A stretch of DNA of 64,000 nt from a virus (IMGVR_UViG_3300034104_005543:51487-115486); one strand, 5' to 3'; counted from the stretch's first letter, positions 1-64,000 are shown. Made by a program: numbers and translations. The notes: generated by a model not told the origin, from the sequence alone.

Positions 1-2
1 TT

Positions 3-1250
3 TCAGTAGATGGAATAAAACCAACATCTTGGGAAGAAAAAATTATCGAACAAGGAAGAACTATGGTACCAATTGGAAGTAATTCATATGGTACAATATA
101 CGGGCAACCTGTAGGAAATCCAACAACAACTGAAAGTACCACTTATTATAAACCTATTTTTCAAAAACCATTAATGCCAAAGCTTAAAAAAATGCCATTA
201 AGAAATATAACTCAAATATCTTATGATAAACCAGAAAGAGAATTTGTACCTTTAGATATTCCTATACAAAAACCTGCAAGAAACCCTCCTCAGAAATTTT
301 ATTATGGAATGGATAAAAAACAAGAAAAAAGAAGATTAGCTGGTAAACCATATACAGCACTTAACTCTTCAGGTAATGAAATATACATAGCTTCTGGTGA
401 TACAAGATTAGATAGCGACCCTGAAAACACAATAGGTTATAATAAAGGTAGAGCTTATGTAGAAGGAGATAGAATGGAGGAGTTTGAACCGACTAGAGAT
501 ACTCAAAATAATCCTATTTCTAAAGAACAAATGGGCGGTAATATATACGATAAAGAAACTGATAATCTATTAGCTCAGATAGCTTCCATGATAGCTGATG
601 GGGAAGACCCTGATATGTTAGCAGGTTCTTTAGTAGATACTGGTTATTCAGAAGAGGTAGTAGATTCTTTAGTAGAAGAAGCGATTGATAGATTATCAGA
701 ACTAGGTGATTACGAAGAAGAAGACATCAATCAAATAGAAGATATTAAAGTTCTTAGAGAAGGTGGTATTCCTGATAGATACAAAAACCAAGGTTTTACT
801 AAAGTGGGTGCAAAACGCAAATCTAATCGTCCTGGTAAAAAATGGATGGTACTTGCTAAAAAAGGCAACAAATATAAAATAGTGCACGGTGGTTATAAAG
901 GGATGAAAGATTACACCCAGCATGGTTCAGAAGAAAGAAGAGAAAGATTCTGGGACAGAATGGGTGGTAAAAATTCTGCTAAAGCTAAAGATCAGTTTAG
1001 TCCTTTGTACTGGCATAAAAGATTTGGTACTTGGCAAGACGGAGGTAAAACTCCTATTGAACACCCTGAAGGACAAAGAAAATTTCCTGGTAAAACAACT
1101 AGAATTCCTTCTAACAGAATTACAATGGAAGGAATTAACTATCCTGTTTTAGCAATTGGAGATAATGGAAAAGCAAATTTAATGCTACCAGGTGAAGAAT
1201 ATTTGTATCTTGGTGTAAATTATGTAGATGAAGTTCCATTTTCTAAATAA
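3..1250 (+). CDS. Modular putative virion cargo protein, 5'-truncated by the window edge; basic DUF5754-like module near the C-terminus
   Basis: Frame is open from position 3 upstream of the ATG at 63. Modules are separated by EQMGG/LREGG/WQDGG. Basic module SNRPGKKWMVL..KIVHGG..MKDYTQH...SPLYW. Confidence 0.8.
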   Translation, partial: SVDGIKPTSWEEKIIEQGRTMVPIGSNSYGTIYGQPVGNPTTTESTTYYKPIFQKPLMPKLKKMPLRNITQISYDKPEREFVPLDIPIQKPARNPPQKFYYGMDKKQEKRRLAGKPYTALNSSGNEIYIASGDTRLDSDPENTIGYNKGRAYVEGDRMEEFEPTRDTQNNPISKEQMGGNIYDKETDNLLAQIASMIADGEDPDMLAGSLVDTGYSEEVVDSLVEEAIDRLSELGDYEEEDINQIEDIKVLREGGIPDRYKNQGFTKVGAKRKSNRPGKKWMVLAKKGNKYKIVHGGYKGMKDYTQHGSEERRERFWDRMGGKNSAKAKDQFSPLYWHKRFGTWQDGGKTPIEHPEGQRKFPGKTTRIPSNRITMEGINYPVLAIGDNGKANLMLPGEEYLYLGVNYVDEVPFSK

Positions 1251-1279
1251 ATTTCGTAAATTAGATAAACTATAGTTAT

Positions 1280-2092
1280 ATGAAAAAGTCGTCAAAACCC
1301 TGTTATAAGTGCGGTGGTAATGTAAAAATGCAAGAAGGTGGTTCTGCAGAACAAGACCAAATTATGCAAGTAATTCAAATGTTCGCAGACATGCAAGGTG
1401 TTGATCCTGAAGAAATAATTCAACAACTGCAAGGATTATCTTCAAAAGAACAACAGCAAGCTATTCAGCAGATGATGCAAGTAGTACAGCAAGGTCAAGG
1501 GCAACAGATGAGAATGGGTGGTAGTAGATATCAAGAAGGTGGGAGTACTGAGCAAGATCAAATAATGCAGATTATTCAAATGTTTGCTGAGATACAAGGT
1601 GTAGATCCCCAAGAAATTATGCAGAGACTTCAGCAATTAAGTCCTGAACAACAGCAACAAGCTATACAACAAATGGCGCAGGTTGTTCAAGAAGCTATGC
1701 AACAACAACAGGGTATGCCTCAACAAGGTATGCAACAGCAGATGATGCCACCTGAACAACAAGCAATGATGGCGCAAGGTGGTTCTTGGTACTATGGTGG
1801 TTATATGAATCACCCTATGATGGAACCTAATGGTTATCAGCACCCTGTAGCATTATTTGAAATGGGTGGTATGAATCAAATGAAGCAAGGTGGTATTCAT
1901 ATTGACCCTCGTAAAAAAGGTACATTCAAAGCTCAAGCTACTAAAATGGGTATGAGTGTTCAAGAAGCAGCGCGTCATATTCTTAGAAATAAAGATAAGT
2001 ATTCTACCGCGATGGTTCGTAAAGCAAACTTTGCTAGGCAAGCAAGTAAATGGAAAAATGAATTTGGTGGAGATATATACGTAGAAGATTAA
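1280..2092 (+). CDS. Q/M-rich putative virion cargo protein with two internal repeats and a basic C-terminal domain
   Basis: 270-aa ORF with many x-x-x-GG motifs; C-terminal GGIHIDPRKKGTF...KANFARQASKW. Confidence 0.8.
   Translation: MKKSSKPCYKCGGNVKMQEGGSAEQDQIMQVIQMFADMQGVDPEEIIQQLQGLSSKEQQQAIQQMMQVVQQGQGQQMRMGGSRYQEGGSTEQDQIMQIIQMFAEIQGVDPQEIMQRLQQLSPEQQQQAIQQMAQVVQEAMQQQQGMPQQGMQQQMMPPEQQAMMAQGGSWYYGGYMNHPMMEPNGYQHPVALFEMGGMNQMKQGGIHIDPRKKGTFKAQATKMGMSVQEAARHILRNKDKYSTAMVRKANFARQASKWKNEFGGDIYVED
1331..1690 (+). repeat. Two imperfect ~160-nt in-frame repeats (1331-1489, 1532-1690)
   Basis: Both encode QEGGS.EQDQIMQ.IQMFA..QGVDP.EI.Q.LQ.LS...QQQAIQQM.QVVQ; period 201 nt. Confidence 0.9.
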
Positions 2093-2097
2093 GTATT

Positions 2098-2826
2098 ATG
2101 AAAGGAACAACTACATATAAAATATGTCATCAGTGTTCTGTCAATTTGCCAGAAAACAGAAAAAACTATCGTTCTTCTAGAATACATAGCAAAGAGGTTT
2201 TTCACATGGTTTGTAGAACATGCGAAGATTCTATTAAATTAAAACCTGAGTGGTTTGAAGGCAAGTTATTGTGTCATAAATGTGCTGACTACAAAGATGA
2301 AGTTGTTTTTACACCAAATAACACTTTAAATGCTACAAGAAATTATAGAAGGTATATATGCAATAATTGTAATAAAATACGACAACATAAATTAAATGCT
2401 TCTTTTTCTGAAGATAAAAAATTAGATAAAATTTTAACTAGTAGATACAGAGGTGCTGTAGATAGATCTTTGAAATCTAATATAGAATTTTCTATAAGTA
2501 AAGCATTTCTTCATGATTTATATATAAAACAAAAAGGAAAATGTGCCTTATCAAATTTAGATATGACTTTTGAATTAAATGCAGGAAGAACTCCAACTAA
2601 TTTAAGTGTGGATAGAATAAATCCAAACGAAGGATATACAGAAAATAATACACAATTAGTATGTATGGCTATAAACCAAATGAAAAGCGATTTTACGAAT
2701 GATGAGATATATAAATTTTGTAAAAATTTTGTTCTCACATATGAGGAAAAAAATAAAAGCGAAGAAAACTTTGCTAAAGAATTTGGTGGTCAATTAGATG
2801 ATCAAGATTTAATGGAACTTTATTAA
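2098..2826 (+). CDS. Free-standing HNH/His-Me finger endonuclease with N-terminal CxxC zinc-binding motifs
   Basis: Four CxxC pairs, then CALS...SVDRINPNEGYTENNTQLVCMAINQMK; Cys-rich, unlike its neighbours. Confidence 0.8.
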   Translation: MKGTTTYKICHQCSVNLPENRKNYRSSRIHSKEVFHMVCRTCEDSIKLKPEWFEGKLLCHKCADYKDEVVFTPNNTLNATRNYRRYICNNCNKIRQHKLNASFSEDKKLDKILTSRYRGAVDRSLKSNIEFSISKAFLHDLYIKQKGKCALSNLDMTFELNAGRTPTNLSVDRINPNEGYTENNTQLVCMAINQMKSDFTNDEIYKFCKNFVLTYEEKNKSEENFAKEFGGQLDDQDLMELY

Positions 2827-2827
2827 C

Positions 2828-4855
2828 ATGAAGAAAAAAGATTTTCCTTATTTGCCTAAAGCTCAAGTAGGTAAAGAACATGACGGACTTACTGTAGCAG
2901 AAAGAGCTCTACTACTTGCCGATGATTTATTTGAATCTACTACTACATCAAATTTAGTAAAATCTAAAAGCGTTAAATCAGAATCTAATAGCAAAACTTT
3001 TACTAAAAAAGATTCTGTTAAAGAAACAAGAAAGCCTATACTAATAGATGTAGTTAATAGTATATATAGTGAATCTTCTCCTCTAGGAAATACTCAATAT
3101 ATTCCTGTAGGAGATCCTAGATATGATAAGGCTAGAAGAAAAAGACCTCCAGGAGACTTTATAACTTACTGGAATGAAGATTCTCAAACATGGTTAAATA
3201 CTTATAACCCTGAGAATTATAAAAATGTTTCTGTAATTGGAGTTCCTTCAGACAGAATAGGTGATCAAGGAGAATGGATAAGAAGAGATCAGCTTAAAGA
3301 GAAAGTTAGTTATGCAGGTCGCGGATATAGGAACAATCCTGATTATGAAATCGGAGGTTCTACAGAACCTACAAAAGAATTTTATGATTTTTATGAAAAA
3401 GTAAAGAAAAAATATCCTAATGCAAGTGAAGAGCAAATTTTAAATGTTTGGGAAAAAAGTTATTTAAAAGGAGAAAGTTATAAAAATCCTTTTTTAGCAG
3501 TTACTCCTTTAATACCTGGTTCACAGTCTACCTTTGAACAATATGGTATAAGTGAACCTTATATTAATAACGCATCGTATTTTAATGAAACACCGTATCC
3601 TCAAAAGGTAAGAGATATCGATTATAATGATCCTTTAGTTTATCCTACTGTTGTTGATAATGAAGAAATACCAACTAGATTTACAAATCCTTTTTTACCT
3701 GAATCAACTAAAAAATTACCGGGATATTTATCACAATTAGATAGAATGCCTACTAGATCTGTTACTCAAATAGGTAGTCCTTCTAGTCTTGTGTATGATC
3801 CTAAAAAGGCTAAAAGTGTAAGTAAAGCAATTAATAAATTAGCTAAAGAAGATGCTGAATACAGAAGAAACCAGCGTGAAGCAGATGAAGTTATTCTTCC
3901 TACTGAAGAATCAACTAGTTGGAGAGTAAATGAAGAAGCACCTACTTCTAATGCTGATATGTACGCTTCTGAAATTTCAAAAGACTGGGAAACTGTTGTA
4001 CCTGAATTTAGAGTAAAAACTAAACCTAAAGTTGATACAAGTCCTGTTGTAGTAGACATAACATCTAATCCCAATTATGATTGGGGGTATGCTATGAATA
4101 ATAAAGGTAACATTGAATATAAAACAGAATCCCCTAATTTTATTGAAAGAAACGCTCCTGTATATAAAAAAGGAGGCTATTTACCTAAAGCTTTGTTTGG
4201 TAACATGTTCAAAAAAAATAAACAACCTTATGGTCCTACTGCATTTACAGATCAGTTTTCTCAATGGCAAGATAATAGTCAAACTGCTAAAAATGCACAA
4301 AGACAACCTCAAGCAAATCCTATGTTTATGTCAGGTCAAAACGCACCTATGACATCAAATGTAGATAATATACAAGGTACAGGAACAGAACTTATTTTAA
4401 ATCTTAATAAACCTTCTAATACAAATACTAAAGTAGAAGAAGATCCATTAAGTTGGTATGAACAAGATGAAGCATTTGATCCTCTTAAAGTAAATTTTGA
4501 TAAAAACACAAAATCAGAACCTTCTTTTGGTCAAAAAGTAGGGGCTTTTGCTAAAGGTATGTGGAAAGGAGCTAATGCAGATAACATACTACTAGGTACA
4601 AAAGCTCTTAATAATTTATTAGAAAAAACACCGGACTATGATCAGTTTCAAAGAAACTATAAAGAACCAGGTCAATCTATGAGTAGAGGAGATTGGACTA
4701 CTAATCAAGGTTTCTTACAACCTAATCGTTTAGGTTATTTTGATAAGTTTTCAGTAGGAACAGGGAGTATGCAATTTGGTGGTGAGGTAGATATGACCGA
4801 TGATGAAATTTATGAGTTTTTGGCAGCGGGTGGAGAATTGGAGTTTATAGATTAA
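2828..4855 (+). CDS. Putative virion cargo protein, largely low-complexity and modular
   Basis: 675-aa ORF; YLPKA linkers; GG motifs YEIGG, YKKGG, MQFGG; in the cargo gene block. Confidence 0.75.
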   Translation: MKKKDFPYLPKAQVGKEHDGLTVAERALLLADDLFESTTTSNLVKSKSVKSESNSKTFTKKDSVKETRKPILIDVVNSIYSESSPLGNTQYIPVGDPRYDKARRKRPPGDFITYWNEDSQTWLNTYNPENYKNVSVIGVPSDRIGDQGEWIRRDQLKEKVSYAGRGYRNNPDYEIGGSTEPTKEFYDFYEKVKKKYPNASEEQILNVWEKSYLKGESYKNPFLAVTPLIPGSQSTFEQYGISEPYINNASYFNETPYPQKVRDIDYNDPLVYPTVVDNEEIPTRFTNPFLPESTKKLPGYLSQLDRMPTRSVTQIGSPSSLVYDPKKAKSVSKAINKLAKEDAEYRRNQREADEVILPTEESTSWRVNEEAPTSNADMYASEISKDWETVVPEFRVKTKPKVDTSPVVVDITSNPNYDWGYAMNNKGNIEYKTESPNFIERNAPVYKKGGYLPKALFGNMFKKNKQPYGPTAFTDQFSQWQDNSQTAKNAQRQPQANPMFMSGQNAPMTSNVDNIQGTGTELILNLNKPSNTNTKVEEDPLSWYEQDEAFDPLKVNFDKNTKSEPSFGQKVGAFAKGMWKGANADNILLGTKALNNLLEKTPDYDQFQRNYKEPGQSMSRGDWTTNQGFLQPNRLGYFDKFSVGTGSMQFGGEVDMTDDEIYEFLAAGGELEFID

Positions 4856-5972
4856 TTTTGTATTTTTAGATTATGATGAGACGTGTAAAAATTACTAAAC
4901 TTCCTGAAGCTGGTTATGGTAGACCCATATCAGAAGGGTGGAGTACAAAAAATAAAAATGGTTATACTGCTAGTTTGCTATCAGATAAGACTTCTTCTCC
5001 TGTAAGAAAAACACTTACTAGTGTTCCTAGAGGAGAAGCTAATGTAGAAGCAGAAGGTGGAGAAACCGTAGTTGGTGATTTTCAAAAAGACGGTCTTGAT
5101 GAATTTTACAACATTCAAGGACCCCGTCACGCAGATGGTCCCGGTGTACCTCTAAACTTACCAGAGTCTTTTATTTTCTCAGACACAAAGAAGATGAGAA
5201 TCAACAATCCTGATTTGTTAAAAATCTTTGGTAAGTCTAAAGGTTCTTATACTCCAGCGGCATTGTCTAAAAAATATCAACTAAACGATTACAACGCTAC
5301 TCTAACTAATAAAGATGCTGATACTTTAGAGAAAGAGACTGCGGAATTAATGATTAATAACAACCGTGATAAATTATCGAAATTATCTATTATACAAGAA
5401 GTTTATTTAAAGGGTGGTAATGTACCTAAATTCGCTTATCCCTACTTAGAAAAGAAAGGTATTAGTACTAGCCAGTTAGCAACTGACCAAGATGACATAA
5501 ATGAAGAACAGTATAGATATGGTGGGTATTTAGATAAATATCAAAATGCAGGTTCAACAAAATCTTCTAAAAAAGGCGCTACTGAACAACCTATATATAC
5601 ATTACCATTAGCAGATAATAGTTATATAGATCGAGGTTCAAACACTGAACTAAACAATTCTTTTCCTATGTCAGACAATAACGGAGCTTTTTTTGAACAA
5701 GGTAGTAGAATTATAAACACATACAATAATGGTTTACCTAACGATACCTCATATATATATATGAAAAATATTGATAAAGGAGGTAATCCTCTTACTGAAT
5801 CTTTTTATTATAATACAGGGCAAAACATGCCTGATAAAAAACCGGTATCAAACTTTCAAGGTTCAAATCAAAATACTAATCAATATTATTTTGATGCTAT
5901 AAATAGATTAACAGGTTTAGATTCATTAAATAAAAAGAAAGTTGGTGGGTATTTACCTAAAGCTCAAGTAGG
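2849..5972 (+). repeat. Dispersed YLPKA(QVG) linker repeat
   Basis: tatttgcctaaagctcaagtagg (2849-2871) vs tatttacctaaagctcaagtagg (5950-5972), 22/23 identical; tatttacctaaagct at 4178-4192; ggtgggtattta at 5521-5532 and 5944-5955. Confidence 0.8.
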
Positions 5973-7215
5973 GGACGATCGTTTTAATCCCGCAGATACT
6001 ACAAAAGCAAGAATTGTAGATAAAATTCCTGAAGGTTTTAAACCATACCAAGAAGATCCTAATTATGCACGGAAAATAACACAAGGTCGACAAATAAATG
6101 CTGCTACGCAAGGTACTCATACAATCGAAGGTGTTATTAATAATAAAGGAACATATTCTACTTTTCATAAAGCAGCCGTAGAAGCAGGTATTACAGATCC
6201 TGAAGAATTAAAAAAAGCAGCTGCTGACTATTTAGGTCCTAATCCTAGATTACCATCTAAAAAAGAAGTAGTTAGAGTACAACCTGTTGCACCTGCTGCT
6301 CCTTCAGAACCATTAGAAAAAATGGTTCCTAGAAGTGTTACGATTCCACCTCCTTCTGTAGAAAGAACAGGACCTCCTGCTTTTGGTACACCTGAACAAG
6401 AAACTACTGATGATGAACAAAAACAAACCTACGACTACTCTCAATATCCCAGTCAACCTTTCTTTAAATCAGATGTAGTAGATTTATATGGTTCAGCTTT
6501 TTCTTTATTTGATAATACTGATGTAGGTCCTACATATCAAAGAGTAGCAGGTCCTAGGACTATTAATCCTGTATTAGAAGACCCTACTCGTGCTATTGCT
6601 AATAGACAAGAAGGTGCTGCTAGAGCTACAGACGCTATAAAAGCATTTGGTAGAAACCCTTCATCTGCAGCATCTTACATGCAAGGTTTAGCAGCAGGTG
6701 ATACCGCTGATATAATAAGTGGTGTAAATCAAAGAAACATAGGTACCTTAAATCAAGCGCAAGGGTTTAATGCTCAAATGTTAGGTAACTATGATAGAAG
6801 TCGTCAAATGGCTGATAGACAATATGATGTAGATTTAGCTACTTACTTGCAACAAAAAGCTAATACTAGAGCTCAAAAGAGAAATGTATTTACTAACAAG
6901 TTATCTCAAGCTTATACTAATCAAGGTAATGTAAACTTGTTAAACGCTCAAGATCCAAGTTTTATGTTTAATACTAGAGCAAATAATATTCGGTTTACAG
7001 GACAACCTGGTTCTGGACAATCTTCAACACAACCTGGTTTTGCAGGAAAAAATTACAAAGACATGACTCCTGCAGAAAAAGATGAATATTTAAAAGAATT
7101 AGATATACAAGATAAGGAATCACGTATAGCAAGTCGTAATCAATTTGGTTATGTACCTAGACGAGGAGGTGCTGGTTGGAGACAACAAGCAGGTTTACCT
7201 GGTAGTAGACAGTAG
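4873..7215 (+). CDS. Putative virion cargo/ejection protein
   Basis: 780-aa ORF; NVEAEGGE...GPRH..GVP...FIFSD N-terminal domain; GGYL linkers; Q/N/A-rich helical C-terminus. Confidence 0.75.
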   Translation: MMRRVKITKLPEAGYGRPISEGWSTKNKNGYTASLLSDKTSSPVRKTLTSVPRGEANVEAEGGETVVGDFQKDGLDEFYNIQGPRHADGPGVPLNLPESFIFSDTKKMRINNPDLLKIFGKSKGSYTPAALSKKYQLNDYNATLTNKDADTLEKETAELMINNNRDKLSKLSIIQEVYLKGGNVPKFAYPYLEKKGISTSQLATDQDDINEEQYRYGGYLDKYQNAGSTKSSKKGATEQPIYTLPLADNSYIDRGSNTELNNSFPMSDNNGAFFEQGSRIINTYNNGLPNDTSYIYMKNIDKGGNPLTESFYYNTGQNMPDKKPVSNFQGSNQNTNQYYFDAINRLTGLDSLNKKKVGGYLPKAQVGDDRFNPADTTKARIVDKIPEGFKPYQEDPNYARKITQGRQINAATQGTHTIEGVINNKGTYSTFHKAAVEAGITDPEELKKAAADYLGPNPRLPSKKEVVRVQPVAPAAPSEPLEKMVPRSVTIPPPSVERTGPPAFGTPEQETTDDEQKQTYDYSQYPSQPFFKSDVVDLYGSAFSLFDNTDVGPTYQRVAGPRTINPVLEDPTRAIANRQEGAARATDAIKAFGRNPSSAASYMQGLAAGDTADIISGVNQRNIGTLNQAQGFNAQMLGNYDRSRQMADRQYDVDLATYLQQKANTRAQKRNVFTNKLSQAYTNQGNVNLLNAQDPSFMFNTRANNIRFTGQPGSGQSSTQPGFAGKNYKDMTPAEKDEYLKELDIQDKESRIASRNQFGYVPRRGGAGWRQQAGLPGSRQ

Positions 7216-7285
7216 ATAAATTTTAAAAATTTATTAAACTTGTAATGTTAAAATAGCTATATTAGTGTGAAATATTCATACTAAT

Positions 7286-10165
7286 ATGGCTACTTTTATT
7301 CCTGGCGTAACTGATTATATACCTCAGTTTCAGAACGATATACCAGATTTAGGGTTAATTCAACAGACTCTTAAAATTAAACAATCACAGTACGATGCTA
7401 ATTATGCTAAAATAAAAAGCATACAGGATGGTATATTAAATGCGCAACTTACTAGAGATGATACTAAAGAAACTAGAAAAGCGTTTTTTGAAGCTGCTAA
7501 TAAAGCAATCAAACAAATTTCTACTGTAGATCTTAGTAAAGCTCAAAATGTTTCAGTAGCAGAAAGAATATTTGACCCGCTTATTAACAATCAACTTTTT
7601 ATAGCAGATGCATCTAAAACTAAGATAGTAATGGCAGAATTACAAAAGGGTCAAGCTGCAAGAGATTGCACTGACCCTAAAAAGTGTAACGATGGTTATA
7701 ATCCAGAAAGCGATGAAGCACTAAATTATTGGTTAGAGAATTTTAAGAACATGACTCCTGATGAAGCACTTAAAGCAAATCCTAGAAGATATGTATATGA
7801 TCCTAAGATAAGTAAAAGACTTACTGACCTTATTAAAGAAATAGAACCTAGCGCTACTATTACTGAAGTTCAAGGACAATGGATTGTAAAAACTAAAATG
7901 GGAGACCAAGTTCAAGCTCATCTAAATAGTATTTTACATAATGCTGTTGCTACAGATCCTCAAGTAGGTGAATACATGAGAAATAAAGCTTATGTTCAAA
8001 GAGAAAGGTTTATAAGAAGTTCAGGTTTACCAAGAGAACAAGCTGACGCAAACTATAATAACGAAATTTTAACAACTGTAGAAAAACAAAACACAGAAGA
8101 TTTAAATAATATTAATAAGTCTATAGAAGAAATACAGTTTAAAGGTAAAAAACTTGTTGAAGCATCTGGTGGTAAAGTACCTACTAATAGTAGCATTCTT
8201 CAAAGAATTGAACAGTTTGGTCAAATAATTCAAATGCTTGAAGCTAATAAAAAAAGTATTGAAGAAAGACAACAAGATTTTGAATTATTTAGACAAAATG
8301 CTAATTCTTCTAGAATTGACGATCAAGTAGCATCAACATTATTAAGCAATCAAATAGGTTCTTTTGCTAAATCTTATAGTGCTCTTAAAAAAGAAGTTGA
8401 TATTGAAGCTAATCCATATGCTGTAAATGAGCAAAAGTTTAATTACGATGTTGCTATAGAAAAAATGCGAGCTGAAAATGATAAAAATAATATTATTCTA
8501 AGAGCTCGCATGGATATGGCTAAAGAGCAATTTAAATTTAATCTTGAAAATACTGCAAATATACCTGGTGTTACCCCTGAAGGAGGAGTACAGCTTATAA
8601 GTCAAGGTGAAAGTGCTACAAGACCTATAGATAAAATTGGAAAACATAATACGGACCAAGCTTTAGCATATGCAAGTCAGGCTCAAAAAGGACAAAAAGA
8701 TTATTTGGTAAAATTATATAGAAGTTTAAGTGTTGCTGATAGGAATAAACTATTTAAAAAACCAAATGGTGATCCTTATACAGTAGAAGAATTACAAAAC
8801 TTAGACCCTAAAACTTTACAAGAAACATCTAAAGGTAATGTTTCTCAACTAAGTCTTTTATATAGAACTGTAACAGGAGCTATAAGTAAAACACCTCCTA
8901 CTACACTACCTCAAATTCAAGGAGAACTAGCTGCATTACAAACTTCTATTAATTTAAATGAAACAGCATCTAAAGAAGCAATAAATGCTTTTAACAGTAA
9001 TAAAGAATCAGTTAATTTAAATCTAAATAAAAATCCTGATTTTGTAGGGTTAATGCAAACTATAATGAAAGGTAATGATCCTGAATTAAAAAAGTTATTT
9101 AGAATAAAAGATGGAAAAATAGATGTAGACGACTATAAATTATATCAACTTATATTAAAAGAAAGAGATCCTGCTCTTTTTTTAGCAAGTCAAAAAGTAA
9201 CAATGTCTGGTGTGAATCCTATGGGAGGTATAGGAGTTGGTTTTGGTGCTGTAAAAGCCTCTGAGCGATTACAACTGTTAGAAAATTTAGAACAAGTTAT
9301 AAGTAAAGCTAAAGATGATACCTATAAATCTAATTCTAGCCAATTAAAAATAGTAGGTGCTAATTTAGATTTAGATCAATTAGGCAACCCTATAATATCA
9401 TACCCTGCTATAGGAATTCCTACAACAGTTAGTAGTACGGATAATACAGCTGAGAAAAAAACAGCTCTTTCTATGCTTAACAGTTTAGATTATGTAGCTA
9501 CTACAGAACCCGAAAGTAAAATAAAGTTTTATTATCCCGATGGAAATAAATATCAAGAACTTGAAGTTGGTGCCAATGTTATAGCTCAATTAAAAGCAGG
9601 GTTTTCAAATCCTCAAAAAAGTAATGTACTGCAAATCAATAGTATTGAAAGAAGCGAAAATCTTACATACAAAAAAGAATATGATGATTCTAAAGTACTT
9701 TATAAAATAAATATTGCTCCTACTACAGCAGAAGCTATAGCAAAAACGACAGGAAAAACTGTACAAGAAGTTTCTCAAATTATTGTAGAAGTAGATAAAA
9801 ATTCAGATAGAAGTAATTTTGTAAATGCTAGTTCTAATTTTAACGCTGCAAATACTATACTCAAAGGAGGAGGAAAAATAACTCAAACAATTGATGATCC
9901 TATTTCAGGAGATAAATATGAATTAAATATTTTTAGAGCAGAAGATGGTCAGATTTACAGTTATCTTAATTACAATGATGTTTTTAATGGTAATAGTTAT
10001 TTACCTATAGGTAGTCTCGACCCTGAAGAATATATATTACAAGGTGTTCAAAGTATTAGTTCAGGTATAGCTACTAAGAATAATAAAGTAGCAAATGAAA
10101 ATCAAAATTTACAAACAAATTTTGTTTCAAAAACAGAGTTGTATAATTTACTAGGAATTAAATAA
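7286..10165 (+). CDS. Putative ejection/cargo protein, coiled-coil rich
   Basis: 959-aa ORF whose stop overlaps the next start (TAATG); only Cys pair is DCTDPKKC. Confidence 0.75.
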   Translation: MATFIPGVTDYIPQFQNDIPDLGLIQQTLKIKQSQYDANYAKIKSIQDGILNAQLTRDDTKETRKAFFEAANKAIKQISTVDLSKAQNVSVAERIFDPLINNQLFIADASKTKIVMAELQKGQAARDCTDPKKCNDGYNPESDEALNYWLENFKNMTPDEALKANPRRYVYDPKISKRLTDLIKEIEPSATITEVQGQWIVKTKMGDQVQAHLNSILHNAVATDPQVGEYMRNKAYVQRERFIRSSGLPREQADANYNNEILTTVEKQNTEDLNNINKSIEEIQFKGKKLVEASGGKVPTNSSILQRIEQFGQIIQMLEANKKSIEERQQDFELFRQNANSSRIDDQVASTLLSNQIGSFAKSYSALKKEVDIEANPYAVNEQKFNYDVAIEKMRAENDKNNIILRARMDMAKEQFKFNLENTANIPGVTPEGGVQLISQGESATRPIDKIGKHNTDQALAYASQAQKGQKDYLVKLYRSLSVADRNKLFKKPNGDPYTVEELQNLDPKTLQETSKGNVSQLSLLYRTVTGAISKTPPTTLPQIQGELAALQTSINLNETASKEAINAFNSNKESVNLNLNKNPDFVGLMQTIMKGNDPELKKLFRIKDGKIDVDDYKLYQLILKERDPALFLASQKVTMSGVNPMGGIGVGFGAVKASERLQLLENLEQVISKAKDDTYKSNSSQLKIVGANLDLDQLGNPIISYPAIGIPTTVSSTDNTAEKKTALSMLNSLDYVATTEPESKIKFYYPDGNKYQELEVGANVIAQLKAGFSNPQKSNVLQINSIERSENLTYKKEYDDSKVLYKINIAPTTAEAIAKTTGKTVQEVSQIIVEVDKNSDRSNFVNASSNFNAANTILKGGGKITQTIDDPISGDKYELNIFRAEDGQIYSYLNYNDVFNGNSYLPIGSLDPEEYILQGVQSISSGIATKNNKVANENQNLQTNFVSKTELYNLLGIK

Positions 10166-13100
10166 TGGATAATTTTAGCGATTTACAAAAAGATATAGAT
10201 TCTGCTATATATAGCGCTTATCAATTTGGTAATGTAACGGGCGCTCCACAGAATACTACTTTTAATGGAGATGTTGCAGCTCAGATGTTAAAAGAAAACA
10301 TTAAGACTACACCGTCTTTAGTTTCTACATCAGGAGGTGTTCCTTCAGTATATGGTGACTCTCAAATGAATCTAACATTTGAAAGGTACTATATGCACCC
10401 TAATTTTAGCAGATTAGGTTATTCACCTTGGAGAGATAACGATAGACTATATAATGAGAATAGTTCTTGGTTAGATAATACTAGTAGATCTATTAAAGCA
10501 ATGGGTCATATAGCAATGGAATCGTTTGGTTCTAATAAACCTTTCATTTCTACTTTAGATTTATTTGATCCTTTAAACTATGACGAAGAATCAGCAGGTT
10601 CTATATCCAGAATGATGAAATTAGGATATGACACTAGTGGTGGTCTAGGAGCATTTACTAATAACTTTTTATTAAATAGTGGTATTACTCTTGGTATAAC
10701 AGCAAGTGCTCTTGTAGAAGAAGCTGTTATAGCAGGTGCTTCAGCTCTTATGGCAAAAACAGGTGTAGGAATTCCTGCAGCTGTAGGTACTTTAGGTGTA
10801 GGTACTGCAGCTACTATAGGTAAGTTTGCTAGAAACATAGGTAAAGTATTTAATGCTAATGACCTTGTTTTTAAATTAGCACGTAACACAGATGAACTAA
10901 AGCAAGTATATGACTTCAGTAAAATGGGTCGTGCTTTAGATAATAAAGTAGTTGATTTTTTTAACCCTCTTTCTAATACAGCAAAACTATTAAAAGAATA
11001 CCCTGAGACTTTTAAAGGATTAAACGCTCTTGGTAAAACAGCTACTTCTTTTGGTGCTTTTTATGCAGATGCAAGAGCAGCTGCTAGAGTTCTTAATGAA
11101 GCTCAAATGGAAGGAGGACTAGTTCTTAATCAAATGGTTGAGGATGGAATACGAAAAGAGTATGATGCTACAGGACAGTATCCAACAGAAGAAAAGATAG
11201 CAGGTATTAAAGAAGCAGCTCAAAATGCAGCGTTTGCTACTACGATGATAAATCTACCTCTTATTTTCTTTTCTAATAAAGTAGGGTTAGATAATATCAT
11301 AAAAAATCTACCTAAAGGTAAAAATCTAATAAGTGCTTTAGATGATGTTAAACAGTTTGGTAGTTTTAGTAAAATAAAAGGTCAAGGTTATAAGTATCTT
11401 ACTTCACCTTTACAAAAAATATCAGCCGGTGCTAGACCTGTTGAAATAGCAAAATCATTTCTTAACTACACTCGATACAATTTTTCAGAAGCAATTCAAG
11501 AAAATCTACAGGAAGCAACTAGTGCTGGAGTTATAAACTACTATAAAAAGTTGTTTGAGAATCCTATGATAGACCAACATATGCTTTTAAAAGAATCTGT
11601 TGCTTTAGGTATAGGAGAACAATTTACTGGACAAGGTTTAGAAACTTTCTTTAGTGGATTTTTAACAGGGGGTTTGATGGGAGGCATGGGTAAAATAGCA
11701 AATCTGGGTATAAATGTAGGTCAAAGAATATACGATCCTGTAGCTTTTAAAGACTATCAAGATGAAAAGAAAAAGTTAAAAGAAGAACTTGAAGAATCAG
11801 CTAATTACCTTGACAAAAACTTTTTAGACTTAGGTAGAGGTCCTATTGACATGATCAATCCTAATGCTGTCAATGCAGCTCAACAAAGTGCTGCTAGTAA
11901 AACAATGAATGCTTCTAATCAAACAGGAAATGTTAAAGTATCCAAAGATGCTCAACGACTATCTTTGTTTGAACATGTATCTAATGCTATTAAAGGAGGT
12001 TTTTATAACAATATTATAGATGATTACAAAAGTCAACTTGCTGTAGATGACAAAACATTAGCTGAAGCTTTTGGTAGAGATATTACAGAAGTACCTAAAT
12101 TAAGATCTGATATTTCTAATGCAATTGCTGACGCTGAAAATATTAAAAAATTACACGATAAATATAATTTTGGTAATCCTGTAAATCTTAAAAGTGTTTC
12201 TAAAGACGATCCTAAATATAGACAATTATTAGCAAGATATAATGCATTTGAGACTGTACGAAAAATGCTTATAATGTCTGAAGATACTATCAAAGATGGT
12301 GCTTACAGAATGAATAAAATTACAGAGTCTTTGATGACTTTATTACCAGAGTTTGGAGAACTAGATTCTGATGATATTTTAACACTAGTAGATACATTTA
12401 GATTAGAAGCATATAAGTTTGATCAGATTAAGCAAGAACTAGAATTAGCAAAAAGCACTCAAAGTTCTCCTAGTACTACTCCTGAAGATAGAGAAAAAGC
12501 TAGAATTAAAGAACAATATATTAGTCGGAAATTAATTGCTTTAACAGATTTGCATACTAAACTAAAATCTTTTAGAAGTAAGAAAAAGACCAATACAGAA
12601 TTTACCGACGATGAAAGAAGTGCATTGTCTGGTGCATATAACGCATATATTAGTGTACTAAACCAAAATCCAGAAAGAAAAAGTTCTGTTGTTACTACAA
12701 CAAATCTAGATGAATCATTAAATTATATACTAGATTATATATCTTTAGAATCTGAAAATGAATTACTTACTAGTATAATTTCAGTTTTACAAGACCCTCA
12801 AGGTTTTGCTACTACAGTAAATGATACTACAAACTACCTAGAACAAATACTAAATGATACAAGCTTTGTATCTAAAATGGTTAACCGAGGTGTTAGTCTT
12901 TTAGAACACAATGCTATATACAACTTTATGTTTACAAAGTTTGGTGTATATGTAAAAGAATATGAAGATGGTAGTGTTGCATTTGAAAGACCTAGTGCTA
13001 ATGTAGTAGACGCACTTATTCCTGTAGATCCTTTGTCAGAAGAATATGAAGAAATGCTTAACGCATTTTTTGATAAAAAAGAAGCGTTATCTAAAATAGA

Positions 13101-16100
13101 TGCTACTACAGAAAAGATTAAAAAGACAAAAAAAGTTCAAGCAGATAGAGTTGCTAAAGATAAAAGAGATTTTGAAACTATAAAAGCTGCACTTAAAAAA
13201 GAAGATCCTTCTTTATCTGATGAAGCATTAGATAGAAAAAGTCGTTTTATTTTAATGATCCCTCAATTGCGAGATTTGTACATACAAGATTCAGTCCTTG
13301 ATGGTTTAGCTCAAAATATTGAAGATGCAGCATCTACTCCTACAACAAAAGAAGAAGTAGAAGAAGCATTAAAATTACTAGAAGCCGCTAAATTTATAAT
13401 AGTAGAAGACCCTGATACTGGTACCTCTTATTATGTACAGGTAGATGAAGAGGGTAATCCTTTAGAAGAAAGTTTAGAGTGGAAACGAGTAACAAGTCTT
13501 TATAAAACTAAAGAGTTTGGTGGAACAAAGAAGTTTACACATAGAGGTAATATTATAGATGGACTTTTAAGAGCTCTTATTGGAGATAAAAGTTTAACTA
13601 AAGAACAGTTTAAAGAAGCTTATGTAGAATTACAAAAAGAAAACCCAGAAGCTTTTGAATTTACTGATGATAATCTTACAACTTTAAGAAGTACTCTTGA
13701 TAATTTTATAGCTAGTATTGAGTCCCAGGGTTACACTCTTAGAGCTAATATACCTACTCTTTGGGGTACAATAGACGGGCAAAATGTTGCTGGTACTATG
13801 GACATAATTGCAGTCAATGATAAAGGTGAAACTTTATTAATAGACCTCAAAACTTCTAGTTCTAATAGAAGAAAAGCGTATGCTATGGAAGCAGCTCTTA
13901 AAAAAGCAGCTGGTAATAAATACAATTTAGTAAAAGAAAAAATAATAGCTAATGGTAACAAAATTAAAGGTGATGTAAGTAAAGGTGAAAAAAACCTACT
14001 TAATGATTCTGAAATAGGTGATATATTAAATAACTTTCTTTCAATAGAAGATGACAGTAAAATTAAACCATACGTTGATGTAAACGCAATCTTCTTCTAT
14101 AAAGATTCTGACGAAAATCAGTTAAATGCTTATGCTGATTTGTTAGAACAAAGAACAGGTATAAAAGTATCAGGGTTATTTGTGTTACCTTTAACTATAC
14201 AGGATAACAACAATAATAAAACCTATACTAAAATAGAAGCAGCTACAGAAAAAATTAATAATAAAGACAGATATGCTCTTAAAGTAAGTAGAAAACAACC
14301 TATTGCACCTAAAATAGAAACTACAGAAACACCAAAAACTGAAGAAAAAGAAGTAGTAGAAGAAGAAACTCTAGAAGAAGAACCCTTAACAGAAGAAGAG
14401 ATTAAGCTTAGAGATGAAAGAGTAGAGCTTATAAACAAAACAATAGGATTACTTGAAAAAAGGAAAGAGAAAGGAGTACAAAGTATTACAAATGTTGAAA
14501 ACACATTAGAATATTTAAAAGAACTATTAGATGAAACTTCTGAATTAAGTTTTGAAGAAGTTAAAAAAATACTTAACACTATTAAAACTCTTGAAGAAGC
14601 AATATCATCTAATTCTGCTAGAAAATCAAAAAGAGGACAAGCTATATCTTTAAGTATAGAAGAATACAAAAAACAGTTTAGAACTGAAAAGCAGTTGTTC
14701 AATGATATAGCTAATAGAATTAAATATCTTAAAGAAGATTTGCAACAACTTAAGCAAATTGATAAAGATCTATCTGATCAAATTAACTATTATAGAAATA
14801 TGATAGCTAATAAAGACTTTAAAACTTTAAGTTTTGAGGAGATAGAAGAAAAGATTGAGATTATTAACAAGAAAAAATCTGTATTAGAAAAAATAATAGC
14901 TAGTTTACTTAGAGTAATAAAGCAATCCGTTTTTTATCTAAAAGAGTACGTTAAAATCACAACTAAGTCTATCAATGATTTAGAAATATTTAAAAAGAAC
15001 ACTAACTTCAAAAGATTAAATACTGAAGAACTAAAAAAGTTAATCGATGCAGAAGATTCTTCTGCTACAACAGAATACGACAAATTAAGGAAACAAGCTG
15101 ACGAACTTGAAAAAGCTATAGAAAACAATCTAGATTCTATAGAAATAGTAGAAGGCGCAAAACAAAAAGAACAAGAACGTCTTGATGATTTGTATAATGT
15201 TGTACAAAAATACAATAATCAGCTACGGTACCTTAACAATCTACTTACAGTATTGTATCCCGATTTAGCTAAAATCAAATTAGAAAAAGCAACTGCTGGT
15301 AAAACTGCAAAAGAACAAGTTGCTCCTGGAGTTAAAAAAGCACCTGCACCGACTGCTAAACCTAGTCCTCAAAAAACAGAAGCTAGATTAGAAGACGCTA
15401 AAAAAGAAAAAGCAAAAGCTGAAAAACGTACTACTAAACCTAAAAAAGAAAAACCTACTACTACACCTACAGCTCAACCTACTGTTTCTGATAAGAAAGC
15501 TGATGTAAAAGGAAATTTAGCATCACAAGGTACTTCTATAGAACTAGAAGTAATAGGTGAAACTGGTAAAGAGTTTTTACTTACTGTAGATAGAAGTGGT
15601 AACATTAGCTTATGGTCTGAAAAACAACCTGATGGTACTTATAGACCTGGAGAAGGCGCACCAAAAGAAGCAATAGATAAACTGTATAATAAATACATAC
15701 CTGAAAAAACAAGAATAGCTATAACTAATTGGTTAAATGCGTTCACTGGTTCTTGGGCTGCATCAGAAACAGAAGATGGTAAAAAATATGATATAGCTGA
15801 AAAAGAACTTAATGCAGAACTAGCTGCTTTAGAAGGTACTGGTATAGAAGAAACTGATACTACAACTAATACTTCTAATATAGGACCTGTATCGTCTATA
15901 AAACTAGATACTGTCTATCCTATATACAAAGACAATAAACAGGTAGGTTCTGTAGTTTTGCAAAGTGTTAACGGAATACCCGCGTTTGTTTTTACTAATA
16001 GTAAAGGTCAAGTAAGTACTCCTTCAGTAATAACAACCTTGTCAAATAATTTCTTTAATGCTAATGAAGGTTTGTTTGAACATTGGTATAATAATATTCT

Positions 16101-17433
16101 TACTGATGATAACCGTCAGTCAGTGTCGTTGTATAAAATGGCAACTACTGCATCCCAAAAAGATTTGTTTGTAGCTATTTACGGTATAAGTAAAACTGTG
16201 TTTAACAAAAATATAGATTTACTAGAAGATGCTGTATCTACTAATGAAGATATATTAGATACTTTTAAAGGTAAACTTATATATGGTACTCCTGGAGTAG
16301 GAAAAACACAATTTATAACTGAATACAACGCTCGTCCTGAAAGTCAAAGAAAACATACTCTTATAGATGTAGATGATTTACTAGTAGCTAGATTACAAGA
16401 ACTTAATGCTAAATTAGGTTTTGCTGGAGATTTAGAGTTTACAAACGAAAACTTATTTGCTATTATAAACAAGTTTGGGAAAACATTTGGTACTACAGAA
16501 CGTACTAAAGAACTAGATAATCTTCTGTACAACCCGGTATTAGAAATCATAAAAAGTGAAAAAGCAAAAGGTTCTATCCTACTAACAGGAACAAAAAGAT
16601 TTATAAAAGAAGCTGATATTGCTGTACTTAGTGAAGAACGTAGTAATATATTACGCGATAGGATAGTAACGGGTGAAGGAGATGTAAAAAAATACCTTGA
16701 AGCTGAAAACAGATTTACTAAACAAGTAATAATACTAAAACAGGGACAACCATTCAGCGATGTATTAGTTAAAGGTATTGACGCAGTAGAAGCAGATGCT
16801 GCATTTAGACAACTAAAGCGTAATCTTTTTAATAGAATGATTTTTGATGACTTTACTTTAGTTAAACTTATTACAGAATTAAGTAAAGTAAATCTTAGTG
16901 AGCTTAATTCAAACCAACTTGTAGATCTTTTCAATACAATAATAACTAAAGAATCTCCTTTTTATTCTGAGATTATAAGTTTAGATGGTAATATTGACGA
17001 AAAAAGTAAGGAATTATTTAATTACTTCAAAACTTTTTACAATTCTAACGAGACTTCTGTTACAGATCGGAGTGTATTACTTAGAAAAATAATAGATGTT
17101 TTAAGTAACATTGCTCCTAACAGTATATCAATTACAGATTTAAATAATCCACTATCTAATTTTGCAGTACTTAGCTCTGTAAACGGAGACAATATAGAAT
17201 ATAATGTATTTTCTAGTATTGGTGCTGAACCTCAACTAAAATCACAGTCTATTTCTACTTTTGTAACAGCAGTCTCTAAAAACAGAAGTAAGATAATATC
17301 TTTTAGAGAAACAGTTCAAGGCGAAACTGAAAAGATTGATTCACCAGAAGCCGTAGGTAAAAATATAAACAACCTACCTAAACTTGATGAAAAAGATATC
17401 TTTAACAAACCTTGTGGACCTATTAATACTTAA
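10165..17433 (+). CDS. Giant ejection protein: Gly/Ala-rich hydrophobic N-terminal segments, PD-(D/E)xK nuclease domain, coiled coil, P-loop domain
   Basis: 2422 aa; GITLGITASAL...VGTLGVGTAATIG; AGTMD...IDLKT...QLNAY (about 13480-14200); GTPGVGKT at 16285-16308. Confidence 0.8.
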   Translation: MDNFSDLQKDIDSAIYSAYQFGNVTGAPQNTTFNGDVAAQMLKENIKTTPSLVSTSGGVPSVYGDSQMNLTFERYYMHPNFSRLGYSPWRDNDRLYNENSSWLDNTSRSIKAMGHIAMESFGSNKPFISTLDLFDPLNYDEESAGSISRMMKLGYDTSGGLGAFTNNFLLNSGITLGITASALVEEAVIAGASALMAKTGVGIPAAVGTLGVGTAATIGKFARNIGKVFNANDLVFKLARNTDELKQVYDFSKMGRALDNKVVDFFNPLSNTAKLLKEYPETFKGLNALGKTATSFGAFYADARAAARVLNEAQMEGGLVLNQMVEDGIRKEYDATGQYPTEEKIAGIKEAAQNAAFATTMINLPLIFFSNKVGLDNIIKNLPKGKNLISALDDVKQFGSFSKIKGQGYKYLTSPLQKISAGARPVEIAKSFLNYTRYNFSEAIQENLQEATSAGVINYYKKLFENPMIDQHMLLKESVALGIGEQFTGQGLETFFSGFLTGGLMGGMGKIANLGINVGQRIYDPVAFKDYQDEKKKLKEELEESANYLDKNFLDLGRGPIDMINPNAVNAAQQSAASKTMNASNQTGNVKVSKDAQRLSLFEHVSNAIKGGFYNNIIDDYKSQLAVDDKTLAEAFGRDITEVPKLRSDISNAIADAENIKKLHDKYNFGNPVNLKSVSKDDPKYRQLLARYNAFETVRKMLIMSEDTIKDGAYRMNKITESLMTLLPEFGELDSDDILTLVDTFRLEAYKFDQIKQELELAKSTQSSPSTTPEDREKARIKEQYISRKLIALTDLHTKLKSFRSKKKTNTEFTDDERSALSGAYNAYISVLNQNPERKSSVVTTTNLDESLNYILDYISLESENELLTSIISVLQDPQGFATTVNDTTNYLEQILNDTSFVSKMVNRGVSLLEHNAIYNFMFTKFGVYVKEYEDGSVAFERPSANVVDALIPVDPLSEEYEEMLNAFFDKKEALSKIDATTEKIKKTKKVQADRVAKDKRDFETIKAALKKEDPSLSDEALDRKSRFILMIPQLRDLYIQDSVLDGLAQNIEDAASTPTTKEEVEEALKLLEAAKFIIVEDPDTGTSYYVQVDEEGNPLEESLEWKRVTSLYKTKEFGGTKKFTHRGNIIDGLLRALIGDKSLTKEQFKEAYVELQKENPEAFEFTDDNLTTLRSTLDNFIASIESQGYTLRANIPTLWGTIDGQNVAGTMDIIAVNDKGETLLIDLKTSSSNRRKAYAMEAALKKAAGNKYNLVKEKIIANGNKIKGDVSKGEKNLLNDSEIGDILNNFLSIEDDSKIKPYVDVNAIFFYKDSDENQLNAYADLLEQRTGIKVSGLFVLPLTIQDNNNNKTYTKIEAATEKINNKDRYALKVSRKQPIAPKIETTETPKTEEKEVVEEETLEEEPLTEEEIKLRDERVELINKTIGLLEKRKEKGVQSITNVENTLEYLKELLDETSELSFEEVKKILNTIKTLEEAISSNSARKSKRGQAISLSIEEYKKQFRTEKQLFNDIANRIKYLKEDLQQLKQIDKDLSDQINYYRNMIANKDFKTLSFEEIEEKIEIINKKKSVLEKIIASLLRVIKQSVFYLKEYVKITTKSINDLEIFKKNTNFKRLNTEELKKLIDAEDSSATTEYDKLRKQADELEKAIENNLDSIEIVEGAKQKEQERLDDLYNVVQKYNNQLRYLNNLLTVLYPDLAKIKLEKATAGKTAKEQVAPGVKKAPAPTAKPSPQKTEARLEDAKKEKAKAEKRTTKPKKEKPTTTPTAQPTVSDKKADVKGNLASQGTSIELEVIGETGKEFLLTVDRSGNISLWSEKQPDGTYRPGEGAPKEAIDKLYNKYIPEKTRIAITNWLNAFTGSWAASETEDGKKYDIAEKELNAELAALEGTGIEETDTTTNTSNIGPVSSIKLDTVYPIYKDNKQVGSVVLQSVNGIPAFVFTNSKGQVSTPSVITTLSNNFFNANEGLFEHWYNNILTDDNRQSVSLYKMATTASQKDLFVAIYGISKTVFNKNIDLLEDAVSTNEDILDTFKGKLIYGTPGVGKTQFITEYNARPESQRKHTLIDVDDLLVARLQELNAKLGFAGDLEFTNENLFAIINKFGKTFGTTERTKELDNLLYNPVLEIIKSEKAKGSILLTGTKRFIKEADIAVLSEERSNILRDRIVTGEGDVKKYLEAENRFTKQVIILKQGQPFSDVLVKGIDAVEADAAFRQLKRNLFNRMIFDDFTLVKLITELSKVNLSELNSNQLVDLFNTIITKESPFYSEIISLDGNIDEKSKELFNYFKTFYNSNETSVTDRSVLLRKIIDVLSNIAPNSISITDLNNPLSNFAVLSSVNGDNIEYNVFSSIGAEPQLKSQSISTFVTAVSKNRSKIISFRETVQGETEKIDSPEAVGKNINNLPKLDEKDIFNKPCGPINT

Positions 17434-17453
17434 AATTTTACTATATTTACCTT

Positions 17454-20400
17454 ATGAATATAACTGCCACTTCTTGTAATATTACAACGGAAGACTTAGA
17501 AAATTTTGAAGTTCATTTCGTTACACTTTATAAAACAGCTTTTGACGATTTAAAAGAAAATGAAAATTTAAATGTCAAAAAATTCATGCAGAATTACTTT
17601 AAAAGAGTATCTGAAATAGTAGACAATCCTAGCGAAAAGTATGAAAAAGCGTTACTTGCTACTTTAGTAGGTTCTGTAGCTTTAGTAAACACAGCGCGCA
17701 ACCCTATAAACAAAAATTATTTCCCGGATTATATAGTACAGCAACTTGGTAATATTCCTTGGAATATAGTAGATGATTCTTCTAAAGTAAAAGTAACTAA
17801 TTACTTAGATTTAATACCTGCTGTAAAACCCGTTGTAGCTCCTGTAATTAGTGCAAGAGAAAGTGATGCAGATTATGAAGCTTCTTTGTTTGAAATCAAC
17901 ACAATGAATATTGCGTTATTATTTCAACCTACAGATTCTGAATTCTATAACAGTAATGATTTATCCAAAGAAGTAGAACAAAAAAATGGCATAAAAGCTT
18001 TTAGAAAGTTTGTTGATTATTTTTTAAGTAATAGCAATAAAACTGTTCAAGACAAAGACCCTGTTCTAGAAAATATTTACATAAGACTTTTTAAGATAAA
18101 AGATGTTGATTCTTCAAAAATATATGGTAATCCAAAAGGGAGCGAATATGTTTATCTTATAGTAGACTCTCAAGGAAATCCTATTTATATAAACGATGAT
18201 GGTGTTATTGATTCAAGTGGAGCATATCATGCAGCATTTTATTCAAGGATTCCTGATGAAGTTATAAACAACATAGATAAGTATATGGATGGTAGTACAG
18301 ATAAAGTGCTATTAAATTTACTTATTAAAAGAGGAATGGTTTTAAATCCTGAAAAATATAAAGCCAGTACTTTATCTTCATCTACGGATTCTAATGTTAT
18401 AACTCAGATAGAAACTGAAAAAGAACAATATATACAATCGCTTCTTGCATCCACGCGTAGTATAGCAAGATTTATCAAGGATAGAATTCTTGAAGATCCT
18501 GAAAATAATTTTATGGAAATTGATACTTTAAATAGCAGATTTGGTTATTTAAAGTATATATCCAAAAGAGCGGATTTAGCAGAAAAAGGTGATAGCTTTA
18601 TTACAGATGAAAGTGGTAAATTTATAAACGGTGTACAATCTATTGCTTATAAACCTGCTAAAGTATTGGGTAAAAAACAAGATGCTCGTTTAGTTATAAA
18701 TGATAAGTTTAATGTAACAATATTTCTTAGCAATAATAAACTAGGATTTGCAGGAGATAGAACCAACCCTCGTTTACTTCCTATTGTAGATGCATTAGTA
18801 GAATTATTAACAGATGATACTATTTTGTATGGAGGTGTACCACTACCAACCGCTGAAAAAAACGAAATACTAAAACAATTTTACTTTCAGGAAATAACAT
18901 CTGCAAAAGCTCCTATTAAACATAATACAAAAAATTCTAATGAAGCGTTATGGACTGTAACTGTTAGTGAAAAAAATAGCAATGAAGCAACTGTTTATAA
19001 AAAAGGTACTGATAAAGAAATTTTTAAACAGTATCTAAAACAAAGTTTAGAAGCAAATTATTTACTAAACCCTGCTAATGAAACTATTAAAATTCCTACT
19101 ATTATCCAAGACGGTGATATTAAAACTCTTATTTTAAAAGAAATAAGCAGTGCTGATTATATAGCTCAATACTTTAAGTTGCCTATAACTGTAACAGAAA
19201 ATAGCGACAAATTACCAATTCTAAATCCTACACTAGCAATAAATTTTGAGTCTCCTTTTACTATTAAAACAAAAGAAGTAAAAGAAGAGTTTGTTGATGA
19301 CGAACTGTGGATGTCTAAAAACATTGCTAACTTATCTACAGAAAAGCTAAATAAGAAAGCTTTAGAGTGGTTTAATACAAACCCTATAACTAAAAACATA
19401 CCGCTACAACAACTTTTTAATATAGTAAATTCAGGAGCTCTTGCTACTTGGAGCAGAGCTGGTGTTACATTGTACAGCGGTTCTCAATATACCGACCTTT
19501 ATCACGAAGCCTGGCATGAATTTACAGAGATGTGGTTTACACCAGAACAAAAACAAAATCTTCTTTCAGAAGTAAAAAAAATAAAAGGTAAGGTAACATA
19601 CTATTATAAGAACGAAAAAATAACCAAACTAGCTTCTGAAATAGATAGTTACCAAGAAGCAATGGAATTTTTAGCAGATGAGTATAGAATGTTTGCTATT
19701 AATGAAAGCGCTTCTGTAGTAACAAAAACAATTAAAGCAATATTCAAAGCGATAAAAAACTTGCTGGATTCTTTATTTGGTAAAACTACTTCTTTAGATA
19801 ATAGTATAAATACTTTTGATAACCCTGTTATTAAAGAGATTTTTACTACACTATACACAGGTGATGTAAAAAAACTTGAAGCTTACCGCTATGATATAAA
19901 TCAAGGTACTACAGATGTGTTGCAAAGAACAATAGTAGGTGTAGGAAAAAAAGAAGAAAGATATAAGTTTACTTCGCAAGAAAGTATTTTATTACAGCAA
20001 GCTATTAATTCAATAGTTTTTGATGCAGCACTTACACAAAGAGATACTAAAAGTCAGCAAGGAACTATAGTAGGTAGTGTTAGACTTTTATTTAGATCGG
20101 ATAAAGTTGAAAGATTTCATAAACTTATTGCAGAACGTTTTGCTGAAAAACAAAAAACTTTTGAACAACTTGCTAATAATTCTGAAACGACTAATGAAGA
20201 CCTAAAAAAATCATATAGAGAAATGGCATCTTTGTTTGCAGTGGCTTTAAGAAATTTAGGAAGTGTTGAAAAACTTAAAGATAGAACTGAAAATCAAGGT
20301 ATTATTAAATACTATATAGAAGAAAACGAGTTCATTAATGAAATATATAACGACGATGAAGAAGATTTTCTTGCTAAAGATGACGGGCAGTATTCTGATA

Positions 20401-23400
20401 AAGGAAATAATAGTACATCTTTACATAGCGACTTTTCACCGTATCTTAAACTGATGTTTTCCATAATGCCTGCTCTTAAAGTATTTAAAGAAAATACTTT
20501 ATATGTAAATGATAATTTAACAGAAGGTATAAAAAAAGTAGGTGATTATTATTATAGGGTAAACATGCTTTCTGGAGAACAATCAAGTATTGAAGCAAAA
20601 GATTTTCTTAGGTTGTTTAATACCCCTAGACATATTGTTGATGAAAACGGTAATATTATAAAAAGTAGTTCATATGTAGAAAGAGATGCTACAGGTTCTC
20701 CAGTAGCACTAGGTAATGCTAACATAGCTATAAGTAAACTAATAGAAACACCTGGTTTAACAGGTACTCTAAAACCATTATCATTACTTACTATAATTGA
20801 AGCTTTTGCTCAAAAAGGTACTTCTGTTACAGATAAATCATTTTTTGCATCAGTATATGGTATAATAGGAGGTAACGCTTTTACTAAATGGAATTCTATT
20901 ACAATACAAAAAGCTCAGAATCAGTTACAAGAAAAGATTAAACTCTACCCTGAATTCTATAACAATGTCAAAGAACACTTTTATACTTATAGTTCTTTAG
21001 TAAAAAGCTTGTCAAGAGAAAAGGTTCCTCCTATAATGGTTAGTATATCGTTAGATAAAGATAAAAAATACACCATAGAATCTTATATAGGAAACACAGA
21101 ATATATTAGCTTTTGGAATAAAAGAGAAGTTGAATACATTGACTATACTACAAAATTACCATCTGAAGAGCAAAAGCGTTATGGTTTAGTTCAAGTTGGT
21201 ACAGAACTTAAATTTAATGCGCAAGAGTTTTTTAATCATCCGGATAATAATAAAAATTATAATCCTGCAGCAAATAAACAAGATGTTGTATTTAAATATA
21301 CTGACCGTGATAAAATAGTTAATTATCTAAAACTATTAGGAATATTAAATAATAGTATTGTTTATCCTGAGTCATTAATAATAGAGATGCTCAAAGATTC
21401 TACAATCATAGATGGACTAAACGCGCTTAATATAGCTTTATTCAACTATAAACAAAACTTATCAGAAGTACCAAGTATTCTTTCTCTACTAAAAAAAGGT
21501 ATAGCTGCTATACCTGACTTAAAACAATTAACCCTAGTTGAAAAAGTATTTAGCTATGCAAATAAAATAGAAATTACTACTAATGATTATATGTACAAAG
21601 ATGCAAAAGGTGATTTGGTTAACGAGTTTTCGTTACAATCATCTATGATGCGATACGTACAGATGTATAATGATTCTGATCTAAAAGCAGAACTTTATCA
21701 AACACCTGAAGAAAATGCATTCTGGGTTGATTCATTGCTTAACAAAGCAATTTACGGCACCAACCCAAAAAAGTTTAGATTATTTTTAGCAGGAGGTATT
21801 ACTAATGATAATAACACAGGAATATCTGAAAATGATAACAATGTTTTTACTGCTACTATTGAATCAATAATTAATCTGCGTATTCAAAATGCATATAGAA
21901 TGTATCAGCATTCAGGAAAAAGTACACAGTATTTTATTAGTTTAGATAAACAACCTTTTATACAATACAATGCTGCCGACGAAATGGCTAATAATGTGTT
22001 TTACAATCAAATGTATAATTATTTTATAGCAGAAGCAGTTCGAGTCTATCAGACAGAAAACGGTGTAAGTGAAGGTGTAGAAATGTTTAGTAAATACGGA
22101 AAAGAATTTCTCTTTTTTGATTATATAAACGATTCAACCAAAACATTAGTAAAAAAATTAATAGCTGAAAATTATAATTTAGAACAACCTAATGTTACAG
22201 AAGTAATAAACAATGTAAAACAAAGTTTACAAAACTATAAAGCTACAATTATAAGTGAAATAAAAAACGAACATGAACAGCGAATAGAAAAAGCTATAAA
22301 TGCTTTTGCAAAAATTGATAATACTATTTTAGATAATGTTGATAAAGCAATAAAAGATACCGTTGGTGAAGAATCAGATGGAAATGGAAACAAGTTATAC
22401 CGTCATTACTATATGAATAATACTTTGTTTAACATGGAATCTCATATATTTTTCTATGGTGACTTAGCAAACTATCAATTATCAAAGGATGAATTTCCTA
22501 AACGAAATGCTCTTTTAGGTTCTGGTGGAAATCCTGTTTATTCAGATCCTGAATATAGAACTTTAATAAAAAACATTTTTGACTTTAGTGATACTAATGA
22601 TGCTATAATTAATCTTAAAAAGTTACCCATTACTATTCTAGAGGATGTAAAAGTAGGGTCAGAAAATTATAGTGAATATGAAAAAGCAGTAAAAACTATA
22701 ATTCAAGACGCAAAGACAGCTGAAAAAAGAGTAAGTCCTTACAAGGATGGCATGAAAGAAGCAGATGCTCAAGGTATAGTTTTACTAGATACTTATAGAA
22801 TGCTTTCATTAGCTTCAAATAATTGGAGTTCTGTAAAAGAAGATTACTATAATCGCATTAAAAATAATCAGCCTTTACCAATAAATGTTTCTGAATTTTT
22901 TCCTTCTTTAAAGTATCAATTTGCAGGACCAGCAACATATATTAAAGATGAAAAAACAGGTAAGCTTCAAATGTTTACTCTTAAATTTAATATAATACCA
23001 TTAATACCTAGTGTACTTAAAACTAAAATAGGAGAAGTAGAAAAAGAAAGATATCTCAATCTTGTTTCTAAAAAATTGGTTACTGAAAACATAGCAATGT
23101 TAACTTTTGTTTCTGGGTCCAAAAATAGTTTCTTGTTCGATAAAGAATCTAATATTTTCTACGATGATAATGGAAATTTGACAGAAAGTCCTTTTGTTAA
23201 AAACTATATTGATACAACCTTTTTCAAAGATCAACTTTATATAGCTCCTGTTTTTAAAGAAAAATCTTTAGTATCTAGTCAAAAAAGAACTAAAATATTA
23301 GATTTGTTTTATCAAAATGGTAAACTCACAGAAAAATTTGCAAGACATAAAGATTTAGTAGAAGAATATAAAAAATCTATTGCTGATGCAACGGAGATTT

Positions 23401-26400
23401 TTAAACAAAAACTTTCTTCGACACTACAAATAGATTTAAATAACCCTGATAAAAAAGCACTTGAGAAGTTTGCAGGTTACATAAAAGAACTGCTGCATAA
23501 AAAAGGTTATATAACAGCTGATGAAACTGAAATGATAACCATTGTAGATGGTGCTTTTGCGCAAGATTATTTACCGTCAGGGCTTGCTGTTATATTAGAT
23601 GGTATTATAGCAAACATTATTGAAAAAAATATTCTTCAGCAAAAGTTTCCTGGAGAACCTCTTATTCAAGTTGCTAATACAGGTTGGGAGTTTGTAGAAA
23701 CAGACCCTTTAAAAAAGAGATTAAAAAAAGATAAGGTTCGTTATAATAATAAGTTAAAATCATACAGACCTGGTCCTGATGGTACAACGTTACCAGGACA
23801 AGTAATAATATCAATGCAAGGAGGTTTTTATAAACTACTTAATCTTACTCATACTGATGGTAATCCTATAGGTACTGTACCAAGATTAAACGAAATGATG
23901 GGTATAGAATCATGGAAGAAAGAGCATATGCAAAAATTTATAATAACAGGAGATAGAATTCCTGTGCATGCTCATCCTTCTATGGAAGTTTTAGAAATTG
24001 TTGAATTTATAGATTCACTTCAAGGTAATGTTATTATACTTCCTTCTGAGATAGTAGCAAAATCTGGTGGTGACTTTGACGTAGATAAACTGACACTTCT
24101 TTATCCTACTTTTGATGATGCAGGTAATATATTAGAATACTCTCTTGACTATAATCAAAGCAAAGAGAGAATAAAAGAACTATCTGCAAAAATTAAAGTA
24201 GAAGAAAAACATACCGCTGCTTACTATAAACTATTACGAAAAATACTTAGCGCGGTTGCTAAAGATTTAAAAACAACAGGATTTCAAAATGTAGGTGAAT
24301 TAGCTAGTAGTAATAAAGCAGACCAGTACCGTAAAGTAGTTACTAAAAACGAAGAAGCATTTGCGGAGTATGATGACATTGAGTTAAAAGCAGATGAAAC
24401 TTTAGACTCTATCGCAGCAAAAATTGAAGATATCAATCAGAAAATTGATGATATATTCAACAATAAACCTGAATTAAAAACTAAAGAAGATAAGTTAACT
24501 GAATCTGAAAAGCAACTTATTAAAACTGCTGAAGAATACACTAACGCAGTTTTTTATTTCAAAAACATAGTAGGCGCTATAGGTAATAGAATAAATCAAA
24601 ATGTAGCAGCACTACTTACTGTAGAAGAATTATTCCCTTATTTAATTTTACCTACTACTGACGAAAACCTAAAATCAATAGCTAATAGTACAGAAAACAA
24701 ACAATTAAGTGAATTTCCTATACCTTCAGAAAAAAGAAAATATAGTTATATAACAGATCCTTTTGAATCTTTGCTAAAGTTAGACTACAATAGTGCCGGT
24801 AAAAAAAGTTTAGGTATTATTGCTGTATTTTCATCAATGCTTAATGAAATGGCTGAAGCAAATCTACGACTACCCAATGGTATAATGGTTAAGGGTGGAG
24901 GTTTTAAAGTAGTAAAAATACCATTTATGTATAGGAGCACTAAAGAAACAGTTGATGTACTTGTAGACGGTGAAATAAAACAGATTAAGATTGACGCTTT
25001 AGATTACTCAAGTCTAACTGATTTAGAAAATAATGATAAAGGTGACTACACAGGACAAAAGATTCAAGCTTCTGTTGACGTAGAAAAAGACCCTTGGTTA
25101 TTACGTCTTGGCATTAGAAAAGAAACAGCATCTTTCCAATTAGGTTTAACTGGAGCAAGTGTAAAAGAAGGACCTCTTTCTATATTTTTACTTAATCCTA
25201 TGGTAAATCAGTTTGTTAGATATACGGAAATATCACAAACACCGTTGTTGCCATTTTTTAGTAACATAAGTGATGGTGTTAATAGCAAACTTAGTACTGT
25301 TAGTAAGTTTTCAAAAATAATATCAAAACGAGAATTAACGGATTTAATAAAAAATTCTGATTATAGTGATGAAATAAAACAGAAAGCCGAAAAAGTTTTA
25401 CAGAAAACTTTTACTAAAGATAATATTATAGAATTAAATAATATCTTTTACAGTACTTCTATACAAAAACACGAATCAATAAATTTTGGTGCTTCTCACT
25501 ATGAATCAAAATTAAATCAAGCAGTGGGACTTATACATTATATAGCTATAAATGAAATGTTTAAGGACACTATTAATAAACTTTCTTTTGCTTTGCGACC
25601 AGATCGTCAGCGATTTGCTTCTATATTAGACTTTATGATTTTTGATAAAAAATTTGAAGAACTATACAATTCAATGCCTGATTTTACTCGTGAAGCGTTG
25701 CTTCAAATAAAAGAAAAAAGTGTGAGATCTTCTTTCTACATTAATACTAGCACTTTACCAAAAGCTTTATTAGAGCTACTATCACCCATGATGATACCTG
25801 TAGTAAACTTTATTTATGAAAAGCATTATAAAAATAAACAATTTGAATCGCAGATACCTTTTAAAGATACTAAAGCTGCAATAAAACTATACTCAAACAT
25901 CATTAGGTCTACACTATTGCAAAAACTTTTAAACTCTAGATATGATAATGATGTTTACAAAGGATTTAATATTATAACAAGTACTGAATTTACTTCTGAT
26001 AGTAATGCTGTAGAAACAGCCGTCCTTAATAATGACTTTAATATACTAGCAACCTCTGCTATAAAAGTTTTAGAAGTTAAGGATGAACTAAATAATGTTG
26101 TAGAAAAATCTATATATGTAAATAAACTTAATATTGCTCTTTTTGCTATGAGTGGTGCTGCCGATAAAAGCAATGCTGATTTTTATATCAACTACGGTAT
26201 GGCAAAACCTGATAGTAGAATTATAACAAGTCCTAAAAAACTTGAGAAATATCTTATTGAATACGAAATAGCTAAAAATAAATATCCAATAAGTGCGTTT
26301 GAAAAAACAATTTATTATGAACAAGTATATAAAAACATAACAGAGGATGTTGATTATAATAAAGTAACCAGCACTAATAAGGATGTAAAGAAAATTAACT

Positions 26401-28631
26401 ACGCTTATGAACTATTTTTGCGTGATATGGCACTTATAAATACTATGCCTTTATCAGTTTTAAGTGAAAAAAGTATAGGTAAGGGTACAACTAACATTGG
26501 TTATTTTATAAATCAATTTAAAGTAGCATATGGAAATATCTTATTACAATCATATCCTGTATTAAATAATATCAATACAAAAGTAAGAGATAGGTCTGAA
26601 AATCTAGAAGTTGAAATTATTGGTATCAAAGACAATTTAGAATACTACCGAAATCAAATACAAACTCTTATAGATCCTACAAAACAAGTAATGTCAAATA
26701 GCTTTGACAATATAATATTAAGTGATATTTTAACTGGAGTAGGATTGTTTTCAGTAATGCAGAATAATACTAGTACAACTGCTAGTAAAGTGCAACAACT
26801 TTTTGTCAACAAGAGCTTGATGCGAAATTTAGCTACTATTTCATTAAGTAATAAAGAGTTAAACGATTTGTTGAATTCAATATTATCAGAAGTTATTGCT
26901 AAAAACAATCACAAAAAAATGGGTTATGTCTATGTACTTCCAGAAAAGAAACCTATAACTGCAAATACTTTAGATATAGTACCTTATAGAAATATTAAGA
27001 CTACTAAATCTACTCTGTTTGTTGCAAAATCTGTTTCTACTTCTACTACAGATACTACACAAACTGCGGTAAGTACTCAACCCGAAACTGCTAGAACTAT
27101 ATATGATAAGATTAATAAAGATAAAAAAACAAAGTCTACTAATGTAGAGATAGCAGGTCAAGGAGATTTATCTGATGTAAAGTATAGTGCAAAAACATTT
27201 TGGAGTGAAGTGGTACCAGAAGCAAGAGCTTGGTTTGGAGATAACCTTATAATTGCATATAGAGGTAAAAAAACAAATACTTTCTTGCAAAACTATAAAG
27301 GTAGGCTTAGTGGAGAACCTGCATTAACAATAGGTAATCCTTTTGACTGGCAAGCTGAAACAGGTACCCGCGATGAACAAGGTATAAAATCTACTAAACG
27401 ATTTATACACTGGATGATTACTGGAGATAACATGGGTGTTACTGAAGCTACACCTGAATATAGGCAAGCTATTATTGATGATATTAAAAACGGTAAACTG
27501 AAAAATAGACCTATTATATATTATCAAGAAAAAGGATATGCTACTCATGCTACAGCTTTAGATTATCTTATAAATGAGTATAATTGGAATCAACCTACTA
27601 CACCTACTGTAAGTGAAGGTATTGAAATTAATTCTAAGCAAACAGGATTAGGAAATGATTTAACTAATGTACATTTTGCTACAAATGGTAAATCTAAATT
27701 TGATATAATCCCTACAGATAAATCTTTAAAAAACCCTGACTCTGTTAAATTAGATAGTAATGATTTAGCGGTTAAGTGGGCAATAGATAAAGGACTAAAA
27801 ACTTATGCTGATGCTTATGGTCAATCAGTAGAAGCTTGGTATAAATCAAACAATGCAATGTCAAAAGGCATTCCTAAAGGAACAGAAGGAGATGCTTATG
27901 ATATGAAACTTATGATAGGATTAATAACTGATAAGTTAAAACAATATCCTAATCTAGTTACACAAATTACAGAAAGAGGAGGTTTAGCGTTTTTAGATAA
28001 ATCTACTCATACTATGGGAACTGGTAGATGGTCTAGTAAAAATCCAAAAAATATGTTTATGAATGCTTTAAAACAGGCATATCAAAACGTATCTGCTACA
28101 CCTACTGTAACTGCAAAACCTACTACTCAAACTCTAGAATCAAAAACAGAATTAGAAGTTTATATTCCTGATTATAGTTTAGCTGAATCTGTATATAACA
28201 ATCTAAAAAGCAGAGAATCTAAAGGTGAGGATTTTATAAAGATTAAAAACGAACTGTATAAAAAATTCTACGATAATATTTCTCAGAAATACGATCAGAT
28301 ACCAAAAGATACTAACTTTAACATTAGATATATGTTAGGCAATACAGTAATAGAATCAGCAAACATTGAAAATGAAGAAAGTATAAAAAAGACACTTGTT
28401 TATGATAATATACCTCTTGGAAATGATGATAGAAGCAAGCAAATAAATTCAATATTAAACGGCTTGTTATACATAAATGCTTTTGTTTTGTATCAAAAAT
28501 TTGGTAAAATAAATAAGCAGTTTTTACCTCCTAAACTGGTTGCTAAAATAATGGTTAGAGAAACCATCGAACAAGCAAACATAAGTGAGGACGAATTGAA
28601 TAAAGTTTTAGAAGTTATAAGAAATTGTTAA
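17454..28631 (+). CDS. crAss-like virion DNA-dependent RNA polymerase (two-barrel) with a zincin-like motif and C-terminal accessory modules
   Basis: 3725 aa; EADAQG, GDRIP and SGGDFDVDK (DFDVD at 24072-24086), matching the DFDID-type catalytic motif of crAss-like vRNAPs such as phi14:2 gp66; HEAWH at 19503-19517. Confidence 0.92.
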   Translation: MNITATSCNITTEDLENFEVHFVTLYKTAFDDLKENENLNVKKFMQNYFKRVSEIVDNPSEKYEKALLATLVGSVALVNTARNPINKNYFPDYIVQQLGNIPWNIVDDSSKVKVTNYLDLIPAVKPVVAPVISARESDADYEASLFEINTMNIALLFQPTDSEFYNSNDLSKEVEQKNGIKAFRKFVDYFLSNSNKTVQDKDPVLENIYIRLFKIKDVDSSKIYGNPKGSEYVYLIVDSQGNPIYINDDGVIDSSGAYHAAFYSRIPDEVINNIDKYMDGSTDKVLLNLLIKRGMVLNPEKYKASTLSSSTDSNVITQIETEKEQYIQSLLASTRSIARFIKDRILEDPENNFMEIDTLNSRFGYLKYISKRADLAEKGDSFITDESGKFINGVQSIAYKPAKVLGKKQDARLVINDKFNVTIFLSNNKLGFAGDRTNPRLLPIVDALVELLTDDTILYGGVPLPTAEKNEILKQFYFQEITSAKAPIKHNTKNSNEALWTVTVSEKNSNEATVYKKGTDKEIFKQYLKQSLEANYLLNPANETIKIPTIIQDGDIKTLILKEISSADYIAQYFKLPITVTENSDKLPILNPTLAINFESPFTIKTKEVKEEFVDDELWMSKNIANLSTEKLNKKALEWFNTNPITKNIPLQQLFNIVNSGALATWSRAGVTLYSGSQYTDLYHEAWHEFTEMWFTPEQKQNLLSEVKKIKGKVTYYYKNEKITKLASEIDSYQEAMEFLADEYRMFAINESASVVTKTIKAIFKAIKNLLDSLFGKTTSLDNSINTFDNPVIKEIFTTLYTGDVKKLEAYRYDINQGTTDVLQRTIVGVGKKEERYKFTSQESILLQQAINSIVFDAALTQRDTKSQQGTIVGSVRLLFRSDKVERFHKLIAERFAEKQKTFEQLANNSETTNEDLKKSYREMASLFAVALRNLGSVEKLKDRTENQGIIKYYIEENEFINEIYNDDEEDFLAKDDGQYSDKGNNSTSLHSDFSPYLKLMFSIMPALKVFKENTLYVNDNLTEGIKKVGDYYYRVNMLSGEQSSIEAKDFLRLFNTPRHIVDENGNIIKSSSYVERDATGSPVALGNANIAISKLIETPGLTGTLKPLSLLTIIEAFAQKGTSVTDKSFFASVYGIIGGNAFTKWNSITIQKAQNQLQEKIKLYPEFYNNVKEHFYTYSSLVKSLSREKVPPIMVSISLDKDKKYTIESYIGNTEYISFWNKREVEYIDYTTKLPSEEQKRYGLVQVGTELKFNAQEFFNHPDNNKNYNPAANKQDVVFKYTDRDKIVNYLKLLGILNNSIVYPESLIIEMLKDSTIIDGLNALNIALFNYKQNLSEVPSILSLLKKGIAAIPDLKQLTLVEKVFSYANKIEITTNDYMYKDAKGDLVNEFSLQSSMMRYVQMYNDSDLKAELYQTPEENAFWVDSLLNKAIYGTNPKKFRLFLAGGITNDNNTGISENDNNVFTATIESIINLRIQNAYRMYQHSGKSTQYFISLDKQPFIQYNAADEMANNVFYNQMYNYFIAEAVRVYQTENGVSEGVEMFSKYGKEFLFFDYINDSTKTLVKKLIAENYNLEQPNVTEVINNVKQSLQNYKATIISEIKNEHEQRIEKAINAFAKIDNTILDNVDKAIKDTVGEESDGNGNKLYRHYYMNNTLFNMESHIFFYGDLANYQLSKDEFPKRNALLGSGGNPVYSDPEYRTLIKNIFDFSDTNDAIINLKKLPITILEDVKVGSENYSEYEKAVKTIIQDAKTAEKRVSPYKDGMKEADAQGIVLLDTYRMLSLASNNWSSVKEDYYNRIKNNQPLPINVSEFFPSLKYQFAGPATYIKDEKTGKLQMFTLKFNIIPLIPSVLKTKIGEVEKERYLNLVSKKLVTENIAMLTFVSGSKNSFLFDKESNIFYDDNGNLTESPFVKNYIDTTFFKDQLYIAPVFKEKSLVSSQKRTKILDLFYQNGKLTEKFARHKDLVEEYKKSIADATEIFKQKLSSTLQIDLNNPDKKALEKFAGYIKELLHKKGYITADETEMITIVDGAFAQDYLPSGLAVILDGIIANIIEKNILQQKFPGEPLIQVANTGWEFVETDPLKKRLKKDKVRYNNKLKSYRPGPDGTTLPGQVIISMQGGFYKLLNLTHTDGNPIGTVPRLNEMMGIESWKKEHMQKFIITGDRIPVHAHPSMEVLEIVEFIDSLQGNVIILPSEIVAKSGGDFDVDKLTLLYPTFDDAGNILEYSLDYNQSKERIKELSAKIKVEEKHTAAYYKLLRKILSAVAKDLKTTGFQNVGELASSNKADQYRKVVTKNEEAFAEYDDIELKADETLDSIAAKIEDINQKIDDIFNNKPELKTKEDKLTESEKQLIKTAEEYTNAVFYFKNIVGAIGNRINQNVAALLTVEELFPYLILPTTDENLKSIANSTENKQLSEFPIPSEKRKYSYITDPFESLLKLDYNSAGKKSLGIIAVFSSMLNEMAEANLRLPNGIMVKGGGFKVVKIPFMYRSTKETVDVLVDGEIKQIKIDALDYSSLTDLENNDKGDYTGQKIQASVDVEKDPWLLRLGIRKETASFQLGLTGASVKEGPLSIFLLNPMVNQFVRYTEISQTPLLPFFSNISDGVNSKLSTVSKFSKIISKRELTDLIKNSDYSDEIKQKAEKVLQKTFTKDNIIELNNIFYSTSIQKHESINFGASHYESKLNQAVGLIHYIAINEMFKDTINKLSFALRPDRQRFASILDFMIFDKKFEELYNSMPDFTREALLQIKEKSVRSSFYINTSTLPKALLELLSPMMIPVVNFIYEKHYKNKQFESQIPFKDTKAAIKLYSNIIRSTLLQKLLNSRYDNDVYKGFNIITSTEFTSDSNAVETAVLNNDFNILATSAIKVLEVKDELNNVVEKSIYVNKLNIALFAMSGAADKSNADFYINYGMAKPDSRIITSPKKLEKYLIEYEIAKNKYPISAFEKTIYYEQVYKNITEDVDYNKVTSTNKDVKKINYAYELFLRDMALINTMPLSVLSEKSIGKGTTNIGYFINQFKVAYGNILLQSYPVLNNINTKVRDRSENLEVEIIGIKDNLEYYRNQIQTLIDPTKQVMSNSFDNIILSDILTGVGLFSVMQNNTSTTASKVQQLFVNKSLMRNLATISLSNKELNDLLNSILSEVIAKNNHKKMGYVYVLPEKKPITANTLDIVPYRNIKTTKSTLFVAKSVSTSTTDTTQTAVSTQPETARTIYDKINKDKKTKSTNVEIAGQGDLSDVKYSAKTFWSEVVPEARAWFGDNLIIAYRGKKTNTFLQNYKGRLSGEPALTIGNPFDWQAETGTRDEQGIKSTKRFIHWMITGDNMGVTEATPEYRQAIIDDIKNGKLKNRPIIYYQEKGYATHATALDYLINEYNWNQPTTPTVSEGIEINSKQTGLGNDLTNVHFATNGKSKFDIIPTDKSLKNPDSVKLDSNDLAVKWAIDKGLKTYADAYGQSVEAWYKSNNAMSKGIPKGTEGDAYDMKLMIGLITDKLKQYPNLVTQITERGGLAFLDKSTHTMGTGRWSSKNPKNMFMNALKQAYQNVSATPTVTAKPTTQTLESKTELEVYIPDYSLAESVYNNLKSRESKGEDFIKIKNELYKKFYDNISQKYDQIPKDTNFNIRYMLGNTVIESANIENEESIKKTLVYDNIPLGNDDRSKQINSILNGLLYINAFVLYQKFGKINKQFLPPKLVAKIMVRETIEQANISEDELNKVLEVIRNC
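27598..28110 (+). repeat. Perfect 15-bp direct repeat flanking a NADAR-like module inside the vRNAP gene
   Basis: ctacacctactgtaa at 27598-27612 and 28096-28110; related ctactacacctac at 15458-15470 and 27595-27607. Confidence 0.8.
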
Positions 28632-28632
28632 T

Positions 28633-30825
28633 ATGTTTTGTATAAATAAAAATTCAGAAGAGTTTAAGTCTCTTGTAGAAGAAGTAGGTTTTAGAGACGC
28701 TGTAGCATACTACTTAGCAAAAGGGTATATTATTGATGATACCGAGTTTACTTCTACTTCAGAAGAAGTAGAAGAAGTTAATAGCCTTTTTCAAAATACA
28801 AATTATTATAATTTAGAAAACACGGAGGTTAAAAGAAATATAAAAAACCTAGAAAAGCAGCTGCTAGATGGTTTTTTAGCTGAATATAATTTTACAGCAA
28901 CCGAGTATGAAAACTTAAAACAAGAACTAGGAATAGACTCTTATACAGCAACAGATTTAATAACAAAATCTATTGCATACGAAAAAGGAGAATCTATTTT
29001 ACCAGAGGTTGCATACATTGCCTATTCAATTTTAGGTAAACAAAACAACAAAATTAGATCTGATTTAAGATACCTAGTAAACAAATGGAGCAAATACACT
29101 GAAAGGTTTAACTATCATAAAAAAATAATATCAAAAAAAGAAGGGTTTATTGATGATAAAAAAGAATGGCGAACAAAAATAAAAGACCTAGTAATACTAG
29201 ACTTTTTAAGAGAAAATATAGAAAAATATTACTTTAACGATAATGAATTCACTAAAATTAATGATTCAAAATGGACAAAAGAAGATTTTACATTGTGGGA
29301 AAAAATAATTAGAGCAATAGAAAAATTCTTAGAAAAACTTAATATAATGTCAGATGAGCGGAAAATAGAGAAACTTAAAAATATAGGTTTATCTATTGCT
29401 AGTGAAATACTTACAAATAATTATCAATATTATAATTACAATTTATCGCAAGATCAAATAAGAAAATATTATAAAAATACAATTCAAAGCGATCCTTTTG
29501 CTAAAGAATTAGTTGAATTTGTTCAGTCTAAAATAGGACTTATTCTTACTGGATCTTTAGCTTTAAGAAAAGCAGGTTCTGTTTACAGAACTATTATTGA
29601 AACTTTACATGATATAGATTGGGTTGTGCCTTTTGAAAAAACGTACACTCCTACTAACATGGATGCGTACAATAGAATTATTAATGGAGAACCTGAGTTT
29701 ATATTAGATGAATATATAGAAAGTCTAAAGATAGATGATGTTGCAAGAAATGTATTATATAATATTCAAAAATTAGATTGGTTTCAAGATTTCATAGAAA
29801 AATACCCATCTTTTGAATTTACGGGTGGTTTTTATGGAGGAGAACATACTAAAAAAGAAAGTTTTACAGCGCAAGGTGTTGTAAACGGAGAATTTTATAC
29901 TGAGGATGGTACTCATGAACAAGAATTTACTTTTTACAGTAAAGATCCTATTACAAAGAAACCTATAAAAGTAACTGAAAAAAGTATAGTTAATCATAGA
30001 AAAGGTGAATATATAAAAGGAACAGGATACGCAATTGATTTTTTTGTACGATTACAACCCCATCAAGAACAACATGAAAATTATTTTAAACTATGGAAAG
30101 AAATAATGATTGCTAAAATTAGAATGGGTAGAGATAAAGATTTTATAGACTGGAAAGCATTTGTTCCATATCTTAAGTCAACCAATTCATTTAATTTTAA
30201 TTATGAAGGTTTTCGACATTTCAATTACGAATCTTCCAAAACAAATTTATTAGAAGAATATATAGTAGATACATTAGAAACTGTAGAAGAACAAGAAACA
30301 TCTACTGGTATAAAACCAGGAGTACAAGAACTAATGGATTTTAATAGACCTGTAGTAGATACTAAAGAAAAAGCATCTCCTGTAGTAGAAGAGTTAATGA
30401 CCCCTGAACAAATAGAAAAACAGCGTGACTTTGAAGATTTAGTTGAAAAAGCTAGATTAGATGAAGAAATGGGTATAGATAGGTTTGGCGATTCGTTTGG
30501 TCCTGAAACTATTAGTTTGCAAAAAGGGTATATTAACCCTAATACAGAACCAGTTCTCTATCAAACGTATGTAAATAAATACAATGAAGAAACAGGTAAT
30601 AACATCACCGGGTATGAATTCCTAAAAGATGATGAAGAAGACATTTTTGATATGTCACCTTTCTATAAATTCTTAGACGAAAATGATTTGCAAGGTTTAG
30701 ACTTACGTTACTATGAAAGAGGCGTAGTAAATTTTGAAGAATTTAACCAAGATGTGATAAAAAATAATAACTTTAACAAAGGGATTGACCCTATTGCAGG
30801 GTTTCCTGTTCCACCAAGTTGCTAA
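28633..30825 (+). CDS. Putative ejected protein with a Pol-beta-superfamily nucleotidyltransferase domain
   Basis: 730 aa; LILTGSLAL (GS at 29551)...HDIDWVV (29608-29619)...IDFF...AK..MGRDKDFID. Confidence 0.75.
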   Translation: MFCINKNSEEFKSLVEEVGFRDAVAYYLAKGYIIDDTEFTSTSEEVEEVNSLFQNTNYYNLENTEVKRNIKNLEKQLLDGFLAEYNFTATEYENLKQELGIDSYTATDLITKSIAYEKGESILPEVAYIAYSILGKQNNKIRSDLRYLVNKWSKYTERFNYHKKIISKKEGFIDDKKEWRTKIKDLVILDFLRENIEKYYFNDNEFTKINDSKWTKEDFTLWEKIIRAIEKFLEKLNIMSDERKIEKLKNIGLSIASEILTNNYQYYNYNLSQDQIRKYYKNTIQSDPFAKELVEFVQSKIGLILTGSLALRKAGSVYRTIIETLHDIDWVVPFEKTYTPTNMDAYNRIINGEPEFILDEYIESLKIDDVARNVLYNIQKLDWFQDFIEKYPSFEFTGGFYGGEHTKKESFTAQGVVNGEFYTEDGTHEQEFTFYSKDPITKKPIKVTEKSIVNHRKGEYIKGTGYAIDFFVRLQPHQEQHENYFKLWKEIMIAKIRMGRDKDFIDWKAFVPYLKSTNSFNFNYEGFRHFNYESSKTNLLEEYIVDTLETVEEQETSTGIKPGVQELMDFNRPVVDTKEKASPVVEELMTPEQIEKQRDFEDLVEKARLDEEMGIDRFGDSFGPETISLQKGYINPNTEPVLYQTYVNKYNEETGNNITGYEFLKDDEEDIFDMSPFYKFLDENDLQGLDLRYYERGVVNFEEFNQDVIKNNNFNKGIDPIAGFPVPPSC

Positions 30826-30828
30826 AAA

Positions 30829-33800
30829 ATGAATTGTTCTATTGATAATTTTCGTGATAATGTAACAAAACAAATGTTACAGTATGGTTTTGCAGTTGCT
30901 GCGTCTAAGTATTCAAGTAATCCAACTTTACAAAACGCTATAAGAAACGGAATAAGCACTAATCAAATACCAAAAAAGATTTCTATAGGTAATAAATCAT
31001 ATAGAGGTTTTGATATAGCTAAAAAAATTGCAGATGCTATAAACCAAGGTTGGAAATCTATGGTAGCTAATGTTGCAACTGTAAATGATACACATTCTAT
31101 AAACATAAACATTAGTCCTGATATGATGAAGCTTCTAGAAGCTGCTGATTTTACTGCAGAAGAAAGAAGCGCTTTTAACGACATAGCTCCGGGTTATGCT
31201 AATAGTCTAGAAGAAGAAGCTATATTAAAGTATGAGAGTATGAAAAGCTCTGATATTGATAAACTAGTCTCTGCACAAGCTAATAATTTTTTGAGTTCTG
31301 TTTTAAGTACTTTAAAGCGTGCTTTTCCTACAGTAAACTACCAAATTGTAAGTGATACAGATGCTAGAGAAATTACAAAGAATTCTGCTAACCCCTACAC
31401 AGGTCAGGGTGTATCTTTTTTCTACAATGGTACCGTTTATATAATAGAAGGTAATGTAACACCCAAAACATTAATTCACGAGTTTCTGCATCCCTTAGTT
31501 AAGTCAATAGAAGTAGAAAACCCAGGATTGTTTGATAATTTAGTTAATGAAAGTAAAACTGTAGATAACACTTATGGACTTGAAGTAGGAAAAAGACTAC
31601 AAGAAGAAATAGATGAAGACCCTGAAACTTTTTCCTTTGACAATAATGCGTATAAAAGAGAATACGTAACAAGAGTATTGGAAAGAATCGCTAGTGAAAG
31701 ATTACTAGAAAACAGAGAAGATGGTATTCTATATAACTTTTTTAACAAAGTTTTCTACGCTTTGAAACAGATATTCAGAAAAGTATTTGGTTCTAAAATT
31801 AATGTAAGTAAATTATCAGCTTATACTTCACTTTCAGATTTAGCTGAAATGCTTAAAATGAGTGAGTTTAATCTTAATGCTGAGTTATTTACTACTGAAG
31901 ATTATGTAGAGTACTTAAGTAAAGTAGAAGAAGAAATAAATAAAACAGCAGAATTATTAGCAGACTCTGTAAAGTATAATAAAGAAGCTGCAAAAGATCC
32001 TCGTAATATAAAATTTGGACTCTCAAATCTTGATGACCTGATTAAACAGTTAGAAACTTTAGTAGATAATAATACTGAATACTTCAAGAATAACAATATG
32101 ATAGATCCTGAATTAAATGCTATTATATTTAATTCCGAAACTGGTAATCTCGAAAAAATAAAAGAAGAGTTAAGACTAAATAAAAAGTTTCTTGTACAAG
32201 AACAACTGGATCTTAGTGAAGATATTAGAAATGCTTTAAACGCAGAAAAAAACGATGCTCAAAAAGCATACCGGTTAATATCAAGTATATTTGAAATTCA
32301 AGCGTTAATCTACAATTTAGCAGGACCTGATAAAACAGTACTTATTGATAAAACATCAACTGATGATTTTAAACAAAATTTAGTTTTGATAGAAAAACTA
32401 GAAGGTATGTTACGATCATTTCAAACATTAGCTCAAAGTGTAAATTCTATCATTGTTAAACTTGATCGTAATAATCAATTAGCACAATCTCTTAACCAAA
32501 CAATAGAATATTCTGAAAATGGTCTAAATCAACTTAAAAAACAAAGGTTTAACAATATAAAAGAAGTAATAAATGTACCCTTGTCTGCTATAAATGATAC
32601 GATTCAATCTTTATATAATGATCTAATTGAAAAAATAGATGAAGAAATAGCAACTAAAGGATCTAATAGTTTATTGGAAAAAAGAAAAGAGTATTATATT
32701 AAAACTCGCGACTCTTTAATGGTTTCCGAAAAAAGATTAGAAGATTTATTACAAGGTAAAGCGGGAGACTCTGATTTCTTAGAAGGTTATATTCTGTCTG
32801 CAGTACAATCTTCAGATCCAATTTACGGTACCCTTGGTAGTATTGTAAAAAACGCTTACAATAATATAGAGGCTAACATGGTTAATGTTTATTCCTCATA
32901 CTTTAAAGATTTAAATGAATTACAAAACAAAGCAGGAATAACAAAATTTAACTACTCTAGTAAATACAGGCAAATAATTACAGAAGCTACTAGACTAGTT
33001 AGAACTGTTGAAGAAGGAGAAAGTAATAAAGAAGTAACGCTTGAAGAAAAAAGTGACTACTTTGAGTTTTTACATTCTACTTTAGTTTCACAAGCAACTA
33101 ATGATATAAGAAGATTAGAAGCAGAAAAAGAAGATGCTTCTAGAAATAATGACTTGATTACAGTAGCTGAAAAGTCTAGAGAGATATCAGAGTTAAAAGA
33201 TAAATACTTTTTTGGTTCTGTTTTAGAAGGACACAATATCAGAAAACAAATGCTTTCTACAGAGTGGGGCGTAAGAATGTTTATCAAACGACTTAAGATA
33301 GAAGACAACATTCGTGTTTTAGAACTTGTTATAAAAGCTGAACTAGCATTAAACAATCCTGAAGCCCGACAAAATATTATAGATAAACAAGAACAAATAA
33401 AAGAACAGTATATATTATTAAATGAAATAACTAGCATATACAAAAAAAATGGTGAGGTTAAAACAGGGCAAGAATACCAAGATGCTATAGACTATAAAAA
33501 TTTTTATACTGTTACAGAAAGCAATTTAGAAATAGAAAGAGAAGAAACAATACAAAAATTTGTCGAAGCTTATAAATTAAACGAAGAACTATTAGGTGCA
33601 AACACTCCTGAATTTGGTCAATGGTTAGCTGAAAACACTTATATAAAAAGAAAAGATGAATATTTTTCATTAGTTCAGCAAATATTTGACAACATAGGTG
33701 AGACAAACAATAAGTCTACCAGTTTTACAGCAAAACTTAAAGACTTAAATAATGAACGATCTGCTTTAGGTAAACAGTTAAGTCAATTAAGAATATTGTA

Positions 33801-36800
33801 TTCTGATCCTAGAACAAAAATGATGCTCATTGACCAAATGACACCAGAAGCTGTAAAAAAAGTAAATGACATTGAGCAAAGATTATTTGAAATAGGTATA
33901 GAAATAGATGTAGAAAGAGGACTACCTAAAAATATAAAAAGGAAAGATATTGAGCTATTACACACAGTAAGGAAATTGTATGCTGGAGATTACGAATATG
34001 AATCAACAGATCCTCCTGTTATTAAATCACTCAAACAAAACAATTTTAGATTGTATGAAAAATATATTGCCATAAGTGAAGCACTAAAAGAATTCAGAAG
34101 CGAACAACCTTCTAATGTAGAGCAAGAATATATAAATGGTGAGTGGGGTAAATTCTACGATATTCAATACAAAGGTAAAACAGTTGCTTATGAAATGTAT
34201 AAAAAAGAAGCTATTCAAAATATAAACAACGGAATTTATGTTGATATAGCTTTTATTAACACAGATACTAATTTCATTAAAGCTTTAGAGAATAAAGATT
34301 TTAGAAAATTTATAGAAGACCATCATACTAAATTTGAAATAGAAGAGGAAGGTACTGTATCATTTGCTTATGTTCCAAACGGAATTCACATTGAACAAAA
34401 AATCAATGACAATTACAAGGACATGGTTGAATTTAGAAACAGTAAAGGTGAACTTGTAAAAACAAACTTTCCTTCAAGAAATTATCACGCTTTAAGAACC
34501 AAAGAAGCAGTTAAAACTCCTCGCATAATGGGAGTAACAGTAAATGCTTTTGGTGAATGGTTACCTAAACCTATTGAAGTATTGTATGCAGAATCTAAGG
34601 GTAATAAAATAACTACTGAGTTCTTAGAAAATATTCCTGACATGTCAGATTCTGAATACAATTCATTTATTAATGACAATGAGGAGTTAACTAAGTATGT
34701 AAATAAAGAATACTATAACTTAAAAAAGACTGATAAAGATCTCTGGAATCTACTAGAATATCTAAAGAAAATGTCTTTTACACAGCAAAAAGAAACTTCA
34801 AAAATGGGAAGACTTAATTTTCAAGTACCTTCTTTTTTTGCTAGTAATTTTGAAGTTGCTCAAAAAACATTATCTGGACAAAAACGATCTGGGTTATCAG
34901 TATTCTTATCTTCTATTAAAGCAAAGCTTTTTGGTAAAGAGGGAGATGAAGCTGAAGAAGGATACTCTAATGTTCTTTCTGCTGAAACAGAAGAAGAAAA
35001 ACGCACTAGACTTAAACTTATATCACTAGACTTTTTTGGTGATGAATTATCTAAGATACCTGTAGCAGGAAAATATCCTATTGACTTAGATAAAGTAAGT
35101 ATGGATATTCCTTTATCTATGTTCAGATACTTCTATAGTATAGAAGAAGTAAAAGAAAAAGTAAAAATAATGCCTATTGCTAGAGGTATTGAAAAAGTAT
35201 TGGCTGATGAAGAAAACGCGTTGAAAGAAATGGATAAAATTAATAAATATGCATTTCTTCAAAACAATCTTACAATCTTTGCAGGTGCTAAAAGCAAAAA
35301 AGAAGCTAGTATTAGAAAACAAATGGTAGAATCTTTTAACCGCACTATATTTGAAGGTGAAAATGTTAGAGGATTTTTATCAGATGCAACACCTATATTG
35401 AAAATACTAAATAATGTAACAAGATTTACATCGACTGTATTTCTTTCTACTCCAGAATCTGCTATAAGAAACAGAGTACAAATGGGCATGCAAAATATAA
35501 TAAACCTTGCAGCACAAGATGGAGTTGATAGAGAAAGTTACACTAAAGGTGAAATATGGGCAACTAAATATATGTTTGGTCAAACAACACACGCATATCA
35601 AGGAGGTACATATACCTTTGAACAAATGATGGTTGATGCTTGGGACCCAAAACAAGGTAGCTCAAAGCAAAGAATAGGTCGTAGTTTTAATAGATCATAC
35701 GCGCAAGATGCTGCAGATTGGCAATCATTTGTACTAGCACCAAGAACTTGGTTAGAAACACAAGGTGCTATAAAATTATGGGCTCAACGTATGTTCTATG
35801 AAAAAGTAGAAATAACAGAAAATGGCGTTACTACTAAAATACCATACATGGAAGCATGGTATATAGTTGATGGTAAACTAACACTTAGACCAGGTATTGA
35901 CAAAACATATGATGTAGAAGGAGTAAAGTTCAACCTGATCAAAAACAGAATTCACCAGCAAATTGCTTTAACCAACGGTGATTCATCAGCTTTAGGTAAA
36001 AGTTATGGAGATAAGTTTGTTATCTACAATCAGCTTCTTAGTATGAAAAGATTCTTTTATATGATGTTTTTGAATCGTTTTGGTACTAATTTTAAATATG
36101 ATAAAGAAAAATCTTTTTTTGATGCTTGGTCTTTTTCACCACGGCTTAACTATTCAACAGGAGAAACTCAAGAAGGATACTATATAACATCGCTACGATT
36201 CATAGCAAATTACTTTAGGAATATTTTTACTAAAAACCCTAATTTTAATATTTACTGGAGTATGCTTACTCCGTATGAAAAAAGAAATTTAATTAAAACA
36301 TTTAGTGATATAATGCTTTCTTTAGTCTTATGGTTAATTGGTAGAATGTTATTTGAGTATGACCCCGATGATGAAGATCGCTACAAAAAATTAAGAGCTA
36401 ATTCAGCACCACTACCTATATTTGGTACAGCAGACGAAGGACAGTTTCATTTAGAAGGTTACGCTTTTAATAAAGCTCTTCAGCTTATATTAGGTTTTCA
36501 AGAAGAACATAATACTTTTATGCCTTTACCCGGTATGGGTTTAAAAACATACACCAATTTATTTCAAATTAAAATGGCTACCTTTCAACCTAGTGCTGAT
36601 CTTATTAAAAATGTAATAACATATAGTATGTTAGGAGCAACTGGTGACGAAAGAGGTTTTTATGATAAAAGAGTCGGTCCTTATGAATGGCAACAAAAAG
36701 ATTCTGCTAAGATTGTAAACTTTATGTTAAAGTATATTGGACTATCAGGAACTTCTACAGATCCTGTGTTAGGTATCCAACAAAGAGAGTCTTTTGCTCG

Positions 36801-36804
36801 ATAA
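30829..36804 (+). CDS. Giant ejection protein with zincin-like HExxH motif and a hydrophobic C-terminal segment
   Basis: 1991 aa; TLIHEFLHP (31477-31491) with downstream EYVTR; IMLSLVLWLIGRML; last gene of the + block. Confidence 0.8.
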   Translation: MNCSIDNFRDNVTKQMLQYGFAVAASKYSSNPTLQNAIRNGISTNQIPKKISIGNKSYRGFDIAKKIADAINQGWKSMVANVATVNDTHSININISPDMMKLLEAADFTAEERSAFNDIAPGYANSLEEEAILKYESMKSSDIDKLVSAQANNFLSSVLSTLKRAFPTVNYQIVSDTDAREITKNSANPYTGQGVSFFYNGTVYIIEGNVTPKTLIHEFLHPLVKSIEVENPGLFDNLVNESKTVDNTYGLEVGKRLQEEIDEDPETFSFDNNAYKREYVTRVLERIASERLLENREDGILYNFFNKVFYALKQIFRKVFGSKINVSKLSAYTSLSDLAEMLKMSEFNLNAELFTTEDYVEYLSKVEEEINKTAELLADSVKYNKEAAKDPRNIKFGLSNLDDLIKQLETLVDNNTEYFKNNNMIDPELNAIIFNSETGNLEKIKEELRLNKKFLVQEQLDLSEDIRNALNAEKNDAQKAYRLISSIFEIQALIYNLAGPDKTVLIDKTSTDDFKQNLVLIEKLEGMLRSFQTLAQSVNSIIVKLDRNNQLAQSLNQTIEYSENGLNQLKKQRFNNIKEVINVPLSAINDTIQSLYNDLIEKIDEEIATKGSNSLLEKRKEYYIKTRDSLMVSEKRLEDLLQGKAGDSDFLEGYILSAVQSSDPIYGTLGSIVKNAYNNIEANMVNVYSSYFKDLNELQNKAGITKFNYSSKYRQIITEATRLVRTVEEGESNKEVTLEEKSDYFEFLHSTLVSQATNDIRRLEAEKEDASRNNDLITVAEKSREISELKDKYFFGSVLEGHNIRKQMLSTEWGVRMFIKRLKIEDNIRVLELVIKAELALNNPEARQNIIDKQEQIKEQYILLNEITSIYKKNGEVKTGQEYQDAIDYKNFYTVTESNLEIEREETIQKFVEAYKLNEELLGANTPEFGQWLAENTYIKRKDEYFSLVQQIFDNIGETNNKSTSFTAKLKDLNNERSALGKQLSQLRILYSDPRTKMMLIDQMTPEAVKKVNDIEQRLFEIGIEIDVERGLPKNIKRKDIELLHTVRKLYAGDYEYESTDPPVIKSLKQNNFRLYEKYIAISEALKEFRSEQPSNVEQEYINGEWGKFYDIQYKGKTVAYEMYKKEAIQNINNGIYVDIAFINTDTNFIKALENKDFRKFIEDHHTKFEIEEEGTVSFAYVPNGIHIEQKINDNYKDMVEFRNSKGELVKTNFPSRNYHALRTKEAVKTPRIMGVTVNAFGEWLPKPIEVLYAESKGNKITTEFLENIPDMSDSEYNSFINDNEELTKYVNKEYYNLKKTDKDLWNLLEYLKKMSFTQQKETSKMGRLNFQVPSFFASNFEVAQKTLSGQKRSGLSVFLSSIKAKLFGKEGDEAEEGYSNVLSAETEEEKRTRLKLISLDFFGDELSKIPVAGKYPIDLDKVSMDIPLSMFRYFYSIEEVKEKVKIMPIARGIEKVLADEENALKEMDKINKYAFLQNNLTIFAGAKSKKEASIRKQMVESFNRTIFEGENVRGFLSDATPILKILNNVTRFTSTVFLSTPESAIRNRVQMGMQNIINLAAQDGVDRESYTKGEIWATKYMFGQTTHAYQGGTYTFEQMMVDAWDPKQGSSKQRIGRSFNRSYAQDAADWQSFVLAPRTWLETQGAIKLWAQRMFYEKVEITENGVTTKIPYMEAWYIVDGKLTLRPGIDKTYDVEGVKFNLIKNRIHQQIALTNGDSSALGKSYGDKFVIYNQLLSMKRFFYMMFLNRFGTNFKYDKEKSFFDAWSFSPRLNYSTGETQEGYYITSLRFIANYFRNIFTKNPNFNIYWSMLTPYEKRNLIKTFSDIMLSLVLWLIGRMLFEYDPDDEDRYKKLRANSAPLPIFGTADEGQFHLEGYAFNKALQLILGFQEEHNTFMPLPGMGLKTYTNLFQIKMATFQPSADLIKNVITYSMLGATGDERGFYDKRVGPYEWQQKDSAKIVNFMLKYIGLSGTSTDPVLGIQQRESFAR

Positions 36805-36844
36805 AAGAAAAAAAAATCCCCCTACCTTTTTAGGGGTAGGGGGA
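36803..36844 (-). terminator. Intrinsic terminator at the convergence of the two arms (may be bidirectional)
   Basis: 10-bp stem tccccctacc (36817-36826)/ggtaggggga (36835-36844) with an A-tract at 36803-36816 (U-tract on the - strand). Confidence 0.85.
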
Positions 36845-36849
36845 GCTGT

Positions 36850-37770
36850 TTATTCGTCAGAATCGTTTTCGTTAAACACTTTATCTATAATAGTGTTTAG
36901 CGCGTGCGAGTCTATCGTTTCTTTCTTAGTAGAAGAAAGTATTTCTATTAGTTTACTAAAGTATGCTATATCAACACCAATAAGTTGTTCTTCTAACACA
37001 TAAGGATCTCTTAAATTTAGTTCTGATATCTGGAACATAATCTTAAGCATTTCACCAGCGCTGATATTCCATCCGCGTTTTATAAACTTCTTAATGCGTA
37101 TAATAGAAGTAACAGGGTATAAAGAACCTCTATACTTAAGAGTTTTTGATAGAATAGATTCTAATACTTCAACCGTAGTTACTAGACCTTCATCGTAAGT
37201 AAAATAGGAAGTAGCATGAACAAAATCAAAATTCTTATGAATAGCTGCAGCATCACCGGTAAATCTTAACACAATCTGAATATCGTCTGATAAACTAATA
37301 GCGTTAGGAGAATAAAATACAGGACGGTATTTAGGAGCAGTATCTTCATCATACTCTGGAGCATAACCACCATTTTTTTCTGCAAAGAAAATCTTTACCT
37401 GATCTTCTTTAAGATTTTTAACAGCGATTACATATGCAGAATCCTCTTTACCTTCAACACTTTTAACAAGTGTGTCTTTATCAGAACCAGAAAGAACTAT
37501 CATTCTTGTATCATTACCTACATAGTATTCTGCAAGTCTTTTTGCTACTTCAATATCTTGAATATAGATATCATAGTCGTTTACTTTTTCTTGCAAGTAT
37601 AAGGAGGCTATACAGCCTCCAGATACTAACAAACTTTTTCTTACATCATCTCTAAGAACAGGATCTGTAATTGAGTCTAACCACAATTCTAATTCTTTCT
37701 TTATTGTCTTGATTATAGTTTTTCTTTGCATGTCAGTATTTTTTTCCGTGTAATCTTTCACGAGTTTCAT
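36850..37770 (-). CDS. Nucleotidyltransferase (CCA-adding/poly(A) polymerase head-like)
   Basis: SGGCIASL...NDYDIY, FDFVH, RIKKFIKRGW. Confidence 0.7.
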   Translation of the reverse strand: MKLVKDYTEKNTDMQRKTIIKTIKKELELWLDSITDPVLRDDVRKSLLVSGGCIASLYLQEKVNDYDIYIQDIEVAKRLAEYYVGNDTRMIVLSGSDKDTLVKSVEGKEDSAYVIAVKNLKEDQVKIFFAEKNGGYAPEYDEDTAPKYRPVFYSPNAISLSDDIQIVLRFTGDAAAIHKNFDFVHATSYFTYDEGLVTTVEVLESILSKTLKYRGSLYPVTSIIRIKKFIKRGWNISAGEMLKIMFQISELNLRDPYVLEEQLIGVDIAYFSKLIEILSSTKKETIDSHALNTIIDKVFNENDSDE

Positions 37771-38131
37771 TGAATCTCATCTTCAAAATAATATGGTCGG
37801 TAATATTAATGTTCTTACCACCTACCAAATCAAACAAACGAATAAAGGTATCTGCAATCTCCTCTTCAAAGGTTCCTTTAATGTTATTATTGTAGTAGTC
37901 GATGTAAGCTTCTTTCTTTTGTTCGTGCTTAACATTTTTACTTAATAAAACACCCAGTTCTAATTCTGTAGAGTTTAAAGTACAGTGTCTTTGTTTTCTA
38001 TCTGCTTCTAGCGCTTCTGCTAGTTCAGAAACAATTAACATAAGGAGCTCACCTGTGTTTCTTTCTTTGTCCCAGAAACCTTTTTCTTTTGCTGTTGAAT
38101 GAGCTTTTTCGATTAATGCATTAATGTCCAT
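37733..38131 (-). CDS. MazG-like nucleotide pyrophosphohydrolase
   Basis: LIVSELAEALEA...EEEIADTFIRLFD (ExxE...ExxD). Confidence 0.85.
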   Translation of the reverse strand: MDINALIEKAHSTAKEKGFWDKERNTGELLMLIVSELAEALEADRKQRHCTLNSTELELGVLLSKNVKHEQKKEAYIDYYNNNIKGTFEEEIADTFIRLFDLVGGKNINITDHIILKMRFNETRERLHGKKY

Positions 38132-38666
38132 AAAAATTTAAATAATATTTACTAGATTGATTTCCTTTTTGTTTATTGTATTTAGATTTTGATTTTAGTG
38201 AGTAATCGTTTTTAATATTACCACTTACTTCTTCAAATTCAATCTGACCAATTAACATATTCGGATAAATTTTAATAGGTTGAATACATGCCAGTTCTAA
38301 AACTAAAGAACCTTCAAAACCGGGGTCTATAAACCCTGCAGTTAAATGTATCATTAAACCTAATCTACCTAAACTAGATTTACCAGATAATGTAGATTTT
38401 AAATTGTACGGTATTTTTAAGTATTCGTTACAGTGCCCTAGATATAAAACACCAGGTTGTAACTCGTAACCTTCATCTGTTAAGATTACAGGTTCTGCTA
38501 ATAAATGTTCTTTTTTACAATCAAAAGTTTTGTCTTGGTAAAAAGCAATTTCAGGGTTAAGAGTAACATCATAACTGCAAGGATTAAGATGCTCTTTTCT
38601 GAAATTGCTAATACCAAGATGTTTACTTAGTAGTCTTCTTTCTATTTCTAAGTCACTAAGAATCAT
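38121..38666 (-). CDS. dcd: dCTP deaminase
   Basis: MILSD, NPCSYDV, GKSSLGRLGL, AGFIDPGFEGSLVLE. Confidence 0.92.
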   Translation of the reverse strand: MILSDLEIERRLLSKHLGISNFRKEHLNPCSYDVTLNPEIAFYQDKTFDCKKEHLLAEPVILTDEGYELQPGVLYLGHCNEYLKIPYNLKSTLSGKSSLGRLGLMIHLTAGFIDPGFEGSLVLELACIQPIKIYPNMLIGQIEFEEVSGNIKNDYSLKSKSKYNKQKGNQSSKYYLNFYGH

Positions 38667-39031
38667 TTGTCATTATTTACAAGTTGTTTATACAAATCAT
38701 CATTCAGTTTTTTAAGTCGACGGACTTCTGTTTCTAATGATTTTATATTATCAGCCATAGAAGACTTAGACAAACCTACTATTTTAGTGTAGGTTTCTCT
38801 TTGTATTTTCAAATCGTATTCTAAATTTGATTTTTCATATTTAAGATGTTCAATTTTATTATTAGACTGATCAAGAACATGTTGTAAATAATGCTGATTA
38901 TAGATACCTGAGTGGTAAAAATACTTCTTAAAAATATAATAGCAATCTCTAAGTCCATCTACATACATTGAATCAGGATTTTTTGTAGCACACTCCTGAA
39001 TCATTTTTTCAACATTATTATAAATATTCAT
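38663..39031 (-). CDS. Hypothetical coiled-coil protein
   Basis: 122-aa ORF overlapping the dcd start (ATGA). Confidence 0.7.
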   Translation of the reverse strand: MNIYNNVEKMIQECATKNPDSMYVDGLRDCYYIFKKYFYHSGIYNQHYLQHVLDQSNNKIEHLKYEKSNLEYDLKIQRETYTKIVGLSKSSMADNIKSLETEVRRLKKLNDDLYKQLVNNDK

Positions 39032-39045
39032 TTTTCTAAGAGTTA

Positions 39046-39075
39046 AATAAAAGGGGCTTTTACACCCCTTTTATT
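39046..39075. terminator. Intrinsic terminator-like hairpin, symmetric
   Basis: aataaaagggg (39046-39056)/ccccttttatt (39065-39075), just downstream of the 39082 stop. Confidence 0.8.
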
Positions 39076-39081
39076 ATGTGA

Positions 39082-40185
39082 TCACCATATAAAATCTTCG
39101 TCTGTAACAGTAGATGAAGAAGGCGGATTACCAAAGTCATCATCGTCATCAACATTGTTATATACTATTGTCTCTTCCTCTTCCTCTTCTTCTTGTTTTG
39201 ATTCTTCTAAAACAACTTCTTCATCTTCTTCTTCCGCAACAACAGTTTCTTCTACAACAGCATATTCTATTTTACGGGATTCTTGCTCAAAGTTTTCATC
39301 AAAAGTAGTTTCAACTTTTTCAGGTTCTGGAATTGCTACAGGTTCTGGAACAACAGATTCTTCTTCTACTACCATATCTAACTTTTCTTCAATATCATTT
39401 TCTGTTTCTACTACTACCGGAGTAGAAGAACTGACATTATTAAAGTTAAGTGTAGATTCTATAGGTATAATAGAATCAAAACTATCAGTCAAATACTCAT
39501 GCAATTCAGAATGTGCAGACAACCAAAACCTAGGATGGTAGGTATATGTTACCAAAGAAAGCATCTCGTAAACATCAGATAATTTCCAATTAGAAACATC
39601 CTTAAATGTTTCTGTCATCCACTTCTGTATTGTACTTGCCTGGTGTGGTGTAACTAAATTCTTATTAAAGAAGATATTACCTAACAAACAACAAGTTTCT
39701 TCCCTAGAAATTGATTTAAAAGAAAGAGCTTCTATTTCTGCTATTGTGTTGTCATAGTAGGAATAAGCATTTTGTATTACATTTTCCATGAGTTTAATGA
39801 TATCAGAAATATCACCACCCTTTTTTACGGAAAAATAATGTTTAACATATACAGCAGGATTAGTCTTTAACCTACAACCTACCGCACACTTAAAGCGCAT
39901 AGATCTGGTATAAGAATTAACCCAGCTAAATACTAGTTGGTAGGTATCGTTAGACGGTACATCCACCACAAAATAAGCAGCTACTATTTCATTCTTGTTA
40001 GAACCAATAAATTTAATTGATTCTTCACCTTCTGCAGTTGCAATAGTAATGTTATTGTCGGCTAGTATTTTCTTACTAGCCTCAATAACTTGTTTGTGTG
40101 ATGGTGGATTGTATCCGTTACCGTAAACCGGAATAGAACTAGTAATTACAGAGTTCTCGTTTGTGGGATTAAGTTTGATAGGCAT
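39082..40185 (-). CDS. DUF932-like protein with a long acidic C-terminal tail
   Basis: YNPPSHKQVI...VNSYTRSMRF..AVG; the last ~110 aa are E/D-rich. Confidence 0.6.
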   Translation of the reverse strand: MPIKLNPTNENSVITSSIPVYGNGYNPPSHKQVIEASKKILADNNITIATAEGEESIKFIGSNKNEIVAAYFVVDVPSNDTYQLVFSWVNSYTRSMRFKCAVGCRLKTNPAVYVKHYFSVKKGGDISDIIKLMENVIQNAYSYYDNTIAEIEALSFKSISREETCCLLGNIFFNKNLVTPHQASTIQKWMTETFKDVSNWKLSDVYEMLSLVTYTYHPRFWLSAHSELHEYLTDSFDSIIPIESTLNFNNVSSSTPVVVETENDIEEKLDMVVEEESVVPEPVAIPEPEKVETTFDENFEQESRKIEYAVVEETVVAEEEDEEVVLEESKQEEEEEEETIVYNNVDDDDDFGNPPSSSTVTDEDFIW

Positions 40186-40189
40186 AATT

Positions 40190-40988
40190 TTAAAATAATG
40201 TGTTTTCTACTTTTTTTACAATGTTACTAATCTCTTCATAAATAGCATCTAGATAAAACTTTTCGTTAATACCATAGTTTACCCAGTCTTGCTCTTCATG
40301 AACATTATATACTGTTTGATATACATTACCAGAATGCTGTTGTATCTTACGTCCATCAACACTGTTGACTTTAATAATCTTACAACCCTTCTTGCTCATA
40401 TAATATCTAGTTACTTTCTGTAAAGGAGATTCTGTAATAGAACCTTGGTCGTTACACAATGCAACTAATTTCCACTCTGAGGATGATTTGATACCACCAC
40501 AGTAGTCAAAAATATTTTTGTTAGCTTTTAATGTTTGCTCTGGTAACTTACCAAAAACAAAATAATTGTATAAAGCCTTACGTTTAATAAGAAAGCTTTT
40601 ATTCTTATGAAGCGCTAAGTCTGTAAACTCAAATGCAATACCCTTACATTTTGTAGGACTGTAATAAAACTTACCGCTCTCTTCTCTACAAGGGAATATA
40701 CCTTTTGATTTAATTTTAGAATACTCTTCAGAAGAACACTCTCTTTCTTTAAAAATACCAATATAGTTATTTACATCTCGAATAATAAGCTCTTTATAAG
40801 CATCAAACTCCAAAGATAAACTAGTTCTTTCTTCCCAGCGCTTACAACATTCTTTATAAATCTCCATTTTATCGCGTGGTATTAAGAATTCCGCACCATC
40901 TGTATTTACCAAAACAGGAATAGCATCAGGAATACTTAGCAATACATCCTCGAACAACATCATCAAAGACAACTGTCCGTTTATAGTA
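40190..40988 (-). CDS. polB: Family B DNA polymerase, exon 2
   Basis: Begins t-ACT-ATA-AAC-GGA-CAG (TINGQL); motif C NTDG; RDVNNY; KCKG. Confidence 0.92.
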
Positions 40989-42092
40989 CATTTAATCCCC
41001 TAAATTTCTAAAGGGGGTGGATCATATCTTCTTGATATCTAAAAATTTTATTACTTGCGTGTTTACGTAAACCTTTGCATACTTTTGCAATATAAGATTC
41101 ATCTAACTTATAATAAGCTGCTGCTTCTTTTATTGAATTATATACAAACCCGTCATTCACACATATAACAGGTGAAGAGTGATTATTAATGTAAAAAGGA
41201 AAATCACATCCTTTTTTACATAATATCCATTTTTTTGCTGATTTCCTAATACCCATAATACAACTGTTTATTAATTGTATAGAACATCCTATATGTTCGG
41301 AAGCATGTTTTTGGGTAAGAAAATATTGTATTTCACCTGTTATCAGATTCTTTCCTTTTAGTCTATATTTTATCTTAATTAATTCGTTAAAGTTTTTATT
41401 AAAAGACATAAGCCACTTACTTAAAACAAGTGAGTCATATAAGGCTGATGTTGTTACTTTTAAATACATCGCTGCAGCTTGTACTGAACTAAATTCAATA
41501 ATTTCTGAAGTAAATATATTATACAAATAACATGTTCTTGTATGAGGTTTTGTTGGTAATAGTACATGATTTGTTAAATCATCATACTTTTCAATTAACT
41601 CCTCTTCTTTTAATAAAGCATCTTCTAAATTAGTAAAAGAATCAACTATAGTCATTAATATTTGATTACCGCTTTTTAACTCTTTACTTATCCAATTACT
41701 CTTATAAGTATTATTATGATAAGATTTTGAAGTATGATGTGATAATCTTCTTAAAGGATCTGTAGTAATACCTACATAACGCACTTTATTATTCTTTGTT
41801 GAACAAAGTGTGTAAATGTATATTTTATTTATCATGCACGGTGTTTCCCAGACTATATATTTATTTAAGTCAAGTACTCTCTTGCGAGATGATCTCTGAA
41901 CTCTTCCCTGTTCGGGATTCAGCTGCTGATTGTCCATTTTGTGTAATTTTTTGTAAAAATACAATAAACCTTACACTCATACAAATATTTTTCAGGCATT
42001 CAAGCTTAGTCGTATTTCATACTTACTTTGTAGCATATTTGTCTTTAGGATATTCCAGCAATTAACCGTGTTTATTGAGCACCACTATTTTA
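40989..42092 (-). mobile_element. Group I intron (IA-like), 1104 nt, in polB
   Basis: Exon ends in U and intron ends in G. P1 UGAGCAU/GUGCUCA with U-G at the splice site; P10 AUAGUG/UACUAU; P AAUUGCUGGAA (42063-42053); Q AAUCAGCAG (41931-41923); R GUUCAGAGAUCAU (41901-41889); S AAGAUAUGAUCC (41030-41019). Splicing restores MSITINGQL. Confidence 0.93.
41008..41835 (-). CDS. Intron-encoded GIY-YIG homing endonuclease with NUMOD1-like repeats
   Basis: IYIYTL...RYVGIT..P.RR..H; three F/Y-x-S/T-xx-xA(A/S) helix-turn-helix repeats. Likely start is the ATG at 41835, because the upstream part of the ORF call is ribozyme core. Confidence 0.88.
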   Translation of the reverse strand: MINKIYIYTLCSTKNNKVRYVGITTDPLRRLSHHTSKSYHNNTYKSNWISKELKSGNQILMTIVDSFTNLEDALLKEEELIEKYDDLTNHVLLPTKPHTRTCYLYNIFTSEIIEFSSVQAAAMYLKVTTSALYDSLVLSKWLMSFNKNFNELIKIKYRLKGKNLITGEIQYFLTQKHASEHIGCSIQLINSCIMGIRKSAKKWILCKKGCDFPFYINNHSSPVICVNDGFVYNSIKEAAAYYKLDESYIAKVCKGLRKHASNKIFRYQEDMIHPL

Positions 42093-43282
42093 ATGCTCAT
42101 TGTCATTAGAGGATCGTAGAAAGGACTATTTCTCTCATTAGTAAGACCGTAAGCACTATTCAAAATAATCTTAAATAGATAATTTACAGGATCTTTCTTA
42201 GGTATTTTAACGCGTTCTTTAAAAAACCATTCATACTGTTCACAAAAAATCTCTACCGGAATATGAGCAGGAGACCATTTGTTTTTAATAGCAAGATTAG
42301 GATAAAAACTTATTACATCAAATGATTCAAGAGAGTACTTAGCATCTGACTTGTAAATACCAGGAAGTCTAGAACCATGAACACCACCTAAACCATAATC
42401 AATAGTAATACCTTTAGTCTTTATGCAATGCTTAAAAGCATCTTTAGTTTTTTCAGGATCAATTACTAATTCTTTAAACGCCTCTAGAAGATTCTTAAAC
42501 TCTTCACTTTTGAATTCAGTATAAGGAAGAATAATATCTTTTACTGGAATACTTTCGCGATATGTTCGTAAAGATTTAAAATCTCTAGGATTCATTCGCA
42601 TTTTAGGTGCCAAGTAATAAGAAAATATCTTCTTTGCAATACTAGGTTCAGAAGAACTAAGTAAATCCATTTTATATTTCTCACTAAAGATTTCTCTTTG
42701 AGAAGTCTGCGGTGTAAATATTTTGTATAGATGTTTAGTAGAACTAACATCGTTACCACAGTAACTAATAATCTGATCTATTTGATCAAGACTATTAATT
42801 ACTGTAGAATGATGTATCGGCATTTCTTCAATGTTATGCCAATCTGTTGTAAACTGCAAATATTTTAGACTAGCTCTCTTTGCTGCAGAGTCAAAATGTC
42901 CTTGCTTAAAAACATCAATATGAGGAATACTAAGTTCAAACGGACCATACTCAGCAAACTCTTTATTATTAGAACGCTTTATTGCTTCTTGAGCTTTAAG
43001 GTAAATATTGTATGCTACTTGAGAACCAGGTAGATTAAGTAAGTCTTCTCTATTTCTAATGATGAATTCTATAATCTGAGAATCAAAGGCAATACCATTA
43101 AAAGAAACAAAAGAATCTTTGTTTACAATTAAAGTATCTAGAAAATTACAAAGCTCTTCTAAATCATTCCTTAGATCATGTATAACATAGGTATATACAC
43201 TAGCTTGCTCATCTACATCAGCTTCTTCAAAAACAAAAGCTGTGCAATTAATAAGAGTCTCGCAGTCAAAAACAAATCTCAT
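42093..43282 (-). CDS. polB: Family B DNA polymerase, exon 1 (3'-5' exonuclease and motifs A/B); spliced product 662 aa
   Basis: FDCET, FNGIAFD, YCGNDV, FDVISFYP, KIILNSAYG. Confidence 0.92.
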
Positions 43283-43803
43283 GATGTATATATTTCTTTC
43301 TCTAAATCAGGTAGGTTACATAACTCAGGACCTACTATTGCTATATCAACCTTTAAATCATCAGCATAATCCTTGTAATATTTGTCAGGATATAACCAAG
43401 AATTCACATACTCATATGTAGGTTGACCTTTGTAATATCCCAGTATAACCTTTTTAATTCCTTCTGGTATTTGAGAATATTTGCCTGTAAGCACAAGACT
43501 CCAGACTTCTTTCATATCAGTAAGGTCGAACACGTAAAGATACTTACTTTCACCCAATCTGCGCATTTCAGATTGCTTAAAATGAGGAGAGGTAAATAAA
43601 TACTTGCCTTCTAGATCACGGTGTATTTCAGGATATTTACTACCATCTACTACAACAGTAAGCTGATAATCATCGATGTTGTACACATCTTTCCTACTAA
43701 GGTAGCATTGAATCTCTAAAATATCATTTACATTTTTAGGACATATCAAAGGAAATAAAAATACCTTCGATTTTTGCACATACTGCTTAAGAACTTTAAT
43801 CAT
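43279..43803 (-). CDS. Hypothetical protein in the replication operon
   Basis: 174-aa ORF with 4-nt overlaps on both sides. Confidence 0.7.
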   Translation of the reverse strand: MIKVLKQYVQKSKVFLFPLICPKNVNDILEIQCYLSRKDVYNIDDYQLTVVVDGSKYPEIHRDLEGKYLFTSPHFKQSEMRRLGESKYLYVFDLTDMKEVWSLVLTGKYSQIPEGIKKVILGYYKGQPTYEYVNSWLYPDKYYKDYADDLKVDIAIVGPELCNLPDLEKEIYTS

Positions 43804-44768
43804 AAAAATATTTCATAATTTATATATGATTTAGGTAGTCTAAAATTTTGTTCAGCAAAACTTTGTTTTACCTGATTTATAAGGACATTCGTTCTTTCTA
43901 ACCATTGTTCCATAGTAGATTCAGATACTTTAAAAGGATAAACTACACCATAACTATCAACTACTATAAAAGTAAATGTTACACTATAATCTGGGTAATA
44001 ATGTTTAGCAAACTTATAATATAAAGCTGCTTGCAACCACAGATTATAATACTCAACAGTTTCAGGAAAGTCCTGAATGCGTTTACTAGTTGTTTTTAAG
44101 TCGCTTACAAATACTGTTTTAGCATTTTCCTTGACTCTAATACAATCTATAATACCTCTAAGCCCAAAGAATTCAGTAGCATTTGGAATACTTACTTCTT
44201 TCTCAGACTCAGTAAACTCTAATAACCACTTACAAACTTTATCTTGATTTAGCAGTTGAGTTTTTTCTAGAATTTCATTGTAATCCTGCTGACTTACTGC
44301 TACTTTAGATTGAGCAGTAAGTAAATAGTTCCAGTATTCTTCGTTAACATCAAGAATTAGTTTCTTACCTCTATCAGAGTCTAGTTTAATAGCAGAATAG
44401 TAATCTATTTCAGCCATAATCTGACCAATTTCATCCTGATACTTGTTTAAAGGAGCTATTAATAATTCAGGGTCCTCTAAATGTCTAGAATATAACATTT
44501 TAAGAACAACTTGATGATTATCTATAGGTAGTTTGTTTGGTAGTAGACTAAACTTTTCCGCAAACTTTTCTGGTTCTAAAACCAAACAATGTAGTAATTT
44601 ACCTTTAGTAATAAAATCACCGGATATGTCTTCTTTCTGATTAAGCACGTAGTGCTTGTAAAAAAGATATGGACTATAATGATATTTACTCAAACCAGAA
44701 AAACTTAAGTTAGGTTTGGATTGAATAAATTCCTCTAATAACTGATATTCATTTTTACTTTCCATCAA
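43800..44768 (-). CDS. PD-(D/E)xK exonuclease (RecE/DUF3799-like)
   Basis: LSFSGL, GKLLHCLVLEP, RGIIDC, SDLKTT, LQAALY. Confidence 0.85.
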   Translation of the reverse strand: MMESKNEYQLLEEFIQSKPNLSFSGLSKYHYSPYLFYKHYVLNQKEDISGDFITKGKLLHCLVLEPEKFAEKFSLLPNKLPIDNHQVVLKMLYSRHLEDPELLIAPLNKYQDEIGQIMAEIDYYSAIKLDSDRGKKLILDVNEEYWNYLLTAQSKVAVSQQDYNEILEKTQLLNQDKVCKWLLEFTESEKEVSIPNATEFFGLRGIIDCIRVKENAKTVFVSDLKTTSKRIQDFPETVEYYNLWLQAALYYKFAKHYYPDYSVTFTFIVVDSYGVVYPFKVSESTMEQWLERTNVLINQVKQSFAEQNFRLPKSYINYEIFL

Positions 44769-45666
44769 ATAAATTTAATTGAGCAGGGTTAACTTCATTT
44801 TTCAAAACTTGTACTTTAAGTTCGTCTGTAATTGACAATGTAAATACTATATCCTCTGAACCATATTTACTACTAATAAAATCTTTTACGGAATGTTTAA
44901 CATTTTCCATTATTGCATTTAGATGATATTTAGTTAATAAGTTTTTAGAAATTAATAACTTGAAAAGCTTATCCTCTGCAAAATCAAGAATGTCTTTTTC
45001 ACCTAAATAGCTCATTAATGTTTGAAACTTAACACTTGTATGAAGACGGTAATTTCTTATTGTCCACTTATAGTTACATAATAAGCCATAAATATAAGAA
45101 ATTGATTTATCTAAATTACAATTACACATTAAAGTAACAGCTAATTCAACATCACTTTTATTTGTACTACTTAGCATCGAATCTAAAACTTTATGTTGTT
45201 CTTCATCGATAATAGGCAAATCTACATTTTCATACAGTAAACTAGATATAACATTAATATGAACTATTTTAGAAGGATATTTGATAATATCTAGAATATC
45301 TTTCTCATAAACAAAACCATATTTTGAATTTTTATAAGCTCTAAACCACCTTTTTGATATAAGTTTATCATCATAATTTGTATATAAATATTCTCTTTTC
45401 TTATATAGAACATTATCATCTACTAGTATAAAATCTGCTTTTTCTATATCTCTAACAATTTTGCTATTAAACTTTTCTGTTAGCATTCTAACATTATGCC
45501 TACTAATAACAGTTTCTTTAGAAATATAAAATTTAGAACCCTGCTTTATATCTATATTATCTTTATGGTCTACATGATTTATAGAATAAGCGTTTTCTCT
45601 ATAGACTTTATCATAAACTTTTTGTGTAGAACTTACATTACTTGCGTATAAAACTTCTTCTTCCAT
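44755..45666 (-). CDS. Hypothetical protein, possible BRCT-like N-terminal part
   Basis: KIVRDIEKADFILV; shares an I.E....L.SM.....SD.E motif with the adjacent gene. Confidence 0.6.
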   Translation of the reverse strand: MEEEVLYASNVSSTQKVYDKVYRENAYSINHVDHKDNIDIKQGSKFYISKETVISRHNVRMLTEKFNSKIVRDIEKADFILVDDNVLYKKREYLYTNYDDKLISKRWFRAYKNSKYGFVYEKDILDIIKYPSKIVHINVISSLLYENVDLPIIDEEQHKVLDSMLSSTNKSDVELAVTLMCNCNLDKSISYIYGLLCNYKWTIRNYRLHTSVKFQTLMSYLGEKDILDFAEDKLFKLLISKNLLTKYHLNAIMENVKHSVKDFISSKYGSEDIVFTLSITDELKVQVLKNEVNPAQLNLFDGK

Positions 45667-45668
45667 AA

Positions 45669-46523
45669 TTAAAATACTTTAGTGACTTCTACTTTTATTG
45701 GTATAGAAAAATATAATTTTGCTAACTCTGCCATTTTATATTGATATACAGGTTGCATATACTTTTCTATTAATTCTTTTGGTAGCATGTTAGATTTATC
45801 ATAACAAGCATAGACATCAAAAAACGAACTTTGTAAATGATTATTTACAAAATTATTTACTTCTTTAGATACATTTTTACTAGTTTTGAAAAAATTAGTT
45901 CCTCTATAATATATAGCAGTACCTAATAAATCTAAAAGAATTTTTTCTTCCTTTGTAGCATCCTTTGTAATAAGTGATAGTAAAATTGTTTGTACTATTT
46001 CTAAATCACTAGGTCCTCCATTACAGATCATAGATATTAAAGTAGGTATCATATCCTCTGTAATTCTAACACTAGGTTTCAGATAATATTTATCAAAAGA
46101 TATTGGGTTTAACTTACCCTCTATAATCAAAGGCAAATATTTTTCCCAGTTTTTAGAAAAGATATAAATGTTTTTATTGAGGTGCTTAACACTTAAAACA
46201 CTAAATTTTGATTTATATTTACCTGTGTAGAATAAACTGACAGGAAAGATTATATGTTTACTATTTTTATACGTATCTATAGGATTCTTCTCTACATTTA
46301 AACCATTACTATCACCCTGAAAATATGGATAAAAGAAAACTTTATCATCAGGTGTAAGAGTTCTGTCATTATTAAAATAGTTGTTATAATCAACTTCATA
46401 CATATAAAAAGCTATGTATTTAGAATTAATAGATATATATTGAAGAGGTGCAGTTTGGAGGAGTTCTAAGAACTCCTCCGTTTTACTGTCACCTTTTTTG
46501 TTATAAAGGCTTTTGGTGATCAT
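45669..46523 (-). CDS. Hypothetical protein, distant paralog of 44755-45666
   Basis: ITEDMIPTLISMICNGGPSDLEIV vs IDEEQHKVLDSMLSSTNKSDVELA. Confidence 0.6.
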   Translation of the reverse strand: MITKSLYNKKGDSKTEEFLELLQTAPLQYISINSKYIAFYMYEVDYNNYFNNDRTLTPDDKVFFYPYFQGDSNGLNVEKNPIDTYKNSKHIIFPVSLFYTGKYKSKFSVLSVKHLNKNIYIFSKNWEKYLPLIIEGKLNPISFDKYYLKPSVRITEDMIPTLISMICNGGPSDLEIVQTILLSLITKDATKEEKILLDLLGTAIYYRGTNFFKTSKNVSKEVNNFVNNHLQSSFFDVYACYDKSNMLPKELIEKYMQPVYQYKMAELAKLYFSIPIKVEVTKVF

Positions 46524-47725
46524 TAGATTAGAATTTTTTGTGCAACTGCAGGTTTAGTAAGAATATTCAAGAAACGGTTACGATTAGCACCTACTAGTTC
46601 TCTTGCAATAAGATAAACCAAGTCTGCAGGTAGTAACTCATCTTGTTCAATAATATCACCTATTCTCAAAGAAAACTCAGGTTTGAATTCTTTCTTATCA
46701 AATAATACAAGAGTATAATTTATAAGACGGTGTGCAAGAACAGCAGCAATGTCAAGTCTAGTATTAGAACCTTGTCCTACGAGCTCTTTAATTTTGTACT
46801 GAACAAGATTAAAGTCTTGAGTTTCTAAGATGTATTTAGGAGTAACCATCTTATCAAGTTTATCGTGAATAAACTGAGTGAAGGTAGTTACAAACACAGA
46901 ACCTACAGAAATCTCACCTAAAGATTGAATCAATAGTAGAGATGAAGGATCTGAAAAGTCTTTAATAAATCTAATAGAATTAAAGAACTTAGTTACAATA
47001 CGAGCATTGCAATTATCATTAATCATCTCAGGATGTAACAAAACGAAGTTAATACAACGCTCATCAATACCTATAGATTCTGCATACTTAGCCCAGATAT
47101 AAGCATCAAACTTACAATCAACTCTAAAGTAGCGTGAAGTTTGTGCTGTATCTTCGGTAGTAACATTGTAATCACCGTTGTCAGGATTAGAACTAAGAAC
47201 GATAGTAGAACCTTTAGGTAATTTCCAAGAGAAATAACTTTGATTGTCTACAATTTCCATAATAGCTTGCATAAAACGAGGCTGACAACGATTAAAGTCG
47301 TCAAGAATAAGGACCATCTTTTCATTAGAAACTAACCATTCTGGTTTAGCATAACCCATTCTAGTTTTAGTAGTAGCAGTCCAACCTTTATCAGTAGCAG
47401 TTGTCAATACAGCTTCTGGTACCCAGCGAACTTTTGTTTTATCACCTTCGGTTTTAGTTACTTCGTACTCTTTAATAGGAAAACCAGTAATCTCACCTAA
47501 GTCGTCAATCTGAGCAAGATTCTTCTTTACAGAATGAATACCTAGTTTATCACAAGTTTGTTTAATTAATGATGTCTTTCCTATACCGGAAGGACCTGAT
47601 ATGTTAAGAGAAATAGGGTCGATACCAATTTCTTGTAATTTAAGATTGTTTTCAATAATGTACTCTAGAAGTTGCTTTACTTCTGTGATGTTCATCTTTA
47701 CTGTTTTGTCAATTGCTTTTCTCAT
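46523..47725 (-). CDS. MoxR-like AAA+ ATPase
   Basis: Walker A GPSGIGKT, Walker B ILDDFNR, SSNP, adjacent to a VWA gene. Confidence 0.85.
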   Translation of the reverse strand: MRKAIDKTVKMNITEVKQLLEYIIENNLKLQEIGIDPISLNISGPSGIGKTSLIKQTCDKLGIHSVKKNLAQIDDLGEITGFPIKEYEVTKTEGDKTKVRWVPEAVLTTATDKGWTATTKTRMGYAKPEWLVSNEKMVLILDDFNRCQPRFMQAIMEIVDNQSYFSWKLPKGSTIVLSSNPDNGDYNVTTEDTAQTSRYFRVDCKFDAYIWAKYAESIGIDERCINFVLLHPEMINDNCNARIVTKFFNSIRFIKDFSDPSSLLLIQSLGEISVGSVFVTTFTQFIHDKLDKMVTPKYILETQDFNLVQYKIKELVGQGSNTRLDIAAVLAHRLINYTLVLFDKKEFKPEFSLRIGDIIEQDELLPADLVYLIARELVGANRNRFLNILTKPAVAQKILI

Positions 47726-48894
47726 AATGAAATTTGTTTTACAGTTCCTGGTAATAAATCGTTTAAAGAGTGAGAGTCTGGTATTAACCAGAGTATATTA
47801 TTTGGTGAAAGGTCAGGAGGACTACATTCACCATCGGTAAAATAAATAAGAGCTTGATATTTAGGTTGATTTTCTGCGTAATAGTTTACAGGAGGATTAA
47901 AATCAGTACCTCCTCTACCTTCTATTCTAACAAGATTATCAAGTACATATTCTTTAATAGGTCTTACAGGATAACCTTTAGCGTCACACTGCATAATATC
48001 TACTTCAGTACCACATTGATTAATGTGCTTAAGTTCTGCAAGAAACACTTCTAAAAGAGTATCATTAACAGATTGAGAAGTATCTATAGCTACTAGAATA
48101 TGAGCCATTTGTTTAATCTTCTTACCTGCAGCTTCAGGATATCTCACATTTTCTTTAGTGCGAGTAGTTTTTACATCTGCAGACATACAATAACCAACAA
48201 ACTTTCTTAGATATGCTTTCCAGTTAAACTTAGGTGGTTCTTCTTTATCAATAAGTTCAAAAATACCACCTAATTCTTCAGGAATTCTACCTCTAGTTTT
48301 ACTAACAGCGTCTCTTGCATTAGTAAGCATACCTTCTGTAACTTTTTGAAGTAGTTTATCATCTACATCGCTCATAGAATAAAAATCATTCCATTCGGGT
48401 GTAGTGTTAATCTCTTCAAATTCACCAACTGCAAACTGATCACTATCACCTGTAGGTAAACTATTAAGTTTTTCTAAGTAATAATCAATACTTTTATGCT
48501 CTTCTGCCAACTCATAATTAATACTAGCAAGTATTTCATTAAGTTTTGCTAAAGTCATAAATTTTGTAGGACAATTTAGCCAGTAATTCTCGTTAACATA
48601 CTGATTTACTACAATATCCATTGCTAAATGTGCTAGCTTTTTGTTAGAATAATCCTTAATTCTTAAGGGATGTAGTAAAGCAATATGAATTACTTCGTGT
48701 AAAATATGAGCTTTTGCATTGTTCAGCGTAATACTATTAAAGTATTTCTCACTCATTGAAAGCTCATAATTTATACCTTTTTTAACAACTCGAACAGTAT
48801 CTACACTATCCCAGCTCTTGTTAATCATAGATAGAAAAATACCATAAAAGGGACTTTCTATAATGATGTCCTTAAATATTTTAGAAGCATCCAT
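47722..48894 (-). CDS. Metallopeptidase-VWA protein (DUF2201-like)
   Basis: HEVIH; MIDAS IDTSQS; GRGGTDF; YFTDG. Confidence 0.88.
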   Translation of the reverse strand: MDASKIFKDIIIESPFYGIFLSMINKSWDSVDTVRVVKKGINYELSMSEKYFNSITLNNAKAHILHEVIHIALLHPLRIKDYSNKKLAHLAMDIVVNQYVNENYWLNCPTKFMTLAKLNEILASINYELAEEHKSIDYYLEKLNSLPTGDSDQFAVGEFEEINTTPEWNDFYSMSDVDDKLLQKVTEGMLTNARDAVSKTRGRIPEELGGIFELIDKEEPPKFNWKAYLRKFVGYCMSADVKTTRTKENVRYPEAAGKKIKQMAHILVAIDTSQSVNDTLLEVFLAELKHINQCGTEVDIMQCDAKGYPVRPIKEYVLDNLVRIEGRGGTDFNPPVNYYAENQPKYQALIYFTDGECSPPDLSPNNILWLIPDSHSLNDLLPGTVKQISL

Positions 48895-48895
48895 G

Positions 48896-49387
48896 TTACA
48901 GATTATTTTTACGTGCGTACTCTGCTATTAAAACAGCATCTATTAATCCATCATGTGGTTTAGTAGCTTTATCATAAGTAAGAGAAAGAGTAGGAAAAAG
49001 TCTTTTAATAGTAACAAGAGCCATTGCTTTTGTATCTTTAGAAGTTTTACCTGATTTATTTATAACAGTAGTGTGTTTAAACATTTCTTTTTGCCAATCA
49101 ACAGCTCTTACAGCTGTATAAGGTATGTTCATAGCAACACAAAATGCTTCCACTAATCCCATTTGATACCCCATTGAAAAAGCAGTTTGTTTAGAACTAC
49201 CATATATTACACCTAATTTCTCAAATATAATATGAGTGTGCGAGTAACTTGTCAAAATTGAAAAAAGCGAACCAGTGTCCACTTGATCTTTTATTATAGG
49301 CATCTTAAAAGTGTCAATACTGTCTTCTTTTATAACAGCGATTGCTCCTTTCTTGCCTATATCTATACCAATATAAGTTTTTGTCAT
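48896..49387 (-). CDS. RuvC-like Holliday junction resolvase
   Basis: YIGIDIGKKG, IFEK, WQK, HDGLIDAVLIA. Confidence 0.85.
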   Translation of the reverse strand: MTKTYIGIDIGKKGAIAVIKEDSIDTFKMPIIKDQVDTGSLFSILTSYSHTHIIFEKLGVIYGSSKQTAFSMGYQMGLVEAFCVAMNIPYTAVRAVDWQKEMFKHTTVINKSGKTSKDTKAMALVTIKRLFPTLSLTYDKATKPHDGLIDAVLIAEYARKNNL

Positions 49388-50319
49388 ATTAATGATTTTA
49401 TAAGTTCAACAAAATGTTTTTTAGTGTTTTCGTAACCTGTTTTTTCTATTGCTTCGCTAGGGTCTTTGTGTAAAGACCAAGGTATATTCACAAATCCATG
49501 ATCTATATACCTTAAAGCAGCTTTTTGACCAGGTTCATCATTGTCAAAAAGTATAAACTTGCTTTTGTAACTATGTTTAATCACAGCAAGTCTTGTTTTA
49601 TTAAGCATAGTGTTCTCACTATCTACTGCAAGAAAATCAAATTGTCTTGTTATAGTAGAAAGAGACATTATGTCTTTGAGTGATTTAGTAAGAATAAGAT
49701 GTCTTTTATTTTCTATTTGTTCTGCACCCTGAAAAAAATCATTTACATATATAAACTTGCATGTTTTATTATATGGTTGATATATCTTACCTAGAGTACC
49801 GTCTTCTTTAAAATAACCGTAAGTGTATAATCCTTGAAATTTAAAAGTTTTGTCGTCTTTCTGTAGTATGAATTCCGATATAGGTTTAACATTATACTTG
49901 TTAAGTATAGAAAGACCTATATTGAATTTAAGCCAGTATTTTTTATCGTGATCAAACCACTGTCTTGTTTTGTAACTAGTAACTTCAGATGGTGTTTCTT
50001 CTACGTTAGGAACAGAATACTTATATTCTCCTACCTTCATAAAATCAGTAACTATCTTATTAATAGCTTCCTTCTCTGAAATGTTAAATATTTTACTAAC
50101 AAGATGTACAGCACTTCCGCCATTACCAGAAGCAAAATCTTTGTAAATATATCTACCGTAGCGATAGTATATAAACATAGACGGTCTTCTATCAGAAGTC
50201 TGAAATATTGATTTAATTACTTGTCTTTGTCCTTCAAGAGGTTTTTCTAAATTACAATAATATTCAAATATCCAAGATTCTGGGATACTATCTATAGCTA
50301 CATTTAAAAGATTGAGCAT
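49384..50319 (-). CDS. DnaG-type (TOPRIM) primase
   Basis: DRRPSM, YKDFASG.GG, KIYQP, TKSLKD, FDND. Confidence 0.85.
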   Translation of the reverse strand: MLNLLNVAIDSIPESWIFEYYCNLEKPLEGQRQVIKSIFQTSDRRPSMFIYYRYGRYIYKDFASGNGGSAVHLVSKIFNISEKEAINKIVTDFMKVGEYKYSVPNVEETPSEVTSYKTRQWFDHDKKYWLKFNIGLSILNKYNVKPISEFILQKDDKTFKFQGLYTYGYFKEDGTLGKIYQPYNKTCKFIYVNDFFQGAEQIENKRHLILTKSLKDIMSLSTITRQFDFLAVDSENTMLNKTRLAVIKHSYKSKFILFDNDEPGQKAALRYIDHGFVNIPWSLHKDPSEAIEKTGYENTKKHFVELIKSLI

Positions 50320-50326
50320 AGTATAA

Positions 50327-50357
50327 ATAAAAAGAGGGGCTATTAAACCCCTCTTTT
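50327..50357. terminator. Intrinsic terminator-like hairpin after the SSB-like gene
   Basis: aaaagagggg (50330-50339)/cccctctttt (50348-50357). Confidence 0.8.
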
Positions 50358-50373
50358 ATCATAGCAGGTTTAA

Positions 50374-51090
50374 TTAAAACAATGGATCTGAAAGAGAAGA
50401 ACCCGAATCCATATTAAAATCTTCTGCAGTATCAGAAGTTACTCCAGATGCTGATTCAAAATCCTCAGCAGGTTTTACTTCTGCTTTAATCACATGAAGA
50501 TTAGAGTCAAATTGAATTAGCTTAGACGGAGATGCGTCTTTTCTTTCTACAAAAGTTTTACCTTTCTCATATTTAGGGAAGAACATATCATTACGAACAT
50601 ATCCGTCTTTGATATACTCTTTAGCGCCAATAGTGAAGTTGTAGTAGCGAGAAGTAATACCGGTAGTTTGAAGCATGTTGTTAAAATCTTCAACCAATTC
50701 TTCAATACTATCAAACTTTTCGTTAGCTGAATTCAACCACTCTACCGCTTCTGCGCCTAATTCAAAACAAAGAGATGAAACAAAACGAGCAATACCTTGG
50801 TCTTTGTAGACAGGACGACCTGTTTTAGTTGTACCATCAGAGTAAGCATAACGAGAGCTCTTAACTCTACCTACCTGACCTTTGTAACGAGGTCCCTCAA
50901 CGTCGTTCTTGTCAACCAAGAAACCTTCAAACTCAGGACCCATGTCAGGACCTTCAAGTTCAAGAATAACAAATGAAGCACTTGCATCATAAGCAGGTGA
51001 TTCCAAAGCAACACGAATGATACGTGCCTCCTGAGTACCTGGAGATAAGTTCTTAGGTACATTTTCGCTGTAATTTAATTTAATTCCCAT
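50374..51090 (-). CDS. Putative single-stranded DNA-binding protein
   Basis: Beta-rich N-terminus (PG..EARIIRV), acidic tail ending DPLF, between ATPase and primase. Confidence 0.6.
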   Translation of the reverse strand: MGIKLNYSENVPKNLSPGTQEARIIRVALESPAYDASASFVILELEGPDMGPEFEGFLVDKNDVEGPRYKGQVGRVKSSRYAYSDGTTKTGRPVYKDQGIARFVSSLCFELGAEAVEWLNSANEKFDSIEELVEDFNNMLQTTGITSRYYNFTIGAKEYIKDGYVRNDMFFPKYEKGKTFVERKDASPSKLIQFDSNLHVIKAEVKPAEDFESASGVTSDTAEDFNMDSGSSLSDPLF

Positions 51091-51095
51091 AATAA

Positions 51096-51878
51096 TTAAT
51101 CAATGTAAATTTCGTTCCAATTTGTTTTTAATCCTTCTTCTGTGTATTCTGAAATAACTAATTCTTTATTTCTGAGGTGCGAAGGTCTTGCACCACATGC
51201 AACATCTTCTTTAGTTTTGAAACTAAGAATGTTTTTGTCGCCTTTTCTGTACATGTAACCGATTGCATCTGAGTTAGAGGTAACAATTCTTTTAAGTTTA
51301 CCGCCAAGATCAATGTCACTTGCAGTAAAAGTTGTACCGTCTTTCTCTAGATAAATCTCTTTGATGTGAGCTAAAAGAATAATACGAGGAGCAAATGTTT
51401 GAATAAAATTGATCAACTGCATTGTACCTTCTCTTATCCAAAAATAACCTGCACCTTCGGGCATACCCGTAAGACTACCATACTTTCTTTTACCCGCATC
51501 TTCCGCTAATTTACCGTCTGGTCCTTTTTTAAACCAGTTTTTACCGGGGATTGTTTTAGAATACAGTTGCTCACCGTAAACAGATCCCATTTCTTCTAAA
51601 GAGGTTGTTGTATCTATCGCTACATAATTGTAAGGATACTTACCGTTATCTTCACGATACTTTTTAATTTCAGCTCCTACTTTCTTCAAGTGATCAACAG
51701 ATTCAATCTGAATCTTATAACCTGAAATAAAAGAAGAACCTTTCTCAAAATCTAAAATAAGACATTTATCTAGTTTACTAACTAGTTCTGTCTTACCTAC
51801 TTTTGGTTTGCTAAAAATAATTAAATTTTTTGGCGATAGTGTTTCTGGACCTACGACTTCTAATGGTAATATACTCAT
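51096..51878 (-). CDS. AAA_24/Sak4-like P-loop ATPase
   Basis: FSKPKVGKT, ILDFEKG, AIDT, LLAH, DAIGY. Confidence 0.82.
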   Translation of the reverse strand: MSILPLEVVGPETLSPKNLIIFSKPKVGKTELVSKLDKCLILDFEKGSSFISGYKIQIESVDHLKKVGAEIKKYREDNGKYPYNYVAIDTTTSLEEMGSVYGEQLYSKTIPGKNWFKKGPDGKLAEDAGKRKYGSLTGMPEGAGYFWIREGTMQLINFIQTFAPRIILLAHIKEIYLEKDGTTFTASDIDLGGKLKRIVTSNSDAIGYMYRKGDKNILSFKTKEDVACGARPSHLRNKELVISEYTEEGLKTNWNEIYID

Positions 51879-52384
51879 ACTTGCTTAATAAATTCATTTA
51901 GTTCTTGGTTATTACTTACAGGTCGTCTGTGTATAATAGCAATAAGATCTCTTACTGTTAAGACAGACGCGCTTCTATCTAAAAAAGATTCTAACTTAAG
52001 TTCGTAATTGGCATTAGCTCCAGGTAAAGAAATTTTAGTAGATTTTGGTTTTTCTACAAAAACTTCTCTTTTAGGTATTACATGTAATTCCTCTACAGGA
52101 ACATAAAACTTGTCGGCATAACCTTCTACTATTTCATATTCAGACTCCCAAAATTCATTGAAAGCATAACGATAAAGTGTACGGTCAATACCTGGGTTCA
52201 ATGAAGAATCTACTATTTCTAAGAATACATCACCCTTAGAAAGTTCGCTCTTAAAGAATATAACACACTGCTGATTCTTAAATCGAATAGCAGTTTTCAT
52301 TACGAAGTACGCATTTCCATAATCAGAAAGTATGTCTGCATGGTAGCTACGTAATTCATCTGTTTTTTCATTCCATTTGCTCAT
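51875..52384 (-). CDS. Hypothetical protein
   Basis: 169-aa ORF with 4-nt overlaps. Confidence 0.7.
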   Translation of the reverse strand: MSKWNEKTDELRSYHADILSDYGNAYFVMKTAIRFKNQQCVIFFKSELSKGDVFLEIVDSSLNPGIDRTLYRYAFNEFWESEYEIVEGYADKFYVPVEELHVIPKREVFVEKPKSTKISLPGANANYELKLESFLDRSASVLTVRDLIAIIHRRPVSNNQELNEFIKQV

Positions 52385-53331
52385 GGTTTAAAAGAAATTG
52401 CTTGTTTTGAAGGAGGTGAAATAGATACTATATTCATCTTGTCAAATTCACCTCTGTAAAATGACATAGCTGGTTCACCGTTACGAACTTTAAGGTAATG
52501 CATAACAATAATATTTTTGTCTATTATCTGATACTTTTCGGGACCATATAACCTGATGTTTTTAATACCAGGTCTATTTAAACCAATAAGAATATCAGTA
52601 AATTGTAGCAAAAAGTCAGAACCAAACACATCACTGTCTAATAAATAATTACCCGCAGTGCCCTCTTTAGATCTGTCTACTGTGTCTACACCTCTGTTAA
52701 GCTGACTCAAAACTACGAAAATTATTGGATAAATTTTCTTCATATTTGTCATCATAGAGCCTAAATCAAAAATCATTTCTTGGATGTCTTGACCTGGAAG
52801 TTTCTTAACTAGTAAACTGTGATCGATAGTAACTAATAGATATGGGCAGTTGTAAGTTTTAAAGTATTCTTTTATCTCAGCAGCCATCTGAGGTACTGTC
52901 AAAGGTTCATCTACTATATCAATAGGAAGACTTTTCATAGATTGTGCGTATCTAGCACAAGCATCAAATTCTTCTTTAGATATAACATTGTCCTCTGCAG
53001 AACATATATAAGAATAACTTTTACTAATAGCAGATGAAAACTCGCGAATAGCACTAACTCTACCAACCATCTCGTACTGAAATCTAAGACTTCTAAGACC
53101 GGGTAGATTGTTATTACTAAAAGCATGTTTAACAAGTATCTGTTCTACTAGTGATTTACCACTACCAGGACGACCTGCAATAACTACAGTTGTAGGAAAC
53201 TCAAAGCCGTCAATACCTACTTTATTCATTGGAGACCAAGGTGTTCTGAGACTAAGTACTTCTCCTTTAGCACGTTTAGACATATAGTCTAGTGCACTAA
53301 TAAATGCATCACTTTGTGATTTCCATCTCAT
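52381..53331 (-). CDS. DnaB-like (SF4) replicative helicase, ATPase domain only
   Basis: AGRPGSGKS, YEM, IDHSLL, LSQLNR, KVRNG. Confidence 0.9.
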   Translation of the reverse strand: MRWKSQSDAFISALDYMSKRAKGEVLSLRTPWSPMNKVGIDGFEFPTTVVIAGRPGSGKSLVEQILVKHAFSNNNLPGLRSLRFQYEMVGRVSAIREFSSAISKSYSYICSAEDNVISKEEFDACARYAQSMKSLPIDIVDEPLTVPQMAAEIKEYFKTYNCPYLLVTIDHSLLVKKLPGQDIQEMIFDLGSMMTNMKKIYPIIFVVLSQLNRGVDTVDRSKEGTAGNYLLDSDVFGSDFLLQFTDILIGLNRPGIKNIRLYGPEKYQIIDKNIIVMHYLKVRNGEPAMSFYRGEFDKMNIVSISPPSKQAISFKP

Positions 53332-53915
53332 AGTACTTTTGTTTCAAAATCTTTTGGTTCGTCTTCTTCTACACCATCTATTATAAGCTGGCAGAATTCT
53401 GCAAGAGTAGAAGAAATCATTTTGTTGGTTGCCTCTTTAGATATAAAATACTGAGAATTACGCATGTACTTGTAGTCTTGTTCTTTGAACTTTCGTACAT
53501 AATACTTAGTAGCAGTAAGAATAATATCCTTATCGTATTGAGGATAGGTGTTAATAAACCAGTTAAGGTTTTTAATAATAAGTTTAGAAGATACTCTAGC
53601 GGGTTTGTTACTAGGTAACACCATCTTAGGAAAACATTCTAAGTATTCTTTAGCAAATTGTTCATCCACAGTCGGTAACGCAGGTTTTTCTTCTACTTTC
53701 TTATTCACTTCATCAAAAACTTTTTGTCCTTTAGGTGTAAGTACCCTACCGTCAATTTCTAATAGACCATCTGTAATTAGTTTCCTAATTTCATAGTCTT
53801 CATTGACATAAGGTATCGGACATTTTATACCCATTTTAACACAAAACAACATAAGAATCTCGTTTGGTGTGTATTTGTGTTTTTTACAATAATTAAAAAA
53901 TGGTCGCACTGTCAT
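53328..53915 (-). CDS. Putative replication initiator/helicase loader
   Basis: Winged-helix-like N-terminus, FP...ILTATKYYV...YFI; directly upstream of the helicase. Confidence 0.5.
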   Translation of the reverse strand: MTVRPFFNYCKKHKYTPNEILMLFCVKMGIKCPIPYVNEDYEIRKLITDGLLEIDGRVLTPKGQKVFDEVNKKVEEKPALPTVDEQFAKEYLECFPKMVLPSNKPARVSSKLIIKNLNWFINTYPQYDKDIILTATKYYVRKFKEQDYKYMRNSQYFISKEATNKMISSTLAEFCQLIIDGVEEDEPKDFETKVL

Positions 53916-53949
53916 AAATTTTATAAATTTATTTTTCTTTCCCTCATAA

Positions 53950-53960
53950 TTTGTTAAATT
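53950..53960 (+). promoter_or_regulatory. Candidate promoter element TTTNNTAWATT upstream of the membrane-protein cassette
   Basis: tttgttaaatt; same motif in other intergenic gaps at 1252-1262(+), 17437-17447(+), 61517-61527(-), 62825-62835(-). Confidence 0.4.
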
Positions 53961-53979
53961 AATACATGCTATTCAGAAC

Positions 53980-54243
53980 ATGTTAGATAAAATTAAAAGT
54001 TACTTTACACCGATATTGGCTAGTATATTGGGTTTATTAATATGGACGGATTTACAGACCATTAAGTCAAAACTTGACATATTAATGGAAGAAAGAGCTG
54101 CCATAAAAGAGAGGCTTGATTTTAACGACAAAAGTATTGAAGAGTTGCAACAACTTTTCCCCAGAAAAGTAACATTTTACAAACAATCATTGTTTATAAG
54201 AGATGATAAATTTCCTAAATTTGATAAAAAGAAACATAGTTAA
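53980..54243 (+). CDS. Small membrane protein (one TM plus coiled coil), holin/antiholin-like
   Basis: ILASILGLLIW followed by a heptad pattern. Confidence 0.6.
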   Translation: MLDKIKSYFTPILASILGLLIWTDLQTIKSKLDILMEERAAIKERLDFNDKSIEELQQLFPRKVTFYKQSLFIRDDKFPKFDKKKHS

Positions 54244-54418
54244 ATCCTATAAAACAACTACTGTAGGTTTAATTTTACTAATAGCAGGTATCGCTAGTGT
54301 TTTTTACGAAAAAGCTACCTGGATTGATTCGACCGGTATAATCTTAGTAGGAATAGGACTTATCATATCTCCTGATACCATAAAGAAAAAAATTGATTCT
54401 GAAACACCATGTCCATAA
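54203..54418 (+). CDS. Putative two-TM holin
   Basis: SYKTTTVGLILLIAGIASVF...GIILVGIGLII; exact start uncertain. Confidence 0.65.
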   Translation: MINFLNLIKRNIVKSYKTTTVGLILLIAGIASVFYEKATWIDSTGIILVGIGLIISPDTIKKKIDSETPCP

Positions 54419-54720
54419 AAACTGAATCTTACTTTCCTATACTATTAATAGTTATAGGATTTGCGTGTTTGTTTCTTTTCATAAACAACTCTAACAAAAA
54501 AGAGAAGTCTATTATTACAATGGAACCTAATGAATATCGTATGAAGATTGAAAGCTTGTCAAATGAAAACCACAAGCTCCGTCTTTATTCGGATAGTTTA
54601 TTAGCAATTCCTTATAGCGCGACTAAAGAAACAATAAGAATAAGAAGTAGAAAAGAGATTCAAATCTTATCTGATCTAAATAGTGAACAATTAGATAGTG
54701 CCATAAGAAAAAACTGGTAG
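54409..54720 (+). CDS. Putative inner-membrane spanin-like protein
   Basis: N-terminal TM ILLIVIGFACLFLFI followed by coiled coil. Confidence 0.55.
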   Translation: MSIKTESYFPILLIVIGFACLFLFINNSNKKEKSIITMEPNEYRMKIESLSNENHKLRLYSDSLLAIPYSATKETIRIRSRKEIQILSDLNSEQLDSAIRKNW

Positions 54721-54721
54721 T

Positions 54722-55105
54722 ATGAAACATTTTACAACATCAATAATACTTTGCTTTCTTTGTTTTAGCTTGTATTGTCAATCGCAAGATACTTTTAAAT
54801 GCTACAACGCAAATGAATTGCGCAGAATAGCTACTAGATTGATAGAAAAGAAACAGTGTGATAGCATCCTATCTGTAGCAAATGAAGAAATAACTACTTT
54901 ATACGATGTGATTTACGTAAAAGATATTATAATCTACAATACAGATAGCATTACCAAACTTCAAGCAGACAGAATAAAAGAATTAGAAACTAATTATCAA
55001 AAACTGTCTAATACAAACAACAGTCTTAATAATAAACAAAAGTGGTTACTAACAGGTCTTTTAGCATCTCTGTTAACTAACATTGCCCTTATACTTACCA
55101 AGTAA
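54722..55105 (+). CDS. Exported coiled-coil protein with C-terminal hydrophobic anchor, spanin-like
   Basis: Signal-like MKHFTTSIILCFLCFSLYC; C-terminal WLLTGLLASLLTNIALIL. Confidence 0.55.
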   Translation: MKHFTTSIILCFLCFSLYCQSQDTFKCYNANELRRIATRLIEKKQCDSILSVANEEITTLYDVIYVKDIIIYNTDSITKLQADRIKELETNYQKLSNTNNSLNNKQKWLLTGLLASLLTNIALILTK

Positions 55106-55802
55106 TAGGCTCCTGTTTAATAGATTCTAAATATCTATTAATCTTATTAAAACAGTCTTTAGAATCCCATTCTATTTTTTGATACGCAGCAAAAGCTGGG
55201 TGGTCTGTTTTAATTTTTAGAAAATTATCAGGTAAATAATCTTCCCAAGAACATGCATGCTTACCCATAAATACAAAAGCTGTATCAGGTCTTGCAAATA
55301 TAAGACTATCAAGTACTTGTGCTACCATAGGTTTCCATCTCATCATATGATTTTCTGGGCTACCTACACCTGTAGTAAGAGAACAATTAAGTAGTAAAAC
55401 ACCTTGGTTTGCCCACCTTTCTAAATTACCATCTACACAAATAAGTTTACCATCATAGACAGTTTTGTTTATCTGTGTAAACATTAAAGAAAGTGATTTT
55501 TCTACTCGTTTACCTTTTTGAGTACAAGAAAATGCTAAACCATCTGGTACTCCTACATAAGGATAAGGAGATTGACCTAATATGACAACCCTTGTCTTAT
55601 CAAAATGACATGTTTCAAATGCTCTAAATATCTGAGCAACTTTTGGTACAAAACGCCTACCATCCTGCGCTTCTCGTAAAAGATCAGTCAGTATAGGAGG
55701 TAGTTTTTCTTCACAAAAAAATCTAAGTTTTTGGTCCCAACCTGTATTTTCTAGTTTTTTAATGAGTTTTTCTCTAACTTCGTCTAAATTTATAAATTCC
55801 AT
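55095..55802 (-). CDS. ung: Uracil-DNA glycosylase family 1 (atypical motifs)
   Basis: VVILGQSPYP, GLAFS, WANQGVLLLN, HPA. Confidence 0.88.
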   Translation of the reverse strand: MEFINLDEVREKLIKKLENTGWDQKLRFFCEEKLPPILTDLLREAQDGRRFVPKVAQIFRAFETCHFDKTRVVILGQSPYPYVGVPDGLAFSCTQKGKRVEKSLSLMFTQINKTVYDGKLICVDGNLERWANQGVLLLNCSLTTGVGSPENHMMRWKPMVAQVLDSLIFARPDTAFVFMGKHACSWEDYLPDNFLKIKTDHPAFAAYQKIEWDSKDCFNKINRYLESIKQEPITW

Positions 55803-56103
55803 GAAAGTAATTAGTCCTGAATCGATTGTTGAAATTAAAGTTTCTGGCGCTTTCTATGCTAGACTACAGCAACTTGCTATCCATAACATGGATGGTAAAA
55901 CTACTGAAGACGTACAGAAAGCAATGCAGTTATTGCAAGAAGGTAAATTTGAAGACCCTTGGTCCTACCACTATGCTACTATCGTAGTTCTTCTTTCTAC
56001 TATAGAAAATGAAGCAGTAAAGCAAAACAAAGTAGTAGAAAAAGAAATTACCGACGATATCATCATTCCTGATAGACCTGCTGCTGAAGAATCAAATTCC
56101 TAA
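55801..56103 (+). CDS. Hypothetical 100-aa protein, isolated on the + strand
   Basis: ATG at 55801 (MKVISPESIVEIKVSGAFYARLQQL); fills the gap between two - strand genes. Confidence 0.65.
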   Translation: MKVISPESIVEIKVSGAFYARLQQLAIHNMDGKTTEDVQKAMQLLQEGKFEDPWSYHYATIVVLLSTIENEAVKQNKVVEKEITDDIIIPDRPAAEESNS

Positions 56104-56475
56104 ATCAGCACACTCTGTTTCTACCAGGTTAATTACATAGTCTAATTCGTCACGAGTACAATCTCCAAATGACTTACAGATTATGTATTTGTCACCGTCA
56201 ATAGTTTTTTCAATGCAAAAGCCCGCTTTTTTCTTGATTCTGATTTTCTCATCAGAAGCACTGTTACCGGTAAATTTTGCAATGTCTCTAATGGAGGCGT
56301 GAAGTTTAGCTAATTGAGCTAGACTTCCGTCTCCACTAGTGCGATTAACAAACAATTCTATAACCTCGTTTTCTTTCAAACTTTCCTTAAACATTTTAAA
56401 CTTAAGTTTGTCAGCATGTTGTTGGTAAACTAACTCGCTACCTTCTTTAACCATTCTAACTGTTAAATTTTTCAT
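56092..56475 (-). CDS. NinB/Orf-like hypothetical protein
   Basis: SLAQLAKLHASIRDIAKFTG...KSFGDCTRDELD. Confidence 0.5.
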   Translation of the reverse strand: MKNLTVRMVKEGSELVYQQHADKLKFKMFKESLKENEVIELFVNRTSGDGSLAQLAKLHASIRDIAKFTGNSASDEKIRIKKKAGFCIEKTIDGDKYIICKSFGDCTRDELDYVINLVETECADLGI

Positions 56476-57524
56476 ATAAAATTTTCAATGTAAGTTATTT
56501 TAGAAGAATCATACTTAGTAAGAGCATTTTTAATCCAATGTTCTTCTATAGTTTTTTTGTAGCAAAGAATGTGTACGGTACAAGTTTTATCAGGAGATAG
56601 TCGTAGTAATCTACCTATTCTCTGCTGAGTTATTCTAGGATTAGAATAAGCATGCATGATAATACCTGTTTCTAAATTTGGTATATTGATACCTTCGTTT
56701 AGTTGTTGCACACAAACTAGCTGATTGATATATCCATCAGAAAAATCTTGTAGATTCTGTTGAGAATCAGGATTATCAGAATGATAAGAAATACCTAATC
56801 TATCAGCTTGAGCTTTCTTGTTTACGAAAATAATAGTCTTACTATCAATAGTTCGAGCAAGTTGTTCTATATAAGCTATCTTGCTATTAAATCCTGTCAA
56901 AACACTAAGTATCTTAATAGGATCTCCCATAGCTAAATATTTATTATAACTAGCTTGTTCTGAAGTAATAAAACTTTTACTCTTATCTGGACCGTAGTGT
57001 ATTGTTAGATTTTTACGAGGGTCTAATTCTACAGCATGAACAATTATTCTATAATCATTAATAATGTTCATTGCTATAACATCGTCTTCGTATATCTCAT
57101 AACAAATAGGAATATTATACTTTACTATTTCTTTTTTGAAACCATAAACAGGTGGAGTACCTGTAAGACCTAATATAGGTCCTTTATATAATTTCCTAAT
57201 CCAGTCTGCATGTGCTAATGTAAGAGAATGAACCTCGTCAAAAATTATAAACTCTACTTCATTAGGGTCTAGATTATTTAGACTGCGGTAAGTAGTAAAA
57301 ACTAAATCTAGATTAGCATTATGTTTTATATTCTCGTCTTTCCATGTTTTGTACATAGATACCTTTGGTACTACAACATGAACTTTAGAATACTGTTTAG
57401 CAATGTCTAGTGCAACTTTAGTTTTACCTGCACCAACACTCATTACAATAGTTCTTCTGTGTTTATCGTAAGCTTTGTCGTAAGCTTCTTTTTGTATAAA
57501 TTCCCTTTGCTCCGTCCCAGTCAT
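56472..57524 (-). CDS. Superfamily 2 helicase
   Basis: GAGKT, DEVH, GLTGT, NEGINIP, QRIGR. Confidence 0.9.
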   Translation of the reverse strand: MTGTEQREFIQKEAYDKAYDKHRRTIVMSVGAGKTKVALDIAKQYSKVHVVVPKVSMYKTWKDENIKHNANLDLVFTTYRSLNNLDPNEVEFIIFDEVHSLTLAHADWIRKLYKGPILGLTGTPPVYGFKKEIVKYNIPICYEIYEDDVIAMNIINDYRIIVHAVELDPRKNLTIHYGPDKSKSFITSEQASYNKYLAMGDPIKILSVLTGFNSKIAYIEQLARTIDSKTIIFVNKKAQADRLGISYHSDNPDSQQNLQDFSDGYINQLVCVQQLNEGINIPNLETGIIMHAYSNPRITQQRIGRLLRLSPDKTCTVHILCYKKTIEEHWIKNALTKYDSSKITYIENFI

Positions 57525-58311
57525 ACTCGTTTAATAATTTAGCGATAGTTGATGTGTAATCTGTCTCTACTTCTTCAACATGACTCCAGTTTTTAAGAAC
57601 AAGAGCTTTACTCTTAATAGAACTAAAGTTACTATATGCTTCTTTAAGAACATTGTAATATCTCTGAGCATTTTTGTAATTAGTACCGGAGTTAAACTTG
57701 CTATAAAAGTCTAGAGTTCTGATGTAGGAAAAGTGATGCATTACTCCTTTAAGAATAGTGCTTGTTTCATAGGGAAGTATTCTAGTTGCATCTAGTAAAT
57801 GCTTTCTAGGATTACTACCGTTGTATTCTTTATCCCTAATCTTTGTAATAAATGGTACCAAAAACTTAGGGTCCTCATCGTAGAAAACTTCAGGATACTT
57901 ATAGTATGTTCTTATTCTACTAAAGTAAACATCTTTTTCTCCTTTATCTTCTATAACTTGTTCAAATAAATTAGGTAGATATAACTCATCAGCATCCATA
58001 GTAATAAAATGAGTACAACCATGCTCTTTAGCTAATCGCAAACCTATATTTCTTTTCTCACATTCATTTTCCTGTAAAGAAGCTCCGTCATCAGGTTTAT
58101 ATAATACAAGTGTATCTACAAGTTTTTCAGCTTTAAGATGTTTAATGACATCTTTAATCTTATCGTTAAAAACAAGACCGTTATTACTAACTTCTTGATA
58201 CACTATACTTAAATGTGTAGCAAATGGTTTAACAAAACGCAGATTCATTTCTAGCATTTCGTAACCATCAAACATATTTACGGAAATCCCTAACTTAATC
58301 ATACTATTCAT
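57463..58311 (-). CDS. GT-A fold (family 2-like) glycosyltransferase
   Basis: KRNIGL..A...GCTHFITMDADE; MHHFSYIR. Confidence 0.8.
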   Translation of the reverse strand: MNSMIKLGISVNMFDGYEMLEMNLRFVKPFATHLSIVYQEVSNNGLVFNDKIKDVIKHLKAEKLVDTLVLYKPDDGASLQENECEKRNIGLRLAKEHGCTHFITMDADELYLPNLFEQVIEDKGEKDVYFSRIRTYYKYPEVFYDEDPKFLVPFITKIRDKEYNGSNPRKHLLDATRILPYETSTILKGVMHHFSYIRTLDFYSKFNSGTNYKNAQRYYNVLKEAYSNFSSIKSKALVLKNWSHVEEVETDYTSTIAKLLNEYDWDGAKGIYTKRSLRQSLR

Positions 58312-58594
58312 ACTTAACTATTATACATCTTTTAAGAACTTTCAGTAGATTTTCATCTATTACTTTAAGAATAAACTCTTTTGCTTTTGCTTCAGAATAA
58401 AACAAACGCCCGCGTTTATTAAAAAAAGTATTAAGAATGTGATTCTCTACTACAGGGTTAAAGGTAACAGATACTAAACTACCGTTACCTTGTTTTCTGT
58501 ACATAACTACATCTCCTGGTTTAGGCATTTCTTTAATAGAAAAGTATAAACCAGAAACAGGATCTTTAATCTTGTATTTTTCCTTCATTTTCAA
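58304..58594 (-). CDS. Hypothetical protein
   Basis: 96-aa ORF in the operon. Confidence 0.6.
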   Translation of the reverse strand: MKMKEKYKIKDPVSGLYFSIKEMPKPGDVVMYRKQGNGSLVSVTFNPVVENHILNTFFNKRGRLFYSEAKAKEFILKVIDENLLKVLKRCIIVKYE

Positions 58595-59597
58595 TTATAA
58601 ATCTATACTGAACAAAACCTTGGAAATTATTACACCAACCTTTTTCGCTACCATTTCTGGTATAGTAATCTACTTCTTCTTTACTCATAGCTCTAGCACA
58701 ATGCTCAAAAGGACTCATGTGCTTTTCTGTAAGAAGTTTATAAAACAATTTTAGATCAGCTTCATAATCAATTTTAGGTTCATCACCTAATGTTTGATAT
58801 GATAAACGAGCACATCTAGCAGTTGATATTTTTATTCTAGCATCATCTGTTCTCTCAAATTCGTCTTCAGGATTAATTAAAAACCAAACTTCATTATCAG
58901 AAATATTATCACCAAAAGGAATATGCCATTCACCAGATAATAATTTTTCAGGTTTTGATAAACAAAACTCTTCATACATTAACTCTGCAATTTGCTGAAT
59001 ATGTATTTCTGCAGGTGATTCGTCTATAGATAACCAATCTAATGTTTCAAATTGACCTTCATCGCTAGTATTAGTTCTTCTAAAATACTCACCTTTACTT
59101 CTAGCTATCTGTTCAATAGGATTACCCTCGCGATCAACAAGATAATACTTATACTTAGGGCACCTAAGTTCAAAGAAATTAAGCAAACCTGGTAGACTAG
59201 TAGTTATTATTTCTGTGGTCCATGTAAAAGGTTCTACCAAACGATTAGTTAATTGTTTAGTCAACTCTTTAGCATGTAACCTCATAGCATCTGTAATAAC
59301 ATTATTCTTAATGTTTAACCATTCTCTTTCAAAAGTCTCAGCTTCAATACCTTTAAAATAATAATCACCCTGCATACCAGAATGTTTTTTCTGCCATGCA
59401 ATAGGAACAAAACAATTATCTTTTAAATCGCTTTCGGTTTTACTAAAAGGAATAGCTCTAGAAGAAGAAGTATTTCTTGAAAAAGCTCTATGTCTACACA
59501 TTTCTGCGTGTATAATGCGAGGGTATGTAACAATAAAAGTTACTAGCTCGTGATTAAATTCTGTAATTGAATGCTTAATTATTTCTGCTTTGTACAT
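58566..59597 (-). CDS. thyX: Flavin-dependent thymidylate synthase, phage type
   Basis: RHRAFSRNTSSSR motif; KQLTNRL; FFELR; HMSPFEH. Confidence 0.88.
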   Translation of the reverse strand: MYKAEIIKHSITEFNHELVTFIVTYPRIIHAEMCRHRAFSRNTSSSRAIPFSKTESDLKDNCFVPIAWQKKHSGMQGDYYFKGIEAETFEREWLNIKNNVITDAMRLHAKELTKQLTNRLVEPFTWTTEIITTSLPGLLNFFELRCPKYKYYLVDREGNPIEQIARSKGEYFRRTNTSDEGQFETLDWLSIDESPAEIHIQQIAELMYEEFCLSKPEKLLSGEWHIPFGDNISDNEVWFLINPEDEFERTDDARIKISTARCARLSYQTLGDEPKIDYEADLKLFYKLLTEKHMSPFEHCARAMSKEEVDYYTRNGSEKGWCNNFQGFVQYRFIIENEGKIQD

Positions 59598-60163
59598 AAT
59601 TCTTCTGTTAATAGTTCTTTGTCTATATGCTCTATAATACCATTCTTGAATATATCACTATCTCCGTAAAAACCTGAAAGAGAATTAACTATCTCTTTAT
59701 GAGTATGTCCTAGATTACAAACTTGTTCTTTATATAAAGTAAATTTGTAGACTTCTCCTGTAAGATAACTATCATATAATGCAACTTCATTATCAATTAT
59801 TTCAGATGCTTTATTTTCATGTATTCCTTCTCGATCTAACGCTTCTTGTGTAACATAAACAAAACCTATTTGACCACTATCCCATCTACAAGAAAAAGGA
59901 GTGGTGCTAATAGTAATACCAGAATGATCGTATAAATATAACGGTTTTATAGCTATAATATTATTATCTGATTCTAAAAATTCTTTTAGTTGATTCCAAC
60001 CATCAAAATATTCTGATTTTAAATCGTTTACATCTCCTAATGTATATCTTTTATGAAAGCAAACCATTGTGGTTATGTTATCAAAATCGACTCGTGGATT
60101 TAAAGGGTTTATGTCTTGTTCTACTATAAGAACATGATTATTTTTAAGTTTATATTCTTCCAT
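59579..60163 (-). CDS. Hypothetical protein with YDHSG...WDSGQ motif
   Basis: ATG at 60163 preferred over TTG at 60172, which abuts the terminator. Confidence 0.7.
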   Translation of the reverse strand: MEEYKLKNNHVLIVEQDINPLNPRVDFDNITTMVCFHKRYTLGDVNDLKSEYFDGWNQLKEFLESDNNIIAIKPLYLYDHSGITISTTPFSCRWDSGQIGFVYVTQEALDREGIHENKASEIIDNEVALYDSYLTGEVYKFTLYKEQVCNLGHTHKEIVNSLSGFYGDSDIFKNGIIEHIDKELLTEELCTKQK

Positions 60164-60173
60164 TTCAAACAAT

Positions 60174-60198
60174 AAAAAAGGGGAACCTAATTCCCCTT
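60174..60198 (-). terminator. Intrinsic terminator closing the 61489-60223 cassette
   Basis: aaggggaa (60178-60185)/ttcccctt (60191-60198) with A-tract 60174-60179. Confidence 0.8.
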
Positions 60199-60222
60199 AA
60201 ACTAAATTAATTACTTAAATAC

Positions 60223-60438
60223 TTATTGGTTAAACCAATTTTCCCATTCTTTAGCTTCTGCAAGAGTAGCTTTAGGTGACTTATTAGGAATTACCATTCC
60301 TTGGTTATCACCTGGTTCCTGAAACTCTGAAATAGAAAATATACCATAGAAATCAGAAGATTCTAGTTCTTGAACTGCTTTAACTGTTCTTACACCAAAG
60401 GCAGTATTGCATCTGTAAAAGTGATCTATTTGTATCAT
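60223..60438 (-). CDS. Hypothetical protein
   Basis: 71-aa ORF coupled (4-nt overlap) to the upstream gene. Confidence 0.65.
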   Translation of the reverse strand: MIQIDHFYRCNTAFGVRTVKAVQELESSDFYGIFSISEFQEPGDNQGMVIPNKSPKATLAEAKEWENWFNQ

Positions 60439-61001
60439 AGCTGTAATTTATAAATTCTAAACACTGTTCCTACTGCATATCCTCCTGTAATACTAGGGAA
60501 TCTAAACTGTACACTTGTTATGTTAGTAGAGTTATCTTTCCAAATGCCACCAAATGTAGGATAAAGAGGTACTGCCGCTTGATTTATTCCAGTTGTAACA
60601 CAGTTTCCTTGAACAGCTCTATTTTTACCTGTAACAGCATCAATAACTATATCAAACATTGTCATAGAAGTACTACCACTATTAGGAGCCATAAATATAG
60701 AAGGTTGATTATTAGAACCAACACTTGATGCAGCACCTACATACGAATAACGGCTATCATAAACATTTGTTACAATTCCATTAAACGTTAAACTATGTGT
60801 ATCTGCACTAACTGCATTTACAGAAGTACCTTGAATTCTATAGCTTTGATCTACATTACCGTTCAATCCTGTAATATCAATAGTAGTTTGCGCACCTACC
60901 AGATATGTAGTTCTATTTTCTAATATAGCAGGAATTGCAGTTACAACTTTATATTGTTGTAGTAAAACAAATCCAGGTTCTGAAGTTCTTAAACTAATCA
61001 T
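60435..61001 (-). CDS. Beta-rich putative tail-fibre/receptor-binding or decoration protein
   Basis: T/S/G/N-rich; ends GGIWKDNSTNITSVQF...GTVFRIYK, a fibre-tip-like ending. Confidence 0.55.
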   Translation of the reverse strand: MISLRTSEPGFVLLQQYKVVTAIPAILENRTTYLVGAQTTIDITGLNGNVDQSYRIQGTSVNAVSADTHSLTFNGIVTNVYDSRYSYVGAASSVGSNNQPSIFMAPNSGSTSMTMFDIVIDAVTGKNRAVQGNCVTTGINQAAVPLYPTFGGIWKDNSTNITSVQFRFPSITGGYAVGTVFRIYKLQL

Positions 61002-61003
61002 AA

Positions 61004-61489
61004 TTATTTTGCTTCAATAATGTATAATGTACCTGCAGTTCTAGTGTAAGAAATACTAGGGTATTTGTGACCAGGCAAGTAAGGATATTCTTTTACTGAT
61101 AATTTAGGAATAGTTATACCATTAATACTACCTGCAAAATCTTCACTAGTTACAAAAGTCATGTAAAGATTATCAGCTGCAGTAGAACCACTGCTAGTAA
61201 CAGCACTTTCTGTTACTGTAAGAGTTGCAGGACTTACTGTAGGAATAATCTGAGTTTTCTGAGTACCGTTAGTCTGTCTGTTATGAATAGTCTGTAATTC
61301 AGCTGTTGAATTAGCAGCATAAACATTTATTGAAGATAAATAAGCATTAGCTTGTTGCGTATCAATATAAATATTATTCAATATCGCAGTTATAGAAGAA
61401 GATGTAGTTGTAATAGTTGAAATTACTTCTTCTAATAATTGCTTTTTAGCTAATTCATCTTTATGATATTGAGCACTAACGTCGTACAT
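61004..61489 (-). CDS. T/S/A-rich putative structural protein
   Basis: Helical N-terminal half and beta C-terminal half; composition unlike neighbouring enzymes. Confidence 0.5.
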   Translation of the reverse strand: MYDVSAQYHKDELAKKQLLEEVISTITTTSSSITAILNNIYIDTQQANAYLSSINVYAANSTAELQTIHNRQTNGTQKTQIIPTVSPATLTVTESAVTSSGSTAADNLYMTFVTSEDFAGSINGITIPKLSVKEYPYLPGHKYPSISYTRTAGTLYIIEAK

Positions 61490-61553
61490 AACTTTATAAA
61501 TTACAGTTGTATATGTAATTTAATAAAATTTTGTAAGTTTTACTATAAACTTT

Positions 61554-61934
61554 TTAAGTTTTTAGTCTAGATTCTGATAAACCTAAATCTTTTGCTTCAC
61601 TTGGATTGTTTTCTATGTAATCATGACAGTTACGACAAACGGCTAAGAAAAAGTTAGTATCAATAAGTAAACTACCAATTCTTCCTTTTTTGTGATGAAC
61701 TTCAGTAGAAGAAATACTGCACCCAGGTAAACCTGCTTGACATTTAGTATGCTTTATAAGAAATGCTTTACGAATTAAAGAATAACTTTTTTCAGCTACT
61801 ACCTGCTTTTCAGATTTCTTTGTAATTGTCTTGGGGTTTTTCCTACTCCAACAAGACTTACAATAGAGATCCCCTCTATCATTTTTCCAAATGACAGAGG
61901 GTTTCTCACATGCGCAGCAATCTTTAAGCCTCAT
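61554..61934 (-). CDS. HNH nuclease (NinG-like), zinc-binding
   Basis: CQAGLPGC...EVHHKKGR...LAVCRNCHDYI. Confidence 0.75.
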   Translation of the reverse strand: MRLKDCCACEKPSVIWKNDRGDLYCKSCWSRKNPKTITKKSEKQVVAEKSYSLIRKAFLIKHTKCQAGLPGCSISSTEVHHKKGRIGSLLIDTNFFLAVCRNCHDYIENNPSEAKDLGLSESRLKT

Positions 61935-62130
61935 GCTCTAAGTTGCCGGTAGATTGTGGTTGAATAACCAAAGCTCTTGTGTGGGTTACAGAACCAACTG
62001 CAAAACCATTGCGAGCTTCTACTATCTCATTATTCTGTGATGCTAACACTTTAAGAATTTCTTCTTCTAGTGGTGTTTCAGGAATAAGAATGAGCTTAGT
62101 TGAACCGTTGATAATTGTTTCTACTTTCAT
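61924..62130 (-). CDS. Hypothetical protein
   Basis: 68-aa ORF in the operon. Confidence 0.6.
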   Translation of the reverse strand: MKVETIINGSTKLILIPETPLEEEILKVLASQNNEIVEARNGFAVGSVTHTRALVIQPQSTGNLEHEA

Positions 62131-62531
62131 AAGTTTTCTTTCAATTCTGAATTAATACCGTAAAAGTTTTTGGGAAGAACACCAGAATCCATTAGTTTTT
62201 CAATAATGTCTTCTTTAGTAATACCTAAGTCTTTAAAAGACATAGGACACACTTTATTCAAATCAACAGCGTCTCCGTATTTTATAGTAAATACTTGAGT
62301 CAATTCTGTTTTAGGAAAAAAGTGTTGCATAAAAGCATTAGCCCATTCATTAACACGTTCTTGTTTCAAACGATTAATTGCGATCTGAGCTTTTCTGAAC
62401 TTGTTGCGAATTTTGTGATAATCTGCAACAGATAAATCTTTCTTAACTTCATCATCGCATGCATTTTCGCCATGCAGACAAATGTTAAAAAGAAGTTTTT
62501 GTGTTTGATTGAGTTTTGTTGATGTTTGCAT
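62127..62531 (-). CDS. Hypothetical protein
   Basis: 134-aa ORF with an A-rich leader. Confidence 0.7.
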   Translation of the reverse strand: MQTSTKLNQTQKLLFNICLHGENACDDEVKKDLSVADYHKIRNKFRKAQIAINRLKQERVNEWANAFMQHFFPKTELTQVFTIKYGDAVDLNKVCPMSFKDLGITKEDIIEKLMDSGVLPKNFYGINSELKENL

Positions 62532-62548
62532 TGTTTTGTTTTTAAAAG

Positions 62549-62803
62549 TTAATGATCAATAAAAAGGTCGTCCTTTACTTCAATTAATTTTTCCTCGGAG
62601 CTTATCTCATCTAGTTCTACTAAAGACAATAGAGTATCATCTTCTAGTATAGAATGCTTTCTAAGTACAGAACCGTGAAAAGGATTGGTAATATATTCTC
62701 CATCAAAATCTGCTAATAACAGCTGATGAATATTGTCAGGGTAGCTTAGGTATGTATCAACATCCATTATTACTACCCTACCATCACTTAAAGAATAATG
62801 CAT
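62549..62803 (-). CDS. Small acidic hypothetical protein
   Basis: 84-aa ORF following an AT-rich intergenic region. Confidence 0.7.
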   Translation of the reverse strand: MHYSLSDGRVVIMDVDTYLSYPDNIHQLLLADFDGEYITNPFHGSVLRKHSILEDDTLLSLVELDEISSEEKLIEVKDDLFIDH

Positions 62804-62885
62804 AATATATAAATATAATATGCGAATATACCAAAATTAATTTCAGTAAATAATATAAATTTTTTTAGTTTAAACTTACTTGGTA

Positions 62886-63041
62886 TTAAGCTGTTTTCTT
62901 GTTTCGTTGTACATTATTGTAATGAATTAATGTATTTCGTGCAGTATTCAGTTCCTGCTCTGTAAAACTAACAGTTTGTATTTTGTTTAGTTTATACCTG
63001 TGGTTTTCCATTAGTATGTCAACGGCTTGTTGTAGTTCCAT
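62886..63041 (-). CDS. Small hypothetical protein (51 aa), not in the ORF track
   Basis: MELQQAVDILMENHRYKLNK...KKTA*; its ATG lies inside the 24-bp connector repeat. Confidence 0.5.
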   Translation of the reverse strand: MELQQAVDILMENHRYKLNKIQTVSFTEQELNTARNTLIHYNNVQRNKKTA

Positions 63042-63252
63042 AGGTTTGTTCGTAATATTCTGCACATCTATTTTCGTTTATCGGTACATCTTGACCACCA
63101 TCCCAATAAGCGTTCTCAATCTGCTCTCTGTTCATCTCTTTGCATATCGCATAAAGGAACATAACCGATTCCAACTTGTCTCCATCGTGTTCAAAATTGG
63201 ACTTAATCTTATCAAAGAAATAGTCCACTGCTGTTTGTTGTTTATTTTCCAT
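63019..63252 (-). CDS. Small protein of a KQTAV...EQI..AY...YYEQTYG paralog pair, copy 2
   Basis: Start at 63252 (MENKQQTAVD) aligns with the paralog's MANKQQTAL. Confidence 0.7.
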   Translation of the reverse strand: MENKQQTAVDYFFDKIKSNFEHDGDKLESVMFLYAICKEMNREQIENAYWDGGQDVPINENRCAEYYEQTYGTTTSR

Positions 63253-63270
63253 AGGTTTGTTCGTAATATT
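63036..63270 (-). repeat. Perfect 24-bp direct repeat at gene junctions
   Basis: ttccataggtttgttcgtaatatt at 63036-63059 and 63247-63270; also gtttgttgtttattt at 63233-63247 and 63471-63485. Confidence 0.9.
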
Positions 63271-63490
63271 GTTCAGATTCAATATATGGCACACCATTTA
63301 TTTTCCATTTAGGAACAAATTCATTCCCTTTTATAAAGGCTTGCTCAATATGCTCCCGTTCCATTTGCAATAATTCTTCTGCCTTATCAATGACTTCTGA
63401 AAAAGAAAGTATTTTGTTTGGATTTTCTTTAAGCATTTTATCACCCCATTTAATTAAGGTTTGTAGTGCGGTTTGTTGTTTATTTGCCAT
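63242..63490 (-). CDS. Small protein of the same paralog pair, copy 1
   Basis: MANKQQTAL...QMEREHIEQAF...EQYYEQTYGK. Confidence 0.7.
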   Translation of the reverse strand: MANKQQTALQTLIKWGDKMLKENPNKILSFSEVIDKAEELLQMEREHIEQAFIKGNEFVPKWKINGVPYIESEQYYEQTYGK

Positions 63491-63534
63491 AGTCCTGCTC
63501 AAATTGGTTCAAGTCCACCCGAAAGCCCCAGAAT

Positions 63535-63783
63535 TTAATTGGTTGTGGTGTCATATTTATCTCTGTATTGTTTATTTAATTGATACAATTCGTTTTGATT
63601 AGATAATAAAAATACTCCAAGCGGATGCCCGTAATATAAATTGCCATCGTATGAAATCCAATCGCCTGACATAAACGCATCGGGTTTCCTATTGTCATCT
63701 TGAACTTCTTTCCAAATATCAAACTTCTTTGCAAGTAATCTAACTTTGATAAAATGGGGGAGTAATCTAATTATCTTACTCAT
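63535..63783 (-). CDS. Hypothetical protein
   Basis: 82-aa ORF overlapping its neighbours. Confidence 0.55.
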   Translation of the reverse strand: MSKIIRLLPHFIKVRLLAKKFDIWKEVQDDNRKPDAFMSGDWISYDGNLYYGHPLGVFLLSNQNELYQLNKQYRDKYDTTTN

Positions 63784-63973
63784 ACACCCACCTCCCTTTC
63801 ACCGTTCCGTCTGGGTTTAATGCGGGTACAAATCCAGTCCAAACGCCTAATAAACTTTTTGTTGAGTCCATCTCCACCTCAATCGCAATCGGGTTGCGTT
63901 CAATCTGTGGCAACTTATACCCAGCCAACTCAGGGCAGGTAAAATCTGGTTCAATTTTAAATCGTTTTGTCAT
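63776..63973 (-). CDS. Hypothetical protein
   Basis: 65-aa ORF with an A-rich leader. Confidence 0.55.
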   Translation of the reverse strand: MTKRFKIEPDFTCPELAGYKLPQIERNPIAIEVEMDSTKSLLGVWTGFVPALNPDGTVKGRWVYE

Positions 63974-64000
63974 GTTTTGTTTAAGTTTAGTTTCTTAATA

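What the first reader, a model, noticed from the sequence alone, without database searches (positions are those of the whole stretch)
10165..36804. Terminal-cysteine 'daisy chain' across four consecutive giant ejection proteins
Seen: reading the translations I find only 6 Cys in 8868 aa, all at termini. The 2422-aa protein has one near its C-end (C2417, 17413-15). The vRNAP has C8 (17475-77) and its last residue C3725 (28626-28). The 730-aa protein has C3 (28639-41) and its last residue C730 (30820-22). The 1991-aa protein has only C3 (30835-37). The first protein lacks an N-terminal Cys and the last lacks a C-terminal Cys, so each gene junction has exactly one Cys on each side. Known: crAss-like vRNAP and cargo proteins are packaged in the virion and must pass unfolded through the tail. 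Inference: C-end/N-end disulfides (or shared metal sites) form after lysis and link the proteins into one ~1-MDa thread. That would fix ejection order and stoichiometry, and the thread would be released by reduction in the host cytoplasm. I know of no description of this.
Basis: partly seen in the sequence, partly recalled or inferred. Interest (0 to 1): 0.92.

Follow-up and report, generated by a model that had tools for sequence, protein, structure and literature searches.

The report
Cysteine-tipped chain of crAss cargo proteins
Four giant proteins that this crAss-like phage probably packs and injects, its RNA polymerase among them, have no cysteine except one at each end that faces the next protein; relatives keep this rule at nearly every protein boundary, which points to untested end-to-end disulfide links.

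Summary
The four ORFs at 10165-36804 hold 6 Cys in 8868 aa, at the stated codons, one on each side of each of the three junctions. Chance placement has P about 2.5e-14.

The rule is conserved:
- In 80 IMG/VR relatives fetched by the RNA-polymerase core, 135 of 136 junctions carry a Cys within 12 residues on both sides. Internal Cys are 35 in 484,540 aa.
- It holds at 10 of 10 junctions in five closer relatives, and at 12 of 13 junctions in ten named Crassvirales, including phi14:2 and crAss001.
- In crAss001 the first gene lies on the opposite strand, so the signal is in the protein, not the DNA.
- Fused genes lack the pair. Split or inserted genes carry it.

No crassvirus disulfide has been shown. 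The nearest precedent is cyanopodophage A4, where cryo-EM shows gp27 Cys1715 bonded to gp26 Cys5 (PMC12002296, passages read). I confirmed that these are the only Cys of those two proteins and found no homology to the crAss proteins.

A Cys-free interior is already described for N4-like ejection proteins (PMC11445570).

The scan found this before on other DNA: 154 notes in at least 137 genomes.

Verdict: a real, order-wide feature. End-to-end disulfide linkage is the best reading (about 0.6) and is untested.

The parts
10165..17433 (+). First chain protein, 2422 aa (271 kDa). It sits where crAss001 gp47 and phi14:2 g067 sit. Its only Cys is C2417 (17413-17415), 6 residues from the C-end, and it has no N-terminal Cys.
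   Evidence: Blastp 27% identity over 714 aa to the 2295-aa first protein of relative G002. One PHROG hit, phrog_298 exonuclease, residues 1201-1383, E 4.5e-8. No Pfam family at E<=0.01.
17454..28631 (+). Virion-type RNA polymerase, 3725 aa (424 kDa). Its only Cys are C8 (17475-17477) and its last residue C3725 (28626-28628).
   Evidence: Tblastn of residues 501-2500 hits 65 phage records at E<=1e-3; every taxonomy line I read was Crassvirales, and several matches are annotated RNAP catalytic subunit. A profile of the window plus 11 IMG/VR relatives hits PDB 6vr4_A, the phi14:2 RNAP, at E 3.9e-29.
24072..24086 (+). Catalytic DFDVD motif (residues 2207-2211) of the RNA polymerase, in the context EIVAKSGGDFDVDK.
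   Evidence: D301, F302, D303 and D305 of the aligned piece are invariant in alignments A1 and A4.
28633..30825 (+). Extra middle chain protein, 730 aa (86 kDa), function unknown. Its only Cys are C3 (28639-28641) and its last residue C730 (30820-30822). It starts with a variant of the conserved head module M..CPNKNS.EWK.
   Evidence: It is 49-56% identical to 8 IMG/VR loci. No PHROG or Pfam family. The protein atlas gives only a weak structural neighbour (NTP_transf_5, TM 0.27 on a model of pLDDT 0.42).
30829..36804 (+). Last chain protein, 1991 aa (229 kDa). Its only Cys is C3 (30835-30837), and it has no C-terminal Cys. A GC-rich hairpin follows the gene.
   Evidence: Its C-terminal 840 aa are 27% identical to the end of the fused 2339-aa protein of G002. 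No PHROG family.
17413..17477 (+). Junction 1: ...FNKPCGPINT stop, 20 nt, MNITATSC...
28626..28641 (+). Junction 2: ...ELNKVLEVIRNC stop, 1 nt, MFCINKNSEEFK. The C-terminal helix motif (ELN..I..ILK.IC) and the N-terminal head motif (CPNKNS.EWK) recur together in relatives.
   Evidence: Complex prediction gave weak support only.
30820..30837 (+). Junction 3: ...GFPVPPSC stop, 3 nt, MNCSIDNF, with both genes in the same frame. In relatives G002 and G003 the two genes are one ORF without Cys at this place.
2828..10165 (+). Context: three upstream cargo-type ORFs of 675, 780 and 959 aa with 0, 0 and 2 Cys (C128 and C134 of the 959-aa protein). There is no Cys pair at the 959/2422 junction, so the chain starts at the 2422-aa protein.

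Best explanation
The four proteins are the RNA-polymerase-associated cargo block of a divergent crAss-like phage. Like other ejected phage proteins, they are kept free of cysteine. The exception is one Cys in a short connector at each end that faces the next protein.

The most likely mechanism has three steps. A short C-terminal segment of protein i docks on the N-terminal head of protein i+1. The two Cys then form an inter-protein disulfide in the assembled virion. The cargo thereby becomes a linear, unbranched C-end to N-end chain of about 1 MDa: 2422 aa, then vRNAP, then 730 aa, then 1991 aa.

Shown here: the sequence rule, its conservation, and its tracking of gene fission and fusion.

Inferred: the disulfide itself (by analogy with cyanopodophage A4), when it forms, and its use. 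Possible uses are keeping the set together in equal numbers, stapling the cargo core, or coupling their passage. Release in the reducing cytoplasm is also inferred.
For: 1. Window. 6 Cys in 8868 aa, all within 8 residues of a junction-facing end, P 2.5e-14.

2. Survey. I examined the best 80 of 491 relatives found with an RNAP-core profile.
- 135 of 136 junctions have Cys within 12 residues on both sides, 118 of 119 after dereplication to 70 loci.
- There are 275 terminal and 35 internal Cys in 484,540 aa.
- 191 of 216 proteins have terminal Cys only.
- 0 of 45 complete last proteins have a C-terminal Cys.
- N-terminal Cys always lie at positions 3-6, and C-terminal Cys at -1 to -10.

3. Closer relatives G001-G005. 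10 of 10 junctions keep the rule.

4. Named Crassvirales. 12 of 13 junctions keep the rule.
- phi14:2: g067 has its only Cys as the last residue, g066 has C3 and C-2 only, g065 has C3 only.
- crAss001: gp47 C-3; gp50 C5, C1334 and C-9; gp49 C5. Here gp47 lies on the opposite strand.
- Also cr1_1, cr4_1, Rudgehvirus, cr108_1, cr116_1, cr271_1 and PhiCrAssBcn1.

5. Fission and fusion.
- Fused homologues (G002 2339 aa, G003 2224 aa, G001 2014 aa) have no Cys at the place where split ones have a pair.
- 9 of 9 extra middle proteins carry both Cys.
- On an RNAP-core tree these 9 need 9 changes of state, and the fused or split first junction needs 5 (FastTree).

6. Apparent exceptions resolve. The cr108_1 '2967 + 798 aa' genes are one gene split by a group I intron (RF00028, 80 bits). 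The G001 breaks are in-frame TGA.

7. Precedent. In A4, cryo-EM shows the C-terminal helix of gp27 in a cleft of gp26, with a Cys1715-Cys5 disulfide (PMC12002296, passages). In the A-4L record these are the only Cys of the 1717-aa and 1114-aa proteins.

8. Disulfides do form in a crassvirus particle. They are seen in the gp57 dimer, the tail hubs and rings R1-R2 of crAss001 (PMC10172136, passages).

9. Background. N4 gp50, gp51 and gp52 have 0 Cys in 4294 aa, and T7 gp15 plus gp16 have 0 in 2065 aa. So the retained terminal Cys stand out against selection that removes Cys.

10. Connector motifs recur as pairs. The DPFxC end precedes a CP-type start in 0 of 14 cases, against 32 of 104 for other ends (Fisher p 0.011, phylogeny not controlled).

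11. Complex prediction. The last 80 aa of the vRNAP with the first 100 aa of the 730-aa protein gave weak support: score 0.35 against 0.00 for the best of 3 controls.
- That mark was reached by 58 of 80 solved complexes and 2 of 110 mismatched pairs.
- At 0.60 or under, it was reached by only 7 of those 80 and by both mismatches that passed.
- The runs agree in at least 77% of contacts, and the partner's pLDDT is at least 55.
- My own alignments were used, so these counts hold only roughly.
Against: - No disulfide between these proteins has been observed in any crassvirus. The crAss001 atlas did not resolve gp47, gp49 or gp50, and its main text never uses the word cysteine.
- The A4 pair is an analogue only. 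Phmmer found nothing at E<=1 and two connector HMMs found nothing significant. An AF2 model of the vRNAP N-terminal 350 aa (pLDDT 69.5) found no PDB fold at E<=0.001.
- In A4 the bond staples a five-fold ring, which is not evidently a thread.
- Assembly happens in a reducing cytoplasm and many crassviruses live in an anoxic gut, so where oxidation would occur is open.
- No thioredoxin or glutaredoxin family is found in this 97%-complete genome. The Erv1 search rang in no control, so it says nothing.
- Exceptions: the first Cys of crAss002 gp33 is at residue 35. L041 has its Cys at -19. In L034, L052 and L087 the RNAP has an N-terminal Cys but the contig ends 540-760 nt upstream, so no partner was seen.
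- Gut crassviruses carry more internal Cys, for example 15 in the 4620-aa protein of cr271_1.
- The complex prediction is weak, and in the AF2 model residues 1-8 around C8 have pLDDT 40.
- Copy numbers in the virion are unknown.
Confidence: 0.6

Rival explanations
1. The links form only during infection. The terminal Cys stay reduced in the particle and are oxidised by the host's periplasmic disulfide-forming enzymes as the proteins emerge, tying them together outside the capsid.
For: PMC11445570 (passages) cites the idea that ejected proteins lack Cys because they pass through a periplasm that catalyses disulfide formation. The pairing rule fits this reading as well as it fits links made in the virion.
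Against: In A4 the bond is already present in the virion, and crAss001 particles hold disulfides. Nothing here distinguishes the timing.
Confidence: 0.1
2. The Cys mark a non-covalent or metal-bridged clasp. The two connectors dock, and the thiols bind a shared ion or simply pack together, without a disulfide.
For: The connector motifs extend beyond the Cys itself: ELN..I..ILK.IC pairs with CPNKNS.EWK...LW, and DPFxC pairs with M.C[EQS]. This implies specific docking. It would also work in a reducing cytoplasm and an anoxic gut.
Against: There is only one Cys per end, and no conserved His or second Cys nearby, which is poor for a metal site. The only invariant column of the C-terminal connector alignment A2 is the Cys (A3 has three: C3, A25, L233). 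The one solved analogue is a disulfide.
Confidence: 0.12
3. The Cys pair differently. Options are intramolecular N-to-C closure of the middle proteins, homotypic dimers, or bonds to portal, capsid or other cargo proteins, rather than head-to-tail links between neighbours.
For: Sequence counts alone cannot assign partners in chains of three or more. Other virion proteins are Cys-rich.
Against: - Two-protein chains leave only the C-end to N-end pairing (e.g. L091: 4187 aa with C-1, then 1510 aa with C3).
- The outer ends never carry Cys: 0 of 45 last proteins, and 15 of 19 first visible proteins lack it. Of the other 4, one (L030) has a cut upstream partner ending in Cys at -4, and three lie at contig edges. 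Homotypic or capsid bonding would not predict this.
- Each new gene boundary adds exactly one pair at that boundary.
Confidence: 0.1
4. The pattern is a nucleic-acid or translation signal (TGY codons near stop and start for coupling), or a lineage relic without function.
For: The genes are tightly packed, with gaps of 1-20 nt in the window.
Against: - In crAss001 and PhiCrAssBcn1 the first gene is on the opposite strand, yet it keeps its C-terminal Cys.
- Pairs persist across gaps of 524-1314 nt (L047, L061, L064, L071, L094, L101).
- Cys positions vary from -1 to -10 and from 3 to 6.
- The rule survives divergence to 22-30% identity and repeated fission and fusion.
Confidence: 0.02

Closest known systems
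Cyanopodophage A4 (Anabaena phage A-4L, Saffermanviridae) pre-ejectosome pair gp27-gp26, PDB 9K3A (PMC12002296)
   Same: Two consecutive giant ejection proteins, each with a single Cys. The upstream one has it 3 residues from its C-end (C1715 of 1717) and the downstream one at residue 5. Cryo-EM shows them disulfide-bonded, with the C-terminal helix of gp27 in a cleft of gp26. 9k3a_A is gp26.
   Different: A4 has one link, not a chain of two to three. No RNA polymerase is involved. The bond is described as a staple in a five-fold ring. I found no sequence or fold similarity to the crAss proteins. The paper does not state a general rule.
RNA-polymerase-associated cargo block of Crassvirales: phi14:2 g067-g066-g065 and crAss001 gp47-gp50-gp49
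   Same: Same gene block, with the DFDxD polymerase in the middle. The proteins are detected in virions: the phi14:2 record annotates them from MS/MS, and crAss001 mass spectrometry is in PMC10172136. The terminal-Cys rule is the same.
   Different: The window has four chain members, not three. An extra 730-aa protein sits after the polymerase, and the polymerase is much larger (3725 aa against 2180-2412). The papers I read do not mention these Cys. The phi14:2 preprint has 0 hits for cysteine, disulfide or Cys, and the crAss001 atlas has 0 for cysteine.
Cys-free ejection proteins of Schitoviridae (N4 gp50-52, DEV gp71-73) and of T7 (gp15, gp16)
   Same: The interior of ejected proteins is swept clean of Cys. 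N4 has 0 in 4294 aa and T7 gp15 plus gp16 have 0 in 2065 aa. The DEV paper reports 0.00075% in gp71 homologues against 0.865% in the proteomes.
   Different: Those proteins have no terminal Cys pairs at all; T7 gp14 has a lone C2. The crassvirus feature is the retained, paired terminal Cys.
Inter-subunit disulfides of the crAss001 tail and portal vertex (PMC10172136)
   Same: They show that disulfides form in crassvirus particles.
   Different: They join external structural proteins that are not ejected. The cargo proteins were not resolved.

Membership tests
crAss-like virion RNA polymerase (phi14:2 gp66 family) | Catalytic DFDxD motif in its conserved context | tested here: met
   GGDFDVDK at residue 2207. 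D, F, D and D are invariant in A1 and A4.
crAss-like virion RNA polymerase (phi14:2 gp66 family) | Sequence similarity to the solved gp66 and to annotated crassvirus RNAP subunits | tested here: met
   Profile A4 (window plus 11 IMG/VR relatives, no named phage) hits 6vr4_A at E 3.9e-29 over 546 profile positions. Tblastn hits 65 phage records (Crassvirales where I read the taxonomy line). The window piece alone (phmmer, 1200 aa) finds no PDB chain at E<=0.01.
crAss-like virion RNA polymerase (phi14:2 gp66 family) | Position in the late operon after tail and cargo genes, flanked by giant partner genes | tested here: met
   The order matches crAss002, cr1_1 and phi14:2.
crAss-like virion RNA polymerase (phi14:2 gp66 family) | Packaged in the virion and injected | not testable with these tools
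   Inferred from homologues detected in virions.
Head-to-tail disulfide-linked ejection proteins (A4 gp27-gp26 type) | A Cys within a few residues of the C-end of the upstream protein and of the N-start of the downstream protein, with interiors otherwise Cys-free | tested here: met
   for the window, for A4, for relatives.
Head-to-tail disulfide-linked ejection proteins (A4 gp27-gp26 type) | Disulfide observed between the two Cys in the particle | not testable with these tools
   Seen only in A4. No such data exist for any crassvirus in the texts I read.
Head-to-tail disulfide-linked ejection proteins (A4 gp27-gp26 type) | Common descent with A4 gp27 or gp26 | tested here: not met
   Phmmer found no hit at E<=1 against 250+ chain proteins. 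Connector HMMs found nothing significant. Foldseek of the AF2 model found no PDB match at E<=0.001. So this works like the A4 pair but is not filed as its relative.
Head-to-tail disulfide-linked ejection proteins (A4 gp27-gp26 type) | Docking of the C-terminal segment on the N-terminal domain of the next protein | tested here: inconclusive
   Weak support only: score 0.35 against best control 0.00. At 0.60 or under, the mark was reached by 7 of 80 solved complexes and by both of the 2 mismatches that passed.

The most novel reading that the evidence does not exclude
Crassvirales build a covalent 'protein train'. Each junction has its own cognate plug-and-socket connector, a short C-terminal helix ending in Cys and an N-terminal head starting with Cys. 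The connectors set the order of the cars, and the disulfides turn 0.6-1 MDa of cargo, RNA polymerase included, into one unbranched thread. The thread is packed in fixed stoichiometry, passes the tail single file with each protein pulling the next, and falls apart by reduction in the cytoplasm. Gene fission is tolerated because a disulfide replaces the lost peptide bond. The A4 pair would then be a second, independent invention of the same trick.
Probability: 0.3. Interest if true: 0.88.

Novelty: new variant of a known kind. Interest (0 to 1): 0.8.

Why it matters
How podophages deliver huge proteins through a narrow tail, in what order and in what numbers, is an open question. In crassviruses the polymerase-associated cargo (gp47, gp49, gp50) was not resolved by cryo-EM.

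A conserved terminal-Cys rule gives a concrete hypothesis that is cheap to test in two cultured systems, phi14:2 and crAss001. Non-reducing gels, cross-link mass spectrometry and Cys-to-Ser mutants would do it.

The rule is also a practical annotation aid. It tells which giant ORFs belong to one cargo set and where true protein ends lie. Here it exposed two annotated 'gene pairs' that are single genes split by group I introns, and one relative with in-frame TGA codons. It also explains why this block can be split, fused and rearranged so freely during evolution.

Tried and rejected
- Close relatives in GenBank phages. Tblastn of the 730-aa protein and megablast of 20 kb both gave no match.
- The search for related loci with single pieces of the 2422-aa and 1991-aa proteins found no relative. 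I switched to records behind known loci and to a profile query.
- Stop-codon read-through or another genetic code as the cause of the junctions in the window is rejected. All four genes end in TAA, and two junctions change or keep frame across real starts.
- Phage-encoded redox enzymes. There is no thioredoxin or glutaredoxin family in the genome. The Erv1/Alr search rang in no control genome, so it says nothing.
- Homology of the crAss connectors to A4 gp26, gp27 or gp28. Phmmer and two HMMs found nothing. The AF2 model of the vRNAP N-terminal 350 aa (pLDDT 69.5, pTM 0.43) had no Foldseek match in the PDB at E<=0.001, and neither 9k3a nor 6vr4 appeared in the list shown. I did not run the VIA-align libraries.
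- Function of the 730-aa protein. PHROGs and Pfam gave none. The atlas gave no usable feature hit and only TM 0.27 to an NTP_transf_5 cluster on a poor model. It remains unresolved.
- p-crAssphage could not be checked, because neither accession I tried is in the collection.
- Not done: scans of metagenome contigs or genome contigs, sequencing-run look-ups, and the remaining 411 of 491 relatives.
For PMC10172136 I saw only the legends of Extended Data Tables 2 and 3. Their contents (the disulfide list and the reduced against non-reduced mass spectrometry) may bear directly on the claim.

Full report
**The observation.** The window carries ten + strand ORFs in a row, followed by a minus-strand replication module.
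- 10165-17433, 2422 aa
- 17454-28631, 3725 aa
- 28633-30825, 730 aa
- 30829-36804, 1991 aa

A script gave every cysteine: C2417; C8 and C3725; C3 and C730; C3. There is one Cys on each side of each junction and none at the two outer ends.

All four genes stop at TAA. The gaps are 20, 1 and 3 nt, so no read-through or unusual code is needed.

The shortage is not compositional. TGT/TGC occurs 6 times in frame, but 133 and 448 times in the other two frames of the same ORFs. Random placement of six Cys into the 48 junction-facing terminal positions has P = 2.5e-14.

Other genes of the phage are ordinary or Cys-rich. Minus-strand ORFs hold 0-3.1% (one has none). Tail-type ORFs upstream in the 115-kb record hold up to 4.6%. 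The preceding cargo-type ORFs of 1897, 675 and 780 aa have none. The four proteins sum to 1010 kDa.

**What the genes are.** PHROGs and Pfam say almost nothing. The 3725-aa protein has the catalytic DFDVD motif at residue 2207, in the context shared with phi14:2 gp66 and crAss001 gp50. Tblastn of its centre hits 65 phage records (Crassvirales in every taxonomy line I read) at 22-30% identity. A profile built only from the window and 11 IMG/VR relatives hits the solved phi14:2 polymerase 6vr4_A at E 3.9e-29. The window piece alone finds nothing in the PDB.

So this is the polymerase-associated cargo block of a divergent crAss-like phage. The 2422-aa protein sits in the place of gp47/g067, and the 1991-aa protein comes last. 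The 730-aa protein is an extra member of unknown function.

**Conservation in closer relatives.** Eight IMG/VR loci related to the 730-aa protein, extended upstream, keep the rule at 10 of 10 junctions:

| Relative | Chain (lengths in aa, Cys positions) |
|---|---|
| G002 | 2295 (C-1), 3597 (C5, C-5), 2339 (C5) |
| G004 | >2134 (C-2), 3557 (C7, C-2), 575 (C6, C-2), 1613 (C4) |
| G003 | 4101 (C2944, C-1), 2224 (C4) |
| G005 | 4277 (C3296, C-1), 525 (C4, C-7), 1711 (C3) |
| G001 | 4157 (C1802, C3912, C-2), 1329 (C5, C-1), 2014 (C3) |

The G001 chain appears once three in-frame TGA codons are read through.

Where the 730-type gene is fused to the next gene (G002, G003, G001), the fused protein has only its N-terminal Cys. 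Where the gene is split (window, G004, G005), a pair sits at the split. G003 and G005 are 54% identical over this stretch. The split falls in a variable linker in which the fused form has no Cys.

**Conservation across the order.** A profile of the polymerase core found 491 relatives in IMG/VR. I examined the best 80, which are 23-43% identical to the query in their best aligned segment. Results:
- 135 of 136 junctions between consecutive giant ORFs have a Cys within 12 residues on both sides. After dereplication to 70 loci the count is 118 of 119. The one miss, L041, has its Cys at -19.
- The 216 chain proteins hold 310 Cys in 484,540 aa. Of these, 275 are terminal and 35 internal (0.007%). 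191 proteins have terminal Cys only.
- No complete last protein has a C-terminal Cys (0 of 45).
- Of 19 first visible proteins with a complete N-end, 15 lack an N-terminal Cys. Of the other four, L030 has a cut upstream ORF ending in Cys at -4. In L034, L052 and L087 the contig ends 540-760 nt upstream, so no partner was seen.
- N-terminal Cys always lie at positions 3-6, and C-terminal Cys at -1 to -10.
- Eighteen other complete ORFs in the same loci hold 0.91% Cys.

**Named phages.** The rule holds at 12 of 13 junctions.
- phi14:2 is perfect. g067 has its only Cys as the last residue, g066 has C3 and C-2 only, and g065 has C3 only.
- crAss001 has gp47 with C-3 only, gp50 with C5, C1334 and C-9, and gp49 with C5 only, although gp47 lies on the opposite strand. 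PhiCrAssBcn1 is the same.
- cr1_1, cr4_1, Rudgehvirus and cr271_1 each keep their junction pair.
- cr108_1 and cr116_1 looked like exceptions until the annotated gene pairs proved to be single polymerase genes. Both are interrupted at the DFDxD motif by group I introns: RF00028 at 80 bits in cr108_1, and two partial matches around a 215-aa ORF in cr116_1.
- crAss002 is the real exception. Its upstream protein has C-2, but the first Cys of gp33 is at residue 35.
- Gut phages carry more internal Cys than the environmental ones.

**Not a DNA signal, and repeatedly evolved.** The inverted gene in crAss001, and pairs that persist across gaps of 524-1314 nt, exclude a stop-start coupling signal. All 9 extra middle proteins carry both Cys: six survey loci, the window, G004 and G005. 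On a FastTree of the polymerase core (79 rows), the 9 occurrences need 9 changes of state, and the fused or split first junction (10 fused of 68 scored) needs 5. Deep branches of such a tree are unreliable, so these are rough counts. Even so, the pair has clearly appeared and disappeared with gene boundaries many times.

**Connectors.** The ends are more than a lone Cys. A C-terminal helix motif (ELN..I..ILK.IC) precedes an N-terminal head (M..CP[NI]K[NST]S.EW[KQ]...LW) that is attached to otherwise dissimilar bodies, at 10-21% identity. A DPFxC end goes with M.C[EQS] starts, and never with CP starts: 0 of 14 against 32 of 104 (p 0.011, phylogeny uncontrolled). The first junction usually reads acidic...L.C, then M..TCALS..Q.E.

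A complex prediction of the window's junction 2 connectors gave weak support only. The score was 0.35 against 0.00 for the best control. At 0.60 or under, that mark was reached by 7 of 80 solved complexes and by both of the 2 of 110 mismatches that passed. In an AF2 model of the polymerase N-terminus, C8 lies in a low-confidence tail before a helical bundle.

**What is known.**
- Cys suppression in ejected proteins is described for Schitoviridae, with the rationale of passage through a disulfide-forming periplasm (PMC11445570, passages). I confirmed 0 Cys in N4 gp50-52 and in T7 gp15 and gp16.
- The crAss001 atlas (PMC10172136; passages and the mass-spectrometry section read) reports disulfides in the tail and portal vertex and detects gp47, gp49 and gp50 in virions. 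It did not resolve them and never mentions cysteine.
- The phi14:2 preprint notes that the three proteins are fused in some phages, but has no word on Cys.
- Earlier notes of this scan (154 notes in at least 137 genomes) pointed me to cyanopodophage A4. I read the passages. Cryo-EM shows the C-terminal helix of gp27 in a cleft of gp26, stabilised by a Cys1715-Cys5 disulfide. In the A-4L record these are the only Cys of the 1717-aa and 1114-aa proteins, and 9k3a_A is gp26.
- I found no homology between the A4 and crAss proteins, so A4 is an analogue.
- Six completed paper searches turned up no description of the crassvirus chain.

The best reading is that consecutive cargo proteins are disulfide-linked C-end to N-end in the particle, with confidence about 0.6. 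It rests on the sequence rule, its co-variation with gene boundaries, the A4 precedent and the presence of disulfides in crassvirus particles.

The timing of the links, the role in ordered ejection and the release by reduction are all inferred. The main rivals are links formed only in the host periplasm, a non-covalent or metal clasp, and other pairings.

Against the literature it is a new variant of a known kind. Within this scan it has been reported before on other DNA.

Noticed in passing
L016:22459-22777 (cr108_1, MT774385): A group I intron (RF00028, 80 bits, E 9.6e-21) splits the DFDxD motif of the polymerase gene. The record annotates the two exons as separate 2967-aa and 798-aa hypothetical proteins.
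   Followed up: yes
L106:14794-15636 (cr116_1, MT774389): Two partial group I intron matches (34.7 and 32.3 bits, both below the gathering score) flank a 215-aa Cys-rich ORF at the same place in the polymerase gene. The annotated 2507-aa and 833-aa ORFs are therefore probably exons of one gene.
   Followed up: partly
L001/L010 (record G001), joined coordinates 26195, 26624 and 30754: Three in-frame TGA codons interrupt two chain genes. The twin contig L002 shows the same ORF breaks. Reading them through restores the terminal-Cys rule, so TGA may be read as sense there. No tRNA gene lies in the 41.8 kb examined.
   Followed up: partly
window 7286-10165 (959-aa cargo-type protein): Its only Cys form a CX5C pair (C128, C134), kept at the same residues in the 1057-aa homologue of G002. 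Similar close pairs occur in crAss001 gp45 (C390, C398) and phi14:2 g069 (C369, C378).
   Followed up: no
window 1280-2826: Two small ORFs sit among Cys-free cargo genes: 270 aa with a CxxC, and 242 aa with 11 Cys (four CxxC pairs among them). They look like an inserted nuclease cassette.
   Followed up: no
L017 (crAss001) and L105 (PhiCrAssBcn1): The first chain gene (gp47 type) is inverted relative to the polymerase and the last gene, yet the terminal-Cys pattern is intact.
   Followed up: yes
L107 (cr271_1), L106 (cr116_1), L015 (crAss002): Gut crassviruses tolerate more internal Cys in the chain proteins than the environmental relatives do: 15 in 4620 aa, 10 in 2507 aa and 7 in 4245 aa, against 0.007% overall in the survey.
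   Followed up: partly
window 17454-28631: Pfam gave no family at E<=0.01 for the whole 3725-aa polymerase. The DUF4326-like and NADAR-like tail modules proposed in another first-reader note are therefore not supported by that scan.
   Followed up: partly
alignment A3 (window 28633-29532 and 9 relatives): A conserved head of about 35 residues (M..CPNKNS.EWK.L...G.E..A..LW) is attached to protein bodies that are otherwise only 10-21% identical, as if the connector were a portable module.
   Followed up: partly
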